A stretch of DNA of 64,000 nucleotides from Gammaproteobacteria bacterium. Lineage in GTDB: Bacteria > Pseudomonadota > Gammaproteobacteria > Pseudomonadales > JAUIET01. The notes beneath the pieces are model-generated. The model was not told the origin of the DNA, did not search any database, and worked only from the letters and a program-made list of their open reading frames with translations. The stretch is from positions 292,414-356,413 of the forward strand of contig JAUIET010000002.1 of NCBI GenBank assembly GCA_030429735.1, read 5' to 3'. Made by a program: the position numbers and the translations under genes. Positions within the stretch are counted from its first letter, which is position 1. The number at the start of each line of letters is the position of its first letter. Positions 1 through 64,000 of the stretch are shown piece after piece.

Positions 1-99
1 GTAGGCTGCGGTCGATGTGTGAGCTGGTGCCCGGTTGGAATCGATCTGCGAGCGGAAGTCCAGGCCTTACGCCTAAGGAGCCATAATGCAGACGATTGA
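1..99 (+). CDS. C-terminal fragment of an Fe-S (4Fe-4S ferredoxin-type) hydrogenase subunit, HydB/beta-like; 5' end lies outside the window
   Basis: Frame 1 reads [16 protein letters not shown]... (CxxCxxxCP cluster motif) to TGA at 97-99. It overlaps the next start and sits in hydrogenase operon context. Confidence 0.5.
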
Positions 100-547
100 A
101 CAGCTGCTGGCAGCACATCCGTTTTATTTGGATATGAAGCCTGAATATCTTGCCGAACTGGCCGCTTGCGCACAATTAAAAGTTTTCAAGGCGAATCAAA
201 AACTGGCGACGGTTGACCAAAGCGCGGATGCATTCTATGTCATTCGTTCTGGTCGTGTAGCGATAGAGCTTGAGACCCCACCGCGAGGTAGAATCACACT
301 GCAAACTCTGTCAACAGGGGAGGTTATTGGCTGGTCGTGGCTGTTTCCTCCCTATCGTTGGGAGTTTGATGTTCGCGCTATTGATACCGTGCATACGGTC
401 GCGCTGGATGGCAAGTGTTTGCGTGGCAAATGCAATCAGAATCTGGAGATGGGCTGGGATCTGATGCAGCGCTTCTCCCGAATAATGGCCGCGCGCATAA
501 AAGCCACTCGCTTGCAAATACTGGATGTGTACCGTGCAGGCGCATAG
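86..547 (+). CDS. cyclic-nucleotide-binding-domain-only protein encoded inside the hydrogenase operon
   Basis: 153 aa with a cNMP-binding beta-barrel-like pattern ([12 protein letters not shown]...GEVIGWSWL). No HTH and no Cys cluster. Its start overlaps the upstream stop by 14 nt and its end overlaps the next start. Confidence 0.75.
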
Positions 548-1358
548 TCATTCACTAGTGCCTACACCGACACCCATACTGCGGCGGGTTCGGGAAACGG
601 AAGACGTTTTCAGTGTGTCGATCAATGTCGGAGAAACATCTGCCGAACCTGGTCAGTTCAATATGCTGACAGTGTTTGGTGCGGGAGAAATACCTATCTC
701 GATCAGTGCCATTTGTAAGGCGAGTGGAGAAACCGTCCATACGGTTCGCAATGTTGGCGGTGTGAGTCAGGTAATGGCACAACTACGCGCTGGCGACGAG
801 ATCGGTGTGAGAGGTCCGTTTGGTCGCGGCTGGCCGATTGACGCTGCCATAGATAAAAACGTGTTAATCGTTGCAGGCGGTATAGGCCTGGTGCCATTGC
901 GTCCCGTCCTGCAGCACTGCCTGAGTCATGCCGGGCACTTTAGAGACATCGTGTTGCTTTACGGTGCTCGCACTCCAGAGGACGTTCTTTTTAGGGATGA
1001 ATTGGCGGTATGGGAACAGCAAGGTCGATTGAAAGTCGAGCTTTCTGTGGACCAATGTGACCCCACATGGCAAGGCAATGTGGGTGTCATAACGCCCTTC
1101 ATCGCTCGTCAGCAAATCGATTTTGACAATACCGTCGCCATGGTCTGTGGGCCAGAGATCATGATGCGTTTTGCCTGCGATGAGCTTCGCCGGCAAGGCC
1201 TTGCCGAAGCTTCTCTGTATCTGTCAATGGAACGGAACATGAAGTGTGGCGTCGGATTTTGCGGGCATTGTCAGCTGGGACCACACTTTGTCTGCAAGGG
1301 TGGCCCTGTCTTCTCACTGGCGGAGCTGAGCCCGTGGATTGGCAGAGCCGAATTGTGA
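525..1358 (+). CDS. FAD/NAD(P)-binding oxidoreductase subunit with 2Fe-2S site (HydG/gamma-like, PyrK fold)
   Basis: 277 aa with [10 protein letters not shown] nucleotide-binding motif and C-terminal [10 protein letters not shown]...C cluster motif. Confidence 0.8.
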
Positions 1359-1375
1359 CCGCGATACCCACTGCA

Positions 1376-2143
1376 ATGGACACAAAGCCCAAACTAGCCG
1401 TTTGGAAATTCGCCTCGTGCGATGGTTGCCAACTAAGCCTGCTTGACTGCGAGGACGAGCTACTGGCGGTTGCGCAGCAACTTGACATCGCACACTTCAG
1501 TGAGGCGAGCAGCCAGGTGAGTGAAGGCCCTTTCGATCTGTCTTTGGTCGAGGGCTCGGTGTCTACTCCGGACGACCTTGAACGTATTCAGAAGGTGCGA
1601 CAGCAATCGCGTTTTCTGGTTAGCATTGGGGCCTGTGCCTCGGCAGGTGGAATTCAGGCATTACGCAACTATGCAGATATTTCCGACTATATCAGCGTAG
1701 TGTACGCGTCACCCAGTTACATCAGCACCCTCAAAACGTCCACACCAATCTCTCAGCATGTAAAGGTAGATTTTGAGCTACGCGGTTGTCCGATTGATAA
1801 GCACCAACTGCTTCACGTCATTCAAACCTACCTTCAGGGTCGTAGGCCACAAATCAGCAGCGACAGTGTGTGTGTTGATTGCAAGCGAAATCAGATACCG
1901 TGTTTGATGGTCAGCCAGCAGCAAGCGTGTCTTGGGCCGATAACACATGCGGGGTGTGACGCCTTGTGCCCACGCTTCAACCGGGCCTGCTTCGGTTGCT
2001 TCGGACCGAAAAACAATTGCAACACCAGGTCATTAACTGCCTGGCTACAATCAGAGCAGGCGCTCAGTAAGCCGGAACTTACACGCCTGCTGCATACGTT
2101 CAATTCAGATTCATTTGTCGAGCCTGAGTATGCCGAAGAATAA
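1376..2143 (+). CDS. [NiFe]-hydrogenase small (delta, NuoB-like) subunit
   Basis: ATG at 1376 gives [21 protein letters not shown] (proximal cluster motif), with further Cys clusters downstream. The track ORF start at 1244 lies inside the previous gene. Confidence 0.85.
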
Positions 2144-3455
2144 TTCGAAGCGCACGCGCACCATAAAAGTAGACTACCTTGCCCGTGTTGAGGGTGAAGG
2201 TGCGCTGTACCTGCACTACGACGGTGAGAAGGTCAGCAACGTTCAATTAAAAATTTTCGAGCCGCCGCGGTTTTTCGAAGCCTTGCTCCGTGGCCGGCAC
2301 TGTAGTGAGGCGGCAGATATTACGGCACGCATTTGCGGAATTTGCCCCGTAGCGTATCAGATGAGCGCGGTGCATGCGGTGGAAGCGGCACTTGCAATCG
2401 ACATAGATCCGACTGTTAGGACGCTTAGAAGAGTTTTGTACTGTGGCGAGTGGATTGAAAGTCATTTGCTTCATATCTACATGCTGCACGCGCCCGATTT
2501 TCTCGGCTTCCATGATGTGGTTGCAATGGCAAAGCAATTTCCAGACATTGTTGCCCGCGGGCTCAGGCTAAAAAAAATTGGCAATGACATCGTAAACACA
2601 ATTGGGGGCAGGGAAATACACCCGATCAATGTGCGCGTTGGTGGTTTTTACAAGATTCCGGACAAGATTAAATTGAAGGCCCTGCTGGAGACTTTAAGTG
2701 CGGCACTTGATGCTGCAATAGAGAGCGTGTGTTGGTCGGCGACCCTGGAATTTCCTGATTACGAGCGACCGTATGAAATGCTTGCGCTTGGTCACGGTGA
2801 TGAATACGCGATGAACGAAGGGCGGCTGAGGTCAAACTTCGGCCTGGATATCGCTGCTGATCAGTTTGAAGACACAATTGAGGAGGAGCACATCGAATAC
2901 TCATCGGCGCTGCATGCGCGGATAAAAGGTCGTGGGGCGTATATTGTCGGGCCGATTGCGCGATTCAACATGAATTACACAATGCTGCCAAAAAGTGTCC
3001 AGATGTTGGCTGAGAACCTTGGTATGCAGCCCACAGAAAGTAACCCGTTTAAAAGTATTATTATCCGCGGACTTGAAGTTGTGTTCGCTTTTGAAGAAGC
3101 CATTCGCCTATTGAAACAGGTTTTAGCGAGCGATCAGTTGCCGAGAATGCCTAACCTTGATGATTTTCTACCATCTACACCAGTGCTTGGCTGCGCGATG
3201 ACGGAGGCACCCAGAGGAACACTGTACCACCGTTATGAGATAGATACCCAAGGGCTGATTACTTCGGCCAACATCGTTCCACCGACGGCGCAGAATCAAA
3301 AGTCAATTGAACAGGATCTGGCCGATCTGGTGCCGCAACTGGATCAGGCTGATGATCAGCTACTGCAGCACCGTTGTGAGCAGGCGATCAGGAACTACGA
3401 CCCTTGTATTTCGTGCTCGGCGCACTTCTTGAAAATTCATAAACGATCGCTATGA
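2130..3455 (+). CDS. [NiFe]-hydrogenase large (alpha) subunit, short group-3-type
   Basis: N-terminal [10 protein letters not shown] and C-terminal DPCISCSAH Ni-binding motifs followed by a short cleavable tail. ATG 2130 is preferred to TTG 2115. Confidence 0.9.
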
Positions 3456-3955
3456 GTACTGCGTCGCGCCCATTGATCATTGGCATTGGCAATCAATTTC
3501 GCAGTGACGACGCGGTTGGTGTTGTTATCGCTGAAGGTATTGCCGAGCGCCTGCGAGAACAAGTGGAGCTATTGATCCACAAAGGTGACCCGGCGTACCT
3601 GCTGGATGCATGGCAGCAAAGAGATTTGGTTGTTGTCGCAGATGCCGTGAATGAAGACGGGCAGGCGGAAGGCAAGATCTATTTTTGGGACGCCCTCAAC
3701 GGCAAAATTCCAGCAAGTGAAATACAGGTTTCAACGCACAGTATTGGTGTTGCATCAGCAATTGAATTGGGCAAGTGCCTTGCACAGCTACCTGATAATT
3801 TATGGGTTTGCGGTATCAATAGCCACCAATTTCATATGGGAGAGCAACTATCTGTGGAAGTAACCGAAAGTGCTAATGTACTCATAGATGCGCTAAGTAA
3901 ACGCTTGCAAGTGTACCTCTCAGACAAGCGCACGGAGGAAAAGTCAAATGCATGA
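3452..3955 (+). CDS. hydrogenase maturation endopeptidase (HyaD/HybD/HoxW family)
   Basis: 167 aa with [17 protein letters not shown] motif. ATGA overlap with the large-subunit stop. Confidence 0.85.
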
Positions 3956-4217
3956 ACTGTCACTGTTGAACAATTTGATGCTCAAGATAGAGGCATTGGC
4001 TCGTGAACATGGATGCAGTGAGATCAGTGAAGTCAAGGTCTGGATTGGTGCACTGGCGCATATATCTGCTGAGCACTTCCGTGAGCACTTTGAGCAGGCG
4101 GCGAAAGGATCCGTTGCTGAATCCGCACGCCTTTGCGTTGAGGTATCGGACGATCAACAAAACGAACACGCAGCAGATATCTTGTTGCTCAGTGTTGACA
4201 TTGTGGATCAGGACTGA
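3948..4217 (+). CDS. HypA-like nickel metallochaperone lacking the zinc-finger module
   Basis: 89 aa. It has the N-terminal MHE motif and HypA-like N- and C-terminal segments, but no CxxC...CxxC pairs. It overlaps the endopeptidase stop. Confidence 0.6.
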   Translation: MHELSLLNNLMLKIEALAREHGCSEISEVKVWIGALAHISAEHFREHFEQAAKGSVAESARLCVEVSDDQQNEHAADILLLSVDIVDQD

Positions 4218-4223
4218 CCGTTC

Positions 4224-6644
4224 ATGAACGGTGCGATACGCAAGCACATCACTGTTGCCGGAACTGTTCAGGGGGTAGGCTTTCGCCCTTTTGTGTACCG
4301 CTTGGCCCAGGAATTTGGCCTTGATGGTTGGGTTAAAAATACTGCCGACGACGTCACCATAGAAGTGCAGGGCTTGCCGGTGCACGTTGAGCAATTTTTG
4401 TCGAAACTGCAGGCGCACCCACCGAACAACGCTAGTGTCAGTACCATGCGGACGAGTAAAATCGAACCGCGGGCAGAACAGGGTTTTGCCATAGTGGCCA
4501 GTGGGAGTACCGGCAATGGATCGACAGCATTGGTTCCAGATCTTGCAATTTGTGACCAGTGCATTGCCGACGTATATTCACCATCCTCTCGGTATTATCA
4601 GTACGCATTTACCAGTTGCACCGACTGTGGGCCCCGTTACTCAATCAGTCTGGCCTCACCCTTTGACCGCAAACACAGCGCAATGAGCGAATTTGAGCTA
4701 TGTGTTGACTGCGCAATTGCCTATGAAAACCCGCATGATCGCAGGTTTCACGCTCAATTAATGTGCTGCAGTAGCTGTGGTCCCGAGTTGCAATTGTGCG
4801 ATTCAGACGGTGCAGAGCTGACGCGTGGGAAGTCGATAGTAAAAAAAGCGGCGAACCTACTGCGCGATGGTGGGCTGCTCGCGCTCAAGGGTTTGGGTGG
4901 TTTTCAACTTATCTGCGACGCCACGAATTCCAAGGCCGTTGCGCGGTTGCGCGCACTAAAACAACGGCCGGCAAAACCTATGGCGGTTATGCTGGCCGGT
5001 GAGAAAGAGTTGTCAGACCTCTGCCCCACAAGTGCAGTGCAACGTGCTCTGTTTTTATCACCTCAAGCCCCCATTGTTGTGATAGATCAGTCGATTCTCT
5101 CCCTGGCCAGGGAAGTAGCACCCGGTCTGCGTAGCGTGGGAATAATGCGTGCAACAACAGCGCTGCATCATTTGTTGCTCAAGGCTTTTAACGGGCCTGT
5201 GGTCGTTACCAGTGCAAATCGCAGCGGCGAGCCGATTATCACAGATGACGAGCTGGCGTTTTCTACGCTGGCGGGTAACGTTGATTGTTTCCTCACCCAC
5301 AACAGACACATACACCACGCCCTGGATGATTCAGTCTCACGTATTGCCCTGGGGCGCCCCTTACTATTGCGCCGTGCCAGAGGGTATGCCCCTAAGGCCA
5401 TTTCGATTAATCACAGCGCTTCAATAGCCCTGGGTGTTGGTGGCCATCACAAGAACACGGTTGCGTTAGCGAATCAGGGTTTGATTGAGCTCAGTGCCTA
5501 TCTCGGAGACCTTGACAGTCTGGAAAGTGTGAGGAGGTTTCGTGCAAACGTCGATGAGCTTCTGGATGATGGAGCCGACAGTCGCTGGGCTGAGTTAGCT
5601 GTTGTGCACGACTGGCACCCGGACTACGAATCCACTGAAGTAGCGATTTCGGCATTAGCGAAAGACGGTACGGCATTGCCCTTGCAGCATCATATTGCGC
5701 ATATCTGTGCGGTAATGGCCGATAACAGAATCGAACCGCCTTGCTTCGGCGTTGCATGGGATGGTAACGGCTATGGAGCGGCATTTCCGGGAGACCCTGC
5801 TCTGTGGGGCGGGGAAATGTTCTCGTTGGCGGAGCCAGGTGGTTGCCAGCGCAGAGTGAGCCTGTTGGGATTTCCGCTTGCAGGTGGCGCACAGGCGATC
5901 CGAGAGCCCAGGCGAGTCGCACTGGGTCTTCTGACAGTCGGGGGAGAGGAATTGCGACATCATCACTCGGCAGCGCTCTATTGTCAGCGCTCGTTCAGCA
6001 ATGAAGAATTACTCCTTATACAAACCATGCTGAACAACAAGTTCAATAGCCCAATGAGCTGTTCGATTGGTCGTTTATTTGATGGTATTGCCTCGTTGAT
6101 AGGTCTGTGCAATAAACAGGAGTTTGAAGCGCAAGCGGCGAGCGACCTTGAGCGACAGGCTCTGGACTACCTCGAGGCAAAAAACTCTGAGACGCCTGAC
6201 TCTGAGCAGGCAGCGTATGCACTGGTATTCCGGCGCTGTGAACGTCTGGAGATTGAGAACACCGAGCACCCTCTGTTTCGCCCTGCATGGCTGCTTGATT
6301 GGAGACCGCTTTTGAAAGGCGTGCTTGACGATTTGAGCGCTGGCAAAGAGCGCGCCTATATCGCCTATCACTTTCATTATGCGCTGGCGAGAAGCATCGT
6401 TGATGCGGCAAAAATGACTCAGCACACGCGTGTTGTGCTCAGTGGTGGTTGTTTTCAGAATGTTTGTTTGCTGGAGCTTTGTGTAAGCTTGCTGGAACAG
6501 CAGGGTTTTGATGTATTCTGGCCCCGGCAATTGCCCGCCAACGACGGTGCACTGTCTGTGGGTCAGGCCTATGCGGCACAATTTGAAGGCCTCTGTGGCG
6601 GGCCCTACTATTCCAGATCGGAGCTTGGCCTGAAATGTGTTTAG
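4224..6644 (+). CDS. hypF: carbamoyltransferase HypF
   Basis: 806 aa. Acylphosphatase-like N-terminus and two zinc-finger pairs (CDQC...CTDCGP and CVDC...CSSCGP), followed by YrdC-like and Kae1-like regions. Confidence 0.95.
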   Translation: MNGAIRKHITVAGTVQGVGFRPFVYRLAQEFGLDGWVKNTADDVTIEVQGLPVHVEQFLSKLQAHPPNNASVSTMRTSKIEPRAEQGFAIVASGSTGNGSTALVPDLAICDQCIADVYSPSSRYYQYAFTSCTDCGPRYSISLASPFDRKHSAMSEFELCVDCAIAYENPHDRRFHAQLMCCSSCGPELQLCDSDGAELTRGKSIVKKAANLLRDGGLLALKGLGGFQLICDATNSKAVARLRALKQRPAKPMAVMLAGEKELSDLCPTSAVQRALFLSPQAPIVVIDQSILSLAREVAPGLRSVGIMRATTALHHLLLKAFNGPVVVTSANRSGEPIITDDELAFSTLAGNVDCFLTHNRHIHHALDDSVSRIALGRPLLLRRARGYAPKAISINHSASIALGVGGHHKNTVALANQGLIELSAYLGDLDSLESVRRFRANVDELLDDGADSRWAELAVVHDWHPDYESTEVAISALAKDGTALPLQHHIAHICAVMADNRIEPPCFGVAWDGNGYGAAFPGDPALWGGEMFSLAEPGGCQRRVSLLGFPLAGGAQAIREPRRVALGLLTVGGEELRHHHSAALYCQRSFSNEELLLIQTMLNNKFNSPMSCSIGRLFDGIASLIGLCNKQEFEAQAASDLERQALDYLEAKNSETPDSEQAAYALVFRRCERLEIENTEHPLFRPAWLLDWRPLLKGVLDDLSAGKERAYIAYHFHYALARSIVDAAKMTQHTRVVLSGGCFQNVCLLELCVSLLEQQGFDVFWPRQLPANDGALSVGQAYAAQFEGLCGGPYYSRSELGLKCV

Positions 6645-6871
6645 GGATACCAGGTCAGATTGTCAAAATGGTGAACGACGATCCACTCACGCGCAGTGCC
6701 ATAGTTAGCTTTGCAGGCGCACACAAGGAGATCAATCTTGCTTGCGTGCCGGAAGCCGGCGTCGGTGACTTTGTTATCGTTCATGTCGGAATTGCGATAA
6801 ACCGTATCGACGAAGAGCAGGCAACTGCAGTATTTGATTTACTCCAACAAATTGATTCGAAGGTGCTATAG
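6635..6871 (+). CDS. hypC: hydrogenase assembly chaperone HypC/HupF
   Basis: 78 aa with the diagnostic MCLGIPGQIV N-terminus. Overlaps the hypF stop. Confidence 0.9.
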   Translation: MCLGIPGQIVKMVNDDPLTRSAIVSFAGAHKEINLACVPEAGVGDFVIVHVGIAINRIDEEQATAVFDLLQQIDSKVL

Positions 6872-7774
6872 AGTCACTGGAGACACGAAATCATCCGGCT
6901 TTACTATCAATACATCGCAGTTAACTTTATCGAGCAATCGTTCCGCCGTGCTGCCAATGATAAAGCGATCGATAAAGTTGCGCGTCAAAGCACCCATGAT
7001 AAGTAGCTGGCAATCCAGATCAGCTAACAATACTGGCAGATCCGTATCACTTTTACCAATCAGCATGTGAACATTCGATTTCTCGACGGCGTAATCGCCG
7101 ACAAGATCCATCACTCTCACTTCATGCTGCATCTTCTGATCTTCCACCGTAGGCGAACTAACAGTGCTTAGTTTGTACAGTTGAAACCAATGCACAGCAT
7201 GCAGAACACCGCTTAGCCCGTTCGCTAACCGTTGTCCCCATTCAAGGATTCTGTCGTCAAGTAAGATAGGTTTCTCGTGAGTGTACATAGGGTCGACTGC
7301 CGCAAGCAACACTGGCTTGGCGTCAAATCGTTCTAGCTTGCAAAGATAAAGCGGAGCGGGGCATTCGCGAATTAGTTGCCAATCAGTGTTGGAAAAGAAA
7401 GTGCGGCGGATTTGGCTGTGATGTTCTGCGGATTTAAACACCATATCGGCTTTTGTCCGCAATACCTTCCGAATAATCTCCGCATGCAAATGTTTTCCCC
7501 AAACGACATCACAGTGCACGTCAACACGTTGATCTCGGATCGGCTGCGCGAGTGTTTCAAGCCATTCCAACTGCTGGGCACCGTGCGCACGTCGCTTGTC
7601 GTCAAGACTGACAGAGCCAGGCAGAGGTGAGTCAAGCAGGGCTGGAACATAGTCGCACAAAAACAGATGCAGTTGCGCTTTTAATCCCTTGGCAACCGTA
7701 CTCGCCTGTAGCAATGCTCTTTGGTGTTCAACCCTCGGGTCGATAACTGCGATTATGCTCGGTGTATGGCTCAT
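6866..7774 (-). CDS. tandem universal stress protein (UspE-like)
   Basis: 302 aa with two USP-like halves (IIAVIDP..., LLAAVDP..., CDVLIVKP). Convergent 6-nt overlap with hypC. Confidence 0.8.
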   Translation of the reverse strand: MSHTPSIIAVIDPRVEHQRALLQASTVAKGLKAQLHLFLCDYVPALLDSPLPGSVSLDDKRRAHGAQQLEWLETLAQPIRDQRVDVHCDVVWGKHLHAEIIRKVLRTKADMVFKSAEHHSQIRRTFFSNTDWQLIRECPAPLYLCKLERFDAKPVLLAAVDPMYTHEKPILLDDRILEWGQRLANGLSGVLHAVHWFQLYKLSTVSSPTVEDQKMQHEVRVMDLVGDYAVEKSNVHMLIGKSDTDLPVLLADLDCQLLIMGALTRNFIDRFIIGSTAERLLDKVNCDVLIVKPDDFVSPVTL

Positions 7775-7836
7775 TTCTGTTGCTCCAGCCTATTTTTGGT
7801 TGCCTGCAAATGTTAGCGCGTTAATCAGGCGTGATA

Positions 7837-7850
7837 TTGATCTTGGTCAA
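7837..7850. promoter_or_regulatory. FNR/Anr-type box, one mismatch (TTGATcttgGTCAA)
   Basis: In the divergent intergenic region. Its centre is 69.5 nt from the UspE-like start (7774) and 72.5 nt from ATG 7916. Confidence 0.55.
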
Positions 7851-7915
7851 TGTTGCCGTGGCCACTGTGCATATTCTTATACCCAGAGGCCGTGCTGGGA
7901 GAGTTGGAAGGCACT

Positions 7916-8374
7916 ATGGAATTTAAGCAAATAAGCGATATTCTGGATTGGTCGCAAGCTATCCATGCCGAATTGGCGGAACGTTACCAATCACTTGCTG
8001 GTGAGCTTACCCAGCAGCGCGCGGTGTTGCTGTTGGACTATTTGGCAGATCATCAAAAGCAATTGGAGACGTCAGTTGAGTTGTTGAAAGAGGACATTAG
8101 CCCTGGATTGTTGAATACCTGGACAAGAACGGAGCTTGCGGATGCTTTTCCCAGCAGTTTGATGGAACTGCGTAATCAACTCACTACCTTGTCAACGGAA
8201 GACATTCTGACGCTTTGTATCGACTATCACGATCGGCTGATAAAACTTTACAATGAGCTAAGTCAAACCGCAGACCTGGATTCCAGTCGCGAATTGTTCG
8301 AGAATCTTGCCGATTTAGAGCATCATGAAAAGCTTATTACAGTTCGGGATGCACAGTGGTTGGAAGACTATTGA
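7916..8374 (+). CDS. hypothetical protein (acidic, helical)
   Basis: 152 aa from ATG 7916, with a GGAAGG Shine-Dalgarno-like sequence just upstream. No motif recognised. Confidence 0.5.
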   Translation: MEFKQISDILDWSQAIHAELAERYQSLAGELTQQRAVLLLDYLADHQKQLETSVELLKEDISPGLLNTWTRTELADAFPSSLMELRNQLTTLSTEDILTLCIDYHDRLIKLYNELSQTADLDSSRELFENLADLEHHEKLITVRDAQWLEDY

Positions 8375-8385
8375 TGCGACAGGAA

Positions 8386-9114
8386 TCAATGTTTATGCTT
8401 TGCGTGCCACAGCTCGCGTAAAGCGTCTTCCCCTAATGGTTCGGGGCGCTTGATGCGCAGGCTTTCTGACCATTCGCGCGCAAAGTCTCTTTGCAGGTAG
8501 CTGTTCAGTACGATTATGGTGGTCATTGCAATCAAGGCGCCGAGACTTGCCAATGCCATGTCTTTGTGGGCGTCCCATACGTCACCCTGCGTGCCCAAGT
8601 ATGCCATGCCCAGCTCACCGCCAAAAGTTTCAGCGGCCAGCCACTCTATAAGTTCGTAAAACATTGATGTCGACATGGTTAAATCAAGAGGAAGAAAATA
8701 GCTCCAAAAACCGTGCACATCTGCGACTCGTAAAAACATCTCGCGAATGGGATACGCCAGTAATAGACCGTACAGAAAATGCACGGCGCGATCAAAGTGA
8801 TTGCGATCCCACTCTAAAAGTTCATGCAGGCTACGGCCAGTGAGCTCGATAAACCATTGATTGTAAGGAACTTCGGAGTAGGTGTAGTGCGAACCCACAC
8901 TGTGAAGACACATGAAAATAAATATCATTGTGTAAGAAATTCGTGACAGAGGCATCCATTTGTAGGTCGCCCATAAAACAAACACCGCAATAACAACGAT
9001 TACATTTTCCAAAATCCAGTCGTTTCGATCAACGGGCTCAATCGCGAGTGCAAGCCATACGATGCCATACAATGCGGCCAGGATACGAAAGTAACGGCGA
9101 TGGGCAGTCGTCAT
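8386..9114 (-). CDS. DUF2238/YjdF-like inner-membrane protein
   Basis: Multi-TM protein. From ATG 9114 the N-terminus reads MTTAHRRYFRILAALYG...LAIEPVDRNDWILEN. The longer track ORF (to 9162) would swallow a perfect FNR-type box. Confidence 0.65.
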   Translation of the reverse strand: MTTAHRRYFRILAALYGIVWLALAIEPVDRNDWILENVIVVIAVFVLWATYKWMPLSRISYTMIFIFMCLHSVGSHYTYSEVPYNQWFIELTGRSLHELLEWDRNHFDRAVHFLYGLLLAYPIREMFLRVADVHGFWSYFLPLDLTMSTSMFYELIEWLAAETFGGELGMAYLGTQGDVWDAHKDMALASLGALIAMTTIIVLNSYLQRDFAREWSESLRIKRPEPLGEDALRELWHAKHKH

Positions 9115-9139
9115 ACGTCTCCAGTTGCTTCTTTGCGCT

Positions 9140-9153
9140 TTGATTACTATCAA
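9140..9153. promoter_or_regulatory. FNR/Anr-type box, perfect (TTGATtactATCAA)
   Basis: Its centre is 65.5 nt upstream of the DUF211 ATG (9212) and 32.5 nt from ATG 9114 on the other strand. Confidence 0.7.
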
Positions 9154-9211
9154 GTTTATCACCTGACATCATTCTATTCTAAGCCGAAACATATAAAGTG
9201 GTGAGCAGAAA

Positions 9212-9487
9212 ATGATTGATACCAACATCACACGACTGGTTCTGGATGTTTTGAAACCGCGTCAACCAGGCATACTCGAATTTGCGGAAACGATTGCCAG
9301 CCTGCTAGCAGATACGTCTGTTGAAGTTGCGGTACTGGAAATAGATGAACAGACTGAAACGGTGGCTGTGAAAGTCAGAGGCAATGCCCTCGATTATCAC
9401 TGTTTGGAAAAAGGAATTACTGATATGGGCGCTTCGGTACACAGTATCGATGAGGTAGATGTTTGCAGCACCTCGGAAAAAGACTGA
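9212..9487 (+). CDS. DUF211 (COG1888-like) small protein
   Basis: 91 aa. The RLVLDVLKPRQP pattern is recognised as DUF211, a family I know mainly from archaea. Confidence 0.6.
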   Translation: MIDTNITRLVLDVLKPRQPGILEFAETIASLLADTSVEVAVLEIDEQTETVAVKVRGNALDYHCLEKGITDMGASVHSIDEVDVCSTSEKD

Positions 9488-9491
9488 CACC

Positions 9492-10073
9492 ATGGCCGTG
9501 AGAAAAGATGTTGCTTTTGTCCACGATGTAATTCGTTCAGAAGGAATTGCCCGGCGTTATATGATAGTCAACGGCTTTGACGGTGCGCTGACAGTACTGG
9601 CCTTATGCGTAGGATTCTTGATCAACCGGCAAACTGATCTTGACCTGGTTTTATCAGCGGGAATAAGCGCTTCGGTTGCACTGGCTGTGAGCGGTGTCAA
9701 CAGTGCCTGGTTGAGCGAGTCTGCAGAGCGAAAACGACAGTTAATGGAACTTGAAAGCGCTATGCTCCGTGACCTCAAGGGTTCGCGGCATGAAAGAATC
9801 CGGGTATGGCTTGTTTTAAGTATTGCGCTGAGCAATGGAATCACACCGTTATTACTTGGTCTGTTGATATTGATGCCAATTGGACTGCAGCGCTGGGGGC
9901 TCATCCATTTTGACGAGCCAATGCGAGCGTCCGTATTAATCGGCTTGAGTCTGCTCTTTTTTCTAGGCGCGCTGACCGGAAGAATAAGCGGGGAGCAGTG
10001 GCTGCTGTCGGGTCTCCGCGCTCTGCTTGTTGCCGGCATCACCGCTATTTTGATATTCGCACTGACGTTTTAG
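9492..10073 (+). CDS. VIT1/CCC1-like (TIGR00267-type) membrane protein
   Basis: 193 aa from ATG 9492, 4 nt after the DUF211 stop. Cytosolic N-terminal segment followed by several TM helices. Confidence 0.6.
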   Translation: MAVRKDVAFVHDVIRSEGIARRYMIVNGFDGALTVLALCVGFLINRQTDLDLVLSAGISASVALAVSGVNSAWLSESAERKRQLMELESAMLRDLKGSRHERIRVWLVLSIALSNGITPLLLGLLILMPIGLQRWGLIHFDEPMRASVLIGLSLLFFLGALTGRISGEQWLLSGLRALLVAGITAILIFALTF

Positions 10074-10127
10074 TGGAGATGTAAACCGCCGAATGTATCG
10101 GTTTTCTAAAGCAGCTGGCGAACAGCT

Positions 10128-10547
10128 TCATTCATTGGACTGCAGTGTCTTTAAGTACGCAACGATTGAGTCAATTTGCTCACTGACTTCAGCGAATGGG
10201 TCTATGTCTGACTCAAAACTGCGCCACTCTCTAACCAGGTCCAGGTAAGACCGGGCAAAATTCGGCATTTCGAAAAGCACGTGGTTTGGCGTAGCCTGGG
10301 AACCAAATAACACCGCACGTACTCTGGCTTCAGGAAACGCCCCATCATTATTGACCGTGAGCTTGGATAAATCAGGTGGATGACGGCCGCTGTAATACGC
10401 AATATTGTAAATGCCGCTGCCATCGTAGTGATGACAATTTACACATTGGTCCAGATAAATCGCTTTGCCATCACTTTCCTGAGTCTGAGCAAGCGCTTGC
10501 GGGCGAACAAACAACATGCAGAAGACTAATAGTATTCTGAAGACCAT
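10128..10547 (-). CDS. periplasmic monoheme c-type cytochrome
   Basis: 139 aa with a signal peptide and a single CVNCH heme-binding motif. Confidence 0.8.
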   Translation of the reverse strand: MVFRILLVFCMLFVRPQALAQTQESDGKAIYLDQCVNCHHYDGSGIYNIAYYSGRHPPDLSKLTVNNDGAFPEARVRAVLFGSQATPNHVLFEMPNFARSYLDLVREWRSFESDIDPFAEVSEQIDSIVAYLKTLQSNE

Positions 10548-10604
10548 AGTAAATGGCTCTAAAAGGTCACAGCATCACTTATACAGGGCACAATTTCCGC
10601 TACT

Positions 10605-10618
10605 TTGATTCTAATCAA
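10605..10618. promoter_or_regulatory. FNR/Anr-type box, perfect (TTGATtctaATCAA)
   Basis: Its centre is 64.5 nt upstream of the cytochrome c start (10547) and 107.5 nt upstream of the hypD ATG (10719). Confidence 0.7.
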
Positions 10619-10718
10619 CTAGGAATTACTTAGTCTCCTTAAACTGTTGCCAGGTAACAATGGGAATGCAGGCATACCAGCGGTGTGGCAACGCTTCGCT
10701 GATGCATGCGAATTAGCT

Positions 10719-11843
10719 ATGCGTTATGCAACTGAATACCGCGATGCAGCAAGCGTGAATTCATTTGTTGAGGCCATCGATAAGATATGTACTCAGCATT
10801 GGGTTTTGATGGAAGTGTGTGGTGGTCAGACTAACGCTATAATAAAGTATGGCCTGGATGAGTTGTTGCCTGAGAAAATTGAGCTGATCCACGGTCCCGG
10901 CTGCCCGGTATGTGTGACGCCTGTAAAGATCATTGATTATGCCATTGCTCTTGCCCAACAGCCGCACAGTATTCTATGCACCTACGCTGACATGCTGCAG
11001 GTACCGGGAACCAACAGTAGCCTGGCCGAAGCGCGTAGCGAAGGCGCGCAATTGCACGTCATGTATTCGCCGCTGGATGCTATCGCAGTAGCGCAGCAAA
11101 ATCCCGATTCGCATATTGTCGTATTGGCCGTTGGCTTTGAGTCTACAGCCCCGGCGCATGCTCTTTTTTTGCAGCAGGCTCGGCAACGCAAGCTGAAAAA
11201 CCTGTCAGTGTTACTGTCTCATTTCAGGGTGCCGCCAGCGCTCAGAGAAATTCTCGCCAATCCGGAGAACAGAGTGCAGGCTTTCCTCGCGGCTGGGCAT
11301 GTATGCTCAGTGATGGGTTACCGGGAGTACGAGCCAATTGCACAACAATACCAAGTGCCGATTGTGGTGACTGGTTTCGAGCCGATCGATATCCTGCAGG
11401 GGATCTATCACTGCGTTAAGCAGCTGGAAGGTGGCCAAGCAAAAGTTGAAAATCAATATGCGCGCGCAGTGACGCGTAAGGGCAACTCGACCGCGCAAGC
11501 GGCTATTGCCGACGTTTTCGAATACAGTGACCGGCAATGGCGAGGTATTGGAGGTATCGCCGACAGCGGATTCAAGCTGAGAAATGGCTATAAGATGTTC
11601 GAACCGGAATTTCATTTCCCAGGGCTGTTGGCCGCCAGTCAGGAAACGCATGGCGGATCTTTGCTATGTACAAGTACGTCCTGCTTGAGTGGCGAAATAA
11701 TGACAGGATTGAAGAAGCCCCCTGAATGCACCAATTTCGGTGAGGCGTGTACTCCAGAGAAGCCGTTGGGCGCTCCAATGGTTACTTCAGAAGGTGCTTG
11801 CCATACGTACTTTCGCTACCGACAAACAGAGAGCAATGCATGA
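10719..11843 (+). CDS. hypD: hydrogenase formation protein HypD
   Basis: ATG 10719 gives MRYATEYRD, a canonical HypD N-terminus. MEVCGGQT and GPGCPVCVTP motifs are present. Confidence 0.9.
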   Translation: MRYATEYRDAASVNSFVEAIDKICTQHWVLMEVCGGQTNAIIKYGLDELLPEKIELIHGPGCPVCVTPVKIIDYAIALAQQPHSILCTYADMLQVPGTNSSLAEARSEGAQLHVMYSPLDAIAVAQQNPDSHIVVLAVGFESTAPAHALFLQQARQRKLKNLSVLLSHFRVPPALREILANPENRVQAFLAAGHVCSVMGYREYEPIAQQYQVPIVVTGFEPIDILQGIYHCVKQLEGGQAKVENQYARAVTRKGNSTAQAAIADVFEYSDRQWRGIGGIADSGFKLRNGYKMFEPEFHFPGLLAASQETHGGSLLCTSTSCLSGEIMTGLKKPPECTNFGEACTPEKPLGAPMVTSEGACHTYFRYRQTESNA

Positions 11844-12922
11844 ATTTGGGTCAGTATACTGGGCCGCTGTGTCCATTACCCGCAGATCACGCAACGGATG
11901 ATCAGGCAAGAGTGCAACTTGCACACGGTTCTGGTGGACAGCTAAGTACCGTATTGCTGGATAAAATCATCCGCCCAGCGTTTGATAATCCGGTATTGGC
12001 CGAACAGCAAGATGGAGCACTTCTGAATGCGGTAAACTCACCGCTGGCATTTACAACAGACAGTTTCGTGGTTTCACCATTGTTTTTCCCGGGCGGGGAT
12101 ATCGGTAAGCTGGCAGTCATCGGAACTGTGAATGACCTCGCCATGTGCGCAGCTGAACCCTGGGTGTTGAGCTGCAGCTTGATCATAGAAGAAGGTTTGC
12201 CAATACCGCAGTTGCAGAAGATTGTCCAATCCATGGCAGTTGCTGCCCGACAACTTGGTGTCACTATCGTCACCGGTGATACCAAAGTGGTCGAAAAGGG
12301 CAGTGGTGATGGTTTGTTTATCAATACAAGTGGTATTGGAAAACTAACGCACGGCACGCATTGCAAGCCATCACACATTGGTAAAAACGACGTGCTTATT
12401 GTCAATGGTGATATCGGTCGTCACGGTGTGGCGGTGTTGTCGCAACGCCAGGGCCTTGAGTTTGAGAAACCAATTTGCAGCGATTGTCAGGGTCTGGCCG
12501 ACATTGTTCAGAGTTTGCTAGCCAATGACATAAGGCCGAACTGTATGAGAGACCTCACACGAGGGGGATTGGCGGGTAATTTATACGAACTTAGTCTCGC
12601 CAGCGGCTGGGCAATGGAGGTAGATGAGGCGCTGATTCCGGTCGCAGACGACGTTGCCGGCGCGTGTGAGCTGTTTGGAATAGATCCTATCCATGTTGCT
12701 TGCGAGGGCCGGTTTGTAGTGATTGTTGATGCCAGACAAGCGGATGAAACCTTGCGTATCATGAGTGAGCACCCCAGTTGCCCTATGCCCCAGCAGATTG
12801 GCCATGTTAGCGAGCCACTTGGCAACAGAGATGACACAGTTCCATTGGTTCTTCGCAGCAAGATTGGAACCAGGCGTCGTCTGGATCCAATACGGGGGGA
12901 GCCGTTACCTAGAATATGCTAA
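11840..12922 (+). CDS. hypE: hydrogenase expression/formation protein HypE
   Basis: 360 aa with ATGA overlap with hypD. PurM/AIR-synthase-like fold and C-terminal PLPRIC (PRIC motif). Confidence 0.9.
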   Translation: MNLGQYTGPLCPLPADHATDDQARVQLAHGSGGQLSTVLLDKIIRPAFDNPVLAEQQDGALLNAVNSPLAFTTDSFVVSPLFFPGGDIGKLAVIGTVNDLAMCAAEPWVLSCSLIIEEGLPIPQLQKIVQSMAVAARQLGVTIVTGDTKVVEKGSGDGLFINTSGIGKLTHGTHCKPSHIGKNDVLIVNGDIGRHGVAVLSQRQGLEFEKPICSDCQGLADIVQSLLANDIRPNCMRDLTRGGLAGNLYELSLASGWAMEVDEALIPVADDVAGACELFGIDPIHVACEGRFVVIVDARQADETLRIMSEHPSCPMPQQIGHVSEPLGNRDDTVPLVLRSKIGTRRRLDPIRGEPLPRIC

Positions 12923-14385
12923 TGTTTGCCAGCCAGTAGTGTGTGTTCACGAGCATCGTAGTCTTCAAGAATATCGTCCAGAACGCCACTGATTCGCGTG
13001 CAATTCTCTATCATTGGAATCTTTGGCCAGGTAGCCCTTTCGCCCGCCAGTACCAGTGTATTTGCTTCGTCTTGTGAAAGCTCAGACAGAAACTTCAATG
13101 GTTGAACGTGCCATAGATCGAGCACAATATTGATGTCACCTAGATACTTTTGATCAATCAGGCTGTGTAAGGTGTTCAAGCCTAAATTCGTTCTCTTCCA
13201 ATTGGGAATGTAGCGGCGCGAGAAACCACGATACGCGTGTAGAGATTCCTTCACCGCATAGTGGCCAATCTGACCCGCAAGCGTGAGCAGGTTCTTTTCC
13301 TCATCCTTTTCGCGTTTTGCAAAAGGTAAGGCCAGAGGGTTGACCATGCTGACAATGAAGTGATTAACACCATACATTCGCGACAGGCGCTTAGCGGGTA
13401 GATCGTCACTCATTGACCCATCCACCCAGCGTCGATTAGACAGATAAGGTTTGGTCCGCCCGTCTTCATCCTTTGCTCTTAGCGCAACGGAAGGGAAAAC
13501 ACCTGGAATTGCTGTCGATGCCATGACTGCTGAGCGGATACATACGTTAGGGGAAGCGACCGCGTTTAGTAGTCGTGATGTCTGATGAACGTCGGCCGGT
13601 GCGACGGAAATATTGATTTTTCGACCAGTCAGCTCGAAAGCCTGCTGAAAAGTGAGATCCGGTACCAGACGTGCTATGTTTTTCTTTAAATCAGCTGTAC
13701 TTATTTTTGACTGAGGTTGCATCAGCAACCGCTCCAGTAAGTTGGCTTCACGGCTGGCCTGAACAATGAGCTCGGACGATTGAAACAGCTCGGCCAATTC
13801 CTGGTCGGAATGTGTTCCGGCGACGGCGGCCACCAGTGCACCTGCGCTTGAACCAGAAATCACGGCAGGGATTAGATTGTGTTCCAGTAATACTTTTAGA
13901 ACACCCACATGAAAGGTTGCCAGGGTTGCACCACCGCTCAGCATCAAAGCGGAACGCCCAAAGCAGTGGCTGGCGCGACGAAAGAAATCCAGTTTATCCG
14001 AAAAACTGATGTCCGTATCGTTGACGTTCGCCAGGTGCACTAGAGCATCGCTGACTTCTTCTACATAATCCGTAATCAGTATTTTAGTACCAGTGTAAGC
14101 GCGCATGTACAGGGCAGGCCGGCCAATACCGCCCATATTGCCATGTATGCCTTCGTTTAAAGCAAACAGCAAGCCTCGATTGTCTTTTTTCTTGCGTAGA
14201 CGTCTCAGCCGCTCAAGTCTACGTCGGATGGACCGGTAATCGTAGAACCGCGACTCTTCTTTTTGCCGCCAGGCCTTTGCCTTGCTTGGCTCGTCCAGAG
14301 TGTCGGCTATTTCATACCACTCAGCATAACTTTCCGCATCTGCCAGCTGCTTTTCCAATTCACGTCTGGAAAGATAATTCTTCAT
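12919..14385 (-). CDS. patatin-like phospholipase/lipase with DUF3336-type N-terminus (paralogue 1)
   Basis: 488 aa with LSGGATLATFHVG oxyanion region and GSSAG (GxSxG) nucleophile. Clearly paralogous to 53214..54629. Confidence 0.85.
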   Translation of the reverse strand: MKNYLSRRELEKQLADAESYAEWYEIADTLDEPSKAKAWRQKEESRFYDYRSIRRRLERLRRLRKKKDNRGLLFALNEGIHGNMGGIGRPALYMRAYTGTKILITDYVEEVSDALVHLANVNDTDISFSDKLDFFRRASHCFGRSALMLSGGATLATFHVGVLKVLLEHNLIPAVISGSSAGALVAAVAGTHSDQELAELFQSSELIVQASREANLLERLLMQPQSKISTADLKKNIARLVPDLTFQQAFELTGRKINISVAPADVHQTSRLLNAVASPNVCIRSAVMASTAIPGVFPSVALRAKDEDGRTKPYLSNRRWVDGSMSDDLPAKRLSRMYGVNHFIVSMVNPLALPFAKREKDEEKNLLTLAGQIGHYAVKESLHAYRGFSRRYIPNWKRTNLGLNTLHSLIDQKYLGDINIVLDLWHVQPLKFLSELSQDEANTLVLAGERATWPKIPMIENCTRISGVLDDILEDYDAREHTLLAGKH

Positions 14386-14576
14386 TGATTATGCCCTTGT
14401 ATATTCGACGACTGGGCAGGGAAAACGGTGCGCGAAGCCTGTACTCTCTTACCTGCAGAAGGCATCCAACTGAGTAAGCAGGTCTCCGGCAGCCAACCTG
14501 GATGGAACGCGCATGACGATCTTATGGCAGCAAGACCGCTGCATGAGCGACTGTAACTAACCGGCATCAGCGGTTA

Positions 14577-14590
14577 TTGATTGCAATCAA
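14577..14590. promoter_or_regulatory. FNR/Anr-type box, perfect (TTGATtgcaATCAA)
   Basis: Lies between the GT4 stop (14628) and the patatin start (14385). Its centre is 198 nt upstream of the patatin start. Confidence 0.55.
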
Positions 14591-14627
14591 GAGTCACTTA
14601 TCTAGCTGATGTTTGCGGGAACGAACT

Positions 14628-15917
14628 CTACGATAGCGTCGTATTTCCACGTGAGCATGCATGAACTGTACTTTCCGCGAAGCTCTCAATGATCTCCAAC
14701 TCCGCCTTGATAAGACTGAGCAAGTGTTCCCATGCTTTCAATTTCTGATCGCAATGCATGGCTTGGCGCTTGATGAGCTTCTGGTAGTGGCCAAGCGCCA
14801 AGCCGGCACAGCGTTGCACGGAGAGCGCCTTGGCCGTGGTCACGGATGCGTCTGAGATACCGGTGTATTGCTGGGGGTTTTGCTGGCTTACCCAGCGCAG
14901 TGCATTAGCAAATGCCTGTGAATCTTCGCGACTAAGCAAGCGACCGTTGCGCTGGTCGACGACCACTTCTCGAACCCCCGGACCATCCAGTGCGACAACA
15001 GGTAAACCCGCCGCCATTGCTTCGGTTAGCACCAAACCCTGAGTTTCGCTGGTGGATGCAAAGGCAAACACATTCATCGCGCAATAAGCATCGGCTAATG
15101 CCGAATGGGGTAGCGCGCCTGGAGTAATCAGTCGATCGTCCAAACCTACTTCAGAAAACACTCTCCGTATTGTTTTTTCCTCAGGGCCTGTTCCAACTAC
15201 CAGAAATCCTGCCTTAAGAGATTCTGGACTACGAGCGATAAACTCAGCTACCGATCCTGCCAGAAAGTGCAGGTTTTTTTCAGGTGCGAGTCGACCAACG
15301 TGACCAACCAGAAATACGTCTTCGGAAATACCATACCGTTCCCTAAAGCCAAGGCCATTCCCTTGCTGGAACTGCTCAACGTCCACACCGGTGGGTACTA
15401 CATGAATAGTGCTCTGGACGCCCCGTTCTTTCATAAGCTGACGTATGCTGTTACTCGGTGCGAATACCGCGCTCGCCATATTTGCATATTGCGTGGCTAA
15501 CTCGATGACAAAACGTTGCAGTAAGCGTGAATCTCCAGGCAGATAATGTGTGTATTTCTCGTATAGGGTGTGATGAGTGAATACCAAAGGAAGATTGCGA
15601 TAGCGCGCAACCCGCAAAGCCGTCATGCCAAGCAAGTAGGGGTGGTGGGCATGGACAATGTCTGGTTTGAATTCATTGAGTGCATGGCTAAGCAAGCCAG
15701 ACACTGGCAGCACAACCGAAAAATCGCTGTGGTTAAATCGTTGTATTGCGGGTATACGAATCACTCCCTTTTCACGTTGCGGTCCATCGTCAAACTCTGG
15801 TACGACAATCAGTACTTGGTGACCTTGCGTTTGATACTGTCTGGCAAATGCCTGCACTGAATGCGAAACACCACCAACATGAGGTATGTAGGTATTGGAG
15901 AACATGACTATGTTCAT
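14628..15917 (-). CDS. GT4-family glycosyltransferase
   Basis: 429 aa with N-terminal FSNTYIPHVGGVS and C-terminal TSETQGLVLTEAMAAGLPVV, typical of GT-B/GT4 enzymes. Confidence 0.85.
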   Translation of the reverse strand: MNIVMFSNTYIPHVGGVSHSVQAFARQYQTQGHQVLIVVPEFDDGPQREKGVIRIPAIQRFNHSDFSVVLPVSGLLSHALNEFKPDIVHAHHPYLLGMTALRVARYRNLPLVFTHHTLYEKYTHYLPGDSRLLQRFVIELATQYANMASAVFAPSNSIRQLMKERGVQSTIHVVPTGVDVEQFQQGNGLGFRERYGISEDVFLVGHVGRLAPEKNLHFLAGSVAEFIARSPESLKAGFLVVGTGPEEKTIRRVFSEVGLDDRLITPGALPHSALADAYCAMNVFAFASTSETQGLVLTEAMAAGLPVVALDGPGVREVVVDQRNGRLLSREDSQAFANALRWVSQQNPQQYTGISDASVTTAKALSVQRCAGLALGHYQKLIKRQAMHCDQKLKAWEHLLSLIKAELEIIESFAESTVHACSRGNTTLS

Positions 15918-16042
15918 CGATGCAATCCTTTATTCATGTCGCCTGCAACGATCGCGATAATGGTGAGTAAATATTGTTAAAAACTGTCTATCGCCACTCA
16001 TTAACTGTTGCAGCCAGTCTATGCAGGCCTCAGTAGAACGAG

Positions 16043-16056
16043 TTGATCTTAATCAA
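16043..16056. promoter_or_regulatory. FNR/Anr-type box, perfect (TTGATcttaATCAA)
   Basis: In the divergent GT4/ATPase intergenic region. Its centre is 132.5 nt from the GT4 start. Confidence 0.65.
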
Positions 16057-16068
16057 ATGCACCTATGT

Positions 16069-16082
16069 TTGATAACCATCAA
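16069..16082. promoter_or_regulatory. FNR/Anr-type box, perfect (TTGATaaccATCAA)
   Basis: Its centre is 67.5 nt upstream of GTG 16143 of the P-type ATPase. It is 26 bp centre-to-centre from the neighbouring box. Confidence 0.7.
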
Positions 16083-16142
16083 ACTAGCTACTGATGAGGT
16101 GCTTCACACTTGTTCAAGGTTTTTGTAGTAGGAAGATACATC

Positions 16143-18812
16143 GTGCCTCGATCAGACTCATCAATCCACGACTGGCATCGATTACCGAGAAAAGACGTTC
16201 TCGCGAAACTGCAGGTTAATCAGCGCAGTGGACTTAGTAATTCTGAGATCGCCAAGCGTAGCCAGCAGTTTGGGGAAAATAGCTTGCCGATCAAAGAGGA
16301 CAGCCATGTACTGTTTTTTTTCCTGCGGCAGTTCCAGGATTTTATGATTGTGGTTTTGTTGCTTGCCGCGTTGGTTGCGGGTCTGGTGGGTGATCCTCAA
16401 GACGCGATCGTTATTCTGGTGATCGTATTGATAAATGCCGTGATCGGTACAGTCCAGCAATATCGCGCTGAAAAGGCGTTAGCGGCGCTTCGCAAAATTT
16501 CGGCACCGGAGGCTATGGTACTGCGTTGCGGACAAAACCGGCGGATACCGGCAAGCGACCTGCTGCCCGGTGATATTGTGCAGCTTGATGACGGCTCTAC
16601 TGTAGCTGCTGATATTCGTTTATTGGAGCTAAGTCAACTGCAGATCGACGAATCCAGTCTGACCGGCGAATCAGTACCTGTTGAAAAACAGGTGAGCGCA
16701 TTGCATGAAGCTGATTTATCCCTGGGTGATCGCAGTAATATGGCCTACAAAGGCACTATTGTTAACCGTGGTCATGGCTTGGGTGTCGTGGTAGCCACTG
16801 GCTCTGATACCGAACTGGGTAAGATAGCCGGCATGTTGGTGCAGAGTGAGCGTGTAAAAACACCTTTGCAGCGGCGCCTCAGCGAGTTCAGTCGACGTTT
16901 GGCGCTCGCTATAATTGTTATATGTGCAGTGATATTCCTTTTCGGATTTCTGCGGGGTGAGCCGGCATTGTTAATGCTGCTAACTGCTGTCAGCCTGGCC
17001 GTTGCAGGTATTCCAGAGGCGATGCCTGCTGTTGTCAGCGTTGCACTCGCACTCGGTGCACGCAAGCTAAGCGGCCTGCGCGCGTTGATGCGTAATTTAC
17101 CGGCAGTGGAAACTCTGGGTTCTATTGACACCATTTGCACAGATAAAACCGGCACGCTCACGCAAAACCATATGCACCTCGCGCGTTGGCTTTCGGCAAC
17201 GAATACCAGTGCGATCAGCTGTGAGCAATTGGCGGACTTGTCGGACGGTCAATATCGAGATCTAAGTGTGCAATGCCTTGCCCTTAGTAATGAAGTCCTG
17301 GAAGCAGATGACGGTAGTCTGCTGGGTGATCCAACTGAAGTAGCTCTGGTGGAAGCGGCCTTGAAAATGGGGGCGAACACGCTATCCCTGCAGAAACAAA
17401 TACCGCGTATAGCTGACCTGCCGTTTACTTCTGAGCGAGGTCGTATGAGTACGCTACATAAAGACCAGTCAGGCGTTCTCCTGTTCTGCAAAGGTGCGCC
17501 AGAAGAATTGCTGGACAGGTGCAGCACATCACTGAATAGCGAAGGCAGACAAGCGATCGATCAGCAGGAATGGTTGGCGCAGGCAGAGAAGCTGGCAAGC
17601 GAGGGATTCAGGGTGCTGGCGCTGGCGTACCGCAGGCTTGGTCAGGTTCCGCCAGGCATGATCGCAGAAGACCTTGAAACTGATCTTGAATTACTTGCGC
17701 TTGTTGGGTTGATTGACCCGCCACGCGATGAGGCTAAAGCCGCGGTGTCAGCATGTCGCCGCGCAGGCATTCGCCCGATTATGATCACCGGTGATCATCC
17801 TGCAACAGCGCAGACAATCGCTTGTGAACTTGGGATTGCTGATGATGACGATCAGGTGCTGAGCGGATCGCAACTGGCTGACTACTCAGATAGTAAGTTG
17901 GCAGATTGTGTTTTGAACACCACTGTTTACGCGAGAGTGAGCGCAGCGCAGAAATATCGTATTGTTGAGGCGTTGCAGGCGCATGGCAAGGTGGTCGCTA
18001 TGACGGGTGACGGTGTTAATGATGCCCCTGCTCTACGGCGCGCGGATATAGGCATCGCCATGGGCATACAGGGAACAGATGTATCTCGCGAAGCTGCGGA
18101 CATGGTGCTGTTGGATGACAATTTCGCGACCATTGTCGCCGCCGTATCAGAGGGTCGTCGGATTTTCGATAATATCCGTAAATTTGTGAAATACACAATG
18201 ACCTCAAACGCAGGAGAAATATGGACTCTTTTTCTGGCGCCTTTTCTCGGCCTGCCCTTGCCGCTCTTACCCATTCATATTTTGTGGATTAATCTGGTAA
18301 CCGATGGCCTGCCGGGACTTAGTCTGACAGTGCAGGCTGCCGAGCCCGGGCTTGATAGCAGACCACCGCGACCTATGAGTGAGTCGATGTTTGCCAATGC
18401 GATGTGGCAGCATATTTTGTTCATGGGTTTATTCATTGCCGCACTTGCTTTATTTACCCAATGGCTTGCAATCGGGCAGTCATGGCATTGGCAGACCATG
18501 GTGTTCAGCGTACTGACTTTCTCTCAGCTAGCGCACGTATTGGTAATACAGCATGATCGTGTATCGCTCTTCAATGCTCAGGCACGCGCTAACCAGCAGT
18601 TGTTTTTGGTAGTATTGGTAACGATTGCTTTGCAGCTGATCATTATATATTTGCCCTTATGCAACGTATGGTTTCACACTCAGCCATTGAGTGCAGTTGA
18701 ACTGAGCTACTGTCTGCTGCTTCCCGCCTTAGTGGTATTGGCGGTAGAATTGGAGAAGTACTTGTTACGCACACTGTCACGATCACCATCAGTGGCTGAA
18801 CAAACGGCGTAA
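16143..18812 (+). CDS. cation-transporting P-type ATPase, type II (SERCA/CtpF-like)
   Basis: TGES, DKTGTLT, MITGDH and GDGVNDAPAL motifs with about 10 TM helices. GTG 16143 (AGGAAG 7 nt upstream) is preferred to TTG 16110, but the start is uncertain. Confidence 0.9.
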   Translation: MPRSDSSIHDWHRLPRKDVLAKLQVNQRSGLSNSEIAKRSQQFGENSLPIKEDSHVLFFFLRQFQDFMIVVLLLAALVAGLVGDPQDAIVILVIVLINAVIGTVQQYRAEKALAALRKISAPEAMVLRCGQNRRIPASDLLPGDIVQLDDGSTVAADIRLLELSQLQIDESSLTGESVPVEKQVSALHEADLSLGDRSNMAYKGTIVNRGHGLGVVVATGSDTELGKIAGMLVQSERVKTPLQRRLSEFSRRLALAIIVICAVIFLFGFLRGEPALLMLLTAVSLAVAGIPEAMPAVVSVALALGARKLSGLRALMRNLPAVETLGSIDTICTDKTGTLTQNHMHLARWLSATNTSAISCEQLADLSDGQYRDLSVQCLALSNEVLEADDGSLLGDPTEVALVEAALKMGANTLSLQKQIPRIADLPFTSERGRMSTLHKDQSGVLLFCKGAPEELLDRCSTSLNSEGRQAIDQQEWLAQAEKLASEGFRVLALAYRRLGQVPPGMIAEDLETDLELLALVGLIDPPRDEAKAAVSACRRAGIRPIMITGDHPATAQTIACELGIADDDDQVLSGSQLADYSDSKLADCVLNTTVYARVSAAQKYRIVEALQAHGKVVAMTGDGVNDAPALRRADIGIAMGIQGTDVSREAADMVLLDDNFATIVAAVSEGRRIFDNIRKFVKYTMTSNAGEIWTLFLAPFLGLPLPLLPIHILWINLVTDGLPGLSLTVQAAEPGLDSRPPRPMSESMFANAMWQHILFMGLFIAALALFTQWLAIGQSWHWQTMVFSVLTFSQLAHVLVIQHDRVSLFNAQARANQQLFLVVLVTIALQLIIIYLPLCNVWFHTQPLSAVELSYCLLLPALVVLAVELEKYLLRTLSRSPSVAEQTA

Positions 18813-18936
18813 TTCTGACGACATGTGAGATTATGTCACCGATGATAAAAAACACTCTCTGCTTTCAAACCAGAGTAGAGTATCAGCCGACGCGGTTGCT
18901 CGCGGTTATTTTTCCAATCGAGGTGCTTTGTCTGTT

Positions 18937-21387
18937 ATGAAAATTAATGCTCCGCCTGATAGCGAGGCCGCAAGGCTGCGGCGCTTGCGAGAATTGGGAT
19001 TGCACGATACTCAGGATGACGCCATTCTGGATGTGTTTGTTGATGCGATTGCAGAATACTGTCAGGCACCCATCGCTTTTGTAAGTGTTCTGGCGTCCGA
19101 CAGGCAACTGATCAGGTCAAGCATTGGTCTGCAGGTAGAAGATGTCTCACGTGAGCAGAGCTTTTGCAATCGCTTGCTGGCGCACGACAATGCATTGCTC
19201 GAAATCTCCGATTTTGGCGAAGTAGAGCAAGGACTGGGCGACTTGTTCGGCCATGCCGATCACCCGGTGCATTTCTATGCTGGGCACACCTTGAGTACCT
19301 CGGATGGCCATGTGGTGGGCAGTCTGGTGGTGATGGATACCCGTGCACGACAGCTGAGCACAATTGAACGCGAAGCAATGCAGCGGATTGCCAAAGCCTT
19401 ATCATCTATTATCGATAAGCAGCACCTGTCCACATATGCCCGGCTGGACAATGTCGTACTGCGCAATATCAATCAGGGTATTTTGTTGACTGATACTGAG
19501 GCTCCCGATTGTGTGATCACCTATTGTAATGATGCGATTGTACGAATGACGGGTTTTGCTCGAGCCGAGCTACTTGGCCGCAACAACCAGTTTTTGTTGG
19601 GGAGCGATCCTGCACCTGAAGTTGTCGAGCGGTTTCGACATGGTATGCAGGCGCAAATAGAGTTTACGCTACGAGTGCGTCAACCGTGCAAAGATGGCCA
19701 TTTGCTGTGGGTAGAGTACAACACCAAACCAATATTTGATGAAGACAATGAGTTATGTCATTACCTTAGTATCATTACTGACGTTACGATGCAGCATGCT
19801 CATGCTGTCGCTCTTGAATCGGCTAAATTAGCCACGGAACAACGCGTTGTTGAACGAACCGCTGAATTGCAATCCAGCAACGAATCACTGCGCGAATCGC
19901 AAAATGCTCTTGAGCAACTGCTTGATCAAGCGCCCGACGCTACACTGGTAGTAAATACCAATGGTCGGATAAGCCGCGCAAATGCCAGGGCACTTGACAT
20001 GTTCGCCGGCTCGGACCGGGTGTTAGTGGGTAAACTGCTTGAGGAACTGTTGCCCTCAGATCTTCGTCGCCTGCACCGTGAGCATCGCACCAATTTCAAT
20101 TCCGCGCCAAGCGCTCGATCAATGGGCAGCGGACTGAATTTGTATGCACTTTCCGCCTCAGGTAAACGCATACCGGTTGACGTGAACCTGAGTCCGATCG
20201 AAATTTCAGGTGAACCATTCGTTGTTGCAGCGGTACGCGACGTCAGCGATCGGGTACAGCGCGAAGAAGCGGTTGAACAAGCGCGCCAGGAGGCCGAAGA
20301 TGCAAATACCTCCAAGTCACGATTCCTTGCCACTGCCAGTCACGATCTGCGCCAACCCTTGCAATCGCTGGGCATTTATTTGTCGGTATTGCAGCGGATG
20401 TTGAGTTCCCCGGAGGCGATTGAAGTCTGCGGGAAAATGCGCAATTCCCTGGACGCTATGGCGGATCTGCTCAATTTACTGTTGGATGTCTCCCGGTTCG
20501 AGAGTGGGTCGGTTGAGCCACAGCTTGCCGACTTTGAATTGCAAACGGTATTCGATAGTGTGCGAGCTGAGTTCGAGCCCGCAGCCGCCGAAAAGAACCT
20601 GTCTTTGGCGGTCCAACATACCGATCTCAAGGTCAACTCAGACCGAGCTCTATTGCAGCGCGTGATAGACAACCTGGTATCCAATGCAATCAAGTACACT
20701 AAAGCGGGTTCTGTTATCGTTCAGGCGCGAGTTGTGAGGGATGCGGTCATTCTCGAAGTATCGGATACGGGAATTGGCATTGCTGACCAGGATCAGCATC
20801 GAATTTTTGGCGAATACGTGCAGTTGGACAATCCGCAGCGTGATCGCCGGCAGGGTTTGGGTCTGGGACTGGCCATTGTCAGTCGAATTTGTCGCTTGCT
20901 GGGCATCCCTTTACGCGTGCAATCAGAGCCAGATAAAGGTTCTTGCTTTAGGCTGGAAATACCGCCAGCAAAGGATTCTGTCCGCGAGCTGGAAGATGTG
21001 TCGAATAATGAAGCTCTTCTGCCACTCAAGCATAAGAGTGTGCTACTGGTTGACGACGATGAAGCGATAGTTGACTCTTTAAGCATTCATTTGAGTGCCC
21101 TGGGCATCAATGTCACCACCGCCTTTTCTTTTGCGGAGGCAATTGGGTATCTAGACGGAGGTTATCTTCCAGATCTTATTGTTAGTGACTATAGGTTGCC
21201 AGATAACAACGGAATTGAACTTATCGCAAAAGCCAGAGAGGCGAACAACAAGCCCCTGGCTGCCGTGCTGATGACTGGCGATACCTCGCTGGACTTAAAC
21301 ATACCAGAAAAATTATTGGATATTGAAGTGTTGTACAAACCGGTTAAAGAGGAACAACTGATCTCCACCCTGTGCGCTTTACTTTAG
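18937..21387 (+). CDS. hybrid sensor histidine kinase (GAF-PAS-PAS-HisKA-HATPase-REC)
   Basis: GAF-like N-terminus, two PAS-like regions, H-box ASHDLRQPL, ATPase motif DTGIGI and a C-terminal receiver (LLVDDDE). ATG 18937 is preferred to TTG 18928. Confidence 0.9.
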   Translation: MKINAPPDSEAARLRRLRELGLHDTQDDAILDVFVDAIAEYCQAPIAFVSVLASDRQLIRSSIGLQVEDVSREQSFCNRLLAHDNALLEISDFGEVEQGLGDLFGHADHPVHFYAGHTLSTSDGHVVGSLVVMDTRARQLSTIEREAMQRIAKALSSIIDKQHLSTYARLDNVVLRNINQGILLTDTEAPDCVITYCNDAIVRMTGFARAELLGRNNQFLLGSDPAPEVVERFRHGMQAQIEFTLRVRQPCKDGHLLWVEYNTKPIFDEDNELCHYLSIITDVTMQHAHAVALESAKLATEQRVVERTAELQSSNESLRESQNALEQLLDQAPDATLVVNTNGRISRANARALDMFAGSDRVLVGKLLEELLPSDLRRLHREHRTNFNSAPSARSMGSGLNLYALSASGKRIPVDVNLSPIEISGEPFVVAAVRDVSDRVQREEAVEQARQEAEDANTSKSRFLATASHDLRQPLQSLGIYLSVLQRMLSSPEAIEVCGKMRNSLDAMADLLNLLLDVSRFESGSVEPQLADFELQTVFDSVRAEFEPAAAEKNLSLAVQHTDLKVNSDRALLQRVIDNLVSNAIKYTKAGSVIVQARVVRDAVILEVSDTGIGIADQDQHRIFGEYVQLDNPQRDRRQGLGLGLAIVSRICRLLGIPLRVQSEPDKGSCFRLEIPPAKDSVRELEDVSNNEALLPLKHKSVLLVDDDEAIVDSLSIHLSALGINVTTAFSFAEAIGYLDGGYLPDLIVSDYRLPDNNGIELIAKAREANNKPLAAVLMTGDTSLDLNIPEKLLDIEVLYKPVKEEQLISTLCALL

Positions 21388-21456
21388 CGATCTGGTGTAT
21401 TTACTAGGGCAGCGCAACGACAGGTTGTTGACGAGCAGTGCAGATGTGGGTGTTGA

Positions 21457-22701
21457 CTAAATGCCAGCAGCGAATAAAGCCTCTTTAAGGCGTTCAGAGG
21501 CAATCTGATACGCTGCGTTTCGAAATACCACTTTTTTCTCATCTGCCACCGAAAACACCTGCTCGCATGCTTGATCAAGTTTTTCACGCAAGCCATCGCG
21601 CACCTGCTGTAAGGGCCAATTGACGAATTGCAAATTTTGAACCCATTCGAAATAGCTGACCGTGACACCGCCAGCACTGGCGAGGATATCGGGAATAATC
21701 TGCACGCCGCGTTGAGTCAAGATGTCGTTTGCCGTCCAGCTAACGGGTGAGTTGGCGCCTTCAACCACGCATTTTGCACTTATCGCATTCACATTGTTGG
21801 CAGTGATGGCGTTCCCGAGTGCCGCCGGAATCAGAAAGTCGCAGGTTAATGCCAGTACGCTGGCATTGTCAGTTATGTCTGCATTGTCTACACCAACCAC
21901 TGTGCCTACCTTGTCCTTGTGGTGAATGACGGATTTAATATCAAGACCATCGTGATTGATAATACCTCCCTGACTGTCGCTGACCGCGATAATCTTGGCA
22001 CCGGCCGCATCGAGATAAAACGCGGCATAGCGGCCAACATTGCCGAACCCCTGGATAGCAACAGTGCAGTTTCGCAAGTCAATACTATATCGTTTGGCGT
22101 AGGCTTGAATAACCATACTCACTCCCAGCCCGGTGGCTTCCCTACGTCCTCTGGAACCACCCGTAACCAGCGGTTTTCCTGTAACTACGGCCGGGTTATA
22201 GCCATAGATTTTTGTGTATTGGTCCTGGATCCAGGCCATTATCTGCTCATTGGTGCCAACGTCCGGGGCAGGTATGTCCTGGGTTGGACCAATATTGCGG
22301 TGAATTTTTTCTACAAAGCGGCGGGTTAAGCGTTCGAGCTCAGACGCGCTCAGTGAATCCACATTGCAGTTTATACCTCCCTTTGCGCCTCCGAGTGGCA
22401 ATTCCAGAAGCGCCGTTTTTAGAGACATCAAACAAGCCAATGTTCTGACATCCTCAATATCTACGGTGGCATGATAGCGCAGCCCACCCTTGTAGGGCCC
22501 CCGAGCATTGTGGTGCTGCACTCGATAAGCATTGAAGATCACAATACTGCCGTCATCCTTGGTAAGCGGAATCTGCAGTCGGATCTCGCGACTTGGCGTT
22601 AGCAGTAGTTCATAGACTGCGGTGTTGTAACCCAGTTGATCGCAGGCAAGCTGCAAAAAACGTTCGTGAGTGGCTTCGTTAATTAGTGTTGTGTTGTCCA
22701 T
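21457..22701 (-). CDS. Glu/Leu/Phe/Val-family dehydrogenase (glutamate dehydrogenase-like)
   Basis: 414 aa from ATG 22701, with LPLGGAKGG catalytic-Lys motif and GFGNVG dinucleotide fold. The start lies 1 nt after the upstream stop. Confidence 0.9.
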   Translation of the reverse strand: MDNTTLINEATHERFLQLACDQLGYNTAVYELLLTPSREIRLQIPLTKDDGSIVIFNAYRVQHHNARGPYKGGLRYHATVDIEDVRTLACLMSLKTALLELPLGGAKGGINCNVDSLSASELERLTRRFVEKIHRNIGPTQDIPAPDVGTNEQIMAWIQDQYTKIYGYNPAVVTGKPLVTGGSRGRREATGLGVSMVIQAYAKRYSIDLRNCTVAIQGFGNVGRYAAFYLDAAGAKIIAVSDSQGGIINHDGLDIKSVIHHKDKVGTVVGVDNADITDNASVLALTCDFLIPAALGNAITANNVNAISAKCVVEGANSPVSWTANDILTQRGVQIIPDILASAGGVTVSYFEWVQNLQFVNWPLQQVRDGLREKLDQACEQVFSVADEKKVVFRNAAYQIASERLKEALFAAGI

Positions 22702-22702
22702 A

Positions 22703-24322
22703 TTAGTTGCCTGCTGTGAAGTAAAGCGCTGTGCGAACTTTGTCGGTACTCTTCGCAATAGCGTCGGATTGCTCAGTATTGATCGTAATAGTGTCAGCTC
22801 GTTCGGCATCATCCGGAAGTTCAGCGCTGTTGGTCTGGAAACACAGGATGTCTACATCGGCGTCTGATGGATCCTCGTTCGATTTGCAGCGTGCTACTAT
22901 GCGACGCTCAAGTTCCTCGAAACTTGCTGTGCAATAAACGAAAAGAAGCGGTTTTCCGATAGACCGAGCCAGTCGCCGGAAACGATCGCGCTGTGATCGG
23001 CGTAAACAGGCGGCATCAACCACCGTCGTATAGCCTTCCTGGCAAATCAGTTTTGTCAGATAGTGCAAGCGACTGTATACCTCTTCGCTTGAGCTGGAGG
23101 AATAAATTCCACCCATGATGTTTGCAGAGCAATTTTCATCAGGCAGATAAAAATGCAAGCGCTTGCGTTCGACGTCGGAGCGAATTCGAATACCGGGTAG
23201 TTGTTGCATCAGCTGCCCGGCAACCGTTGATTTGCCTGACGCTGACAAACCACACATAACAAGTAACGCTCCATCTGACGGTTCGCAAAAGCCATTGGCC
23301 AAGTGTATAAAGTGTCTATACTGCTCGATTAATCCGCGCCGTTCACTGCCGTCAGGTAGTTGCTGCAAGCGAAATGCAATTACTTTTGCGCGAACCATCG
23401 CACGATATACGCTGTAAAATCGCAGTAGTCGAACTCCATCGTAGTGGCCAGTGTACTCAAGGTAGGAATTGATGAACCGATAGGCGAATTCGTGGTGGTT
23501 TCTGCTTAGCAGGTCAACGAATAGAAATGCTACCTCACTGATCACATCAATGTGCCGCCAATCAGTATTGAATTCGATGCAATCAAAGGCATCAATCTGA
23601 TCGCCGTTCAAGTAGAGATTTTCTAGATGCAAATCGCCATGACAATCTCTAACTTGGCCGTCGGCCTTGCGCTGTAACATGGTTTTTCGCAATCGCCGGC
23701 TTTGCTGTGCTGTCCATGATTCGATGCGATGCTCTAGCTTCAAAGTGTCAGCATGGACTGGATTAGTTGCGATTTCCTTGAAATTATCCATCGCAGGCAC
23801 GATCACATGGTCCGGCTCGCCGCTGTGTTCGTCTGCTTGGCCGCCATGTTTAACGTCCGGGAAGGCCTTCGCCTGCATATGATAACGGGCAATACGGACA
23901 CCGAGTTGATCGATATCTCTCGCGCTTAACAAGCCGTTATCAAGCAGTTTATCGAGTCGGTGTTCGGGTGAAAACTGGCGCATTTTTACCGCGTAGTCCA
24001 GCAATGTATCATTGCTGTTACGCCTGTCGCCTACATAAAGTTGTGCGCCCGAGTCATACATGCCTACCACTGCGAGATACAAGCCCGGTGAATAGCGTTG
24101 GTTTAGCTTTAGTTCCTGGTCGCAGTAGTACTGACGATTTTCCAAAGTCGAAAAATCCAGGAAGGGAAGGTGTACAGCTTTTTTTATTTTATACGCAAAT
24201 TCGCCGGTCAGGATGACCCAGGATACATGGGTTTCACATAGCCGAATGTCACTAGCCGGGTGCGAATAACTGTCTGCTGTGAGTAAATCATGAATGTTTA
24301 ATGGCATATCATTGTTCTCCAT
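22703..24322 (-). CDS. bifunctional APH-fold (kinase-like) / P-loop kinase protein
   Basis: 539 aa. N-terminal part has HGDLHLENL (APH/protein-kinase-like catalytic loop). C-terminal part has the GLSASGKST Walker A motif. Confidence 0.75.
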   Translation of the reverse strand: MENNDMPLNIHDLLTADSYSHPASDIRLCETHVSWVILTGEFAYKIKKAVHLPFLDFSTLENRQYYCDQELKLNQRYSPGLYLAVVGMYDSGAQLYVGDRRNSNDTLLDYAVKMRQFSPEHRLDKLLDNGLLSARDIDQLGVRIARYHMQAKAFPDVKHGGQADEHSGEPDHVIVPAMDNFKEIATNPVHADTLKLEHRIESWTAQQSRRLRKTMLQRKADGQVRDCHGDLHLENLYLNGDQIDAFDCIEFNTDWRHIDVISEVAFLFVDLLSRNHHEFAYRFINSYLEYTGHYDGVRLLRFYSVYRAMVRAKVIAFRLQQLPDGSERRGLIEQYRHFIHLANGFCEPSDGALLVMCGLSASGKSTVAGQLMQQLPGIRIRSDVERKRLHFYLPDENCSANIMGGIYSSSSSEEVYSRLHYLTKLICQEGYTTVVDAACLRRSQRDRFRRLARSIGKPLLFVYCTASFEELERRIVARCKSNEDPSDADVDILCFQTNSAELPDDAERADTITINTEQSDAIAKSTDKVRTALYFTAGN

Positions 24323-24357
24323 GTTTTTGAATTATCCACGATCGTTGGCGAAAGCAA

Positions 24358-24371
24358 TTGATACCGGTCAA
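24358..24371. promoter_or_regulatory. FNR/Anr-type box, one mismatch (TTGATaccgGTCAA)
   Basis: Its centre is 42.5 nt upstream of the kinase start (24322). Confidence 0.5.
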
Positions 24372-24393
24372 ATACTGATACATTGATAGAGGT

Positions 24394-24407
24394 TTGATAG
24401 AAATCAT
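24394..24407. promoter_or_regulatory. FNR/Anr-type box, one mismatch (TTGATagaaATCAT)
   Basis: Its centre is 62.5 nt upstream of the UspE-like ATG (24463). Confidence 0.5.
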
Positions 24408-24462
24408 ACGAATCCATGACAGCCGGCGTAAGCTTTGGTTTAGCACGAATAGGGGGGAGTGT

Positions 24463-25392
24463 ATGAGTCAATTATCTAAATGCATGGTAGCTTTAAGTCC
24501 TGAAGTGGACGGGCAAAAAGCTCTGGATTCAGCGCTGCATTGGTTAGGTGACCGTGAAGGTGAAATAGACTTGGTATGCGTGGATCATTCGCCACCAATT
24601 ACGCCAGGGTATTATTTTCACGACTATTATCGATTGGCACCGATGAAGAGAGCTCGCATAGCCCGTTACACAAAATGGATTGAGGCAATCGCTGACTCTG
24701 TGCAAACTGATCAGCGAAAAGTAACTGCGAAGGTTCTCGAAGGCTTCACCGAATATGAAACTCTGGCTGAGTACGTGGTTAATACTCAGCCAGAAATCGT
24801 TTTCTATGGAGTGGGCTACCATACTCATCTTGAGCGAGCTTTTATGTCCCACCCGGATTGGCAGATGCTGAAAGCCTGCCCGGTACCTTTAATGTTGGTC
24901 AAACACCGGCAATGGGCTGAAAACCCAAAGATAGTCGCTGCAATTGACCCACTGCATACCAACGATGAAGAGTCACTGCTTGACCGCGCAATTCTTTCTA
25001 TTGCGCTGGAAATTGAAGCACTTAAAAGCGGTGATCTGTCTGTATTTCATTCCACACATCAATCATTGTTGAGTGGTAATGAGGAAGTGAAAACCCAGAT
25101 GGGCGAGTTTCAGCGCGAACGCTGTGAGGAATTGCTGGATTCTATGTCGATCAGCACCGATAAATTACAGTTTTCGGAACAGTCGGTAGTGACTGCGCTC
25201 AGCGAATACTGCAACGACCAGAGGGTAGATCTCTTGATCATGGGCGCCGTGTCAAGAAGTCGCTTGGCTGAGGTATTCGTTGGTCGTGTTGCAGAGCGTT
25301 TGATTGATACTATTAACTGCGATGTGCTGATCATTAAGCCTCCTGGTTTGGTGCGTTCACTGATATCGCAGGCATCCGAGGGTAGCAAATAA
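24463..25392 (+). CDS. tandem universal stress protein (UspE-like, second copy)
   Basis: 309 aa from ATG 24463, with GGGGGAG upstream. Two USP halves (IVAAIDP..., LLIMGAVSRS, CDVLIIKP). Confidence 0.8.
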   Translation: MSQLSKCMVALSPEVDGQKALDSALHWLGDREGEIDLVCVDHSPPITPGYYFHDYYRLAPMKRARIARYTKWIEAIADSVQTDQRKVTAKVLEGFTEYETLAEYVVNTQPEIVFYGVGYHTHLERAFMSHPDWQMLKACPVPLMLVKHRQWAENPKIVAAIDPLHTNDEESLLDRAILSIALEIEALKSGDLSVFHSTHQSLLSGNEEVKTQMGEFQRERCEELLDSMSISTDKLQFSEQSVVTALSEYCNDQRVDLLIMGAVSRSRLAEVFVGRVAERLIDTINCDVLIIKPPGLVRSLISQASEGSK

Positions 25393-25439
25393 TTGATTGG
25401 CTGGAAGTGCATTTTCTGCAAAGGTAAGGCCACCATTAT

Positions 25440-25453
25440 TTGATTACGATCAA
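25440..25453. promoter_or_regulatory. FNR/Anr-type box, perfect (TTGATtacgATCAA)
   Basis: Its centre is 86.5 nt upstream of ATG 25533. Confidence 0.65.
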
Positions 25454-25478
25454 TATGTTTTGCTCACTGCGAACTACG

Positions 25479-25500
25479 CTAGTGTCCCTTACCATAAGTC
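25479..25500. repeat. solo copy of the MITE terminal repeat (20 of 22 nt)
   Basis: CTAGTGTCCCTTAcCATAAGTc compared with the left TIR CTAGTGTCCCTTAACATAAGTT at 40931. Confidence 0.55.
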
Positions 25501-25532
25501 ACAATCCGGTATTAACTCTTCGGGAGAAATCT

Positions 25533-25844
25533 ATGAACAATGAAGTGAAAGAAATGGGTAATGACGCTGTCGAGCGAATCAAGAAAGAATATCGTGACAG
25601 CGTTGATTTTCTTCGCCGTGAACGCGACGAAATCAAGCTTAAAATCCATCTTGGAAATGCCGAAATCCGTGATCAATGGGATGAAGTCGAAAAGAAATGG
25701 GAACACTTTCAAGCACGTGCAGAGATTGTAGGGAGAATTACAAAAGATTCAGCCAAAGAAGTAGGGGAGGCGAGCAAGATAGTTGGTGAGGAGCTAAAAA
25801 ACTCCTATCGACGAATTCGCGACAGCCTTGGTACCAATCGTTGA
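25533..25844 (+). CDS. small charged coiled-coil protein, hypothetical
   Basis: 103 aa from ATG 25533. Lys/Glu-rich amphipathic helices and no motif recognised. Confidence 0.5.
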   Translation: MNNEVKEMGNDAVERIKKEYRDSVDFLRRERDEIKLKIHLGNAEIRDQWDEVEKKWEHFQARAEIVGRITKDSAKEVGEASKIVGEELKNSYRRIRDSLGTNR

Positions 25845-25857
25845 GCGAGAATGTTGG

Positions 25858-25873
25858 CTGGCAACAGTGCCAG
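25858..25873. terminator. short hairpin between convergent genes (CTGGCA-acag-TGCCAG)
   Basis: 6-bp perfect stem between the stops at 25844 and 25882. There is no strong U-tract. Confidence 0.25.
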
Positions 25874-25881
25874 GCAAGCAA

Positions 25882-26580
25882 TTACTCTTTGCTCCAATGT
25901 TCGATGAGAGACGCGATATCCCTGTTGTATTGCCGGTAGAGTCGATCAAATTTGCGCTTATATTCTTTGCCGATATTAACGCCTTGAATATTGAAGTTGT
26001 GAACTTTCCAAACGCCGCTCTCATTGCGATGTAAGTTGTAAATAATGATATTTGGCTCGCTCGGTCCGCCAAAAACGTACTGAGTTACATTTATTTCTTT
26101 TGCACCTTGCTTTGCGTATTTTGGGTAGCGCACTTCCGTTCGTTTACAGCAAAAGAAGAACAGAGCATTTCCGTAGGCTTTAGCAATTGCTTCATGGATC
26201 AGGGTGGTGAATTGTTCGATCTGACTGGCAGATGCATACATGTCGTCGTTTCTGCTTTTCTGGAGCGCTGAGTTCATTATACCCAGGCTCAATGCCTCAA
26301 AATTAGTCACTTCGCCTAGTGCGCTTCCAATCTGCTGGTAGTATCTTTCCGGTTCGTTTTCATAGTAGTGTTTTGCGCCCAATGCCAGCTGTATCGTGCG
26401 CTCTGCGGTGCGCTCAACAAGGTTGAATGCTTCAGCAATGGTCTGTTGTTCAGGGTCGGTTGTGGCGGCTAACGTGTGGAAAGTGATTGACAACAGCGTA
26501 CAGAAGACCCCGAGTATTGCGGCTATGCGATGAATTACACTGGGTTTTAATGTTGTGGTCACTATGCGCCCTCCGTACAA
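25882..26580 (-). CDS. second MlaC/Ttg2D-like periplasmic lipid-binding protein
   Basis: About 230 aa with signal/anchor. The C-terminal part resembles the MlaC at 26897..27601 (e.g. GEWKLRNLTIENINLG vs GVWKVHNFNIQGVNIG). The start could instead be GTG 26562. Confidence 0.6.
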   Translation of the reverse strand: MYGGRIVTTTLKPSVIHRIAAILGVFCTLLSITFHTLAATTDPEQQTIAEAFNLVERTAERTIQLALGAKHYYENEPERYYQQIGSALGEVTNFEALSLGIMNSALQKSRNDDMYASASQIEQFTTLIHEAIAKAYGNALFFFCCKRTEVRYPKYAKQGAKEINVTQYVFGGPSEPNIIIYNLHRNESGVWKVHNFNIQGVNIGKEYKRKFDRLYRQYNRDIASLIEHWSKE

Positions 26581-26897
26581 GCAGTTGACTCGTGCTTGTT
26601 ATCCGCTGTTGATAATATGGTTTGAAGGCCGCTGACCGTGATCATGCCACTAAGACATCTTGGAACATTTATATACCGTACTGGTTTACCTAAGGCGGCA
26701 GCGGTACGTTGCCACGAAAGCAAAAGCGCAATGCCTGCGCTGCTTGCATAACTGACTTCAGACAGATCAATAACAATACTGCCTGCAAATGAGTCCAATA
26801 ATCTCTCACCTTTGTCTTTCAATTCTATCACCGAATCAGCGGTGAGCTTGCCGGTTAGCAATGCAATGCGATCTTCACCGCAGGTAATATCGGCCAT
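26562..26897 (-). CDS. mlaB: STAS-domain protein MlaB
   Basis: 111 aa, STAS-like, in the canonical position after mlaC. Confidence 0.7.
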   Translation of the reverse strand: MADITCGEDRIALLTGKLTADSVIELKDKGERLLDSFAGSIVIDLSEVSYASSAGIALLLSWQRTAAALGKPVRYINVPRCLSGMITVSGLQTILSTADNKHESTACTEGA

Positions 26898-27601
26898 CAG
26901 GTTTCCCCGTCAGATGATGCGCCATCGATTCGGGATTGCGCGCTTGAGACCGCCCAGTTATCGATCACAGCGTCTATGTCGCCATTGAAACGCTTGTATT
27001 CGCTGGCAAATTGCTCGCGAAATATTTTGCCAAGATTGATGTTCTCGATGGTTAGATTGCGGAGCTTCCACTCGCCCAGCCTGTTTTTTCGAAACTTGTA
27101 TTGCACGCGGTAGGGCTCTGCGCGATCTCCAAATATGTATTGGGTAATTATGTTACTTGGCCTCTGTAAAGTTTCCCGCGGCTTGTTGACCTCAATCTTT
27201 TCACCGCTGAATTTCATTAAACCTTTTGCATAGGTCTCGATCAGTCCCTGCTTGAAACGTTGACTGAAACGCTGTACTTGCGAATTCAGCCTGGCTTGTT
27301 GTTCTGGGTTGAGTCCAGCCATAGCTGACTTGCTTGCATACACTCCCATTACGCTGCGCGAGAACGAATAGAAGTCAGTAATGCCGCTGAGAATCAGGTC
27401 AATTTGCTGGTGAAATTCGTCAGGGTATTGTTCGTAGCGTGGTCGCGCCCGTTCAATTTGCTTGATTATCTGGTCCGTAGTTTCAAGGACAATTGTGTAT
27501 GGGCTTTGCGCGGTCTGCGCTGACGTGACAGTAATCCAGCTGAAAGTCACTATCAGTAGTACAATCTGCACAGCATTACTTTGCGTTGGGTTGAATTGCA
27601 C
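26897..27601 (-). CDS. mlaC: phospholipid-binding periplasmic protein MlaC (Ttg2D)
   Basis: 234 aa with a signal peptide. Ttg2D-like sequence in mlaFEDCB gene order. Confidence 0.8.
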   Translation of the reverse strand: MQFNPTQSNAVQIVLLIVTFSWITVTSAQTAQSPYTIVLETTDQIIKQIERARPRYEQYPDEFHQQIDLILSGITDFYSFSRSVMGVYASKSAMAGLNPEQQARLNSQVQRFSQRFKQGLIETYAKGLMKFSGEKIEVNKPRETLQRPSNIITQYIFGDRAEPYRVQYKFRKNRLGEWKLRNLTIENINLGKIFREQFASEYKRFNGDIDAVIDNWAVSSAQSRIDGASSDGET

Positions 27602-27606
27602 GGTGC

Positions 27607-28071
27607 CTACTCCTTTTCAGACAGGCTCGAGAACGCCCGACTGATCATGTCTTCCAGAATATGCGCTGACTGAGTGTCTTCAATGTGACCGCCGTCATTC
27701 AGTTCATCCATGCTGCCGCCCAGGCTGATGCTGATAAACTTGTCCCCCAGCAGACCGCTTGTTTGTATTGACGCGATGCTGTCATCAGGCAATTTACCCA
27801 CGTCCTCAAAAATTTTCATTGTGACCAGCGCTCTATAGCTGAGGGTATCGAGCTCAATATCAGACACCCTGCCAACGACTACGCCGGAGATGGATACTTT
27901 GGCTCGCTCGTGCAGATCAGAGACATTATCGAAGCTGGCGGTTAGTTGATAGGTTGGTCTGGAATTGCTCATAGTGATACCACTCACTTTAAAAGCCATT
28001 AGGGTAAGTGCAACTGCACCACCAACAATGAACAATCCGACCGAAATTTCAGTCATTCGATTCAAGGGCAT
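27607..28071 (-). CDS. mlaD: MCE-domain protein MlaD
   Basis: 154 aa with an N-terminal TM anchor and an MCE domain (VSISGVVVGRVSDIELD). Confidence 0.9.
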   Translation of the reverse strand: MPLNRMTEISVGLFIVGGAVALTLMAFKVSGITMSNSRPTYQLTASFDNVSDLHERAKVSISGVVVGRVSDIELDTLSYRALVTMKIFEDVGKLPDDSIASIQTSGLLGDKFISISLGGSMDELNDGGHIEDTQSAHILEDMISRAFSSLSEKE

Positions 28072-28853
28072 CAGAATTCTCCAAACATCATGGCAGTCAA
28101 TATCAAATCAAATCCAAGTATGGCCAGGGATGAAAACACGACCGTTCGCGTAGTAGACGACGCAATACCCTCAGAATTTGGCCGGGTGACAAAACCCTGA
28201 TACACAGCAATCCAGGATACCAGTACCCCGAACACGACGGACTTAATGATGCCATTGATAACATCTTCACCAAAATCAACTGCCTCTCTTGTGTTAGACC
28301 AATAGGCACCAGGATCCACACCAAGCAAATCAATACTCACCCATGCACCACCGAAAATAGCAAAGACGTTAAACAACAGCGCCAGAACAGGCATACTGTA
28401 AATTCCGGCCCACAGGCGAGGGCTAACAACGCGTCGCAGTGGGTCAACACCAATCATTTCCAGCGACGATAGTTGCTCGGTTGCTTTCATCAGTCCAATT
28501 TCAGATGTAATTGCTGAGCCGGCACGACCGGCAAACAATAGTGCGGTGACCACTGGCCCCAGTTCTCTTAGCATCGACAGCGCGATAAGCTGGCCGAGTG
28601 CGTCTGTTGTTCCGAACTTTGAGAGTATTGTATAACCCTGCAACGCCAGTACCATGCCAATGAACAACCCCGAAACAACAATAATAACGACAGATCGAAT
28701 GCCAAGCTGACTGATTTGCTTGATCAGTAAAGGAAACGTTGCTATGAACTGCGGTTTGGCTACGATCGTGCGAAATAGAAAAATGCCCGACCTACCCAGT
28801 GAGGCGCATGCGTCAATTCCCGTTTTACCCAGCGATTGAAGGTAATTTGTCAT
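28071..28853 (-). CDS. mlaE: ABC permease MlaE
   Basis: 260 aa from ATG 28853 (MTNYLQSLGKTG...). The track ORF extension to 28931 overlaps mlaF. Confidence 0.9.
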   Translation of the reverse strand: MTNYLQSLGKTGIDACASLGRSGIFLFRTIVAKPQFIATFPLLIKQISQLGIRSVVIIVVSGLFIGMVLALQGYTILSKFGTTDALGQLIALSMLRELGPVVTALLFAGRAGSAITSEIGLMKATEQLSSLEMIGVDPLRRVVSPRLWAGIYSMPVLALLFNVFAIFGGAWVSIDLLGVDPGAYWSNTREAVDFGEDVINGIIKSVVFGVLVSWIAVYQGFVTRPNSEGIASSTTRTVVFSSLAILGFDLILTAMMFGEF

Positions 28854-28857
28854 ATGC

Positions 28858-29670
28858 CTAATTAGCCAATAACCGTAAGTCCTGTGCATAGCTGACCGCA
28901 GGATAATGAAAAGGCACTGGGCCATCCGCAAGTCCTTGAATAAACTGTTGAACCTGCTGGGAATCGTTACGTTTTAGGTCAGCTGGGCTACCGTGTGCGA
29001 TAACGTGGGTATCAGAAACAATGTACATATAGTCAGCGATAGCTGCGGTCATGTCGATATCATGTGAGACGATAATGCTGGTCAAGCCAAGTGCGTCGTT
29101 CAGTAAACTGATTAAACGTACGATCACGCCTTTGGAGATTGGATCTTGTCCGGCGAACGGCTCATCGTACATGATGATATCCGGATCAAGAGCGATTGCC
29201 CGCGCCAGTGCAACTCTACGCTGCATGCCTCCAGACAACTCAAATGGCATCATGTTTTTGGCTCCTCTTAGGCCAACTGCTTCAAGTTTCATTAACACGA
29301 TGTCGTTTAACATGTCTTCGGGAAGGGATGTGTGCACACGTAATGGAAAGGCGATGTTTTCGAAAACATTAAGGTCGGTAAACAGTGCACCACTTTGAAA
29401 CAACATACCCATCCGGGCCCTGAGGGTCAGCAAGTCTCTGCGCTTTAGCGTCGCAAGGTTATGTCCGTCAACGATTACCTGACCACCATTGTCAGCCAGA
29501 AGTTGGCCGCCTATCAGTTTCAGTAACGTTGTTTTGCCCGAACCGCTTGGCCCAAATATGGCAGTGATCTTCCCTCGCTCAATATTCAAACTTACGCTGT
29601 CGTAGATTTGGCGAGCGCCAAAACTGAAGCTCACATCGTGAAACTGAATAAGCGGTTGTTCATTCATCAC
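28858..29670 (-). CDS. mlaF: ABC ATPase MlaF
   Basis: 270 aa with Walker A GPSGSGKTT, signature LSGGMQRRVALARA and Walker B IIMYDEP. Confidence 0.9.
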   Translation of the reverse strand: MMNEQPLIQFHDVSFSFGARQIYDSVSLNIERGKITAIFGPSGSGKTTLLKLIGGQLLADNGGQVIVDGHNLATLKRRDLLTLRARMGMLFQSGALFTDLNVFENIAFPLRVHTSLPEDMLNDIVLMKLEAVGLRGAKNMMPFELSGGMQRRVALARAIALDPDIIMYDEPFAGQDPISKGVIVRLISLLNDALGLTSIIVSHDIDMTAAIADYMYIVSDTHVIAHGSPADLKRNDSQQVQQFIQGLADGPVPFHYPAVSYAQDLRLLAN

Positions 29671-29678
29671 TAAGCTGG

Positions 29679-31151
29679 CTATTCTAGTTCTGAGCCTGAG
29701 ATAGTTGCCCTAGACGCTATTTTTTTAAAAGATTTCTGCAAGTAAGCAGCGAGCAGATCAACATCGGGAACGATGTCTCGGTCGGCTTGTATTGCCCAGC
29801 ATAGCTTGCCATCATAGCTAAGAACACCGATACACATGCCAACTTCGCCAATCAGAGGTGCAAGCGGGTAGCAGCTCAGCATCCTGGCACCACAGATGTA
29901 CATAGCTTGTTGAGGCCCGGGTACGTTCGTTACGTAACTGTTGATAGGACCGGCAGCGGATTCCATTGTGCTGGATAACATTCCTGGCATAAACTGGATC
30001 AGGGATGATAAGAGCTTTATCCCGGAAGATTGTGCTTTTTTGTTCAGATGTCGTGTTTGTTTTGAGATGCTTTCAAGCTGTTTTGTCAGGCGCGATTCTG
30101 ATACAGGTAGCTCGAGCATTACGATAGATATTTCGTTGTGTGGTTGCGGCTTATCATCAGCGTGCTCGGCTCGTAGATTCACCGGCATGCCGATTCGAAA
30201 CGATCCGGAGCGCAGATCGAATTTCTTGTGCTGCAGAAAGCGTCGTATTGCTTGTGTTGCAACCAGTAAAACTACGTTATTGATCGTTGTATTATGGTGA
30301 CACTTGATCCGCTTAACGTCCTCTAGCGAAACTTCAAGACACGCTACTCGTCGATGTGAGCCAACCTTGCCGTTAAGTGGAGTATCGGAACGCTGATGCT
30401 TCATTTTGTCGGCAAACAATTCCGCCATAGACGTGGTCGACGTTTTGAGTTCATTCAGTGCATGTAATGGGTTCAGGAACAAACGTACGCTTTCTTTAGC
30501 AGCATCGATAGACCAATCCAGCTTTTGCTGGCGAATAGCACGACGCAAATCGTTCGGCCTCGGCGCGGCACGTGGATGATAGATCGGTGGGCGCTTGGGC
30601 TGACTCTGCTGGTCAAATGACAACAGGTGCTGAGCAAGCTCAACACTGGCAATACCATCTGCCATGCAGTGATGAATTTTGAACAGAATTGCAAAGCGGT
30701 TTTCCGAGAGCCCTTCAATAACCCAGGTTTCCCACAGCGGCCGGTCACGGTCCAGTGTATGAGACATGATTTCAGCTACGAGTGTATGCAGTTGATGCTC
30801 AAGCCCTGGTCTTGGCACGCTGGCATGGCGGAGATGGTAATCCAGCTCAAAATCCGGGTCGTCAACCCACACCGGTGGTTCGGTCTGGAATCGCTCTAAC
30901 CAGGTTTCCAAATGCACTGAGTGATCAGTGCCCACTGGCCACAGTAGTTTTTGGCGATAGCGCGGCACATGATGCATAACGCTCGCGAAGCATTTTCTTA
31001 AGGTCCCGAAATCTATGCCGCCTTTATGTGTGCGCAGCTTACCACTTCTAAAAATAGCAAGCCCCGCAACATGCATGGGCAAATTCGCGCGCTCAATGGC
31101 CAGAAATCCATAGTCAGTAAGGCTTAATGGTTCAAAGTGAAATTGCCGCAT
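29679..31151 (-). CDS. wax ester synthase/diacylglycerol acyltransferase (WS/DGAT)
   Basis: 490 aa from ATG 31151 with the HHCMADG (HHxxxDG) active-site motif. Its stop is 8 nt before the mlaF start. Confidence 0.85.
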   Translation of the reverse strand: MRQFHFEPLSLTDYGFLAIERANLPMHVAGLAIFRSGKLRTHKGGIDFGTLRKCFASVMHHVPRYRQKLLWPVGTDHSVHLETWLERFQTEPPVWVDDPDFELDYHLRHASVPRPGLEHQLHTLVAEIMSHTLDRDRPLWETWVIEGLSENRFAILFKIHHCMADGIASVELAQHLLSFDQQSQPKRPPIYHPRAAPRPNDLRRAIRQQKLDWSIDAAKESVRLFLNPLHALNELKTSTTSMAELFADKMKHQRSDTPLNGKVGSHRRVACLEVSLEDVKRIKCHHNTTINNVVLLVATQAIRRFLQHKKFDLRSGSFRIGMPVNLRAEHADDKPQPHNEISIVMLELPVSESRLTKQLESISKQTRHLNKKAQSSGIKLLSSLIQFMPGMLSSTMESAAGPINSYVTNVPGPQQAMYICGARMLSCYPLAPLIGEVGMCIGVLSYDGKLCWAIQADRDIVPDVDLLAAYLQKSFKKIASRATISGSELE

Positions 31152-31191
31152 TGTTACTGTGCGTGAAGCTCTAGTGGGTGGAATACAGCTC

Positions 31192-31737
31192 TTATTTCTT
31201 GCTTGGAAACTCAACCAAAATTGACCGAACAATATCCTCTACCGCCTCGCGAGAGTCGCGCCGATCATCCAGTCTCAGAGGGCGTTGAGCCCAACCACGC
31301 CAACGGGGTTCGCCAGTTTCTCCATCGAACACATCAACAGCGACAAATCCGGTGGTATGAACACGCTCCCGTTTCTCCACAACAGTGTCATTGGTGTGAT
31401 AACGGCCTGGAAAGTATATGGTCTCATCAACAACTTGCTGAGTACTGACGACGATGCTGATGTAAAAATCAATGTATTCCCCGGTCTCAAAATATTCGTA
31501 GCCCGCTCGCTCAAACCCGGCCCGAACCTGCGCTTGCAGCTCTGCTGTCATTAGCGGGCTTATGGTTTGACTGTCGTCATACACCAGAACTGGAGAAGAA
31601 TGTAACCAGCTGAACGAGGAATACTGTGACAGGGTGCTTTCCTCGATATAACACTCCGAGCCGGATTGCATGCCTGCACAGGCGCAAACGAACAGCACGC
31701 ACATCAATCCCAATACCCGCTTGCAGTGTTTACGCAT
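31192..31737 (-). CDS. DUF4136-like lipoprotein
   Basis: 181 aa with a lipobox-like LFVCAC after a signal peptide. The C-terminal part resembles DUF4136 (VAVDVFDGETGEPRWRGWA). Confidence 0.6.
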   Translation of the reverse strand: MRKHCKRVLGLMCVLFVCACAGMQSGSECYIEESTLSQYSSFSWLHSSPVLVYDDSQTISPLMTAELQAQVRAGFERAGYEYFETGEYIDFYISIVVSTQQVVDETIYFPGRYHTNDTVVEKRERVHTTGFVAVDVFDGETGEPRWRGWAQRPLRLDDRRDSREAVEDIVRSILVEFPSKK

Positions 31738-31798
31738 AACTCACTTCCTCCATGCAGTTCTTCGTTTAATAGTATTAACCCGCTCGGTGAGTTTCGCA

Positions 31799-31812
31799 TT
31801 GATAGCGATCAA
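31799..31812. promoter_or_regulatory. FNR/Anr-type box, perfect (TTGATagcgATCAA)
   Basis: Its centre is 68.5 nt upstream of the DUF4136 lipoprotein start (31737). This is the only obvious promoter element ahead of the 5.9-kb lipid operon. Confidence 0.7.
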
Positions 31813-31836
31813 GACTGGAGGCGTAAGACTCAATGC

Positions 31837-32631
31837 TCAAGATACCAGAACAATGGTACATGGCATGCTGTTTAGCAGATCTTTATAGTGTTGCTCGGCC
31901 AGAATTGAACTGTCGCGGGAAACAATCAATAAATCGTCAGGTGATAGTCGCTCAGAAGACAATGTTTCGTTTCCGGCAAGACTATAACCATTTTTTAGCT
32001 GATGCTCGTCTTTGCCTTCTTCCAGAAGTTTATCGACCTGCTGCTGCAGTTTATCGCGGGCGGCCTGTTCAACCTCAGGTAATACGAGAGTCATTCTGAT
32101 GTTCTGAGCCTGCGCCAGTCTTCGAGCAAACACCAGCGCCCTGCTGGCGCCTGGGGAGCCGTCATAGAAGAGTTGTACCGATCCGATGTTGGACTTGGGA
32201 TACAAGCCAAGAGCTCTGTTGTAGCTTCTTTGTTTAAGCCTGCAGAGAAAGGCGATATCAGCGTGCAGGGACGCGTCGAGTGCTTCAAATAGATAATTCC
32301 CGCGAACTGTTCTGGCAACAACTTCAATTTGGTGTTGCTGGGCGAGCTGCTCCAACATTTGGCGGGATCGCATTGAACGCAGTTTCAGCGCACGATCAAC
32401 ATGGGCTTTATCCAGTGGGCGAACCTGTCCGGATATTCGATCGATTTCAATCGAGAACGGCAAATCTGCCATTCGCACAAGATCAAGATCTTCCACCAGC
32501 AATGCATGCAGTTGAGAATTAAATCGTCTGGCCATCAAAATAGCGTTTTCAATCACGGCCTGATACGGTGCTGTGGTGTCAACAACCAGTAGTACGCTGT
32601 TCTTTTCCGTATCATTGTTACCGATGTTCAT
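31837..32631 (-). CDS. hypothetical protein, possibly a degenerate tandem USP-like (alpha/beta) protein
   Basis: 264 aa from ATG 32631, overlapping the protease stop by 14 nt. Beta-strand/helix pattern (VLLVVD..., LHALLVED, VQLFYDGSPGA, CTIVLV) without the USP ATP-binding glycine motif. Confidence 0.45.
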   Translation of the reverse strand: MNIGNNDTEKNSVLLVVDTTAPYQAVIENAILMARRFNSQLHALLVEDLDLVRMADLPFSIEIDRISGQVRPLDKAHVDRALKLRSMRSRQMLEQLAQQHQIEVVARTVRGNYLFEALDASLHADIAFLCRLKQRSYNRALGLYPKSNIGSVQLFYDGSPGASRALVFARRLAQAQNIRMTLVLPEVEQAARDKLQQQVDKLLEEGKDEHQLKNGYSLAGNETLSSERLSPDDLLIVSRDSSILAEQHYKDLLNSMPCTIVLVS

Positions 32632-35023
32632 TTGACTCTCTTTTAGACGCAAAAGTGGCCCGAGCCAGCGCGAATCGATTGATGCTCTCCTGTACCAATG
32701 CGTTGACACTGTTTACCGTAAACTGCTCACCAATCAGTTCACCTGCTTCCACGCCGGTGAGCAGTTCTATTGCCTGGTCAACTGTTTCAACGGCATACAC
32801 TTTGAATTCACCTCGATCTACTGCCTCAACCACGTCATTGCGAAGCATTAGATGCCGCACATTTGATGCGGGAATCACCACTCCCTGGCCGTCAACCAGC
32901 CCTCGTAACTTGCACACATCGTAAAAACCTTCGATCTTCTCGTTAACGCCACCAATTGCCTGCACTTTGCCGTGTTGGTTTACCGAGCCGGTCATCGCAA
33001 AGCATTGCTTGATGGGTAGCTTTGACAATGCTGAGAGCAGGGCACACAGCTCGGCAAGAGAAGCGCTGTCTCCATCAACGCCACCGTAGCTCTGCTCAAA
33101 CACCAGACTGGCTGCAAGTGACAATGGAACCTCTTGGGCGTAGCGCGAACCAAGAAACCCCGAGAGAATCAGTACGCCTTTGGAATGTAACGCGCCACCC
33201 AGTTCCGTTTCGCGTTCAATATCTACAATATTGCCAGTGCCCAGGCGAACCGTGGCCGTTATTCGCGAGGGTTGACCGAATGTGAAAGTACCCAGTTGCA
33301 GTACTGACAGCGCGTTCACCTGGCCAATCTGAGCTCCATCAGTATCAATTAGCACCGTTCCCTGGTGTATGTTTTCGTATAGGCGTGCTCGAATACGATC
33401 GGCTCTGTATATTCGCTGGTCAATCGATTTCTGTACATCTGCACGTCCGATGGTGTCGCGGCCGGCCTGGCGCGCCCAATAATTCGATTCGCGGACCAAT
33501 TCGTCGATACTGCGCATATGGGTTGTCAGCTTCTCTCCGTCCCCAGCCATTCGCGCCGATTGATCAACAATTCTTGATAGGCCGGAACCGTCAATGGATA
33601 GCAGCTGCTCCTCATTTGCCAACCGGGTTACCATATTCGCCAACAAAGTGGCGTTCTCGGGATTTCGATCAATACGATCATCAAAATCTGCGGACACTTT
33701 AAACAGATCCGGAAACTCCGGGTCGTAAGCGTTTAACAGGTAGTAGAGGTGGCGCTCGCCGACAAGGACAACCTTGAGCGCAAGAGGGATGGGCTCTGGC
33801 TCGAGACTCACGGTACTCACAAAACCGTATCGATTTTCCAATGATTCGATTCTAATTTCGTTTGACTTTAGCGCTCTTTTCAAACTGTCGTAAGCAAGTG
33901 GCTGCATAAGCAGCTGCCTGGCATCCAGCACCAGATAGCCACCGTTCGCGTGATGCAGGGCGCCTGGCTTCACCAGGGTAAAGTCTGTATGCAGCGTGCC
34001 CATATGGGCAACATGTTCGGCCCTTCCCATCAGATTGGCGTGCGTGGGCAAGTTTTCCTCTACGACTTGTGCGCACTGATTACTTGACTGATCAACCAGA
34101 GTATTGACCTCATAGCGACGCAACACACTTTGCTCACTTTCACCAAAAGCGAACGTCATTTCCTGTGGTGAACGTGGTCTAAAGTCCGCAAAGTTTGCAA
34201 TCACGTCTGTCTCAACGTCGCTCAGGTATTGCTGTAAGCAATCAAGCCCGTGAAAATCTTGTTTGAGCGCGGAAATAGAATGATGGATTGCCAGCTGTGC
34301 GGTTTGCTCATTCAGCGCTCTGATTTTCTGGCCAAGTTCTTTCTTCCATAAGGGGAACTTGCGCACCAGTTTCTGTAACTTGGGCTGCAGTTCCTCAATT
34401 GCAGCCTGAATTTCTTGCTGCTCGTGCTCCTGCAACTGTTCGTACTGTTCTGGCGAAATCACCTCAGAATTTTTATTCAGTGGCGCAAACCCGTAGCCCG
34501 CGGGCGTTTGAATCATGCCAATTTTTTTCTCGCGTGCTTCTTTTGCTATCTTTTCCAGTTCACGCGCTTGGCGCGCCTCCACTTCCTCACCCAATTCAGT
34601 TACTTTTGCCTGATGTTCCTCCGAATCAAACGCAGCCACTATCGCGATCTTCAGCTCCTCCATCAACTGAGACATCGCCGACTTCAGCGCCATGCCTTGA
34701 CCAGTCGGCAATTGCAATAGAGTAGGCTTGCTGGGGTTCTGGAAGTTATTGACGTAGCAACAATCCATGGCCGGCGGCTTTCCCGCTACATCGTTTGCCA
34801 GCATCTGCTTGACGGCCTGCAGCATGCCGCTGCCGGATTGTCCAAGTACGAAAATGTTATAGCCATCGCCACTCATGCCCATGCCAAAGCGCAAGGAATC
34901 TTCTGCGCGCTGATGACCCAGGAGCAGGTTCGAATTGGCTGTTGATTCAACAACCGTGTTGAATTCGTCCTCAGTGGTACGTCTGCAGAGCGCTTCAGCG
35001 GGTAGTGGATGCAATGTGTTCAT
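32618..35023 (-). CDS. Lon-family protease with degenerate AAA-like domain (LonC-like)
   Basis: 801 aa. The P-loop position reads GQSGSGM with no Lys. A long coiled-coil insertion is present. The C-terminal S16 protease domain has MTGSVNQHGKV...GGVNEKIEG (Ser-Lys dyad context). Confidence 0.8.
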   Translation of the reverse strand: MNTLHPLPAEALCRRTTEDEFNTVVESTANSNLLLGHQRAEDSLRFGMGMSGDGYNIFVLGQSGSGMLQAVKQMLANDVAGKPPAMDCCYVNNFQNPSKPTLLQLPTGQGMALKSAMSQLMEELKIAIVAAFDSEEHQAKVTELGEEVEARQARELEKIAKEAREKKIGMIQTPAGYGFAPLNKNSEVISPEQYEQLQEHEQQEIQAAIEELQPKLQKLVRKFPLWKKELGQKIRALNEQTAQLAIHHSISALKQDFHGLDCLQQYLSDVETDVIANFADFRPRSPQEMTFAFGESEQSVLRRYEVNTLVDQSSNQCAQVVEENLPTHANLMGRAEHVAHMGTLHTDFTLVKPGALHHANGGYLVLDARQLLMQPLAYDSLKRALKSNEIRIESLENRYGFVSTVSLEPEPIPLALKVVLVGERHLYYLLNAYDPEFPDLFKVSADFDDRIDRNPENATLLANMVTRLANEEQLLSIDGSGLSRIVDQSARMAGDGEKLTTHMRSIDELVRESNYWARQAGRDTIGRADVQKSIDQRIYRADRIRARLYENIHQGTVLIDTDGAQIGQVNALSVLQLGTFTFGQPSRITATVRLGTGNIVDIERETELGGALHSKGVLILSGFLGSRYAQEVPLSLAASLVFEQSYGGVDGDSASLAELCALLSALSKLPIKQCFAMTGSVNQHGKVQAIGGVNEKIEGFYDVCKLRGLVDGQGVVIPASNVRHLMLRNDVVEAVDRGEFKVYAVETVDQAIELLTGVEAGELIGEQFTVNSVNALVQESINRFALARATFASKRESNEHR

Positions 35024-35058
35024 GGTGCATGAGTGTTGCAGATCAATAAGTTCTGGAA

Positions 35059-35072
35059 TTGATTGTTGTCAA
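35059..35072. promoter_or_regulatory. FNR/Anr-type box, one mismatch (TTGATtgttGTCAA)
   Basis: Its centre is 42.5 nt upstream of the Lon-like start (35023), within the 110-nt gap after the ferritin-like gene. Confidence 0.45.
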
Positions 35073-35133
35073 GTCCAATGGTGCTTTCCCTTGACCAGCG
35101 CTATACATGAATTGTTAAACGCTTTGCTGGCCA

Positions 35134-35421
35134 TTACTCATGAGCTATTGGTTTGTCAGTGAATACATAATCTCTGAGCTCTTTTTCGAAAGAGAGATCT
35201 TTGCGGCGAATCCACTCAATAACCATTGCCGCGTGTTCTTTTTCCTCATCGCGATTGTGGGCCAGGATAGCTTTAAGCTCCGGGTCCTTGCACGCGTCCA
35301 CCCGCTGGTTATACCAGTCCACAGCCTCTAGTTCTTCCATCAAAGAAGTAATCGCTCTGTGCATATCTCGGGTTTCATTGCTTAGTTCTGAAATCGGCTC
35401 GTGGTACCCTTCATTGGCCAT
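35134..35421 (-). CDS. encapsulated-ferritin-like (EncFtn family) protein without a targeting peptide
   Basis: 95 aa. HEPISELSNETRDMHRAITSLMEELEAVDWYNQRVDACKDPELKAILAHNRDEEKEHAAM closely matches the EncFtn core as I recall it. The protein ends right after ...FTDKPIAHE. Confidence 0.8.
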   Translation of the reverse strand: MANEGYHEPISELSNETRDMHRAITSLMEELEAVDWYNQRVDACKDPELKAILAHNRDEEKEHAAMVIEWIRRKDLSFEKELRDYVFTDKPIAHE

Positions 35422-35554
35422 AATTATTCCTCTGTTTACCTATAGATATTTCGATCGCTCAATTACCAGCATGCGGGCTTAATCTAAACGAGTGTAGGTA
35501 CGATGTGCTGCTTTCGAGTGCACGTATTTATATACTTTGATTCGTCGTGTGGTG

Positions 35555-35568
35555 TTGATCGTTATCAA
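35555..35568. promoter_or_regulatory. FNR/Anr-type box, perfect (TTGATcgttATCAA)
   Basis: In the divergent region. Its centre is 140.5 nt from the EncFtn-like start (35421) and 144.5 nt from the trxC ATG (35706). Confidence 0.6.
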
Positions 35569-35705
35569 TACTTAACTCTAAATTGATCGCATAATCTGCC
35601 TGTTTCGCAACATGAGAGCATATATCGTGCGATTGGTGATAGATGTTGAAAAGTGCGTTACAGACGTTCTGACACGTTTACTTCGTTACCACATGAGATA
35701 AACCA

Positions 35706-36164
35706 ATGACCAGTGTCATCCATATCGTGTGCCCAAATTGCTGGTGTACTAACAGAGTGCCGGCCGAACGAATTGAAAACAGGCCCAAATGTGGTGAGTG
35801 CAAGCAGGCGATTTTTAGTGCTTACCCTGTCGACCTTTCGGAAGCAAACTTCGACCGCTTTTTCTATCGAAGTGATATTCCCATAATTGTCGATTTTTGG
35901 GCCCCATGGTGTGCACCATGCCTTTCGATGGCTACGGCCTATCAGAAAGCAGCGCTTGCATTGGAGCCGCATTTTCAACTTGCGAAAATAAACATAGACA
36001 GTGAACCTGCCATAGCTACTCGCTTTGGGATTCAGAGTGTTCCAACGCTTTGCATTTTTCGCAAAGGCAGGGAGCTTTCCAGAATGCATGGCGCTGTAGG
36101 GTCAGATTCGATCGTTGAATGGGCATCAGCGTTTAGCCAGATCGAACCTGCGAACTTATGTTAA
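35706..36164 (+). CDS. trxC: thioredoxin 2 (zinc-finger N-terminal extension)
   Basis: 152 aa with N-terminal CPNC...CGEC zinc-finger pairs and active site WCAPC (a variant of WCGPC). The last codons and the stop lie in a MITE-end repeat. Confidence 0.9.
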   Translation: MTSVIHIVCPNCWCTNRVPAERIENRPKCGECKQAIFSAYPVDLSEANFDRFFYRSDIPIIVDFWAPWCAPCLSMATAYQKAALALEPHFQLAKINIDSEPAIATRFGIQSVPTLCIFRKGRELSRMHGAVGSDSIVEWASAFSQIEPANLC

Positions 36165-36174
36165 GGGACACTAG
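36151..36174. repeat. solo copy of the MITE terminal repeat (24/24 nt identical to the right TIR)
   Basis: CGAACTTATGTTAAGGGACACTAG equals 41175..41198. It overlaps the last 4 sense codons and the TAA stop of trxC. Confidence 0.7.
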
Positions 36175-36213
36175 ATGCTGGCGCTGAATGCTTGGCAACA
36201 ATGATCGATTCCA

Positions 36214-38880
36214 ATGACAATTAGAAACCTGGATGCTGCGTTCAAACCCTCGTCGGTTGCACTTATAGGGGCAAGCGAGAAACTCGGCTCTGTAGGACGC
36301 GCGCTGGCCGAAAACCTGATAAAGGATTTCGAAGGGCCGGTTTATCTGCTTAACCCTGAGTATGGGCAACTGTTTGGGCTTGATGGTTACCCGGAGCCAG
36401 GCGCTTTGCCGGAGGTGCCAGATTTAGCGATCATTGCCACACCACCCCAATCGGTACCCGAGCTAATTGCCAAGCTCGCTAAAGTTGGTACCCGGGCTGC
36501 GTGTGTGATAACAGCGGGTATTGACGAAGGCAATGGGCTGCGGCAAGCAATGCTGGAAGCTGCACGACCGCAGCTAATGCGTATCATTGGACCGAACTGC
36601 CTGGGCCTGCAAGTGCCCGGTCGAGGCCTCAATGCCAGCTTTGCGCCGTTCATGCCGAAAAATGGCTCACTCGCATTTATTGCCCAATCGGGGGCAATGA
36701 TTACTGCGGTGTTGGATTGGGCTCAACCGAGGAACATTGGTTTTTCGTGCACTGTATCAATGGGCGATATGACTGACGTTGATTTCGGCGATATGCTCGA
36801 TTATCTCGCCAATGATCGAGACACCAGCGCGATACTTCTGTACATGGAACACATAACACATGCGCGCAAATTTATGTCAGCAGCTAGAGCAGCCAGTCGC
36901 AGCAAACCGGTGATTGTTGTGAAGGTTGGGCGCTTCGAGGCGGGAGCGCGTGCTGCTGCTTCTCATACCGGTGCACTGGCCGGCATTGATGGCGTCTACG
37001 ACGCCGCTTTTCGTCGTGCAGGCATGCTTCGAGTGTTAACCTTGGAAGAGTTATTTGATGCTGTAGAGACGTTGGCATCGGCCCGATACCCCTCGGGAGA
37101 AAAACTCGCCATACTCACCAATGGTGGGGGTATTGGCGTAATGGCAATAGACGCGCTGGTCGCCGACGGCGGTCAGGCGGTAGCGCTTTCACAACAATCT
37201 ATTGATTCGCTGGACAAAGTCTTGCCATCGATCTGGTCCAGAGCCAACCCCGTTGACATATTAGGTGATGCTACAGCTGATCGGTACCGTAGTGCGCTGA
37301 ATGTTCTGCTGGATGATGATGATTTTGATGGCGTACTGGTCATGAATTGCCCAACCGCACTTGCCGGTTCAGAAGACGCAGCCAATGTCGTGATCGAGCA
37401 GGCACACCAGCAAGTTAAAAAGACACTTTTGACGTGCTGGGTTGGCGAGCAGTCAGCACAGTGTTCCAGGAGTAAGTTCCGAGAGCATCGCATACCTACC
37501 TATGATTCACCTGAAGATGCCGTGCACGCGTTTACTCAAATGGTCGACTATAGGCGCAATCAACAAAGCTTGCGCGAAACACCCCCCTCAATGCCGGAAT
37601 TATTCCTGCCTGACACCGCAAGCGCAGCAGTCCAGATCGACAATGCATTGGATCGGGAGCGCGAATGGTTGACCGAATTTGAGTCGAAGTGTGTGCTGCA
37701 AGCATATGGTATTCCAACGGTGACGACACATATTGCAACAACGCCGCAAGCAGTTGCTGATATTGCGAGGGGCTATGACAGTTTACTTGTGATCAAAATT
37801 GTCTCGGCGCAGATACCGCATAAGTCTGATGTTGGTGGTGTGTGTCTTGATGTCGACCCTCGTTTCGCTGGTGAAGTGGCAAAGGCCATGCTACAACGTC
37901 TGCGCACATCTCGACCCGATGCCATATTGGAAGGTTTCAGCGTGCAGGCAATGGTTCGCAAGCCTTTCGGTAGAGAGTTGCTGGTTGGCATGGTTAATGA
38001 TCGGCAATTCGGGCCAGTTATATTGTTTGGTCAGGGAGGCACGGCAGCCGAACTCGTCAACGATAAATCACTGGCCCTGCCACCACTCAACCTGAAACTG
38101 GCCAGAGAACTCATTTCTCGTACTCAAGTCAGTAAATTGTTGCGCGGCTATCGAAACATGCCTGCCGCGAATATGCATGAGCTGGAAATGGTTCTTGTAC
38201 GTTTGTCTCAGCTGGTCATTGATTTGCCAGCCATTGAGGAACTGGATATTAATCCTTTACTGGTCGACGACTCGGGCGTTGTCGCATTGGATGCGCGCAT
38301 AAAAGTCCTGGAAACCGAATTAACTGGAGCTGATCGGCTTTGCATTCGACCGTACCCAAAACAGCTTGAAGAGAGCGTCCGGCTGAATGACGGAAGCGAG
38401 CTGATGCTGCGGCCAATTGTGCCTGAGGACGAAACAGAGTTAAGGGAAGCGTTCGGTAGACTGACAGAGGAAGAAGTGCGGTTTAGATTTTTTACCCCCA
38501 TGAAATTTCTGAACCATATTAATGCTGCTAGATTTACCCAGATTGACTACGATCGACAGATGGCGTTGGTACTAACAGAGCATGGGGTCAGAGGTAAAAC
38601 AAAGATCTTTGCTGTGGTGCGGCTTGTCGAGGACCCTGACAGAGCACGTGCGGAGTTCGCGATTGTAGTCGACCATACTCTGGCGGGCCAGGGTCTCGGG
38701 ACGCACCTTATGAAGCGTATTCTAACGTACGGGCGTGAGCGTGGCATCGGTGAAGTTTTCGGTGACGTACTTTGGGATAACCAGCGAATGCTAGCGTTGT
38801 GTAAAGAACTTGGATTTGTCAGCGTCAGGTCATCGGAATCGCCGGGTGTGGTTCGTGTCAGTAAGAAATTGATTCTATAG
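36214..38880 (+). CDS. patZ: PatZ/YfiQ-type protein acetyltransferase (CoA-binding + ATP-grasp acyl-CoA-synthetase-like + C-terminal GNAT)
   Basis: 888 aa with N-terminal CoA-binding fold, a central ATP-grasp-like region and a C-terminal GNAT with the AGQGLGTHLM motif. Length and architecture match E. coli PatZ. Confidence 0.8.
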   Translation: MTIRNLDAAFKPSSVALIGASEKLGSVGRALAENLIKDFEGPVYLLNPEYGQLFGLDGYPEPGALPEVPDLAIIATPPQSVPELIAKLAKVGTRAACVITAGIDEGNGLRQAMLEAARPQLMRIIGPNCLGLQVPGRGLNASFAPFMPKNGSLAFIAQSGAMITAVLDWAQPRNIGFSCTVSMGDMTDVDFGDMLDYLANDRDTSAILLYMEHITHARKFMSAARAASRSKPVIVVKVGRFEAGARAAASHTGALAGIDGVYDAAFRRAGMLRVLTLEELFDAVETLASARYPSGEKLAILTNGGGIGVMAIDALVADGGQAVALSQQSIDSLDKVLPSIWSRANPVDILGDATADRYRSALNVLLDDDDFDGVLVMNCPTALAGSEDAANVVIEQAHQQVKKTLLTCWVGEQSAQCSRSKFREHRIPTYDSPEDAVHAFTQMVDYRRNQQSLRETPPSMPELFLPDTASAAVQIDNALDREREWLTEFESKCVLQAYGIPTVTTHIATTPQAVADIARGYDSLLVIKIVSAQIPHKSDVGGVCLDVDPRFAGEVAKAMLQRLRTSRPDAILEGFSVQAMVRKPFGRELLVGMVNDRQFGPVILFGQGGTAAELVNDKSLALPPLNLKLARELISRTQVSKLLRGYRNMPAANMHELEMVLVRLSQLVIDLPAIEELDINPLLVDDSGVVALDARIKVLETELTGADRLCIRPYPKQLEESVRLNDGSELMLRPIVPEDETELREAFGRLTEEEVRFRFFTPMKFLNHINAARFTQIDYDRQMALVLTEHGVRGKTKIFAVVRLVEDPDRARAEFAIVVDHTLAGQGLGTHLMKRILTYGRERGIGEVFGDVLWDNQRMLALCKELGFVSVRSSESPGVVRVSKKLIL

Positions 38881-38913
38881 TGTTCAGAGTAACGGTCTGC
38901 TCGGTAGTAAAAT

Positions 38914-38938
38914 GCTCTAATCTAAAACATGTTAGAGC
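38914..38938. terminator. candidate bidirectional hairpin (GCTCTAA-11 nt-TTAGAGC)
   Basis: 7-bp stem between convergent stops at 38880 and 38948, with A/T-rich flanks. Confidence 0.3.
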
Positions 38939-38947
38939 GATTATTTC

Positions 38948-39793
38948 TCAATCTTTTCCGGTCATCGGAAAGCGGATATCGATGACATGAGCTTTGAAAA
39001 AAGGAAAATACTCGTCTGTATCAAAAAAATTCCCTGCCTCTATGATGGTTGGCAGGCGAAACCCGGCAAACGTTTGGTACTCAGAAAGGTATCCGCCAAA
39101 CGCTTGGAGCTGGAACTGCTTTTTCGAGTTGGCATCAGTCCAGCGCTGAAAAACAACCTTGCTCAGCTTGCCCTCTGCATCCACTGTGAGGTCGACACTT
39201 TGCTCTAAACTGCCGCTAACCAGGCTTACGCGTGCCGTCGATTCGTCAACACTGGACCATCGAACATTGTCAGCGGGCAATAGTGCTGCCGGCGTCCAGA
39301 ACACGGCTTCTGCAATACAACGGCCGAACGCAGATCGGAGGTGGTCCGGATTCATCCCCGCGCGCGCAACCGGTGCAACACCCAACAGCCAGAATCGGCT
39401 CCAGCTACTATTGCCCTCAGCGCCGTCGGAGCCGGAAAGCCGTTTTGGCCCTCGGCCGGCTTTTAGTTTCCAAACGAAGCCGAAAGGTGGTGCGAGAATT
39501 TGTTCAGCCAGCATTGGCATGTAGTCTGGATTTTCTCGTGTCCCAAGACTGAATTCACCTCTCATCGAGATTTCTGTAACTCTGTAGAGAGGTGCGCCGG
39601 GCTTGATCGCGAAAAGAAAAAAGCGCCGTGCCGCAGCAGGCAAATCCTGAACCATCGAAGGGTCGAAATGCTCTGGAGTACCGGGTTGCCGGGAAGACAG
39701 GCGGGTCCATACACCGGTATCAAATCGATGGTCCCGCCATCTCCAGATTGCGAGAACAGCTAAAACAGCAAATACGGATACAACGATGAACAT
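38948..39793 (-). CDS. hypothetical protein with N-terminal membrane anchor
   Basis: 281 aa with one N-terminal TM (MFIVVSVFAVLAVLAIW). No motif recognised with certainty. Confidence 0.55.
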   Translation of the reverse strand: MFIVVSVFAVLAVLAIWRWRDHRFDTGVWTRLSSRQPGTPEHFDPSMVQDLPAAARRFFLFAIKPGAPLYRVTEISMRGEFSLGTRENPDYMPMLAEQILAPPFGFVWKLKAGRGPKRLSGSDGAEGNSSWSRFWLLGVAPVARAGMNPDHLRSAFGRCIAEAVFWTPAALLPADNVRWSSVDESTARVSLVSGSLEQSVDLTVDAEGKLSKVVFQRWTDANSKKQFQLQAFGGYLSEYQTFAGFRLPTIIEAGNFFDTDEYFPFFKAHVIDIRFPMTGKD

Positions 39794-39868
39794 GGACCGT
39801 TCGCTCCTGGAGTTTTACCTGAAGTTTGTCAACTCGGCGGATACGTTCGATTCGCGATGTGCACAAGC

Positions 39869-40849
39869 TTAACCAAGCCGAAGCAGAATGAGCACAACCA
39901 GAGTGCAGAGCATCAAGAGCCAGGCACAGGCGACTATCAGCGTTGCCCGCCGGGCTTTCTGTTGCTCCCTCCAGGTGCGGGGATTGATGCCTTTTAGAAA
40001 AAACACTATGTTGCTTGCCAGGTTGATGCTGACCACGTTAACGCCCAGCAACAGGAACGCACCGGTCGCCAGATCGAAATTTCCCGATCCGAGCATTAGC
40101 CCCAGAACAGCGGAGGGCGGCAGTAGCGCCACCGCAACCATCACGCCAACCAAAACACTGGACAGCCCGGTGGTCAGTGACAAGGCGGCAGCAGCACCGG
40201 ATGCCAGGGCCAATGCAATGGACTCAAGACCGACTTCCGTTCGGGACAGTATTTCCTTGCTGAGTAATTCGTGAGGCCATAGCCAGCCAAGCAGAATCGA
40301 TAATAATATGATAATCGATATGCCAATTAACAGTGTTAGGGCTGAGCTGCGCAACAGGGGGGCGTCGCCTAGTGCTGTTGCAAAACTCAGCGCAAGGCTT
40401 GGGCCGAGCAGAGGCGCTATAACCATCGATCCAATGACTACTGCGACATTATTCGCTATCAATCCAATCGCAACCACTACGGTAGAAAGCACGGCTAAAA
40501 CCACGTAGTTTGAGTCCAGGCGAGAGTTGCGTTCCACGTTTTGGTACAAGGCTTCCCGGCTGGCAATGGTTTTGGCTTTTTCCTCGCTGGCGCTGGATTC
40601 ATGACGTGGCAGTGCAGCTTCAACAGCCAGCACTAAAATGCGAGCGTCGGTCTGTGCGCCCAGGCTATTTTGCAGGGTATCAAGTACCCACTGAAGCTTC
40701 TCCTCTACAATCAGAAGACGCAGTTGCTGCTTACCTTCCTGGTCGACCAGACCCAGTCGACAATCCAGCGCGTCAGCCTGTTCGGCAATGGCTTGCACCG
40801 TCGCTGCGCTGCCTTCATCAGCGACTACTTCAACATACTTAATACCCAT
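39869..40849 (-). CDS. DUF389/TIGR00341-like membrane protein
   Basis: 326 aa with a soluble N-terminal domain followed by about 6 TM helices rich in Gly/Ala/Leu, as in DUF389 proteins. Confidence 0.65.
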   Translation of the reverse strand: MGIKYVEVVADEGSAATVQAIAEQADALDCRLGLVDQEGKQQLRLLIVEEKLQWVLDTLQNSLGAQTDARILVLAVEAALPRHESSASEEKAKTIASREALYQNVERNSRLDSNYVVLAVLSTVVVAIGLIANNVAVVIGSMVIAPLLGPSLALSFATALGDAPLLRSSALTLLIGISIIILLSILLGWLWPHELLSKEILSRTEVGLESIALALASGAAAALSLTTGLSSVLVGVMVAVALLPPSAVLGLMLGSGNFDLATGAFLLLGVNVVSINLASNIVFFLKGINPRTWREQQKARRATLIVACAWLLMLCTLVVLILLRLG

Positions 40850-40885
40850 ACTATTGGTATGATATTGGTTTATCTCGCGGCCTCG

Positions 40886-40899
40886 TTGATTACAATCAA
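40886..40899. promoter_or_regulatory. FNR/Anr-type box, perfect (TTGATtacaATCAA)
   Basis: Its centre is 43.5 nt upstream of the DUF389 start (40849). It lies 32 nt from the left end of the MITE. Confidence 0.6.
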
Positions 40900-40930
40900 C
40901 AATGTATAAGATGCAGTAGCCGCACGGGCA

Positions 40931-41198
40931 CTAGTGTCCCTTAACATAAGTTCGTACCATTTAGCCCGTCATTCGAGGCCTCCAGCGAGGCGAACTCTGC
41001 AGTGAATAGCGGGCTCTATTCGCAAAGAGTCCAACGAAGCTGGAGGCCTCGAATGGCGGGCCCTCCGGGAGCCAGCACAATGGCGTTCTTCGTTGTTGTG
41101 TCCCTTGCCAATATAGTCGATATTCCCTGCGGAACACGCCTAGAAGAACGCCATTGTGCTGGTTCTAAATGGTACGAACTTATGTTAAGGGACACTAG
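40931..41198. mobile_element. 268-bp non-autonomous MITE-like element with cloverleaf-type secondary structure
   Basis: Perfect 34-bp terminal inverted repeats at 40931-40964 and 41165-41198. Two internal perfect hairpins: 40970-40986/41039-41055 and 41072-41091/41143-41162. No credible ORF. Partial end copies occur at 25479 and 36151. Confidence 0.7.
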
Positions 41199-41248
41199 AG
41201 CCTGTTCTCAATTACAAGCAGAATCTAATTCGTCTCACTAATCGAATT

Positions 41249-41653
41249 TTAATCGTAGGGGAATCGTGGGTTGCCTTCGTAATAATTCAGGCGCAAAGCG
41301 AATTTTTGTCGTTTTCCGATGTAGATGACGACGCCATGCCGGCCTTTTTCAATATCCTTGATATACTCGAATTCTCTGTGTTGGTCGATTGGAAAGACAA
41401 TATCGGGGCGTTTGCCGATAACTATCACTTCTTCTAGAACCAATTGATTATCAGGAATTGATATTTCAATGCGTTGTATACCATCCTGGTCAGCGTCCGT
41501 CACGGAGTCTACCCTGGCCCCCAGAACGTGCTCCGTAGCACCTGCTTCGGGCAGTAACCAGCTCGTTTCGAGTTGAGTAGAAGTTTCTTCTGCAAAGCTC
41601 CATCCGTGCAGTGTCATCAGCAAGCATACGAATAAACATTTTTTTAGTGTCAT
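41249..41653 (-). CDS. secreted hypothetical protein
   Basis: 134 aa with signal peptide MTLKKCLFVCLLMTLHGWSFA. No motif recognised. Confidence 0.55.
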   Translation of the reverse strand: MTLKKCLFVCLLMTLHGWSFAEETSTQLETSWLLPEAGATEHVLGARVDSVTDADQDGIQRIEISIPDNQLVLEEVIVIGKRPDIVFPIDQHREFEYIKDIEKGRHGVVIYIGKRQKFALRLNYYEGNPRFPYD

Positions 41654-41716
41654 GGTTGCTCCAAGTGCGAATTGCGCTGGATAAGTGGAATATGAGCTGG
41701 CATGATGTGAGAGCTT

Positions 41717-42079
41717 CTAATCGCCCTCGGCCTCTTCTGCTCGAAACTGTCGAAGCGCCTTTATTGCTTCGCAGGCATATATAGACGCTGGGCCTCCGCC
41801 CATCAATACTGCCACACCGATTGCCTCAGTTATTTCCTCGTCGCTGGCGCCTTCACTTACTGCACCGCCGACATGGTATGCGATGCAGCCGTCACATTGT
41901 TTCCCCACGCCAATCGCAACCGCTATCAGCTCTTTTGATTTCTTGCTTAGCGCACCGTCTTTTAACGAGGCGCCACTGAGCGACGAAAACCCTTTCATGA
42001 CATCGGGTATTTTGTGTCCGAGCTCTCGATACAAGTCATTCAGTTCGTTTCGATATTGAGGATAGTTTGCTGATGACAT
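41717..42079 (-). CDS. carboxymuconolactone decarboxylase/AhpD-like peroxidase-family protein
   Basis: 120 aa with the CDGCIAYH CxxC motif in a CMD-fold context. Confidence 0.8.
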   Translation of the reverse strand: MSSANYPQYRNELNDLYRELGHKIPDVMKGFSSLSGASLKDGALSKKSKELIAVAIGVGKQCDGCIAYHVGGAVSEGASDEEITEAIGVAVLMGGGPASIYACEAIKALRQFRAEEAEGD

Positions 42080-42136
42080 GAGAATCTCCGTAGATAAGTG
42101 GCCAGCCTATAATGAGTTATTCTGCTGTCAACATGT

Positions 42137-42150
42137 TTGATTAAAATCAA
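42137..42150. promoter_or_regulatory. FNR/Anr-type box, perfect (TTGATtaaaATCAA)
   Basis: Its centre is 64.5 nt upstream of the AhpD-like start (42079). Confidence 0.7.
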
Positions 42151-42250
42151 CTTGCGCCAACAAATCAGCCATCTCTTAACCCTTTCGCTTCGCGCGTTTA
42201 CGAATAATGCGGGCGAATAACTTCTGGATAGCTTGGAATGAGAAACAGTC

Positions 42251-42264
42251 TTGATTCAAATCAA
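42251..42264. promoter_or_regulatory. FNR/Anr-type box, perfect (TTGATtcaaATCAA)
   Basis: Its centre is 64.5 nt upstream of the UspA ATG (42322). Confidence 0.7.
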
Positions 42265-42321
42265 CAGACATTTTTTGAAATTTGCTAGGTTTCAGTATTC
42301 CCACATTAACGGCGGCTAAGA

Positions 42322-42792
42322 ATGATGACACCATACAAGAAAGTACTGGTAGCTATTGATGTGTTTACCGAATACAAGCCCGTGTTGTTACGCGCATTGC
42401 AGGTGACCGACAAAGACAGCGAGATCTATCTGATTTACGTGAGCGAACCATTCTACTTTGGCGAGACATTGGCTCTTGGCAGCGAGCCAATCGAATTGAC
42501 TGGTTCAAAGGAAGCGCGCAAAGTATTGATTGAGATTGCCGAGCCACTTGATATACCGGAAAACCAGGTGTTTGTTGAGATTGGCCGGCCTGCGACAGAA
42601 ATTCACTCAAAAGCGAACGAAATCGAGGCCGATCTGATTGTGATGGGAACACACGGCCGGCATGGTGTGCAATTAATGCTCGGCTCTACAGCCAACGCCG
42701 TATTGCACGGAGTTAGTTGTGACGTGCTGGCGGTACGGGTTGGCGGCGAAACGATTGATGGCTCCCTAACTACTCAATCGACCGATGGTTGA
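42322..42792 (+). CDS. universal stress protein, single domain (UspA-like)
   Basis: 156 aa with KKVLVAIDV, the ATP-motif-like region MGTHGRHGVQLMLGSTAN, and CDVLAVR. Confidence 0.85.
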   Translation: MMTPYKKVLVAIDVFTEYKPVLLRALQVTDKDSEIYLIYVSEPFYFGETLALGSEPIELTGSKEARKVLIEIAEPLDIPENQVFVEIGRPATEIHSKANEIEADLIVMGTHGRHGVQLMLGSTANAVLHGVSCDVLAVRVGGETIDGSLTTQSTDG

Positions 42793-43785
42793 ATCTGGCA
42801 CCGGTAGTTTGTTTTTGTACAGAAAGTTCGGATTAAACAGTTTACTCTTGTAGCGTTCACCACCATCGCAGAGTACGGTAACGATGGTATGGCCTGGTCC
42901 CATCTCCTTAGCCATTTCAACAGCTCCGGCAATATTGATGCCGGCGGAGCCGCCGAGTAACAGCCCTTCATTCAGTAACAAATCGAACAGTATCGGCAGC
43001 GCAACTTCGTCTTCAATGCGGTAGGCCATATCCAGTGTTGTGTCGTGGATATTGCCTGGTAGAAAACTCACGCCAATACCTTCAGTAATCGAGCGCCCTG
43101 GGCTTTTTTCCAAGGTATTGTTTTTGAAGTAGTTGTACAACGCGGAACCTGCAGGGTCGGCAATCGCTATTTTAACGTCGGGATTGCGTTCCCTTAGTGC
43201 GTCCGCAACTCCGGCCAGTGTGCCACCGGTTCCCACGGCGCAGACGAATCCGTCTACCGTGCCGTCGGTTTGTTCCCAGATTTCAGGGCCGGTGGTAGTG
43301 CGGTGAATAGCTCTGTTGGCCGGGTTGTCGAACTGCCTGGCCCAAATGGCACCGTGCGGCTCGCTTTTCTTCCGCCCGTTCGCAATTTGCTCTGCCATAT
43401 GAATGTAATGGTTAGGGCTGCTGTATTCATGGTCTGCCACCAAAATCAGCTCAGCACCCAGAATATCCAGCCGCTCAATTTTTTCTTCGCTTTGCGATTG
43501 TGGCATCACTACCACACTCTGATACCCCATGGCGTTGGCTAATATGGTCAGGCCAATGCCAGTGTTGCCCGCAGTACCTTCTACAATCACACCACCAGGC
43601 TGCAATTCGCCATTGGCTTCTGCCGCCTGGATAATGCCAAGCGCCGTTCGATCTTTCACGGAGCCGCCCGGGTTCATAAACTCGGCTTTGCCATAAATAG
43701 AGCAGCCTGTTTGTTCAGACACCTGACGTAAATACACCAGTGGCGTGTTGCCAATCAGGTGGGTCATCGTGTGTTTTTCTGGCAT
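42766..43785 (-). CDS. PLP-dependent cysteine synthase/cystathionine beta-synthase-family enzyme
   Basis: 339 aa from ATG 43785 (GGAGAA SD) with NPGGSVKDR (PLP lysine) and the AVGTGGTLAG loop. Confidence 0.85.
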   Translation of the reverse strand: MPEKHTMTHLIGNTPLVYLRQVSEQTGCSIYGKAEFMNPGGSVKDRTALGIIQAAEANGELQPGGVIVEGTAGNTGIGLTILANAMGYQSVVVMPQSQSEEKIERLDILGAELILVADHEYSSPNHYIHMAEQIANGRKKSEPHGAIWARQFDNPANRAIHRTTTGPEIWEQTDGTVDGFVCAVGTGGTLAGVADALRERNPDVKIAIADPAGSALYNYFKNNTLEKSPGRSITEGIGVSFLPGNIHDTTLDMAYRIEDEVALPILFDLLLNEGLLLGGSAGINIAGAVEMAKEMGPGHTIVTVLCDGGERYKSKLFNPNFLYKNKLPVPDSTIGRLSS

Positions 43786-44187
43786 ATTTGTTCTCCTTGC
43801 ACTCTTAGTATACGGAAGCCTTAACGGATCTGCATCACTGGCCGTTCGCCCACCAGCTGCTGGATCGTGTGCGCTCACGAATGCTTAAGTGGTCGTCCAA
43901 CCAGGGCTTCCAGTGTTTACTGCGTGGGCTTGTCAAAATACGCTCGAGTGCTATCGTTCTTGCGGTAGTATATCCGCAAACTCCGTTAACACATGCTTTT
44001 TGGTATCACCCACCTAGCCCGCATTTTGGCAACCCATAATTCAAAGTATGGGGTGGTAATGGCCTGTTGCAGTTTGTGGTAGCCTACAGTGTTTTGATCG
44101 CAGCTTGTCATATTCCTGGCATGCTCGGCAACTTGCCTGTGTTGCGCTAGCAGCATCTAATTGATAGTGAGATAGAAGGAGTCAACC

Positions 44188-45009
44188 ATGCAAAACAACG
44201 AGGAACAAATTGAATTCTGGAATGGAGAAGCGGGCCAAAAGTGGGTAGTTCAGCAGCAAATCATGGACGCTACACTGAAGCCTGTCAGTGACGCCTTGCT
44301 GGCCCACGCAAACGCAAAACCTGATGAGATTGCGCTGGATGTGGGTTGTGGTTGTGGTGATACCACGCTTGCCTTGGCTCGCTCCGGTGTGTCTGTGATT
44401 GGTGTTGATATTTCCGAACCTATGCTGAGGCACGCGCGAACTCGTGTGGCAGAGAATCAACAGGCGCAATTTGTTCTGGCAGATGCATCGACCGAAGCGT
44501 TTCCAAAGTCATTTGATTTGATATTGTCACGTTTTGGTGTGATGTTCTTTGATGACCCTACGGCGGCATTTGCCAATCTAAAGAGACACGCGAGTGCTGG
44601 TGGTCGCTTATGCTTTGTATGCTGGCAACCCCCAAAACTAAATGCCTGGGTATCGGTGCCAATGATGGCAGCAAAAGAGTTGCTACCCGAATCAGCCCCA
44701 TTGGACCCGCACGCACCCGGCCCATTCGCATTGGCAGATGCGCAAAGAACTCAGCGACTGCTGGAAGACGCGGGTTGGTGCGATGTTCAGGTTGAGGACC
44801 TTCGCTGGTCTATGAAAATGGGCGATGACGCGGAAGACGCCATGCGCTTTGCAACACAAATAGGGCCATTGGCTGGTGCCTTACGCGAACTGCCCGCGAG
44901 CGAACACGGCGCCATTCTTGAGCGAGTGCTGGCGGCCGTAAAGCCTCATGAGACAACGGATGGCGTATTGATGGACGCTGCTTCCTGGGTGGTCACAGCG
45001 AACGCCTAG
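44188..45009 (+). CDS. class I SAM-dependent methyltransferase
   Basis: 273 aa with motif I LDVGCGCGDTT and an AAGGAG SD upstream. Confidence 0.8.
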   Translation: MQNNEEQIEFWNGEAGQKWVVQQQIMDATLKPVSDALLAHANAKPDEIALDVGCGCGDTTLALARSGVSVIGVDISEPMLRHARTRVAENQQAQFVLADASTEAFPKSFDLILSRFGVMFFDDPTAAFANLKRHASAGGRLCFVCWQPPKLNAWVSVPMMAAKELLPESAPLDPHAPGPFALADAQRTQRLLEDAGWCDVQVEDLRWSMKMGDDAEDAMRFATQIGPLAGALRELPASEHGAILERVLAAVKPHETTDGVLMDAASWVVTANA

Positions 45010-45024
45010 TAACAGTGCGACTTG

Positions 45025-45660
45025 TCAGGAAAACGAAGCGCCACACATCGCCAGAGTTTTTGCAACGGATTCTCTTTTTTCCAGAGCCTGTATGTAGCGC
45101 AGCACATTTGGATACACAGACGGGTCTACGCTTTCATTTGCCATGTACAGGTTGGCAAAGGGGCACATAATCGAAATGTCGGCAATACTGTAGTTATCAC
45201 CCACCAGAAACTCACGGCCCTGAAGGCGATCTTCCAGCAGCTCAAGCACCGCCGGGAGCATGGCCAGCCCTTCTGCAACGGCGCTCTCATCACACTCACC
45301 GCCCATCATGGGCGCGGCGACCCGATTGAAGAAAATCTTGCCGATAGCGGCAATCATTTCCTCTTCCATATATTTTTCATACCACAATGCCATGCCGTAG
45401 TCGGCAGGTTTTTCGGGGTACAAGCCAGTTGGGCCGTGCTTTTTCTCAAGGTAAGCACAGATAACGCTACTCTCGCCCAGCTTGATCTCATCATCGCTGT
45501 AGGCCGGGATCTTCCCTCTGGGGTTGATTGACAGCAATAGATCAGTTTTAGGCATAGGCAGCACCGAGTCATCGTGCTCGAGCTCAATACCTGCTTCATT
45601 AACATAGAGCAGAACTTTGCGTACGAACGGTGAAAGATTGATGCCTAGTAATTGTGCCAT
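45025..45660 (-). CDS. glutathione S-transferase
   Basis: 211 aa with an N-terminal thioredoxin-like fold (SPFVRKV) and a helical C-terminal domain. Confidence 0.75.
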   Translation of the reverse strand: MAQLLGINLSPFVRKVLLYVNEAGIELEHDDSVLPMPKTDLLLSINPRGKIPAYSDDEIKLGESSVICAYLEKKHGPTGLYPEKPADYGMALWYEKYMEEEMIAAIGKIFFNRVAAPMMGGECDESAVAEGLAMLPAVLELLEDRLQGREFLVGDNYSIADISIMCPFANLYMANESVDPSVYPNVLRYIQALEKRESVAKTLAMCGASFS

Positions 45661-45807
45661 TGCGTGCTCACTCCTGAAATCCAGGCACGTATCGTATCAC
45701 GTTCCTAGTTTCTCAGTTAAACCAGGACCTCGACCCGGTGTGCTCCATGGGCATACTTCGATACAAACACCGAACGGTAATGTGCAAGCCCTGATTCTTC
45801 ATTGGAT

Positions 45808-45821
45808 TTGATTCAAGTCAA
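45808..45821. promoter_or_regulatory. FNR/Anr-type box, one mismatch (TTGATtcaaGTCAA)
   Basis: Its centre is 141.5 nt upstream of the ompW ATG (45956). Confidence 0.4.
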
Positions 45822-45856
45822 GAGAAAGCCAGTCGGAGAGCCGGGTAAGTCAGCAT

Positions 45857-45870
45857 TTGACCTGTATCAA
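45857..45870. promoter_or_regulatory. FNR/Anr-type box, one mismatch (TTGACctgtATCAA)
   Basis: Its centre is 92.5 nt upstream of the ompW ATG. Confidence 0.45.
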
Positions 45871-45955
45871 ATGCCTTTCCGCATCAGTTTGCGATACTCA
45901 GCTTTGTGGTCGCCACTTACGGTTGGTCGCAGTTCGAATCACCAAGGAGATTGAG

Positions 45956-46675
45956 ATGAAAACGAAGTTAATGGTCTGCGTATTGGCCATGTTGTGGACG
46001 GCAAGTGCCGCTGCCTATGAAACGGGCGACATTTTTGTGCGGGTTGGCGCGGTAGGCGTTGTGCCCAATGAAAGTAGTGACGGCATTGCCGTGCCGGCCT
46101 TGTCTATTGCGCCCATAGCGGGCACTGAAGTAGAGATAGGGAATGAGACCCAGCTTGGCTTGACCATCAACTACATGTTCTCGCCCACCTTGGGACTTGA
46201 CCTGTTGGCAGCTACCCCGTTCAAGCACAGCTTAACGGCAAATCTGGATGGTTTTCAGGCAGGGTTAAGTGTCCCTGCAGGCGAAACTCACCATCTTCCA
46301 CCAACTTTGTCAGTGGTGTACTACCCGATGGGTAATTCTTCCTCTGCCTTCCAGCCCTATATCGGTGCGGGGTTGAACTATACGATCATGTTTGACACTA
46401 AAGTCTCCGGTGAGCTTGAAGCCTTAACCGGTACCCTGGCTGGTGCCGCCGGGCCTGTCCCGCTTGAGCTTGACCTGGACAACTCCGTAGGTCTTGGCCT
46501 GCTGCTGGGCGCTGATTTCGCGTTGGATGACAAATGGCATATCAACGCGTCTGTTCGATGGATTGACATCAACACCGACGCCACGTTCACCTCAGCGCTT
46601 GGTGATACTATTACGGTTGGCAACGTGGAGATTGACCCGCTGGTATGGCAACTCAATGTAGGCTACACATTCTAG
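45956..46675 (+). CDS. ompW: outer-membrane protein OmpW
   Basis: 239 aa from ATG 45956 (AAGGAG SD) with a signal peptide ending ASAAA. OmpW-like beta-barrel ending NVGYTF. Confidence 0.85.
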   Translation: MKTKLMVCVLAMLWTASAAAYETGDIFVRVGAVGVVPNESSDGIAVPALSIAPIAGTEVEIGNETQLGLTINYMFSPTLGLDLLAATPFKHSLTANLDGFQAGLSVPAGETHHLPPTLSVVYYPMGNSSSAFQPYIGAGLNYTIMFDTKVSGELEALTGTLAGAAGPVPLELDLDNSVGLGLLLGADFALDDKWHINASVRWIDINTDATFTSALGDTITVGNVEIDPLVWQLNVGYTF

Positions 46676-46803
46676 CAAATCATAGAATTTATTAATGTCA
46701 GGTATTTATGCCTCTTGCTCGCGCTCAGTAATATTGTTAGAATCAGTTGTTAGGTTGTTATTGGGCGTGAGTGTTCTCGTCGCGTAGATTGGTGGCAAAT
46801 AAC

Positions 46804-47784
46804 ATGTGGTTCCAGGCCTTGCGAACCATGCCGAAAGTGAACACCGAGCAATGGCTGGGACTGAACATTGTCAGTCGCTGGTTAATTGCCAGCCGAGCGT
46901 CGGTGTTACTGATGACGTTTACGTCTGCAGCAATTGGCGGCCTGCTGGCCTGGCGCGAGGACTCCTTTCAAGTTCATTACTTCCTGCTGGCTGTATTTGG
47001 CTTGTTGTTTGCGCACGCATGCAACAATCAGATCAACGATCTTACCGACTCGGTTCGGGGCGTTGATAAAGATAACTATCATCGAACACGCTATGGTACT
47101 CACGTGCTCGAAGACGGCCTGCTCACGCGACAGTCACTGCTCGCATACATCGTCTGTACAGGCTTTCTGGCGGTGCTGTGCGGTGTGTTATTGGTCGTTC
47201 AGATTGGTGGTGCCACTGGCTACCTGATGGCCGCCGGTGCACTGTTTGTTCTGTTTTATACCTACCCTCTCAAGTACATAGGTCTTGGTGAAATCGCGGT
47301 GTTAGTGTGTTGGGGGCCTCTGATGATTGGTGGCACCTTTTATGTGTGCTCCGGATACTGGAGTTGGTCCGCTGCCTGGTTTGGATTGCTCTACGGGCTA
47401 GGCCCGACTGCGGTGTTGTTTGGCAAGCACACTGATAAAATCGACGCCGACAGACAAAAAGGCATACGCTCCTTGCCAGTCATCATCGGCGAATACTGGT
47501 CCAGGCGGTGTGTACTGTATATGGTGTATGCACAGTATGCGGGGGTTGTGCTGTTCGTCGCCTGTTTTGGTTTTGGCTGGCCAATCCTGCTGGTGCTACT
47601 GAGTATTCATGCATTGCCGGCGTTGCAGCAGGCATTTACTCATGTACCGCCGCTGGAAAAACCCAGTGATTTCCCGGCTGAAATTTGGCCCCTGTGGTAC
47701 ACAGCCTATGCGTTTGACCACACCAGGAATTTCAGCGCATTGCTACTCACAGGTCTGTTGATTGACATTGCTATCAGTGCCTAG
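46804..47784 (+). CDS. UbiA-family prenyltransferase (MenA-like)
   Basis: About 8-9 TM helices and an Asp-rich motif NNQINDLTDSVRGVD. The start is uncertain (46771 or 46804). Confidence 0.75.
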   Translation: MWFQALRTMPKVNTEQWLGLNIVSRWLIASRASVLLMTFTSAAIGGLLAWREDSFQVHYFLLAVFGLLFAHACNNQINDLTDSVRGVDKDNYHRTRYGTHVLEDGLLTRQSLLAYIVCTGFLAVLCGVLLVVQIGGATGYLMAAGALFVLFYTYPLKYIGLGEIAVLVCWGPLMIGGTFYVCSGYWSWSAAWFGLLYGLGPTAVLFGKHTDKIDADRQKGIRSLPVIIGEYWSRRCVLYMVYAQYAGVVLFVACFGFGWPILLVLLSIHALPALQQAFTHVPPLEKPSDFPAEIWPLWYTAYAFDHTRNFSALLLTGLLIDIAISA

Positions 47785-47878
47785 CTTTTGCCTGCTTATC
47801 CACTAACACGGTTTCAGTGGTAAGCTAGCGGCTGCCCGTTCATGGTACACCGGGCTCTTCAGCGTCAATGAGGAACGT

Positions 47879-48196
47879 ATGATTATTAGTAATATAGAAG
47901 TTATTCCAGGTCGCCAGGTTGCAACGCATCTTGGCATGGTGCAGGGGAATACGGTACGTGCGAAGCACGCGGGCAAAGATATTATGGCCGGCTTCAAGAA
48001 CATATTTGGTGGTGAGCTGAAAAGTTACACCGAGCTGCTTACGGAAGCGCGTGAAGAGGCGGTGGCGCGCATGATCAGACAGGCGGAATCAATAGGCGCG
48101 AATGCAGTACTCAATGTGCGCTTCTCCACATCCTCCATCAGTGCTGGTGCAGCCGAGTTGTTCGCTTATGGCACGGCTGTGGTGCTTGAAGAATAA
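47879..48196 (+). CDS. ybjQ: YbjQ/UPF0145-family protein
   Basis: 105 aa with GMVQGNTVRAKHAGKDIMAGFKNIFGGEL, typical of YbjQ. Confidence 0.85.
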   Translation: MIISNIEVIPGRQVATHLGMVQGNTVRAKHAGKDIMAGFKNIFGGELKSYTELLTEAREEAVARMIRQAESIGANAVLNVRFSTSSISAGAAELFAYGTAVVLEE

Positions 48197-48642
48197 TGCT
48201 GTTAAATCTCACAATATTTCTATGCCTGGTATTTTTAGGCTACGTGTTTGGTCGTCATGCTGAGAAAAAACATTTCGAATCGATTCTTGAGCGCGAGAAT
48301 CAGTACAAAGCACTACTCGCATTCAGTGCACGTTTTCCACCGGCGGATATGGCCATTTCGGAATCGAAACTGGTGGGCGGAACGGTGGTCATATCAATTG
48401 ACTATTTCAAGCGACTTGCGGCGGGCCTGCGAAATATTTTTGGCGGGCCGGTCACATCCTATGAGTCCTTGATTGAGCGTGCACGTCGCGAAGCAATCTT
48501 GCGCATGAAAGAAGAAGCAATCGCGATGGGCGCGGAAATGATCATCAATGTAAAACTGGAAACCTCGTCCATTACCAAGGGCGCTGGTGATCAGGTGGGC
48601 GCGGTAGAGGTCTACGCATACGGTACGGCGCTAAAGCACTGA
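48196..48642 (+). CDS. membrane-anchored YbjQ-domain protein
   Basis: 148 aa with an N-terminal TM and then a YbjQ-like domain (LRNIFGGPVTSYE...VYAYGTA). Its ATG overlaps the upstream stop (TAATG). Confidence 0.75.
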   Translation: MLLNLTIFLCLVFLGYVFGRHAEKKHFESILERENQYKALLAFSARFPPADMAISESKLVGGTVVISIDYFKRLAAGLRNIFGGPVTSYESLIERARREAILRMKEEAIAMGAEMIINVKLETSSITKGAGDQVGAVEVYAYGTALKH

Positions 48643-49484
48643 TGCGCTATGAAAACCGCCAGATACCCGAGGGTATCAATGTAAGCACCGAGCATCCGCT
48701 GAAGGAGTTTAGTGCATTATTGCTCAGCCTGGTGGTGTTGGTAGGCGCGGTCGTCGTCGGACTATCAGTGCTGGCGGCCTATGCTGCGCCGCTTGTGCCG
48801 TTTCATGTTGAACAAAAAATTGTAGAGCAGACCGGCTCGGACTGGCTGCAGGCAGACCCTTTAAGCGTCGAACAGCAAGCCGTAAAGCAGTACCTGAAAA
48901 CGTTGGGCAGCGCGCTCGAGGCGAATATGGAACTGCCCGAAGCAATGACACTGACAGTGCACTATAGCGACAGCGAACTTGTCAATGCGTTCGCAACCCT
49001 GGGTGGTCATATCGTCATTCATCGGGGATTGCTTCGGGAAATGCCGCATGAAAACGCGCTGGCGATGGTGATGGCCCATGAAATTGCACACATCAAGTAT
49101 CGCCACCCCATTGTTGCCAGTGGAAGAGGTCTTACGGTAGGGCTGGCCCTAGCTGCTGTGGGTGGTTTTACCGACTCATCGGCCACCGGCTTGCTGATTA
49201 ATATTCTGGGCAGTGGCTCGATGTCCAGCTTCAGCCGCGGCCAGGAATCTGAAGCAGACGCTGAAGCGCTGAAGGCACTGCTTGCGCACTATGGCCATGT
49301 GAATGGTGCTGCCGATTTATTCAAAGCCCTGCATGATCGAACGGAACCGTCAAAGTTACTCGAGTTTTTTGGTACGCATCCCGCTGACCGGAAACGGATT
49401 GCGGCAATAGAACAATTTTCATTGAACATTTCACAAGGCAGTACGCAGCCTTTTCCGGAGAGCGTATTAAAAGCGGTCCATTAA
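48642..49484 (+). CDS. M48-family zinc metallopeptidase, membrane-anchored
   Basis: 280 aa with a TM segment and the HEIAH zinc motif. TGATG overlap with the upstream gene. Confidence 0.8.
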   Translation: MRYENRQIPEGINVSTEHPLKEFSALLLSLVVLVGAVVVGLSVLAAYAAPLVPFHVEQKIVEQTGSDWLQADPLSVEQQAVKQYLKTLGSALEANMELPEAMTLTVHYSDSELVNAFATLGGHIVIHRGLLREMPHENALAMVMAHEIAHIKYRHPIVASGRGLTVGLALAAVGGFTDSSATGLLINILGSGSMSSFSRGQESEADAEALKALLAHYGHVNGAADLFKALHDRTEPSKLLEFFGTHPADRKRIAAIEQFSLNISQGSTQPFPESVLKAVH

Positions 49485-49528
49485 CTGCGTTTTCCGATAC
49501 GCAACTTTTAGACTATAGGGATAGTTTT

Positions 49529-49882
49529 ATGAAACCTGCAGACATAAAAGAGCCAATAAGCTTTGACGACATTGCAAAGTTGGATATACGAGTTGGTACG
49601 ATAGACTCGGTCACTGAGGTGGCCAGGTCTGATAAGTTAATGAAACTTACCGTTGATTTTGGCGATCACAGCCGCTCGATTCTGGCCGGTATTAAACAAG
49701 AACGGGAAAACCCTAAAGAAATTGAAGGTAAGCAGGCTTTATTCGTGGTCAACATACCGGAACGGAAAATGGCCGGCGAATTGTCACAAGGTATGCTGTT
49801 TGATATTGGTTACGAAGACAAGTTAACACCATGTCTTGCTATGCCGGAAGTCGCAATGCCTAATGGCAGCCGCGCTGGTTAA
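49529..49882 (+). CDS. csaA: tRNA-binding-domain protein (CsaA/EMAP-like)
   Basis: 117 aa with LDIRVGTI...SDKLMKLTVDFGD, typical of CsaA. Confidence 0.8.
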   Translation: MKPADIKEPISFDDIAKLDIRVGTIDSVTEVARSDKLMKLTVDFGDHSRSILAGIKQERENPKEIEGKQALFVVNIPERKMAGELSQGMLFDIGYEDKLTPCLAMPEVAMPNGSRAG

Positions 49883-50084
49883 ACGTCCCTGGCATCCAGT
49901 AAGCGTATAGCCAATACATCGTGGCAATGCCAGGAATGCGCGCCATCACCAGACCACCCAATGCGGTGAGTGCCAGCGAAAGCACCAGCAGTGTTCGCGG
50001 CGAGTACTTATCGGCGATGGGGCCGCTCAGGGCATGGCTGTTGGAACCTGGGTGATTGCCTTTGCGATTATCTTGCGGGGCCAT
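49860..50084 (-). pseudogene. possible remnant of an MFS transporter gene
   Basis: A short ORF with an MFS-like stretch (LSGPIADKYSPRTLLVLSLALTALGG). It is far too short for a transporter, overlaps the csaA end, and may be spurious. Confidence 0.25.
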
Positions 50085-50086
50085 CT

Positions 50087-50521
50087 TTAAGAAGCCAGTA
50101 TTTCCGGCAGCGTTTCCAGACACGCAAGGTACGCTGAGGCGCCCAGACCGACGACTACAGCATCAACCGCCTTGGACACATAGGACACATGTCTGAACGA
50201 TTCTCGCAGGTGTGGGTTAGATATGTGCAGTTCAATTTTATAGCCGGAGAAAATTTTCAATGCATCATGAATAGCAATTGACGTATGCGTATACGCACCT
50301 GCATTGATAATCAGCGCGTCGGTATTTGAGATCGCCTGTTGAATCCACTCAATCAACTGGCCTTCATGGTTGGACTGTTTACAGTCCACCGTCAGACCCA
50401 GAGTTGCGCCCTTGGCAGTGCAGCGCTGTTCTATATCATGCAGTGTTTCATAACCATAGATTTCCGGTTCCCGAGTTCCGAGCATGTTCAGGTTTGGGCC
50501 ATTGAGTATCAACACGTTCAT
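50087..50521 (-). CDS. aroQ: type II 3-dehydroquinate dehydratase
   Basis: 144 aa with LILNGPNLNMLGTREPEIYG, AYTHTS and ELHISNPHLRE motifs. Confidence 0.9.
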   Translation of the reverse strand: MNVLILNGPNLNMLGTREPEIYGYETLHDIEQRCTAKGATLGLTVDCKQSNHEGQLIEWIQQAISNTDALIINAGAYTHTSIAIHDALKIFSGYKIELHISNPHLRESFRHVSYVSKAVDAVVVGLGASAYLACLETLPEILAS

Positions 50522-50964
50522 GCGGCGTTACCCTTAAGCTTGCGTGCCAAGGCGCGAATAGCGGCAGAATAACCGGCTGGTCCCATCCCAGATACCAGGC
50601 CTGCGCCTATTTCAGGTGAATCAAGGTAGGGTCGGCTGTTTACCTCGCTTAAAATATTTCGCTCGTGTACCTCAATAATTGGTATTCCGGTTTGTGCAAT
50701 GGCTTCAAATATTCCGAGCTCAACGGCAGCGCCTTTATTTGAGTTTTTGGCGTAATCCTCGTTGCTTACGATCAGTGCGTCGGTATCGTCCACAAGATGC
50801 GGGATTTTCTCAAGCGATTCCAACGTCGACACTACATGAATATCAAGGCCAATATTCAGCTGATCGGTCAGGCGCGCACATTGTTGTTCGATAGTTTCCA
50901 TAGCGGTCAGGGGTGTGCCAGTCTCACTTCGAAAAATCAGTAACAGTATTTTCTTGCTGTTCAT
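50518..50964 (-). CDS. divergent AroQ-like protein lacking key catalytic motifs
   Basis: 148 aa with 4-nt overlap with aroQ. It is collinear with AroQ (TDALIVSNEDYAKNS vs TDALIINAGAYTHTS; IEVHERN vs IELHISN; GMGPAGY vs GLGASAY). The NGPNLN/REPxxYG lid and HTS motifs are absent. Confidence 0.5.
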   Translation of the reverse strand: MNSKKILLLIFRSETGTPLTAMETIEQQCARLTDQLNIGLDIHVVSTLESLEKIPHLVDDTDALIVSNEDYAKNSNKGAAVELGIFEAIAQTGIPIIEVHERNILSEVNSRPYLDSPEIGAGLVSGMGPAGYSAAIRALARKLKGNAA

Positions 50965-51039
50965 GGTTTTAAATCAGTCACTCCCTTTCAATACGCGAAA
51001 AACCGGCCTTGCAGACTGTTTAATCGCAACACTGCGCGA

Positions 51040-51474
51040 TTACCTCGGCTCTGCAATAAACACTGGAATTTTTCGGGTGGTTTTGGCCTGATAATCATCG
51101 TAGGGAGGGTAGGCGGAGGCAGCCGCTTGCCAAAGCATGCTGCGCTCCTGCTCGTTGCTTACCTCTCGAACACGCATCTCAAACAATTCGGTTTTATCGC
51201 GTATCTGCACGTCGGGATTTGCACGCAGGTTGTACACCCAGGTAGGGTTCTTTGGTTGACCACCCATCGAGCCTATCAATACGTAGCTGCCATCGACTTC
51301 CACCCGCATCAGTGGAATTTTCCGAATAGCGCCGGTTTTGTTACCGGTATGGATGACCAGAATACATGGCATACCGGTGTCGAGCAGCGTGGTTCCCTCG
51401 GTACCGCCGCTGCTTTCGTAGAGTTCAACTTGCTCGCGTACCCAGTCCAGTGCGGGGGGAATATAGTCTGTCAT
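51040..51474 (-). CDS. DDN-family (deazaflavin-dependent nitroreductase-like, PF04075-type) protein
   Basis: 144 aa with HTGNKTGAIRKIPLMRVEVDGSYVLIGSMGGQPKNPTWVYNLRANP, typical of this family. Confidence 0.7.
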   Translation of the reverse strand: MTDYIPPALDWVREQVELYESSGGTEGTTLLDTGMPCILVIHTGNKTGAIRKIPLMRVEVDGSYVLIGSMGGQPKNPTWVYNLRANPDVQIRDKTELFEMRVREVSNEQERSMLWQAAASAYPPYDDYQAKTTRKIPVFIAEPR

Positions 51475-51638
51475 TTTTTGTGCTCTTTTTTACTACGTTA
51501 AATTTGGAAGCCTAACACGAAACCGTTTCAATCGCTTAGCCTGGCACCTCCCGCGTGCCTGCCATTTTCTGCGGCACCACGTCTGGTTGCGGTGCGTGTT
51601 TCAAGAGAGTAATGCGTACTGCTCAGAGGGCAAACACG

Positions 51639-51775
51639 ATGACTGATCTCAATGGCTGCGCCGAACCTTCAGAAATAACGACGGCCATTGCCTTTCCTGC
51701 CTCGGAAGAATGCACCTTTATAACCGGCGCGAAAATGACGGTAGATGGTGCTGCGTCAGCGATACATAAGGGGTT
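51639..51775 (+). pseudogene. 3' remnant of a short-chain dehydrogenase gene
   Basis: It translates to ...PSEITTAIAFPASEECTFITGAKMTVDGAAS, the typical SDR C-terminal segment. No upstream SDR body is present. Confidence 0.35.
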
Positions 51776-51780
51776 TAGAT

Positions 51781-52128
51781 TTACACCGTCGGTTCTGCGC
51801 TTCCCTGGCAAGCATCCAGAGCGTCGGCCATGCCACGCAGCGTTGCCGCGAGTGCAGTGGCTTCCAGCCGATACCTGACATGGCGACCATCGCGCTCGGC
51901 CGCCAATATGCCGGCTTCTTTGAGCATTTTCAGATGCCGCGAAACCCCGGAAAAATCGATGCCACAACACTCAACGATATCGCTGACCGTCGCTGCACTG
52001 CCATCTGCAGCAAGCGTGGCCACGATGGATATCCGCGTTGGGTCACACAAAGCCTTGAAAAACTCGGGTTGCAAGGCGTCGGACAAAGCCACCTTACAGC
52101 AGCTGGGAAGCGTATTATCTGCGGTCAT
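51781..52128 (-). CDS. arsR: ArsR/SmtB-family transcriptional repressor
   Basis: 115 aa with the winged HTH (LCDPTRISIVATL...VSRHLKMLKEAGIL). Vicinal Cys10-Cys11 and Cys54-Cys55. Confidence 0.85.
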   Translation of the reverse strand: MTADNTLPSCCKVALSDALQPEFFKALCDPTRISIVATLAADGSAATVSDIVECCGIDFSGVSRHLKMLKEAGILAAERDGRHVRYRLEATALAATLRGMADALDACQGSAEPTV

Positions 52129-52146
52129 GTTTTGAGGCTACATTAT

Positions 52147-52162
52147 TTGCATAGAAATGCAA
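52147..52162. promoter_or_regulatory. candidate ArsR operator, palindrome TTGCAT-agaa-ATGCAA
   Basis: The operator's near edge (52147) lies 19 nt upstream of the arsR start. It extends to an imperfect 26-bp dyad (52142-52167). A related motif lies upstream of arsI. Confidence 0.45.
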
Positions 52163-52289
52163 GTAATAGCCGGCATCGCGCAACTGCAATGTGTGTTTTC
52201 TATTGGCAGTAATTGTGCCATTATAAGTGGCCACGCAAAAATCGATGTGGTTTTGGCGATTTCTTACCCACTTATAAAGGCTGATCATC

Positions 52290-53063
52290 ATGCTGACGGA
52301 ACTTTTCTCTCTGCAGGGCAAAACCTGTGTTGTGACCGGTGGTTCACGTGGGCTTGGCTTTTTCATGGCCAAAGCGTTTTTAGGCGCGGGCGCAAAGCGC
52401 GTTTACATAACCGCGCGTAAAGCAGACGCCTGCACTGCGGCCGCGCAGGAGCTGTCCGAACTCGGCGAGTGTATCGCTTTACCTGGCGACATCAGTAGTA
52501 TGGACGAAGTAATGGCGCTGGCAGGCACTTTGAAAGAGCGTGAAGAAAGTATCGATGTGCTGGTAAATAATGCCGGGCGTGGTTGGCTGGAGAGCTTTGA
52601 AAATTTTCCGGAGATGGGTTGGGACAAAGTCATGGATCTCAACGTTAAAGCGCCATTCTTTCTAACCCGTGAGTTAACACCCTTGCTGGCAAATGGAGCC
52701 AGTGCCGATAACACCGCGTGTGTAATTAACATAGGTTCGGTTGCGGGTATTTGCGGCGAGACTGACACATTCAGCTATGCGCCAAGTAAATCCGCTATTC
52801 ACCAGGTCACTCGCAACCTTTCCGCGGTTCTTGCCAAACATCATATTCGGGTAAATGCGATTGCACCTGGGCGCTTTTTTACGGCCATGACAGAATACGT
52901 TGGCAAGGAGCAGTACGAGATGGAATGTGCCTCTATTCCGTTACGACGCTGGGGCGAAGAAAAAGACATTGCCGGCCTGGCCATTATGTTGGCCAGTACG
53001 GCGGGTGGCTTTATTACCGGGCAGATTATTCCGGTGGATGGCGGCCTGACAGTGGTCCGTTAA
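52290..53063 (+). CDS. SDR-family oxidoreductase
   Basis: 257 aa with TGGSRGLG cofactor motif and catalytic YAPSK. Confidence 0.9.
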   Translation: MLTELFSLQGKTCVVTGGSRGLGFFMAKAFLGAGAKRVYITARKADACTAAAQELSELGECIALPGDISSMDEVMALAGTLKEREESIDVLVNNAGRGWLESFENFPEMGWDKVMDLNVKAPFFLTRELTPLLANGASADNTACVINIGSVAGICGETDTFSYAPSKSAIHQVTRNLSAVLAKHHIRVNAIAPGRFFTAMTEYVGKEQYEMECASIPLRRWGEEKDIAGLAIMLASTAGGFITGQIIPVDGGLTVVR

Positions 53064-53106
53064 TCACGTTGGCGTTGCATTACCTGGCAGGTTCAGAGTG
53101 CGCCCA

Positions 53107-53120
53107 TTGATCTGAATCAA
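53107..53120. promoter_or_regulatory. FNR/Anr-type box, perfect (TTGATctgaATCAA)
   Basis: Its centre is 100.5 nt upstream of the patatin-2 start. The arms extend to 9 bp (CCCATTGAT/ATCAATGGG), so it could alternatively be the SDR terminator hairpin. Confidence 0.5.
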
Positions 53121-53213
53121 TGGGCACTGAAGCCTCACCACGCGCTGATAGGATAATGCACCAGCAGCACCTATACTTTATTGATGGATGTATGAAAAAA
53201 ATTAGGAATCGTT

Positions 53214-54629
53214 TTGGGTAAAGAACAGCAATTAGAGCGCGCGCTAAAAAACGCAAGCAGTTACCAGGAGTGGCGCGCAGCGGCACAAGCGCATGACAAG
53301 CATAAGGGGCTTGACCGATGGCGTAAGCAAGAGCAATGCCAGCAATACGATTACGTCTCTATACGTGAGCGCCTTGACCGGCTGCGTAGCCTAAAGGCCC
53401 GGCATAATAATCGTGGTCTACTGTATACACTCAACGAAGGCATACATGGCAACATGGGTGGCATGGGGCGAGCCGGATTATACGGACATGCACTGTCGGG
53501 CACCAAGCACCTGATTGAGCAGTACATCGAAGAAATTGTTCATACGCTGGAACTCATTGCAGATGATGACAGTGGTGATATCAGTGAAGAGGAAAAACTC
53601 GATTTCTTCCGCCGCGCAAGTCATTGTTTTGGTCATTCGGCCTTTATGATGAGTGGCTCGGGGTCGTTGTTGTACTTCCATGTGGGCGTTGCGCGTGCGC
53701 TGTTGGAGGAGGACCTGTTACCCTCGGTGATGTCGGGTTCCAGCGGTGGTTCGATCATTGGCAGTATCGTGTGCAGTCACACGGATGATGAATTGCGCGA
53801 TTTATTGAACGCCGATACCTTTTTACAGCAGGCACCTGAGGCATCCAAGAAGGCAGGTATTATGGACCCGGTGGATTTGGAAGAGGTGCTTAGCCAATAC
53901 CTGCCGGATGATCTGACGTTTCAAAAATCGTTTGAAAAAACGGGCCGCGCGATGAATGTATCGATAGCACCTGCAGAAACACACCAAAATTCGCGGTTAC
54001 TCAATGCAACAACCTCGCCCAGTGTGTTGATGCGTAGTGCAGTTATGGCCTCTGCAGCCGTGCCCGGTATTTTTCCGCCAGTGACTTTGCAGGCGCTGGA
54101 TGATGATGGCCAGCGCATGAGTTATTTGCCGTCGCGTCGTTGGGTGGATGGATCGGTAAGTGACGACATGCCGGCCAAGCGACTGGCGCGTTTGTACGGT
54201 GTGAATCACTACATTGTCAGCCAGACCAATCCTCACGTACTGCCGTTTGTTACCGACGGTCACCGCAAGCAAACCGCGCTGGGATTGTTGCAAACCGCGG
54301 GCCGCCGTGCCACCCGCGAATGGATTAATGCAGTCACTATGATTATTGATAAAGCCGACAAACGTAATGGGCCGGTCACCCAGGTGACCAGCCTTATGCG
54401 CTCCATAATCAACCAGGACTATGTGGGCGACATCAATATTCTGCCGGATTACCGGCTGATCAACCCAACGAATTTGCTGGGCTTTCCCGGTGAGAAGCAA
54501 ATACGCAAGCTGGTTGCGTCGGGCGAGCGGTGTGCGTGGCCAAAACTGGAGATGATTCGCCAGCAAACCAGGATCAGTCGCACGTTGCGCAAGATACTGC
54601 AGCGCTACGAAACAAGTGTTGTTGTATAA
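53214..54629 (+). CDS. patatin-like phospholipase/lipase with DUF3336-type N-terminus (paralogue 2)
   Basis: 471 aa (TTG start, uncertain) with MSGSGSLLYFHVG and GSSGG motifs. Long collinear similarity to 12919..14385. Confidence 0.85.
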   Translation: MGKEQQLERALKNASSYQEWRAAAQAHDKHKGLDRWRKQEQCQQYDYVSIRERLDRLRSLKARHNNRGLLYTLNEGIHGNMGGMGRAGLYGHALSGTKHLIEQYIEEIVHTLELIADDDSGDISEEEKLDFFRRASHCFGHSAFMMSGSGSLLYFHVGVARALLEEDLLPSVMSGSSGGSIIGSIVCSHTDDELRDLLNADTFLQQAPEASKKAGIMDPVDLEEVLSQYLPDDLTFQKSFEKTGRAMNVSIAPAETHQNSRLLNATTSPSVLMRSAVMASAAVPGIFPPVTLQALDDDGQRMSYLPSRRWVDGSVSDDMPAKRLARLYGVNHYIVSQTNPHVLPFVTDGHRKQTALGLLQTAGRRATREWINAVTMIIDKADKRNGPVTQVTSLMRSIINQDYVGDINILPDYRLINPTNLLGFPGEKQIRKLVASGERCAWPKLEMIRQQTRISRTLRKILQRYETSVVV

Positions 54630-54737
54630 GCAGCTAAGATAGAACGCCCCTGGTAGCTCGGCGGCCAGTGTTTTGCCATCGTATGCTGATTGGTACACAA
54701 TGCGCTTTGTATTGAAGCACACGCTGGAGCCAAGCTA

Positions 54738-55616
54738 ATGCAGTCTGAAACCATGCCTTACCAGAAAAAGTTTGCCAACGTACATGGCAAGCAAATCGCC
54801 TATGTGGAAGAGGGCAGCGGTGATCCCATTGTGTTGCTACACGGCAACCCCACGTCATCCTTCCTGTGGCGTAACGTTGTGCCAGAACTGGTGCATTCCG
54901 GCCGCGTGATTGTTCCCGATTTAATTGGCCAGGGCGATTCTGAAAAGTTGCCTGCCAGCGACGGCCCAGAGCGGTACTCGTTAGAGGTGGCTTACGACTA
55001 CGTCAGCGGACTGCTCGACGCTATAGATGCCAATAAAAAAGTGACGCTTGTCATTCATGATTGGGGCAGTGCCATCGGCTTTATGTGGGCTATGCGACAT
55101 TCAGAAAGTGTTAGAGGTGTGGCTTACATGGAAGGCATTGTTCAGCCGGTTAACTGGGCAGACTGGCCGGAGAGCGCTGTGGGAATTTTTAAAGGGTTTC
55201 GCTCGGAAAAAGGCGAAGACCTGATTCTAAACCGCAATATGTTCATTGAAGGTGTGTTACCGAGCTCAATAATTCGTACCTTAAGTGAGACCGAAATGGA
55301 TGCTTACCGCGCTCCTCACACCACCCCGGACGACCGCCAACCGCTGCTAAACTGGCCACGTCAAATTCCTATCGATGGTGAGCCTGAAGAGATCGCGGCC
55401 CTGGTGAGCGAATATGGCGCCTTTATGGCAGGCAGCCAAATACCCAAATTGTTCATCAACGCAGATCCGGGTTCTATTTTGGTCGGCCCACAACGCGAGT
55501 TTTGTCGCAGTTGGCCAAACCAGCAAGAGGTGACCGTAAAAGGCCTGCATTTCATTCAGGAAGATTCGCCGCGTGAGATTGGGCAGGCTGTTGCTAAATG
55601 GCTCCATATCATTTGA
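54738..55616 (+). CDS. haloalkane dehalogenase (alpha/beta hydrolase)
   Basis: HGNPTSSFLWRN and the nucleophile context VIHDWGSAIG. The length is right from ATG 54738. Confidence 0.8.
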   Translation: MQSETMPYQKKFANVHGKQIAYVEEGSGDPIVLLHGNPTSSFLWRNVVPELVHSGRVIVPDLIGQGDSEKLPASDGPERYSLEVAYDYVSGLLDAIDANKKVTLVIHDWGSAIGFMWAMRHSESVRGVAYMEGIVQPVNWADWPESAVGIFKGFRSEKGEDLILNRNMFIEGVLPSSIIRTLSETEMDAYRAPHTTPDDRQPLLNWPRQIPIDGEPEEIAALVSEYGAFMAGSQIPKLFINADPGSILVGPQREFCRSWPNQQEVTVKGLHFIQEDSPREIGQAVAKWLHII

Positions 55617-55789
55617 TTAATGATAACGCGGCGAAAACGATCCTGGTTCTGAGCGCATCACTTTAGTACTAGCGCATTACCTACATTGATACCCATAGCC
55701 TAGACATACACCCGGCCCCAAGCGTGGCTGCGAACATCTGGACACCAGGCCACGTTTGTCGGTTATCTAAGAATCAATGCAATAAAAAC

Positions 55790-55813
55790 TTGCAAATATG
55801 CGCAAATATGCAA
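55790..55813. promoter_or_regulatory. candidate ArsR operator/promoter: TTGCAAATATGCGCAAATATGCAA
   Basis: Tandem 10-bp repeat (tGCAAATATG/cGCAAATATG) bounded by inverted TTGCA/TGCAA. The right flank ATGCAAtTATAGC resembles ATGCAAgTAATAGC at 52157. It lies 28 nt upstream of the arsI ATG. Confidence 0.45.
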
Positions 55814-55840
55814 TTATAGCTTCTCATTCAGGAGGCCGTT

Positions 55841-56290
55841 ATGAAACGCATGCATGTCCATATCAATACCACACAAGAAAGCTTTGCGCAGGCCGCGCAG
55901 TTTTACTCCACCTTGTTTGACGCAGCGCCTACCAAAACACGCGAAAACTACGCTAAGTGGATGCTTGACGACCCGCGTGTGAATTTCGTGATTGAGGTCA
56001 TCGAGATAGAAGGCGACGTGCCAGGCATTCACCATGTAGGAATACAGGTGGATGAAAGCGAGGAACTAGCCGAGATTCAGTCAGCGCTCAGAGAGGCTGA
56101 TGTGCCGCTGCTTGAAGTTGGTGAGACCGTTTGCTGTTTTTCGAAGTCTGAAAAGAACTGGACCATGGACCCATCTGGTGTTCGTTGGGAAACATTTCGC
56201 ACCATGGGTGATGTTGACGAATACGGCGAAAAGACCCTGGAAGAACTGACCAACTATAACCGTCAGAGTGCTTCAGATGTCACGTTTTAA
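55841..56290 (+). CDS. arsI: ArsI/CadI-family glyoxalase-fold metalloenzyme (candidate C-As lyase)
   Basis: 149 aa with MKRMHVHINT..., DPRVNFVI, HHVGIQV and vicinal Cys pair ETVCCFSKSEKNW. AGGAGG SD upstream. Confidence 0.7.
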   Translation: MKRMHVHINTTQESFAQAAQFYSTLFDAAPTKTRENYAKWMLDDPRVNFVIEVIEIEGDVPGIHHVGIQVDESEELAEIQSALREADVPLLEVGETVCCFSKSEKNWTMDPSGVRWETFRTMGDVDEYGEKTLEELTNYNRQSASDVTF

Positions 56291-57320
56291 AGCCTGGCTC
56301 AGTGCCTGGATCGGGCTTGCCATGCTGGCAGGCATCGGTCTGGGCCTGCTGATACCGGAATCCTTCCGGTACCTTGGCAGTCTTACCGTTGCCAGTGTTA
56401 ACCCGGTAACGGCTGTGCTGGTATGGCTATTGATTTTCCCCACTATGGTGCAAATCGACTATTCACGCCTGTCGGAGGTGTGGCGTTCACGCCACTGGCG
56501 CGCAGGATCGGCGCTCACAACGATCGTGAATTGGCTGATAAAGCCGTTCACCATGGCTTTGCTCGCTATTGTATTTCTCAAATACGTGTTTTCACCTTGG
56601 TTTGATTCAGACCCCAGCGGTTATATCGCAGGCTTGATTCTTCTGGGCGTAGCACCGTGCACAGGTATGGTGTTTGTTTGGTCACGTATGACGAAAGGCG
56701 ACGCCATTTTCACTCTGAGTCAGGTATCACTCAATGATGTGATTTTGCTGTTTGCCTTCGCACCCATTGCCGGCGTATTGCTGGGCATTGCGGGTATTGA
56801 AATACCCTGGCGTACGTTGGGATTATCCACCTTAGTCTATGTCGTGGTACCTTTGGCGACCGGTTTTTTATTTCAGATACATTTGAAAGCGCGGGGTAAT
56901 GCGGCCGTTGAACAGTTCGACCGCACCAGTGGCAAACTCACCAATGCCGGTTTATTGCTGCTTGTAGTTCTACTATTTGGTTTTCAGTCGCTGACCATTG
57001 TCGAGCAGCCATTAATTATTGCGCTGATTTCAGTGCCGGTCATTGTTCAAGCATTGCTCGTCTTTGTAGTAACTTACGGCGCGGCTTATGTGTTGAGGCT
57101 GCCGGCAACGGTTGCAGGGCCTGCGGCACTGATAGGCACGAGTAATTTTTTCGAGCTTGCTGTAGCCATCGCGGTTGCCGTGTTTGGCATCCACTCAGAC
57201 GCGGCGATTGCCACTGTGGTGGGAGTGCTGGTGGAAGTGCCAGTGATGTTGATGCTGGTTGCGTTTATCAATCATACCAGCAGCAAGGTAGATCAACACG
57301 CGTTGGCACTTTCATCATGA
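56277..57320 (+). CDS. acr3: ACR3-family arsenite efflux permease
   Basis: About 10 TM helices and the conserved LLGVAPCTGMVFVWS motif. The start overlaps the arsI end. Confidence 0.85.
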   Translation: MSRFKAWLSAWIGLAMLAGIGLGLLIPESFRYLGSLTVASVNPVTAVLVWLLIFPTMVQIDYSRLSEVWRSRHWRAGSALTTIVNWLIKPFTMALLAIVFLKYVFSPWFDSDPSGYIAGLILLGVAPCTGMVFVWSRMTKGDAIFTLSQVSLNDVILLFAFAPIAGVLLGIAGIEIPWRTLGLSTLVYVVVPLATGFLFQIHLKARGNAAVEQFDRTSGKLTNAGLLLLVVLLFGFQSLTIVEQPLIIALISVPVIVQALLVFVVTYGAAYVLRLPATVAGPAALIGTSNFFELAVAIAVAVFGIHSDAAIATVVGVLVEVPVMLMLVAFINHTSSKVDQHALALSS

Positions 57321-58036
57321 CACCATTGGCCAGCGCTAAAACTCTGTTTGGCGTGACGGTTTATCGTTGGGTACTACTTGGCGCACTGATGGTCTTGCTG
57401 CTTGTACTTTCGATAGTCATACGTGGGCAACTCGATATTGAATGGAGTATGGATTCATTGCGACTGTTTGTTCAGTCGCTGGGTGTGTGGGGCCCAATGT
57501 CTTACATCTGCATTCTGGTTTTTCGGTTTCTGTTTCTGATTCCAAGCAGCCTTTTGTTGCTGGCGGCCGGAATTTTGTTTGGCCCATTGTATGGCGCGCT
57601 TTATGCGGGACTTGGTTTGTTTGGTTCCGCGCTATGGAAGTACGCAATGGTATGTATTGTTGGTCAGAATATTTTACTGCGCCAGCTTCCCGAATCGTTG
57701 CAACCCCGGCTAGCCACCACAGTAAAGCGTAAATCAAGTGTGTGGGCGCTTGCTGGAATAAGTGCCTACCCGTTCATACCGAAACACATGTTTCAGTTTG
57801 CGGCTATTCTGTCTGGAATGGCGCTACCTGCCTACGCAAGCGCGGTATTTACAGGCAGTTTCATTCGCGCTGGCCTTTTCGCTTCTGCCGGCGAGGCGCT
57901 GTATTCCGGAATGGGTCTTGTCGCCGTGACCGCTGCGTTAGTTATTCTGCTCGGGGCGCCACTGTGCATAGCGCCTTGGCGACGATGGATACTCGCTCCC
58001 TTGCATGCATCGTTCACTCATAAGTTCCAGGAGTAA
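57317..58036 (+). CDS. TVP38/TMEM64 (DedA-superfamily) membrane protein
   Basis: 239 aa, multi-TM, with ATGA overlap with acr3. Confidence 0.65.
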   Translation: MTPLASAKTLFGVTVYRWVLLGALMVLLLVLSIVIRGQLDIEWSMDSLRLFVQSLGVWGPMSYICILVFRFLFLIPSSLLLLAAGILFGPLYGALYAGLGLFGSALWKYAMVCIVGQNILLRQLPESLQPRLATTVKRKSSVWALAGISAYPFIPKHMFQFAAILSGMALPAYASAVFTGSFIRAGLFASAGEALYSGMGLVAVTAALVILLGAPLCIAPWRRWILAPLHASFTHKFQE

Positions 58037-58039
58037 ATC

Positions 58040-58663
58040 ATGATCACCCTCTATGGAGGACCAACTACCAATGTGCGCAAAGTGACGATAGCGCTGGAAG
58101 AGTTGAACATTCCGTATTATCCGAATCATATTCTGCTGCATATGGGTCACCAGCGTGAAGAATGGTTTCTAGCCATGGCACCAAATAATAAGATTCCATT
58201 AATAGACGATGGCGAGTCGGGCATTAAGGTATGGGAATCCGGCGCCATACTCACTTATCTTGCCGACCAATATGACCCAGGGGGTGAGATTCTGGCCAAG
58301 TCAGGGCAGGCCCGTTACGCAGCTTTGCAAGGCGCTTTCTTTCAAGCGGCCCACATTGGACCAAACCTTGGCCGATTGAACGATCAGTTAACGGCGGCGG
58401 ATGAGGACAAAATTCCGGCAATGATGGAGCTGTTTTACACCGAAGCTGTGCGTTTGAGTGGCGTATTGCAACGCATGCTGGACGACGAGCGGCCCTATTT
58501 GGCAGGAAACTACTCAATAGCTGACATCATGCACTACCCATGGATGAAAGCCGCACTTGATCTGCAATTCCCTGCCTTGATTGAAAAACCGTTACTAGTA
58601 GCCTGGATCGAACGAATAGGGGAGAGACCTGCAGTGCAAAGAGGTATGCTTGCATTTGGATAG
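58040..58663 (+). CDS. glutathione S-transferase
   Basis: 207 aa with a GST N-terminal fold (NKIPLIDD...WESGAILTYL) and C-terminal domain. It starts 3 nt after the upstream stop. Confidence 0.8.
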   Translation: MITLYGGPTTNVRKVTIALEELNIPYYPNHILLHMGHQREEWFLAMAPNNKIPLIDDGESGIKVWESGAILTYLADQYDPGGEILAKSGQARYAALQGAFFQAAHIGPNLGRLNDQLTAADEDKIPAMMELFYTEAVRLSGVLQRMLDDERPYLAGNYSIADIMHYPWMKAALDLQFPALIEKPLLVAWIERIGERPAVQRGMLAFG

Positions 58664-58680
58664 CTGTCTGAGGGCATATC

Positions 58681-59571
58681 ATGAAAATAGGCATGACACT
58701 CCCGGTAACGGAACCTGGCTGGACCAGGCTCAGCCTCAAGACCTGGTGCGAGAACATTGAGCAAGGCCCGTTTGACAGCTTGGCGCTGGGCGAGCGGCTC
58801 TGCTTCCCAAGCCCGGAAGTGATTGCCACGCTGTCGGCCGCGGCCGTGTTAACCGAGCGCGTGCGGTTGCACACTACGGTGTTGATCGCACCCATTCACG
58901 ACCCGGTGGTTCTCGCCAAACAACTCGCCACAATAGATGTGTTCAGCGAAGGGCGGCTAACCGTCGGCGTAGGCACTGGAGGGCGTGACGAAGACTATAT
59001 TGCCAGTGGCACTGATCTGCAGCGCAAACGCATTGCCGAAATGGAACGGACTGTAGCCTGCATGCGCGACGTATGGGCCGGCGACATCGTGCGCGAAGGT
59101 TTGCTGCGCCCTGTAGAACCCTTTCCGATTCAAGAAGGTGGCCCACCGATTCTGGCGGGCGTATTCGGACCGAAAGGTGTAGCCAGTGCTGCGGGTTTTG
59201 CGTCGGGTATTGCGGGTATGAGCATGAGTGCCCGCGCTGAAGAAGCAGCCGCTGCTATTGAACTAGCGCGAAGCAGCTGGCAATCGGCCGGCCGAACAAA
59301 CAAACCCTATGCAACAAGCTCATTCTGGTTTGCGCTGGGTGACTCCGCCGATGAGCAAATTCGTGTTCATTTGAATCGTTACTTTAATTGGCTGGATGCC
59401 GACTCACGTAACGCGATGAGTGAACACTGTGGATTTCGTGGCAGCGCATCCGATTTAGCGCAGCGCATACGTGAATTTGAGGCAGCAGGCTGTGACGAGT
59501 TGCAGTTAATACCGACGAGTATTGATCCGGATGAAGTATTGCGGGCTGCTGAGGCGGTGACAAACCGCTAA
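58681..59571 (+). CDS. LLM-class (luciferase-like) flavin-dependent oxidoreductase
   Basis: 296 aa with MKIGMTLP...LAKQLATIDVFSEGRLTVGVGTG, typical of LLM proteins. Confidence 0.8.
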   Translation: MKIGMTLPVTEPGWTRLSLKTWCENIEQGPFDSLALGERLCFPSPEVIATLSAAAVLTERVRLHTTVLIAPIHDPVVLAKQLATIDVFSEGRLTVGVGTGGRDEDYIASGTDLQRKRIAEMERTVACMRDVWAGDIVREGLLRPVEPFPIQEGGPPILAGVFGPKGVASAAGFASGIAGMSMSARAEEAAAAIELARSSWQSAGRTNKPYATSSFWFALGDSADEQIRVHLNRYFNWLDADSRNAMSEHCGFRGSASDLAQRIREFEAAGCDELQLIPTSIDPDEVLRAAEAVTNR

Positions 59572-59828
59572 GAGCGGTTGTCAAGGCGTTTTACGTGAAC
59601 GCTGAAGGCGAGGAACACAACATTTTGTTAAAAGCAATGCGGTTATTGGCTCATACGCTGCTCTTAAAAGCAAAAAAATCCCTAGCAAGCCCTGGCAGAC
59701 CGCACGATCTGGAGAATGAATTTTGGGCTGATTGAACAGCTTTCCGAAAACGATAGCGAGATCATTTCCAAAGGTGGTTATAATCGCATGAACATTTTTA
59801 GCCAATAATAATATTTTGTGATTTAACA

Positions 59829-60734
59829 TTGTTGAAGAATACCTTTCTGCTCATTTCTGTACTGCTTTTTGCGGTAGCGAGCCTATTTGTGATCGGCTTT
59901 AGGGATAACCCGGCAAGACCTGCGCTTGGCGCAGCAGCTGTGGTTCAATCAGACTGCGCTGAAATTCAATACTACCTTAGCGGCCCCACTGAAGGGGAAT
60001 CAGTGGTGCTTCTTCCCGGCTGGGCTCGTTCTGTGTCTGATTTCAATGAGCTGGTTACTGAGCTGAATACCGCCGGTTACCGAACGCTGGCAATCAATGC
60101 CCAGGGTATAGAGGGTTCAACCCTAGCCGATAGCGATATGACGCTACACGATTATGCGGCTGATGTTAAAGCGGTACTGGATGCCGAGCAGTATGGATCG
60201 GTTGTTATCGTCGCTCATGCCTACGGTAACCGTATTGCACGCACTTTTGCGCATGACTACCCGAACCGCAGTCATGGTCTTGTATTGCTGGCCGCTGGTG
60301 GGGAAAAGCCAACTCCCACGGTGGTGAGTCAGGCCATAATGAAAACGCAGTTTTCATTGCTTCCCTATGCTACTCGTGAAAAGGCTGTGGATTTCGCTTT
60401 TTTCGCTGAGGGGAATACAGTACCCGATTACTGGGTCTCAGGTTGGTATCCCAGAGCAGGGCTAGCTCAAGCCAATGCTACTCGCGCGATTTCAACTGAT
60501 CGTACTGATCCTGCATGGGTGGCGGGCGGCGATGACCCGATGGTGATTCTGGAGCCCGCTGAAGATGCCGCTGCTGCTGGCGCGGGGGACGTGTTAAAGC
60601 GGCGGCACCCAGAGCGAGTGACTTTGCGGTTTGTAAAAAATGCAGGGCATGCGCTTTTGCCTGAGCAGCCAGAGGAAACGGCGCGCTTGGTTCTGCAGGC
60701 CTTGGCTCGCTTCAAACTACCGCAACCAGGATGA
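59829..60734 (+). CDS. alpha/beta-hydrolase-fold protein with N-terminal anchor; nucleophile elbow reads AHAYG (no Ser)
   Basis: 301 aa with a TTG start (uncertain). The fold pattern is VVLLPGW...VIVAHAYGN...NAGHALLPEQPE. Confidence 0.6.
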   Translation: MLKNTFLLISVLLFAVASLFVIGFRDNPARPALGAAAVVQSDCAEIQYYLSGPTEGESVVLLPGWARSVSDFNELVTELNTAGYRTLAINAQGIEGSTLADSDMTLHDYAADVKAVLDAEQYGSVVIVAHAYGNRIARTFAHDYPNRSHGLVLLAAGGEKPTPTVVSQAIMKTQFSLLPYATREKAVDFAFFAEGNTVPDYWVSGWYPRAGLAQANATRAISTDRTDPAWVAGGDDPMVILEPAEDAAAAGAGDVLKRRHPERVTLRFVKNAGHALLPEQPEETARLVLQALARFKLPQPG

Positions 60735-62290
60735 TCACGGCAGTAAGCAATCCCATATTGCCATTAATCGCAAAGTCGGATTGTGCAAGGCACATGAAGC
60801 CAACAAACAGCACCAACGTGGTTACCCACAGTGCCCACAAGCCAAAGCCAATGGCGGCAGGCGCCAGGTTGGGAAGCAAGCTTAACAAGCCATACCGTAT
60901 AGAGCGTAGGGCAAGCGCCATCAGAAACGAGATAAGCAGTAAGGCTATTGTGGTGCCCAGCAACATACCAATAATATTGCGGTGCGCCAAATGCGCAAAC
61001 ATAAGCAACGTGCTGCTAAGGTTCACATCATATTGCGGAGCATTGTCTGCTAAGGCCAATGATTACCAGTGACATAGCAGGCAACAATATACGGCGTTTT
61101 TCAATAACAAAATTGGCCAGAGTTCGCATGGGGTCTTTTGTTTTGTGCTGTTGCTGGGCAACTCGAAGCGGAAGCAGGGATATCAAGGCTGGAAACAGCG
61201 TAATGGAAAAGGCAAATGCCAGTAACATTCCCGTTGCCACCATATTGCCCAAATCTTGAAACGGAGGGGAATCTGAAAAATTCATGCTCAGAAAGCCAAC
61301 CGCCGTTGTAACACTGGTGAGCATTATAGGCTTGAAGTTGAGTTGTAGGCTGTCCAGCAGCGCACCCTTTTTATTCGCGCCTTCGCGCATATTGAATGCG
61401 AGCGTTGTTAAAATATGTACGCAATCTGCCACTACCAGCGTTAAGATCATGATGGGCGCAGAGGAAGATGCGCCTGTTAGAAAGAAACCGGCCCAACCCG
61501 CCAACCCCATCGTGGTCGCAATGCTGGCGATCGCGATGATCAGTATGGATAAGGTGCCGCTGACGGTTCGAAAGATGGCCGCGATAATCAGCATTACCAG
61601 CACAAACATCTGCGGTACCAAACTAACATTGTCATTGATAGCCGCTTCAAGGAACGCCGTATTCAACATGGTAATGCCAGACAGATGAACCTTAACCCCT
61701 GGGTTGTTTGCCTCAAACTCCGCGGCTAGCTGTCGAACTGCCGCGGCCACCTCTGGCTCCTCGCTTAGCGCATCTTCCCCGGGTAGGTCGATGGTTACGT
61801 TTACAACGGTGGCCTGACCGTCCTTTGCGACAAGCTTGTTGATCAGCAGCGGTTCATTGGCAGCAATCTGTTCTATTCGGCGCAGCTCTTCTTTGCCAAA
61901 AGAGGGTGCATTGGAGACCAGGTCTTCAACAATAAGATCATCTTCTTCTGCGTGGGTGTGTTGATAGTTAATGATGGAATCAACGCGCGTGGAGTAGGGT
62001 ATGTTCCAGGCATTTGCGGTGAGATCGCGAATAGCAATAATTACGTTGGAAGTAAAAATACTCCCTTCATCCGGAACAACCAGCATGGCTATGTTGTCAT
62101 TGGCGCCATACACCTCTTCCATAAGCTCGTAGGCGGAGAGCTGCGGGTTTTCGGGGCTGAAGTAGACTTCGTAGTCGCCAATGTAGCGTAATTTGGAAGC
62201 GCCAAGTGAGGCTGCAAGTACTACGCACAGCGACAGAACAATAACAATTGCTGGATGATTAATAATCCAGGAGAAAAAACGCTTTTGCAT
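60712..62290 (-). pseudogene. disrupted RND-superfamily (COG1033/MMPL-like) exporter gene
   Basis: 420-aa ORF (61028-62290) plus a 115-aa ORF in another frame (60712-61059). Together they give about 535 aa versus the roughly 750-800 I expect. The second periplasmic domain and the C-terminus appear to be missing. Confidence 0.5.
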
Positions 62291-62473
62291 ACTTTATTGG
62301 AGACTGCCTGAGTTGACAAAAACAGGCAGTTTACCTCGATATTTGCAGAGAAGCGGCAGCGTAGCCAAAACTGGCTGCGATATGAGGATTGTCATGCGCC
62401 CAGACTTCGCGGTACTCTCAGCGTGGCGTTACCTCAGCTACTTGTTACTCAAACGTTAACGGTGCCAAAAGCC

Positions 62474-63754
62474 ATGTGCTCCAAGTTACTTCCAGCAACT
62501 CTGCTCGCCTTTATATGGTCTGTTCTTTGGCTACACAGCAACGCTTCACTTGCAGACGGAGCAGCAGGTTCACTGATACCAGCGCAGCAAGTTCACGGCA
62601 GCCAACGCATGGTATTCCCGAATGTACCTGGTTATCTCACGCTCAGTGCTGATTTGCACACCCACAGTGTGTTTTCAGACGGCCATGTTTGGCCAAATAT
62701 TCGCGTGGAGGAAGCCAGCAGGGAAGGCCTGGACGTGCTGGCCATTACTGAGCATCTGGAATGGCAGCCACACAGTATGGATTTGCCCCACAAGGATAGA
62801 AACCGGGCTTTTGAGATTGCGGCTAAGGCAGCAACGGGCGGCCCTGTTGTGATTTTGCCAGGGGCAGAGATCACGCGCGAGGCGCCGGTGGGTCATCTCA
62901 ATGCCGTATTTATTACAGATGCCAATGCGCTGCACGCACCAGCCGATTATTCACCTGATCAAACCGATGTTGAGAAGATAGTGGCGCAACTGCCGGATTG
63001 GGGTGCTGAGGCCGAGGTAAACCGGCAGTATGTGCTGGCCGGGCTGTGGCCTGTTGAACAGGCGCTTCAGGAAGTACGAAAGCAGCAGGGTTTTGCGTTT
63101 TGGAATCATCCATCCTGGGCTGAGCAAGCACCAGACGGTTTGCCACCGGTGAGTAATGATCACAGGCGTTGGTTTAAAGAAGGTCTTGTTCAGGGCATTG
63201 AAATAGCGAACAGTAACCTTTATTCGCCAGAGTCATTTCAATTGGCGCTGGACTATAAACTTACACTTATTGGCACCTCAGACGTGCACGACCTGATTGA
63301 CTGGGACTTTCCGCCTTCGCTTGACCAGCATCGGCCAGTAACGCTGATTTTTTCCAAAACCCGCGCAGCCGATTCCATACGAGACGCACTGGTCAACCTT
63401 AGAACCGTTGTGTGGTTTAGAGATACTTTACTCGGTCGAGAGCAACATTTGCTGCCTTTGGTAAATGAAGGCCTGAGCATTTCGAAAGCCAACTTTGATC
63501 ATGAAGGCAGTGTACTCAGCGTGCAACTGAAAAACACCACTAGTGTGCCATTTCGTATTGAGAACATATCCAACTACACGGATCAAACCCACACAGGTGT
63601 TATGACCGTACCTGCATTGGGCGAACTGGATTTAAAACTGGGTATGCTCGAGCGCAAATCGCAGATCGAATTTTCGGTGAGGGTACACAATGCGTTGGTG
63701 GCGCCGAACAAAGCATTGGAGCTTACATTGAGCGCTGATATTGAGGGCTTTTAA
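62474..63754 (+). CDS. secreted PHP-domain phosphoesterase
   Basis: Signal peptide from ATG 62474 and PHP motifs DLHTHSVFSDGHVWP and AITEH. Confidence 0.7.
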   Translation: MCSKLLPATLLAFIWSVLWLHSNASLADGAAGSLIPAQQVHGSQRMVFPNVPGYLTLSADLHTHSVFSDGHVWPNIRVEEASREGLDVLAITEHLEWQPHSMDLPHKDRNRAFEIAAKAATGGPVVILPGAEITREAPVGHLNAVFITDANALHAPADYSPDQTDVEKIVAQLPDWGAEAEVNRQYVLAGLWPVEQALQEVRKQQGFAFWNHPSWAEQAPDGLPPVSNDHRRWFKEGLVQGIEIANSNLYSPESFQLALDYKLTLIGTSDVHDLIDWDFPPSLDQHRPVTLIFSKTRAADSIRDALVNLRTVVWFRDTLLGREQHLLPLVNEGLSISKANFDHEGSVLSVQLKNTTSVPFRIENISNYTDQTHTGVMTVPALGELDLKLGMLERKSQIEFSVRVHNALVAPNKALELTLSADIEGF

Positions 63755-63989
63755 CCAGGCAGCGTGGCAAACGCTTCGCTGAACTATTCCATGCGCGATT
63801 TGTTGTTGTGCTCAAGCCAGCGTTCTTCAGTGCTTCGCGATCTTGACGAAAAATTCTACGTGTCATCAGCAAATTGTTGACTCGCACAAATTCACTTACG
63901 CATGCGTCTACGCCAAATACCGCTGTAACGTGTTCTGAGGTGATGCTTACGCCTTCCATTGGCGCCAGAAGAAGGCTTAAGTATGCCAC
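63723..63989 (-). pseudogene. dusC: 5' remnant of a tRNA-dihydrouridine synthase gene (DusC-like)
   Basis: GTG 63989 gives ...LLLAPMEGVSITSEHVTAVFGVDACVSEFVRVNNLLMTRRIFRQDREALKNAG, collinear with the E. coli DusC N-terminus as I recall it. Similarity is lost after about 60 codons and the ORF stops at 88 aa. Confidence 0.5.
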
Positions 63990-64000
63990 GTTTGCGTTGC

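Follow-up and report, generated by a model that had tools for sequence, protein, structure and literature searches.

What purpose is served by a 14-bp palindrome, TTGAT-N4-ATCAA, that recurs along a 64,000-nt stretch of gammaproteobacterial DNA (the window)? A first-pass annotation had listed twelve perfect and six one-mismatch copies, all intergenic, and read them as an oxygen-limitation regulon of the FNR/Anr type. Our scan of the window recovers all twelve perfect coordinates, whereas dinucleotide shuffles average 0.10 and never exceed 2, so that the claimed enrichment of more than 100-fold is borne out at ~120-fold. Allowing one mismatch gives 22 matches where 3.2 are expected; these include the six one-mismatch sites already listed, and the four additional ones (starting at 1794, 45524, 46559 and 59522) are all intragenic and no more numerous than chance would give. 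The assigned identity also agrees with the literature, in which TTGAT-N4-ATCAA is the established Anr/FNR consensus, the Anr box is given as TTGATNNNNATCAA, and USPs and oprG are Anr targets (PMC6588701, PMC12071387).

On a gene map of the window built from Pfam matches, RBS signals and database gene calls, 6,202 of the 64,000 nt (9.7%) are non-coding, and this fraction holds all eighteen boxes, as the annotation had maintained. The probability that twelve of twelve perfect sites would be non-coding by chance is ~7e-13, and there is no perfect box in the 57.8 kb of coding sequence. When the eighteen sites are aligned, information content is limited to the 10 core positions of the 14-bp box; twelve of them retain the full TTGAT-N4-ATCAA rather than the looser TTGA-N6-TCAA, and five of the six one-mismatch boxes share the same T5C/A10G change (P ~7e-6).

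These observations also bear on whether the palindromes simply derive from a short repeat or mobile element present in several copies, or are an artefact of chance or composition. A MITE-like repeat is indeed present in the window (40924-41205), and solo ends of it lie near two of the boxes. However, its terminal repeat is unrelated in sequence and lies at variable distances from the boxes, and boxes are found at orthologous promoters of other genomes amid DNA dissimilar to that of the window. We found no conservation flanking the 14-bp core, and the spacers all differ, which argues that the boxes are not a repeat element. Given the shuffle maximum of 2 (never the twelve observed), the exclusively non-coding placement and the core-only conservation, we rejected this reading, whose probability we regard as negligible.

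The boxes, their predicted -10 hexamers and their targets are collected in the table. If ORFs are drawn at their maximum length, four boxes (9140, 24394, 25440 and 45857) overlap 5' ends, but RBS signals, Pfam coordinates and database proteins or a gene call place the true starts downstream of them; specifically, there are identical database proteins P0001 (889 aa) and P0123 (414 aa) and a 103-aa gene call in locus L001. P0001 confirms the ATPase start at 16143, the start at 24307 is backed by an ortholog alignment, and that of the Lon-like protease at 35023 by a gene call in L001 and by a tblastn match from residue 1 in L004.

Table. FNR-type boxes of the window, with predicted -10 hexamers and target genes; d is the distance (nt) from box centre to start codon.
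Box	Positions	Strand	Target (gene positions, strand)	-10 hexamer	d
1 mismatch (GTCAA), common to two divergent promoters	7837..7850	.	tandem USP (6866-7774, -); hypothetical (7916-8374, +)	TAACAT 7810-7815 (-); TATTCT 7872-7877 (+)	69.5 (-); 72.5 (+)
perfect	9140..9153	.	DUF211-VIT1 operon (9212-10073, +)	TATTCT 9175-9180	65.5
perfect, divergent pair	10605..10618	.	cytochrome c (10128-10547, -); hypD-hypE (10719-12922, +)	TATAAG 10578-10583 (-); TAAACT 10640-10645 (+)	64.5 (-); 107.5 (+)
perfect	14577..14590	.	patatin/DUF3336 gene 1 (12919-14385, -)	TACAGT 14550-14555	
perfect	16043..16056	.	faces GT4 glycosyltransferase (14628-15917, -)	TAGACT 16016-16021	132.5
perfect	16069..16082	.	type II P-type ATPase (16143-18812, +)	CACACT 16105-16110 (weak)	67.5
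1 mismatch (GTCAA)	24358..24371	.	AAA33-GDH operon (24307 down to 21457, -)	GATAAT 24331-24336	
1 mismatch (ATCAT)	24394..24407	.	tandem USP (24463-25392, +)	TAAGCT 24429-24434	62.5
perfect	25440..25453	.	hypothetical 103-aa gene (25533-25844, +)	TACGCT 25475-25480	86.5
perfect	31799..31812	.	8-gene operon (31737 down to 25882, -)	TACTAT 31769-31774; alternative TAATAC at offset 21	68.5
1 mismatch (GTCAA)	35059..35072	.	Lon-like protease + USP-like gene (35023 down to 31837, -)	AACACT 35032-35037 (-10-like)	42.5
perfect, divergent pair	35555..35568	.	EncFtn-like (35134-35421, -); Trx2-Pat (35706-38880, +)	TATAAA 35527-35532 (-); CATAAT 35590-35595 (+)	
perfect	40886..40899	.	DUF389/TIGR00341 + DUF6544 (40849 down to 38948, -)	TATCAT 40859-40864	43.5
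perfect	42137..42150	.	AhpD-like CMD + hypothetical (42079 down to 41249, -)	CATTAT 42109-42114	64.5
perfect	42251..42264	.	single-domain USP (42322-42792, +)	TAGGTT 42286-42291	64.5
1 mismatch (GTCAA)	45808..45821	.	49 bp upstream of OmpW promoter box		
1 mismatch (TTGAC)	45857..45870	.	OmpW (45956-46675, +)	GATACT 45893-45898	92.5
perfect	53107..53120	.	patatin/DUF3336 gene 2 + alpha/beta hydrolase (53214-55616, +)		100.5

The promoter geometry is strikingly regular. Of 36 flanks, 10 have a TAnnnT hexamer that starts exactly 21 nt past the box (P ~2e-11), compared with 0-2 at each of 31 other offsets, and the variants GATAAT, CATAAT, TATAAG, TATAAA, CATTAT and GATACT at offsets 21-22 supply nine further predicted promoters. 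In total, 19 predicted promoters thus have a -10-like hexamer 21-22 nt past a box, with a sharp peak at offset 21. As predicted from the DNA, the geometry is that of class II promoters, the box centre falling near -40.5/-41.5 from the predicted transcription start. A box that replaces the -35 element is the arrangement typical of class II activation. If transcription starts 7 nt beyond the hexamer, the centre lies at -40.5 and not at the canonical -41.5, a point against the FNR reading.

The annotation had placed nine sites 62-73 nt upstream of start codons and had deduced class II promoters with leaders of 20-30 nt. The range of distances holds (62.5-72.5 nt), though for nine genes at eight boxes; three distances (boxes 10605, 42137 and 42251) are indeed exactly 64.5 nt, and the proposal that box 7837 additionally serves the hypothetical gene at 7916 agrees with the -10 on its plus side. 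The class II fit stands, given the fixed -10 spacing, but the uniform leader length does not, since several targets have predicted leaders that are much longer or close to zero: ~158 nt for patatin gene 1 and ~100 nt on each side of box 35555, as against a leaderless or 2-nt transcript from box 35059 and a leader of ~3 nt from box 40886, both without an RBS. The presence of a -10 on both sides of three single boxes (7837, 10605 and 35555) suggests bidirectional promoters, each of these boxes serving two divergent predicted promoters.

Some positions fit less well and count against an FNR-type reading, box 9140 (below) among them. Box 53107 has no -10 at offset 21-22, the nearest candidates (TAGGAT/GATAAT) being 7-10 nt further on, which makes its geometry atypical; the -10 at box 16069 is weak; and box 45808 has a -10 at the fixed offset on neither side and no evident promoter, although it is possibly an upstream class I-like site.

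[quoted passage not shown] The centre of box 9140 is 32.5 nt from the start of the DUF2238 gene (9114, minus strand), too close for activation of that gene, and some promoters are repressed by members of the FNR family, as cioA is by Anr (PMC6588701). However, the box takes the place of the -35 in promoters that otherwise have none, the motif is identical to the FNR consensus, and the target genes match regulons that Anr or low oxygen activates (PMC3721108, PMC6588701). We consider a repressor or a protein of another family a very improbable explanation.

Boxes with the same spacing occur upstream of orthologues (P-type ATPase, AAA33-GDH, tandem USP and sensor kinase) in three related loci, and the -10 hexamers of these relatives likewise lie at offset 21-22. 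Specifically, L052 has two perfect boxes upstream of an ATPase-DUF211-VIT1 ortholog cluster; L055 carries four, three perfect and one TTGAC, in front of FtsH-like, AAA33-GDH, response regulator and HK/HSP20 genes; and in L057 and L058 boxes precede GroES, GDH, tandem USP and ATPase genes. As background, 674 kb of comparison loci contain only six perfect boxes, five of which are in these relatives.

Which protein would bind? As the annotation had stated, the 64-kb window encodes no CRP/FNR-family regulator, which is a point against the FNR reading: we found neither a protein combining cNMP_binding and HTH_Crp domains nor an ORF with an E--SR helix, and the sole cNMP-binding protein of the window (86-547, 153 aa) has no HTH and lies within a hydrogenase operon. 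In the related MAG GCA_051008535.1, an FNR homologue (P0243) adjoins a boxed USP gene. Its C35, C38, C44 and C137, which are invariant, correspond in the alignment to the cluster ligands of FNR, and E224, S227 and R228 form the E--SR helix. All nine members of this clade, each from a relative, keep the four [4Fe-4S] ligand cysteines (C-x2-C-x5-C plus a central Cys). The clade is only ~38% identical to canonical Fnr/Anr. The best match of P0243 among solved structures is Aliivibrio fischeri FNR (E=8e-39), followed by FixK2 (4i2o).

This second match is one reason to ask whether the boxes are instead bound by a CRP/FNR paralogue that lacks an Fe-S cluster (FixK, Dnr or NnrR type), set by a FixLJ-like two-component oxygen sensor or by NO, so that oxygen would be sensed indirectly or the signal would be another one. 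FixK-type and Dnr-type paralogues bind the same box, and the DNA thus does not fix whether the signal is O2, NO or a two-component cascade. For the analogous lxa locus, FixK has been put forward as the regulator (PMC12973609, PMC12071387); immediately 3' of the boxed ATPase is a GAF-PAS-PAS hybrid kinase, whose best NCBIfam match is the NO-associated NahK/ErcS family, with a score below the cut-off; and in L055 boxes also precede the genes of a PAS hybrid kinase and a response regulator. Nevertheless, the closest relatives' regulator keeps all four cluster cysteines, denitrification genes are absent from the island of boxed genes, and most sites retain the full palindrome rather than its looser form. 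A paralogue of this type seems to us unlikely.

We consider it probable that the eighteen intergenic palindromes are operators of a dimeric FNR/Anr-type activator acting at class II promoters. This reading is supported by the consensus, the intergenic placement, the fixed -10 spacing, the same arrangement in relatives and the FNR homologue of one of them. Each box would overlap the -35 region, centred ~40.5-41.5 bp upstream of the predicted transcription start, and from this class II position the bound dimer would bring RNA polymerase to promoters with a -10 but no good -35. Some 35 genes, with roles in stress, lipid storage and redox processes, would be driven by ~19 predicted promoters in 15 intergenic regions, with three single boxes acting on two divergent promoters at once. 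The proposed members are five USP-domain proteins; the Ca-type P-type ATPase, possibly co-driven from box 16069 with the hybrid kinase (18937-21387); a wax-ester/TAG synthase with an Mla-like lipid transporter, in a tightly packed or overlapping operon (DUF4136, WS/DGAT, ABC, MlaE, MlaD, MlaC, STAS, MlaC); two patatin-like lipases; a Lon-like protease; a Pat-type acyl-CoA synthetase/acetyltransferase with thioredoxin 2; an EncFtn-like ferritin; DUF211-VIT1; an AhpD-like protein; cytochrome c; OmpW; HypDE; and the AAA33-GDH operon. The regulator presumably carries an oxygen-labile [4Fe-4S] cluster, and the island would thus be switched on when oxygen is limiting.

The whole looks like a clustered, ~38-kb regulon for survival at low oxygen, a type of which Burkholderia and Pseudomonas already offer examples. 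By comparison of gene content, its USPs, OmpW, cytochrome c and cation ATPase match the Anr and lxa low-oxygen regulons (PMC3721108, PMC6588701). [quoted passage not shown] Both are compact (50.7 kb and 50 genes in lxa, ~38-45 kb and ~35 boxed genes here), with 17 intergenic FNR-like inverted repeats in lxa and 18 in 45 kb here, and six and five one- or two-domain USPs respectively (PMC3721108). They share cytochrome c, a cation-transporting P-type ATPase, ABC/outer-membrane transport genes, storage-compound metabolism, an ATP-dependent protease and sensor kinases, and both overlap functionally with the mycobacterial DosR regulon. By analogy with lxa, the island would be activated at low oxygen and support non-growing survival. 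However, for lxa only a 4-bp inverted repeat (TGA-N6-TCA core) was reported, where the island keeps the full TTGAT-N4-ATCAA, and an Anr-related regulator gene, BCAM0287, lies inside lxa and none in our window. PHA storage, ack-pta, alcohol dehydrogenases, alpha-crystallin and class II RNR occur only in lxa, where the island instead has WS/DGAT, the patatin-like lipases, the Mla-like transporter, the Lon-like protease, Pat, Trx2, EncFtn and OmpW. The hosts also differ (a 67% GC betaproteobacterium and a 50% GC gammaproteobacterium), and lxa has been characterised by expression and deletion data, the island by its sequence.

The Pseudomonas regulon of Anr, an FNR-type Fe-S regulator, has a consensus, 5'-TTGATNNNNATCAA-3', identical to that of the island (PMC6588701). 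Its targets in P. aeruginosa include the USP genes PA3309 and PA4352 and the OmpW-family porin gene oprG (Trunk et al., 2010; Tribelli et al., 2019, PMC6588701), the same classes that are boxed here, and oprG/ompW belongs to the core Anr regulon (PMC6588701). However, the ~200-250 genes of that regulon are dispersed over a 6-Mb genome whereas the island has its 18 boxes within 45 kb, and control by Anr extends to denitrification, arginine fermentation, heme biosynthesis and terminal oxidases, all absent from the island.

Class II promoters of E. coli FNR have the same palindrome, which stands in place of the -35 and at a constant spacing from the -10. There the box is centred at -41.5, and ompW is FNR-activated in enterobacteria. 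The spacing from box to -10 is mostly 21 nt in the island as opposed to 22 nt in E. coli, and unlike the E. coli promoters three island boxes are apparently bidirectional and two targets are predicted to be leaderless or nearly so.

The hypoxia-induced DosR (DevR) regulon of M. tuberculosis, which serves non-replicating survival (PMC3721108, PMC12071387), shares with the island many USPs, a WS/DGAT triacylglycerol synthase, a P-type cation ATPase and redox proteins, but it differs in its NarL-type response regulator, its DNA motif and its phylum. No recurrent promoter motif other than the FNR palindrome was seen in the window, and we rejected DosR/NarL-type control through a DosR box for that reason. 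The DosR regulon is a functional analogue of the island, not a relative.

A pattern scan of the window found 12 perfect TTGAT-N4-ATCAA palindromes (boxes, named here by their start coordinates), exactly where the first-pass annotation had placed them, and its six one-mismatch sites are present as well. Chance could be invoked for such a cluster, but we give it very little weight: in 100 dinucleotide-preserving shuffles the window held a mean of 0.10 perfect boxes and never more than 2. With up to one mismatch allowed there are 22 matches compared with 3.2 expected; the four beyond the reported six, at 1794, 45524, 46559 and 59522, are intragenic and as numerous as chance predicts. On a gene map that draws on ORFs, matches to Pfam and NCBIfam, inspected RBSs and gene calls in databases, non-coding DNA makes up 6,202 of the 64,000 nt (9.7%), and partitioning the window on this map bore out the claim that all sites are intergenic, since non-coding DNA holds 12/12 perfect boxes and the six imperfect ones. 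Twelve random sites would all land there with P ~7e-13. The shorter pattern TTGA-N6-TCAA recovers 17 of the 18 boxes, missing only 24394 (ATCAT), with a single coding match besides. The same symmetric change, TTGAC or GTCAA, is found in five of the six imperfect boxes (P ~7e-6), and has the look of a tolerated operator variant, not of random decay. Seventeen boxes fall between 7.8 and 46 kb and one at 53.1 kb, none of the 18 lying in the window flanks (1-7.8 kb and 53.2-64 kb). Only three two-mismatch boxes in the window are intergenic, none convincing; the CRP-type pattern TGTGA-N6-TCACA does not occur in its non-coding DNA, and searches of the window returned no Rfam family and no tRNA (ARAGORN).

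The boxes might also be parts of a repeat element, a reading that we again credit very little, as their flanks are unconserved. When the 18 boxes are aligned in both orientations, information is confined to the ten core positions (~1.4-2.05 bits each); G is weakly avoided at spacer position 6 and the flanks carry no information. The window does contain a MITE-like element of 282 bp with 41-nt terminal inverted repeats (95% complementary) and two nested internal 23-nt hairpins, but its sequence is unrelated to the boxes and its distances from them vary. Because of this, and of the core-only information, the boxes are predicted to be independent short operators. The outermost 21-24 nt of the MITE-like element (CTAGTGTCCCTTAMCATAAGTTCG) recur alone, as solo ends, at two places: 25 nt downstream of box 25440, and at the Trx2 gene's 3' end. 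L001, a Logan contig that matches window positions 25134-40958 identically, stops within the element, as if assembly had broken off at a repeat; no other fetched locus yielded the repeat.

In class II CRP/FNR activation, as at Escherichia coli FNR and CRP promoters, the activator dimer takes the place of the -35 element. In 36 flanks (18 boxes in both directions) we scored hexamers at each offset between 8 and 39 nt past the box. TAnnnT was counted 10 times at offset 21, compared with 0-2 times at each other offset (binomial P ~2e-11), and counting near-consensus hexamers (GATAAT, CATAAT, TATAAG, TATAAA, CATTAT, GATACT) at offsets 21-22 gives an in-register -10 in 19 box-promoter pairs. Placing the start of transcription 7 nt beyond the hexamer would put the box centre at -40.5 or -41.5, in line with the class II geometry proposed earlier. 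The 19 predicted starts are near 7803, 7884, 9187, 10571, 10652, 14543, 16009, 16117, 24324, 24441, 25487, 31762, 35025, 35520, 35602, 40852, 42102, 42298 and 45905. A repressor acting at the boxes is given very little weight. The single boxes 7837, 10605 and 35555 have an in-register -10 on either side, and would serve the divergent pairs USP (universal stress protein)/hypothetical, cytochrome c/hypDE and EncFtn/Trx2-Pat. Three further divergent regions carry back-to-back boxes, each with its own -10 (16043/16069, 24358/24394 and 42137/42251). Three boxes fit poorly: at 53107, before patatin 2, the class II offset carries no -10; for 45808 no promoter is evident, and the box may assist OmpW from upstream as an auxiliary site; and 9140, only 32.5 nt from the DUF2238 start, is too near it to activate DUF2238.

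The first-pass annotation had nine sites 62-73 nt upstream of a start codon. The range stands, with centre-to-start distances of 62.5-72.5 nt, although the nine are genes, served by eight boxes; three of the distances are exactly 64.5 nt, as it had stated. Predicted leaders for this class are 22-32 nt, and longer ones are listed in the table. The Lon-like protease and DUF389 mRNAs are predicted to be leaderless, because neither gene has an RBS and both start 2-3 nt from the predicted transcription start. These start codons are supported by the gene calls in L001, by tblastn from residue 1 in L004 (a locus with a Lon-like homologue) and by the register of the TIGR00341 profile. A leaderless AAA33 mRNA from ATG 24322 was rejected: the ortholog aligns from Met6 (ATG 24307, RBS GGAG). 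Also rejected as box targets were orf61 and orf79, both lacking Pfam matches, the latter lying within the MITE-like repeat.

Coordinates and predicted leaders of features in the window
Feature	Position	Strand	Predicted leader (nt)	Remark
[NiFe]-hydrogenase operon	1-6644			starts upstream of the window
Ferredoxin-like C-terminus	1-85			hydrogenase operon
cNMP-binding-only protein	86-547			153 aa
hypD-hypE	10719-12922		67
Patatin 1	12919-14385	-	158	perfect box at 198.5 nt
orf61	14382-14567
AAA33 protein	22703-24307	-	~17	534 aa
Solo MITE end	25479-25499
Lon-like protease	ATG 35023
EncFtn-like	35134-35421	-	99
Solo MITE end	36151-36174			Trx2 gene 3' end
DUF389	ATG 40849
MITE-like element	40924-41205
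orf79	41002-41241
F420H2-dependent quinone reductase family	51040-51474	-		PF04075, E=1.5e-40
Patatin 2	53214-54629	+		perfect box at 100.5 nt
hyp103			46
OmpW			51
GT4			92
Trx2			104

The boxed genes, ~35 in ~22 predicted transcription units, include five USPs (three tandem and UspE-like, one single, one degenerate), a type II Ca-type P-type ATPase followed by a GAF-PAS-PAS hybrid kinase, and an eight-gene operon with a DUF4136 lipoprotein, a WS/DGAT wax-ester/TAG synthase and a Mla-like ABC lipid transporter. Two paralogous patatin/DUF3336 lipases are boxed, one with an alpha/beta hydrolase; they lie 39 kb apart and share 77% identity over a 62-nt stretch. The remaining units encode a GT4 glycosyltransferase, the Lon-like protease, an EncFtn-like ferritin, thioredoxin 2 with a Pat-type ADP-forming acyl-CoA synthetase/GNAT, DUF389 with DUF6544, an AhpD-like CMD protein, DUF211 with VIT1, cytochrome c, HypD-HypE, OmpW, and an AAA33 kinase-GDH operon. 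The EncFtn-like protein scores above the TIGR04535 cut-off ('encapsulin-associated ferritin') and neighbours the Lon-like protease and Trx2, with no encapsulin shell gene adjacent. The AAA33 protein, which has no NCBIfam match, is kinase-like towards its N-terminus (CHGDLHLENL motif) and ends in an AAA_33 P-loop kinase; its operon with glutamate dehydrogenase (GDH) is conserved in the related locus L055, where the AAA33 protein (8397-9995) is 51% identical. In the hydrogenase operon the cNMP-binding-only protein is followed by an NAD-binding/Fe-S subunit, the small and large subunits, HycI, HypA and HypF; hypD-hypE stands 4 kb away under an FNR box, and neither hypB nor hypC was seen in the window. 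The F420H2-dependent quinone reductase family gene, in an apparent gammaproteobacterium, adjoins two class II dehydroquinase paralogues, one degenerate.

No CRP/FNR regulator is encoded in the window, as the first-pass annotation had noted; the domain map and a regular-expression search for the E--SR helix, which found no match there, agree. The cNMP-binding protein of the hydrogenase operon was rejected as a candidate, having no HTH. We also looked to relatives, which are distant: among 5.8 billion clusters no tested protein has one above 75% identity, the best non-self matches being 60% for the ATPase and 75% for GDH, and the named matches 'Pseudomonadales bacterium' and Halioglobus. Proteins identical to those of the window occur in one NCBI genome and in Logan run ERR3428548. 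In L052 (the 60% ATPase) GT4, ATPase, DUF211 and VIT1 occur together, and the only two perfect boxes are both in the ATPase upstream region. L055 (the 75% GDH) is a further island, in which WS/DGAT, an FtsH-like protease, glycogen phosphorylase and AAA33-GDH occur with HSP20, GT4, a response regulator and a PAS hybrid kinase; its three perfect boxes and its single TTGAC box are intergenic. In L057 and L058, both from MAG GCA_051008535.1, boxes precede GroES, GDH, a tandem USP and the ATPase-DUF211 cluster. The -10-like hexamers of relatives likewise lie at offset 21-22. The 674 kb of fetched DNA held six perfect boxes, five of them in syntenic relatives; there was none at the non-syntenic ATPase or GDH homologue loci L053, L054 and L056, none in five of six loci with Lon-like relatives (<=50% identity; L008 has one), and none in 43 metagenomic Pat loci (~50% identity). 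In L057 the region that separates groES-groEL from the divergent GDH gene (4014-4299) contains two perfect boxes, so the chaperonin operon of that MAG may be FNR-controlled.

Adjoining the boxed tandem USP of L057 is P0243, a 254-aa protein with cNMP_binding and HTH_Crp_2 domains. P0243-P0259, from L057 and other contigs, form a distinct FNR clade with an N-terminal extension of ~30 residues. The clade is tight (roughly 269-aa proteins, 64-81% identical to P0243); outside it identity falls sharply to 53% and then 47%, and canonical Fnr of Pseudomonas, Burkholderia and Marinobacter is ~38% identical. In an alignment of nine members, from relatives, C35, C38, C44 and C137 are kept throughout, as are E224, S227 and R228. 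The best solved structure match is Aliivibrio fischeri FNR (5cvr, E=8e-39), with whose corresponding cysteines, the [4Fe-4S] ligands of FNR, the clade's C-x2-C-x5-C motif and central Cys align. The conserved cluster cysteines and E224/S227/R228, together with the structural match, argue that the relatives possess a genuine FNR-type oxygen sensor with TTGAT-reading residues, and P0254 is a candidate for the clade's regulator in the window's own genome. The boxes could instead be bound by a FixK/Dnr-type paralogue, its signal indirect or different, which we consider unlikely. In ten metagenomic loci (L009, L010, L012, L014, L015, L016, L023, L039, L045 and L046) the Pat homologue (~50% identical) has in its vicinity an ORF of 232-256 aa whose helix is of FNR type (DIADYLGLTLETVSRMF); no perfect box occurs in any of the ten, and the pairing of Pat with an FNR/FixK gene may be a recurrent one.

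As far as sequence analysis reaches, the FNR/Anr oxygen-limitation reading is supported: the boxes are probably sites of an FNR-type class II activator responsive to oxygen limitation. The boxed cluster is an FNR-box low-oxygen island of a kind already known and reveals no new mechanism; its points of note are box density, lipid-storage content, the predicted bidirectional and leaderless promoters, and the poorly sampled lineage. Far more tentatively, and as a reading less likely than not, we suggest a 'hypoxic persistence island' specific to its lineage, a marine Pseudomonadales/Cellvibrionales-like group that is poorly sampled. Governed by the divergent FNR clade, it would tie neutral-lipid storage and mobilisation (WS/DGAT, two patatins, Mla-like transporter), protein acetylation (Pat), proteolysis (Lon-like) and iron/redox handling to oxygen limitation. 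It would parallel the mycobacterial DosR programme by convergence, on the Gram-negative side, and its promoters would be unusual, with two divergent class II promoters fired from one box and with Lon-like and DUF389 mRNAs that lack leaders. If confirmed, the island would be the second clear FNR-box-driven low-oxygen survival island after Burkholderia lxa and the first in a marine gammaproteobacterial lineage, with ~19 promoters whose predicted starts are directly testable. The FNR regulon would then take in wax-ester/triacylglycerol synthesis, patatin-like lipases, a Pat-type acetyltransferase and a Lon-like protease; DUF211, DUF389/TIGR00341, DUF4136, DUF6544, DUF2238 and three hypothetical proteins would gain an oxygen-limitation context; and the idea that aerobes across phyla converge on a similar dormancy toolkit would be strengthened.

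[quoted passage not shown] It encodes six USPs, a cytochrome c and a cation ATPase, besides ABC transport and storage-polymer functions, sensor kinases, a protease and, within the locus, an Anr-like regulator. Low oxygen induces it by as much as 240-fold, and survival under anoxia requires it (PMC3721108). Unlike lxa, the island has no regulator in the locus, keeps the full 5+5 consensus, and would store neutral lipid, as predicted from its genes, rather than PHA; the Lon-like protease, Pat, Trx2, EncFtn, OmpW and patatins are distinctive members. The Pseudomonas Anr regulon has a consensus identical to the island boxes and counts USPs and oprG, an OmpW-family porin, among its members (PMC6588701, PMC12071387). 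In function the island also resembles the mycobacterial DosR regulon, an analogue that has USPs, DGAT and a cation ATPase in common with it.

Follow-up and report, generated by a model that had tools for sequence, protein, structure and literature searches.

Eight genes on the minus strand of the window, the 64,000-nucleotide stretch of DNA analysed here, look like one transcription unit headed by an FNR-type box and would be transcribed together. This cluster, spanning 25882-31812, is best read as an FNR-activated lipid-homeostasis operon of about 5.9 kb that would have been built from two modules, a reading to which we assign a probability of roughly one half. From the box onward, the genes encode a DUF4136 lipoprotein, a wax-ester/triacylglycerol synthase of the WS/DGAT type, MlaF, MlaE, MlaD, a first MlaC (MlaC1), MlaB and a second, divergent MlaC (MlaC2) (Table 1). 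The host is probably a marine gammaproteobacterium, placed by GTDB in the Pseudomonadales in the broad sense. Both the eight genes and their order had been proposed in an earlier, sequence-only reading and were confirmed by open reading frames, Pfam and NCBIfam.

Table 1. Coordinates of the eight genes, the box and predicted promoter ahead of them and the hairpin behind them
Feature	Position	Strand	Evidence or remarks
Perfect FNR/Anr-type box, TTGATCGCTATCAA (TTGAT-N4-ATCAA)	31799-31812	minus	centre 68.5 nt upstream of the DUF4136 ATG
Predicted -10 hexamer, AATACT	31771-31776	minus	22 nt downstream of the box
DUF4136 lipoprotein, 181 aa	31192-31737	minus	PF13590 8e-16
WS/DGAT wax-ester/triacylglycerol synthase, 491 aa, HHCMADG	29679-31154	minus	PF03007, PF06974, TIGR02946
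MlaF-type ABC ATPase	28858-29670	minus	best NCBIfam match MlaF NF008809
MlaE permease	28071-28853	minus	NF033619
MlaD, single MCE domain	27607-28071	minus	TIGR04430
MlaC1, periplasmic lipid carrier of the Ttg2D type, signal peptide	26897-27601	minus	PF05494 1e-27
MlaB-like STAS protein	26562-26897	minus	PF13466 2e-16
MlaC2, divergent MlaC-family carrier, signal peptide	25882-26562	minus	PF05494 2e-15
Small hairpin CUGGCA-CUGU-UGCCAG, no U-tract	25858-25873	minus	between convergent gene ends; z-score -0.07 against shuffles, not significant

The genes are closely packed. The gap between the DUF4136 and WS/DGAT genes is 37 nt, or 40 nt with the stop codon included, and 8 nt separate the WS/DGAT stop from the mlaF start. 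The mlaF stop lies 4 nt from the mlaE ATG at 28853, a start backed by the gene call in a relative (L003, described below) and by tblastn. Further along, mlaE and mlaD overlap by 1 nt in an ATGA, mlaD is followed by mlaC1 after 5 nt, and mlaC1 and mlaB overlap by 1 nt. At the last junction, mlaB overlaps mlaC2 by 1 nt if the GTG preceded by GGAGGG is the start and by 19 nt if an upstream TTG is used instead. The sequence-only reading had given gaps of 40 and 8 nt and an overlap at the mlaB end, all of which agree with these values, and had seen no promoter-like element or terminator inside the cluster. The latter point was upheld by a promoter and terminator scan, which found no terminator or convincing internal promoter among the eight genes, returned fewer sites than its shuffles and placed none at the intergenic junctions; RNA folding at the junctions was likewise no better than in shuffles. 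Terminators after mlaC2 or at internal junctions were rejected, the only candidate being the single insignificant hairpin of Table 1, which may, as weak evidence, mark the operon end. No Rfam RNA families were found in the window.

The first two genes of the cluster encode a predicted lipoprotein and a predicted acyltransferase. The DUF4136 gene has a GGAGG Shine-Dalgarno sequence upstream, and its product has a lipobox cysteine at position 20 with alanine at +2; the ortholog in the relative is 77% identical and keeps the LLSAC lipobox with Cys20 and the AC(20)AG segment. No relative of this protein was found by sequence among solved structures, and its AlphaFold model, built from the single sequence, was too poor for a fold search (pLDDT 40). 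The WS/DGAT protein contains both domains of the family (PF03007, 1.3e-61; PF06974, 5e-25) and scores 366.4 bits against the TIGR02946 cut-off of 309.95. Residues H161, H162, D166 and G167 are invariant in an alignment of the four-sequence clade, and one database protein (P0001) is 100% identical. The enzyme is a predicted acyl-CoA:diacylglycerol or fatty-alcohol acyltransferase. Because it has no signal peptide, its products would be formed on the cytoplasmic side of the membrane. In a domain scan of the open reading frames of the window, no fatty acyl-CoA reductase was seen, so its product may be either triacylglycerol or wax ester.

Of the transporter proteins, MlaE and MlaD look by score like ordinary members of the Mla system, passing the curated cut-offs of NF033619 (379.6 bits against 315) and TIGR04430 (167.2 against 135), respectively. 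MlaF and MlaB match Pfam ABC_tran and STAS_2 clearly and fall below the corresponding equivalog cut-offs (NF008809, 391.5 bits against 441; NF033618, 30.7 against 90). Against PF05494 (cut-off 26), MlaC1 reaches 97.1 and MlaC2 57.8 bits; with the E. coli-type MlaC equivalog NF011697 (cut-off 195), MlaC1 scores 23.9 bits and MlaC2 gives no match. Signal peptides were recognized by inspection in both carriers, and the best solved-structure matches of MlaC1 are 4fcz (4e-28) and 6hsy (9e-20). No MlaA (VacJ) domain was found among the scanned open reading frames of at least 110 aa, which are nearly all of those in the window. The housekeeping synteny of gammaproteobacterial mla operons, with divergent kdsD-lptCAB-rpoN upstream and bolA/ibaG-murA downstream, does not occur in the window: Usp and LonC-like genes border the operon at one end, and a small gene with a box ahead of it lies at the other. 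Locus L087 has the canonical context, with rpoN-lptBAC-kdsD on one side and bolA-murA-hisGDC on the other. The closest Mla relatives (L086 and L169) also lie in non-canonical contexts and lack WS/DGAT.

Confinement of the arrangement to one strain, which the sequence-only reading had named as a finding that would count against it, does not apply, since the box, the gene order and the tight junctions recur in a second organism. In this relative, at 72-82% protein identity, the same eight-gene order is split over two contigs of one sample (L003 and L085), and the WS/DGAT-mlaF junction is a 1-nt overlap. The block recurs there in flanking contexts that differ from those of the window, which suggests that it moves as one unit. 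Beyond this lineage, the survey of WS/DGAT-mla synteny that had been called for found no such linkage: WS/DGAT orthologs at 57-59% identity (L001 and L004) keep the FNR box and lack mla, and no Mla genes lie next to any of 160 more distant WS/DGAT loci. The relatives found by a scan of a genome collection with WS/DGAT were all distant (35% identity or less, mostly from Actinomycetota), none with MlaE or MlaD nearby. A metagenome scan with the WS/DGAT clade alignment returned 80 loci at 28-49% identity, apart from one short fragment at 54%, and at these 80 loci there was no Mla neighbour, DUF4136 neighbour or perfect box. The linkage is phylogenetically narrow, being confined to the window and one relative lineage, and neighbourhood support for a functional link is thin.

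This distribution bears on the strongest competing account, which we consider unlikely: that the ordinary housekeeping mlaFEDCB operon of the organism has a promoter of its own within the terminal part of the WS/DGAT gene, that the FNR-controlled DUF4136-WS/DGAT pair landed upstream of it, and that read-through is the only link between the two. Such an incidental adjacency would agree with the canonical scores of MlaE and MlaD, with the identity of MlaF, MlaE and MlaD to the canonical-context operon (63%, 58% and 51%, respectively) and with the WS/DGAT orthologs that do without mla. However, with a gap of 8 nt in the window and an overlap of 1 nt in the relative, there is no space for an intergenic promoter, and no sigma-70-like site was found by the promoter scan on the minus strand of the WS/DGAT gene. 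Moreover, the block is intact in two organisms despite unlike flanks, the canonical flanking genes are missing, and the additional carrier MlaC2 is confined to this lineage.

The sequence-only reading had described a duplicated periplasmic carrier; a second MlaC-family gene is indeed present, but it is not a recent duplicate. MlaC2 and MlaC1 are only 29% identical, and recent duplication of mlaC was rejected on this value and on the lack of any MlaC2 relative above 31% identity outside its own cluster. Four orthologs were found in total, carrying an invariant ALFFFCCK motif; beyond these, no match among 1.84 billion cluster representatives exceeds 31% identity, and a metagenome scan with the MlaC2 alignment returned none. 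By sequence comparison, MlaC2 forms a branch of the MlaC family that is both isolated and strongly conserved. An AlphaFold model from the four-sequence alignment was too poor for a fold search or for inspection of a binding cavity (pLDDT 50).

A second alternative builds on this carrier. MlaC2, perhaps docked on the DUF4136 protein as an outer-membrane lipoprotein, would be a periplasmic carrier specific for neutral lipids such as diacylglycerol, triacylglycerol, wax ester or fatty alcohol, and the operon would encode a dedicated low-oxygen Mla/MCE machine that exports the products or imports the substrates of WS/DGAT, the enzyme making or consuming the cargo. Where its context is known, MlaC2 occurs only in WS/DGAT-linked operons, while L086, the only related operon that is complete and lacks WS/DGAT, has neither MlaC2 nor DUF4136. 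Actinobacteria use MCE-type transporters to take up fatty acids and sterols, and in some marine gammaproteobacteria neutral lipids leave the cell by an unknown route. Set against these points, the correlation comprises only three informative loci, the closest solved structure for MlaC1 and MlaC2 alike is the Pseudomonas phospholipid carrier Ttg2D, and the WS/DGAT products would be formed on the cytoplasmic side. We regard both the dedicated machine and the neutral-lipid specificity of MlaC2 as quite unlikely; if the latter were true, this would be the first machine of the Mla/MCE type to carry wax ester, triacylglycerol or diacylglycerol across the envelope of a Gram-negative bacterium.

The FNR-type box that the sequence-only reading had placed at the head of the cluster proved to be a perfect match, and it is not there by chance. 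Twelve perfect boxes occur in the window, compared with 0.10 +/- 0.33 expected from shuffles, and all 12 lie just 5ʹ of genes, 35-200 nt from the start codon when two artificially long open reading frame starts are set aside. In the relative (L003), the box is the identical 14-mer, spacer included, while its flanks have diverged, and a better -10 hexamer (CATAAT) also lies 22 nt after it. Perfect boxes also stand 5ʹ of the WS/DGAT loci in L001 and L004. The consensus of the boxes, TTGATNNNNATCAA, agrees with the published Anr site (PMC12071387). From geometry alone, that is, the spacing from box to -10 hexamer, the promoter is predicted to be a class II FNR promoter, with the box centred near -41.5 and no -35 element; transcription would start at about 31762-31764.

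The window as a whole is a predicted low-oxygen island. It contains five Usp-domain genes, a NiFe hydrogenase with hyp maturation genes, a cytochrome c, a P-type ATPase, a LonC-like protease and Trx2, and the boxes lie at the 5ʹ ends of Usp and energy-stress genes. HypD, HypE, AAA_33 and GDH are shared with L001. Additionally, two genes for patatin-type lipases (DUF3336-patatin) each have a perfect box of their own, which would fit oxygen-controlled turnover of neutral lipid. It is very unlikely that the box reports a signal other than oxygen, through a different CRP/FNR-family regulator (for example one for nitric oxide or redox, like Dnr or FixK), with the operon then belonging to a general stress or stationary-phase regulon: TTGAT-N4-ATCAA is common to several regulators of this family, Anr and FixK sites being alike according to a review (PMC12071387), and no full-length FNR/Anr-type regulator gene was identified in the window, which has only a 153-aa cNMP-binding open reading frame at 86-547, but the Usp, hydrogenase and maturation, cytochrome c and P-type ATPase genes match known low-oxygen regulons (Anr, Burkholderia lxa and DosR).

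In the preferred reading, that of an FNR-activated lipid-homeostasis operon, a class II promoter under an FNR/Anr-type regulator would drive all eight genes, presumably in response to oxygen. The first module would be the box-controlled DUF4136-WS/DGAT pair, which relatives keep as part of the island; the second would be a complete mlaFEDCB operon in a non-canonical context that gained the lineage-specific carrier MlaC2. The most likely link between them would be envelope-to-storage lipid homeostasis, with a metabolic coupling in which Mla would bring glycerolipids back to the inner membrane and the acyl chains would be drawn off by WS/DGAT acting at the cytoplasmic face. The direction in which Mla systems move lipid is debated in the literature. 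If this is the sole mla operon in the genome, purely FNR-dependent expression would be odd, and the operon would then probably contain an internal promoter that went unrecognised.

The arrangement had been called undescribed, which held within the literature searched: no paper links WS/DGAT or wax-ester synthesis with Mla, none of relevance contains both "wax ester" and MlaD, and Mla, ABC transporters and lipoproteins all go unmentioned in a survey of WS/DGAT gene clusters (PMC10351704). Each part, namely the Mla transporter, WS/DGAT and the FNR/Anr-type promoter, is known; what is new is their rare combination, absent from that literature and, as a co-operonic Mla, from about 165 other WS/DGAT loci. 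Should the linkage prove functional, the operon would be a natural system in which to ask whether Mla-type machines carry cargo beyond bulk phospholipid, why two different periplasmic carriers are needed, and how envelope lipid turnover is coupled to storage-lipid synthesis in Gram-negatives when respiration fails.

Compared with Mla and the Pseudomonas Ttg2 system (ttg2ABCDE), the cluster has the same F-E-D-C-B order, translational coupling, MlaE and MlaD above their cut-offs and a Ttg2D-like MlaC1. Unlike these systems, it lies outside the rpoN-lpt-kdsD/bolA-murA neighbourhood, has WS/DGAT and DUF4136 genes ahead with an FNR-type box at the head, and ends in a second MlaC 29% identical to the first; its MlaF, MlaB and both MlaC proteins fall under NCBIfam equivalog cut-offs, and no mlaA accompanies it in the window. 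The MCE importers (actinobacterial Mce1/Mce4 and plant TGD1-3) use an MlaD/MCE protein together with an ABC ATPase and an MlaE-like permease to carry hydrophobic lipids toward the cytoplasmic membrane, as the operon here might by analogy. These importers either contain several Mce proteins or operate in plastids; unlike the operon here, they have no soluble MlaC shuttle, and they are not known to be co-transcribed with WS/DGAT.

The WS/DGAT enzyme shares its two-domain architecture, its HHxxxDG motif and its setting in a low-oxygen regulon with multiple Usp genes with the AtfA/Tgs family, including the hypoxia-induced Rv3130c (tgs1) of the M. tuberculosis DosR regulon. Rv3130c is listed among dormancy genes (PMC5309233), and wax-ester synthesis has been tied to dormancy (PMC3522743). 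Like the mycobacterial regulon, the gammaproteobacterial island would place a triacylglycerol/wax-ester synthase and putative lipases under a predicted hypoxia regulator, whereas the host lineage, the FNR/Anr-type regulator and the co-operonic Mla transporter set it apart. The island also resembles the lxa locus of Burkholderia cenocepacia, with 50 genes and 17 motif sites (PMC3721108), and the Pseudomonas Anr regulon, which have in common a multi-gene island, many Usp genes, a cation ATPase and a repeated intergenic FNR/Anr-like palindrome. It differs from these in its host lineage and in containing WS/DGAT-mla, two patatin-type lipases, a NiFe hydrogenase and a LonC-like protease, and its motif shows the complete 5-4-5 consensus of FNR instead of TGA-N6-TCA.

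Eight consecutive genes lie on the minus strand between positions 25882 and 31812, and ORF calling together with Pfam and NCBIfam models makes their identities clear (see table). Four of the junctions are gaps, of 37, 8, 4, and 5 nt, and the other three are 1-nt overlaps. The ATG of the DUF4136 gene follows a GGAGG Shine-Dalgarno sequence, and the last gene, mlaC2, starts at a GTG codon preceded by GGAGGG, in agreement with the corresponding 226-aa database protein. In a consensus scan, promoter-like and terminator-like sites were fewer than in shuffled sequences, with none in the junctions, and the junction RNA folded no better than its shuffles. Given these gene identities, junctions, and scan and folding results, the sequence-only reading described the locus accurately in gene content, order, tight spacing, and the lack of a recognizable internal promoter or terminator.

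Coordinates of the operon genes and of the perfect FNR/Anr-type boxes in the window
Feature	Position	Strand	Support
DUF4136 lipoprotein	31192-31737	-	PF13590, 8e-16
WS/DGAT	29679-31154	-	HHCMADG motif; TIGR02946, 366 bits (cut-off 310)
MlaF-like ATPase	28858-29670	-	best match MlaF NF008809, 391.5 bits (cut-off 441)
MlaE	28071-28853	-	NF033619, 380 bits (cut-off 315)
MlaD	27607-28071	-	TIGR04430, 167 bits (cut-off 135)
MlaC1	26897-27601	-	PF05494, 1e-27
MlaB (STAS)	26562-26897	-	PF13466, 2e-16
MlaC2	25882-26562	-	PF05494, 2e-15
Perfect boxes	9140, 10605, 14577, 16043, 16069, 25440, 31799, 35555, 40886, 42137, 42251, 53107		span 9140-53120

The operon is headed, as had been proposed, by a perfect FNR-type box, TTGATCGCTATCAA (31799-31812), in the spacer of roughly 100 nt between the upstream Usp-like gene and the DUF4136 gene. 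The palindrome TTGAT-N4-ATCAA, a published Anr site (PMC12071387), has 12 perfect copies across the window where 0.10 would be expected, or 22 against 3.2 when one mismatch is allowed, and every perfect copy (12/12) is found at a gene 5ʹ end. An AATACT element lies 22 nt downstream of the operon box, the spacing expected at class II FNR promoters, which would center the box near -41.5 relative to a transcription start predicted at about 31762-31764. The stop codon of the Usp-like gene is just 24 nt from this box, with no terminator between them, so read-through into the operon is possible.

The closest database proteins to the WS/DGAT are 100%, 72%, 59%, and 58% identical, and all others are at or below 44%. 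The locus of the 72% relative (L003) reads DUF4136-WS/DGAT-mlaF-mlaE before its contig ends, and a second contig from the same sample (L085) starts within mlaE and continues through mlaD, mlaC, a STAS gene, and mlaC2. From the common sample and the abutting mlaE fragments, we infer that the two form one operon. Identity to the window is 77% for DUF4136, 72% for WS/DGAT, 80% for MlaF, 82-93% for MlaE, 82% for MlaD, 72% for MlaC1, 48% for MlaB, and 61% for MlaC2. The promoter of this relative retains an identical 14-mer box amid diverged flanks, with CATAAT 22 nt after it and a second perfect box 54 nt farther upstream. The block has other neighbors than in the window: an HMG-CoA reductase gene borders it at one end, and GSH-S/RimK-like, MATCAP, and FGase genes border the opposite end. 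This difference indicates that the eight genes behave as a unit.

More distant WS/DGAT relatives lack the Mla part. L001 (57-58% identity) lies in a recognizably similar island (HypD 49%, HypE 44%, AAA_33 51%, GDH 76%), where positions 8440-10000 hold a perfect box, a 52-codon DUF4136 remnant, DnaJ-like and MerR_2 (CbpA/CbpM-like) genes, and the WS/DGAT with no mla after it; the arrangement looks like decay or rearrangement of an ancestral module. At L004 (59%), mla is again absent; a patatin gene adjoins, and a perfect box stands 151 nt upstream. No related neighbors were found at L002 (44%). MlaE, MlaD, MlaC, or DUF4136 genes were near none of the distant WS/DGAT genes in 80 genome and 80 metagenome loci. 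The WS/DGAT-mla adjacency thus recurs in the L003/L085 relative but is absent elsewhere among the loci surveyed. No paper in the literature searched connects a wax-ester/TAG synthase with Mla, in keeping with the suggestion that the arrangement was undescribed. DUF4136 is uncharacterized; the parts of the operon are all of known kinds, while their arrangement is new and its distribution narrow.

Leaving L085 aside, MlaD has its best matches at 61-64% identity, and genomic context is visible for two of them. One, a Pseudomonadales MAG locus (L086), carries mlaFEDCB only, among non-canonical neighbors, with no WS/DGAT, second mlaC, or box; the other (L169) has mlaFED plus an incomplete gene (probably mlaC) at the edge of its contig, and its upstream side lacks a WS/DGAT. 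The classical context, rpoN-lptBAC-kdsD / mlaFEDCB-bolA-murA-hisGDC, appears in an Oceanospirillaceae locus (L087) whose MlaD is 51% identical. MlaC1 is 47% identical to the MlaC of L086 and only 27% identical to that of L087. These contexts and identities place the window module in a sub-lineage found outside the housekeeping neighborhood, a placement that does not itself prove it an extra copy. A more mundane reading, that something was inserted upstream of an ordinary housekeeping mla operon, we consider unlikely.

MlaC2 and MlaC1 share 29% identity. When 5.8 billion proteins were searched by word index, the MlaC2 family had only four members, and HMMER, run exhaustively against 1.84 billion cluster representatives, gave no hit beyond 31% identity except within the MlaC2 cluster itself. 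The orthologs are strongly conserved, above all in ALFFFCCK and in a C-terminal HNFxIQGVNIGKEYKRKFDRLYR block; together with the searches, this argues that MlaC2 is a real, constrained, lineage-specific putative carrier. ALFFFCCK places two adjacent cysteines in a periplasmic protein and is invariant in 4/4 known orthologs. The nearest solved structures for both MlaC proteins are of the Pseudomonas Ttg2D type.

For most of its length, the window appears to be a low-oxygen island. Five genes with a Usp domain occur there, as do a NiFe hydrogenase with hypF, hypD, and hypE, and genes for cytochrome c, a P-type ATPase, a PAS histidine kinase, Trx2, OmpW, DUF389, and a fusion of ADP-forming acetyl-CoA synthetase with GNAT. 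The hydrogenase genes, of soluble type with NAD/FeS subunits and hycI, form with hyp genes two separate blocks (525-6644 and 10647-12922), and a cytochrome c gene and hypD flank the box at 10605. A pair of perfect boxes (16043-16082), 26 nt apart, precedes the P-type cation ATPase (16110-18812), from which a GT4 glycosyltransferase diverges. Immediately upstream of the operon, a LonC-like protease gene (32618-35023; one-mismatch box at 35059) overlaps the Usp-like gene (31837-32709). Downstream of Trx2 and the box at 35555, the plus-strand synthetase-GNAT gene (36214-38880) encodes 888 aa with a Pat-type protein acetyltransferase architecture. A small plus-strand ORF (25440-25844; approximately 104 aa from an internal ATG), behind a perfect box at 25440, converges on mlaC2 with 37 nt between stop codons; its full 134 aa gave only a sub-threshold Pfam match. 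The minus-strand gene at 51040-51474 encodes an F420H2-dependent quinone reductase family protein (PF04075, 1.5e-40), a mainly actinobacterial family unexpected in a gammaproteobacterium-like context. Two paralogous lipase-like genes (12919-14385, minus; 53214-54629, plus) combine DUF3336 with patatin, the domain architecture of fungal triacylglycerol lipases. Each has its own perfect box ahead (14577 and 53107), so lipolysis may be co-regulated with WS/DGAT.

The conserved core is box-(DUF4136)-WS/DGAT, part of the low-oxygen island, joined head-to-tail in this lineage to an mlaFEDCB operon that also bears MlaC2. Given the tight junctions, the single well-placed conserved box, and the mobility of the whole block, co-transcription of all eight genes under control of an FNR/Anr-type regulator is the likeliest state (probability about 0.8). 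As the purpose of the fusion, we favor co-ordinated lipid homeostasis when growth stops: glycerolipids would pass from one membrane to the other through Mla, the simplest direction being a return to the inner one; WS/DGAT would sink acyl chains into storage lipid; and patatin-type enzymes under box control would supply turnover. The more exciting alternative, a neutral-lipid-specific Mla machine employing MlaC2 and the DUF4136 lipoprotein, develops an idea of the sequence-only reading; it has as its one basis co-occurrence in three informative loci and is quite improbable.

The island resembles an Anr regulon or the Burkholderia lxa locus, which comprises 50 genes with 17 motif sites and many Usp genes (PMC3721108), and, in containing a WS/DGAT, the mycobacterial DosR regulon (PMC5309233); a cation ATPase is likewise found in both the lxa and DosR regulons.
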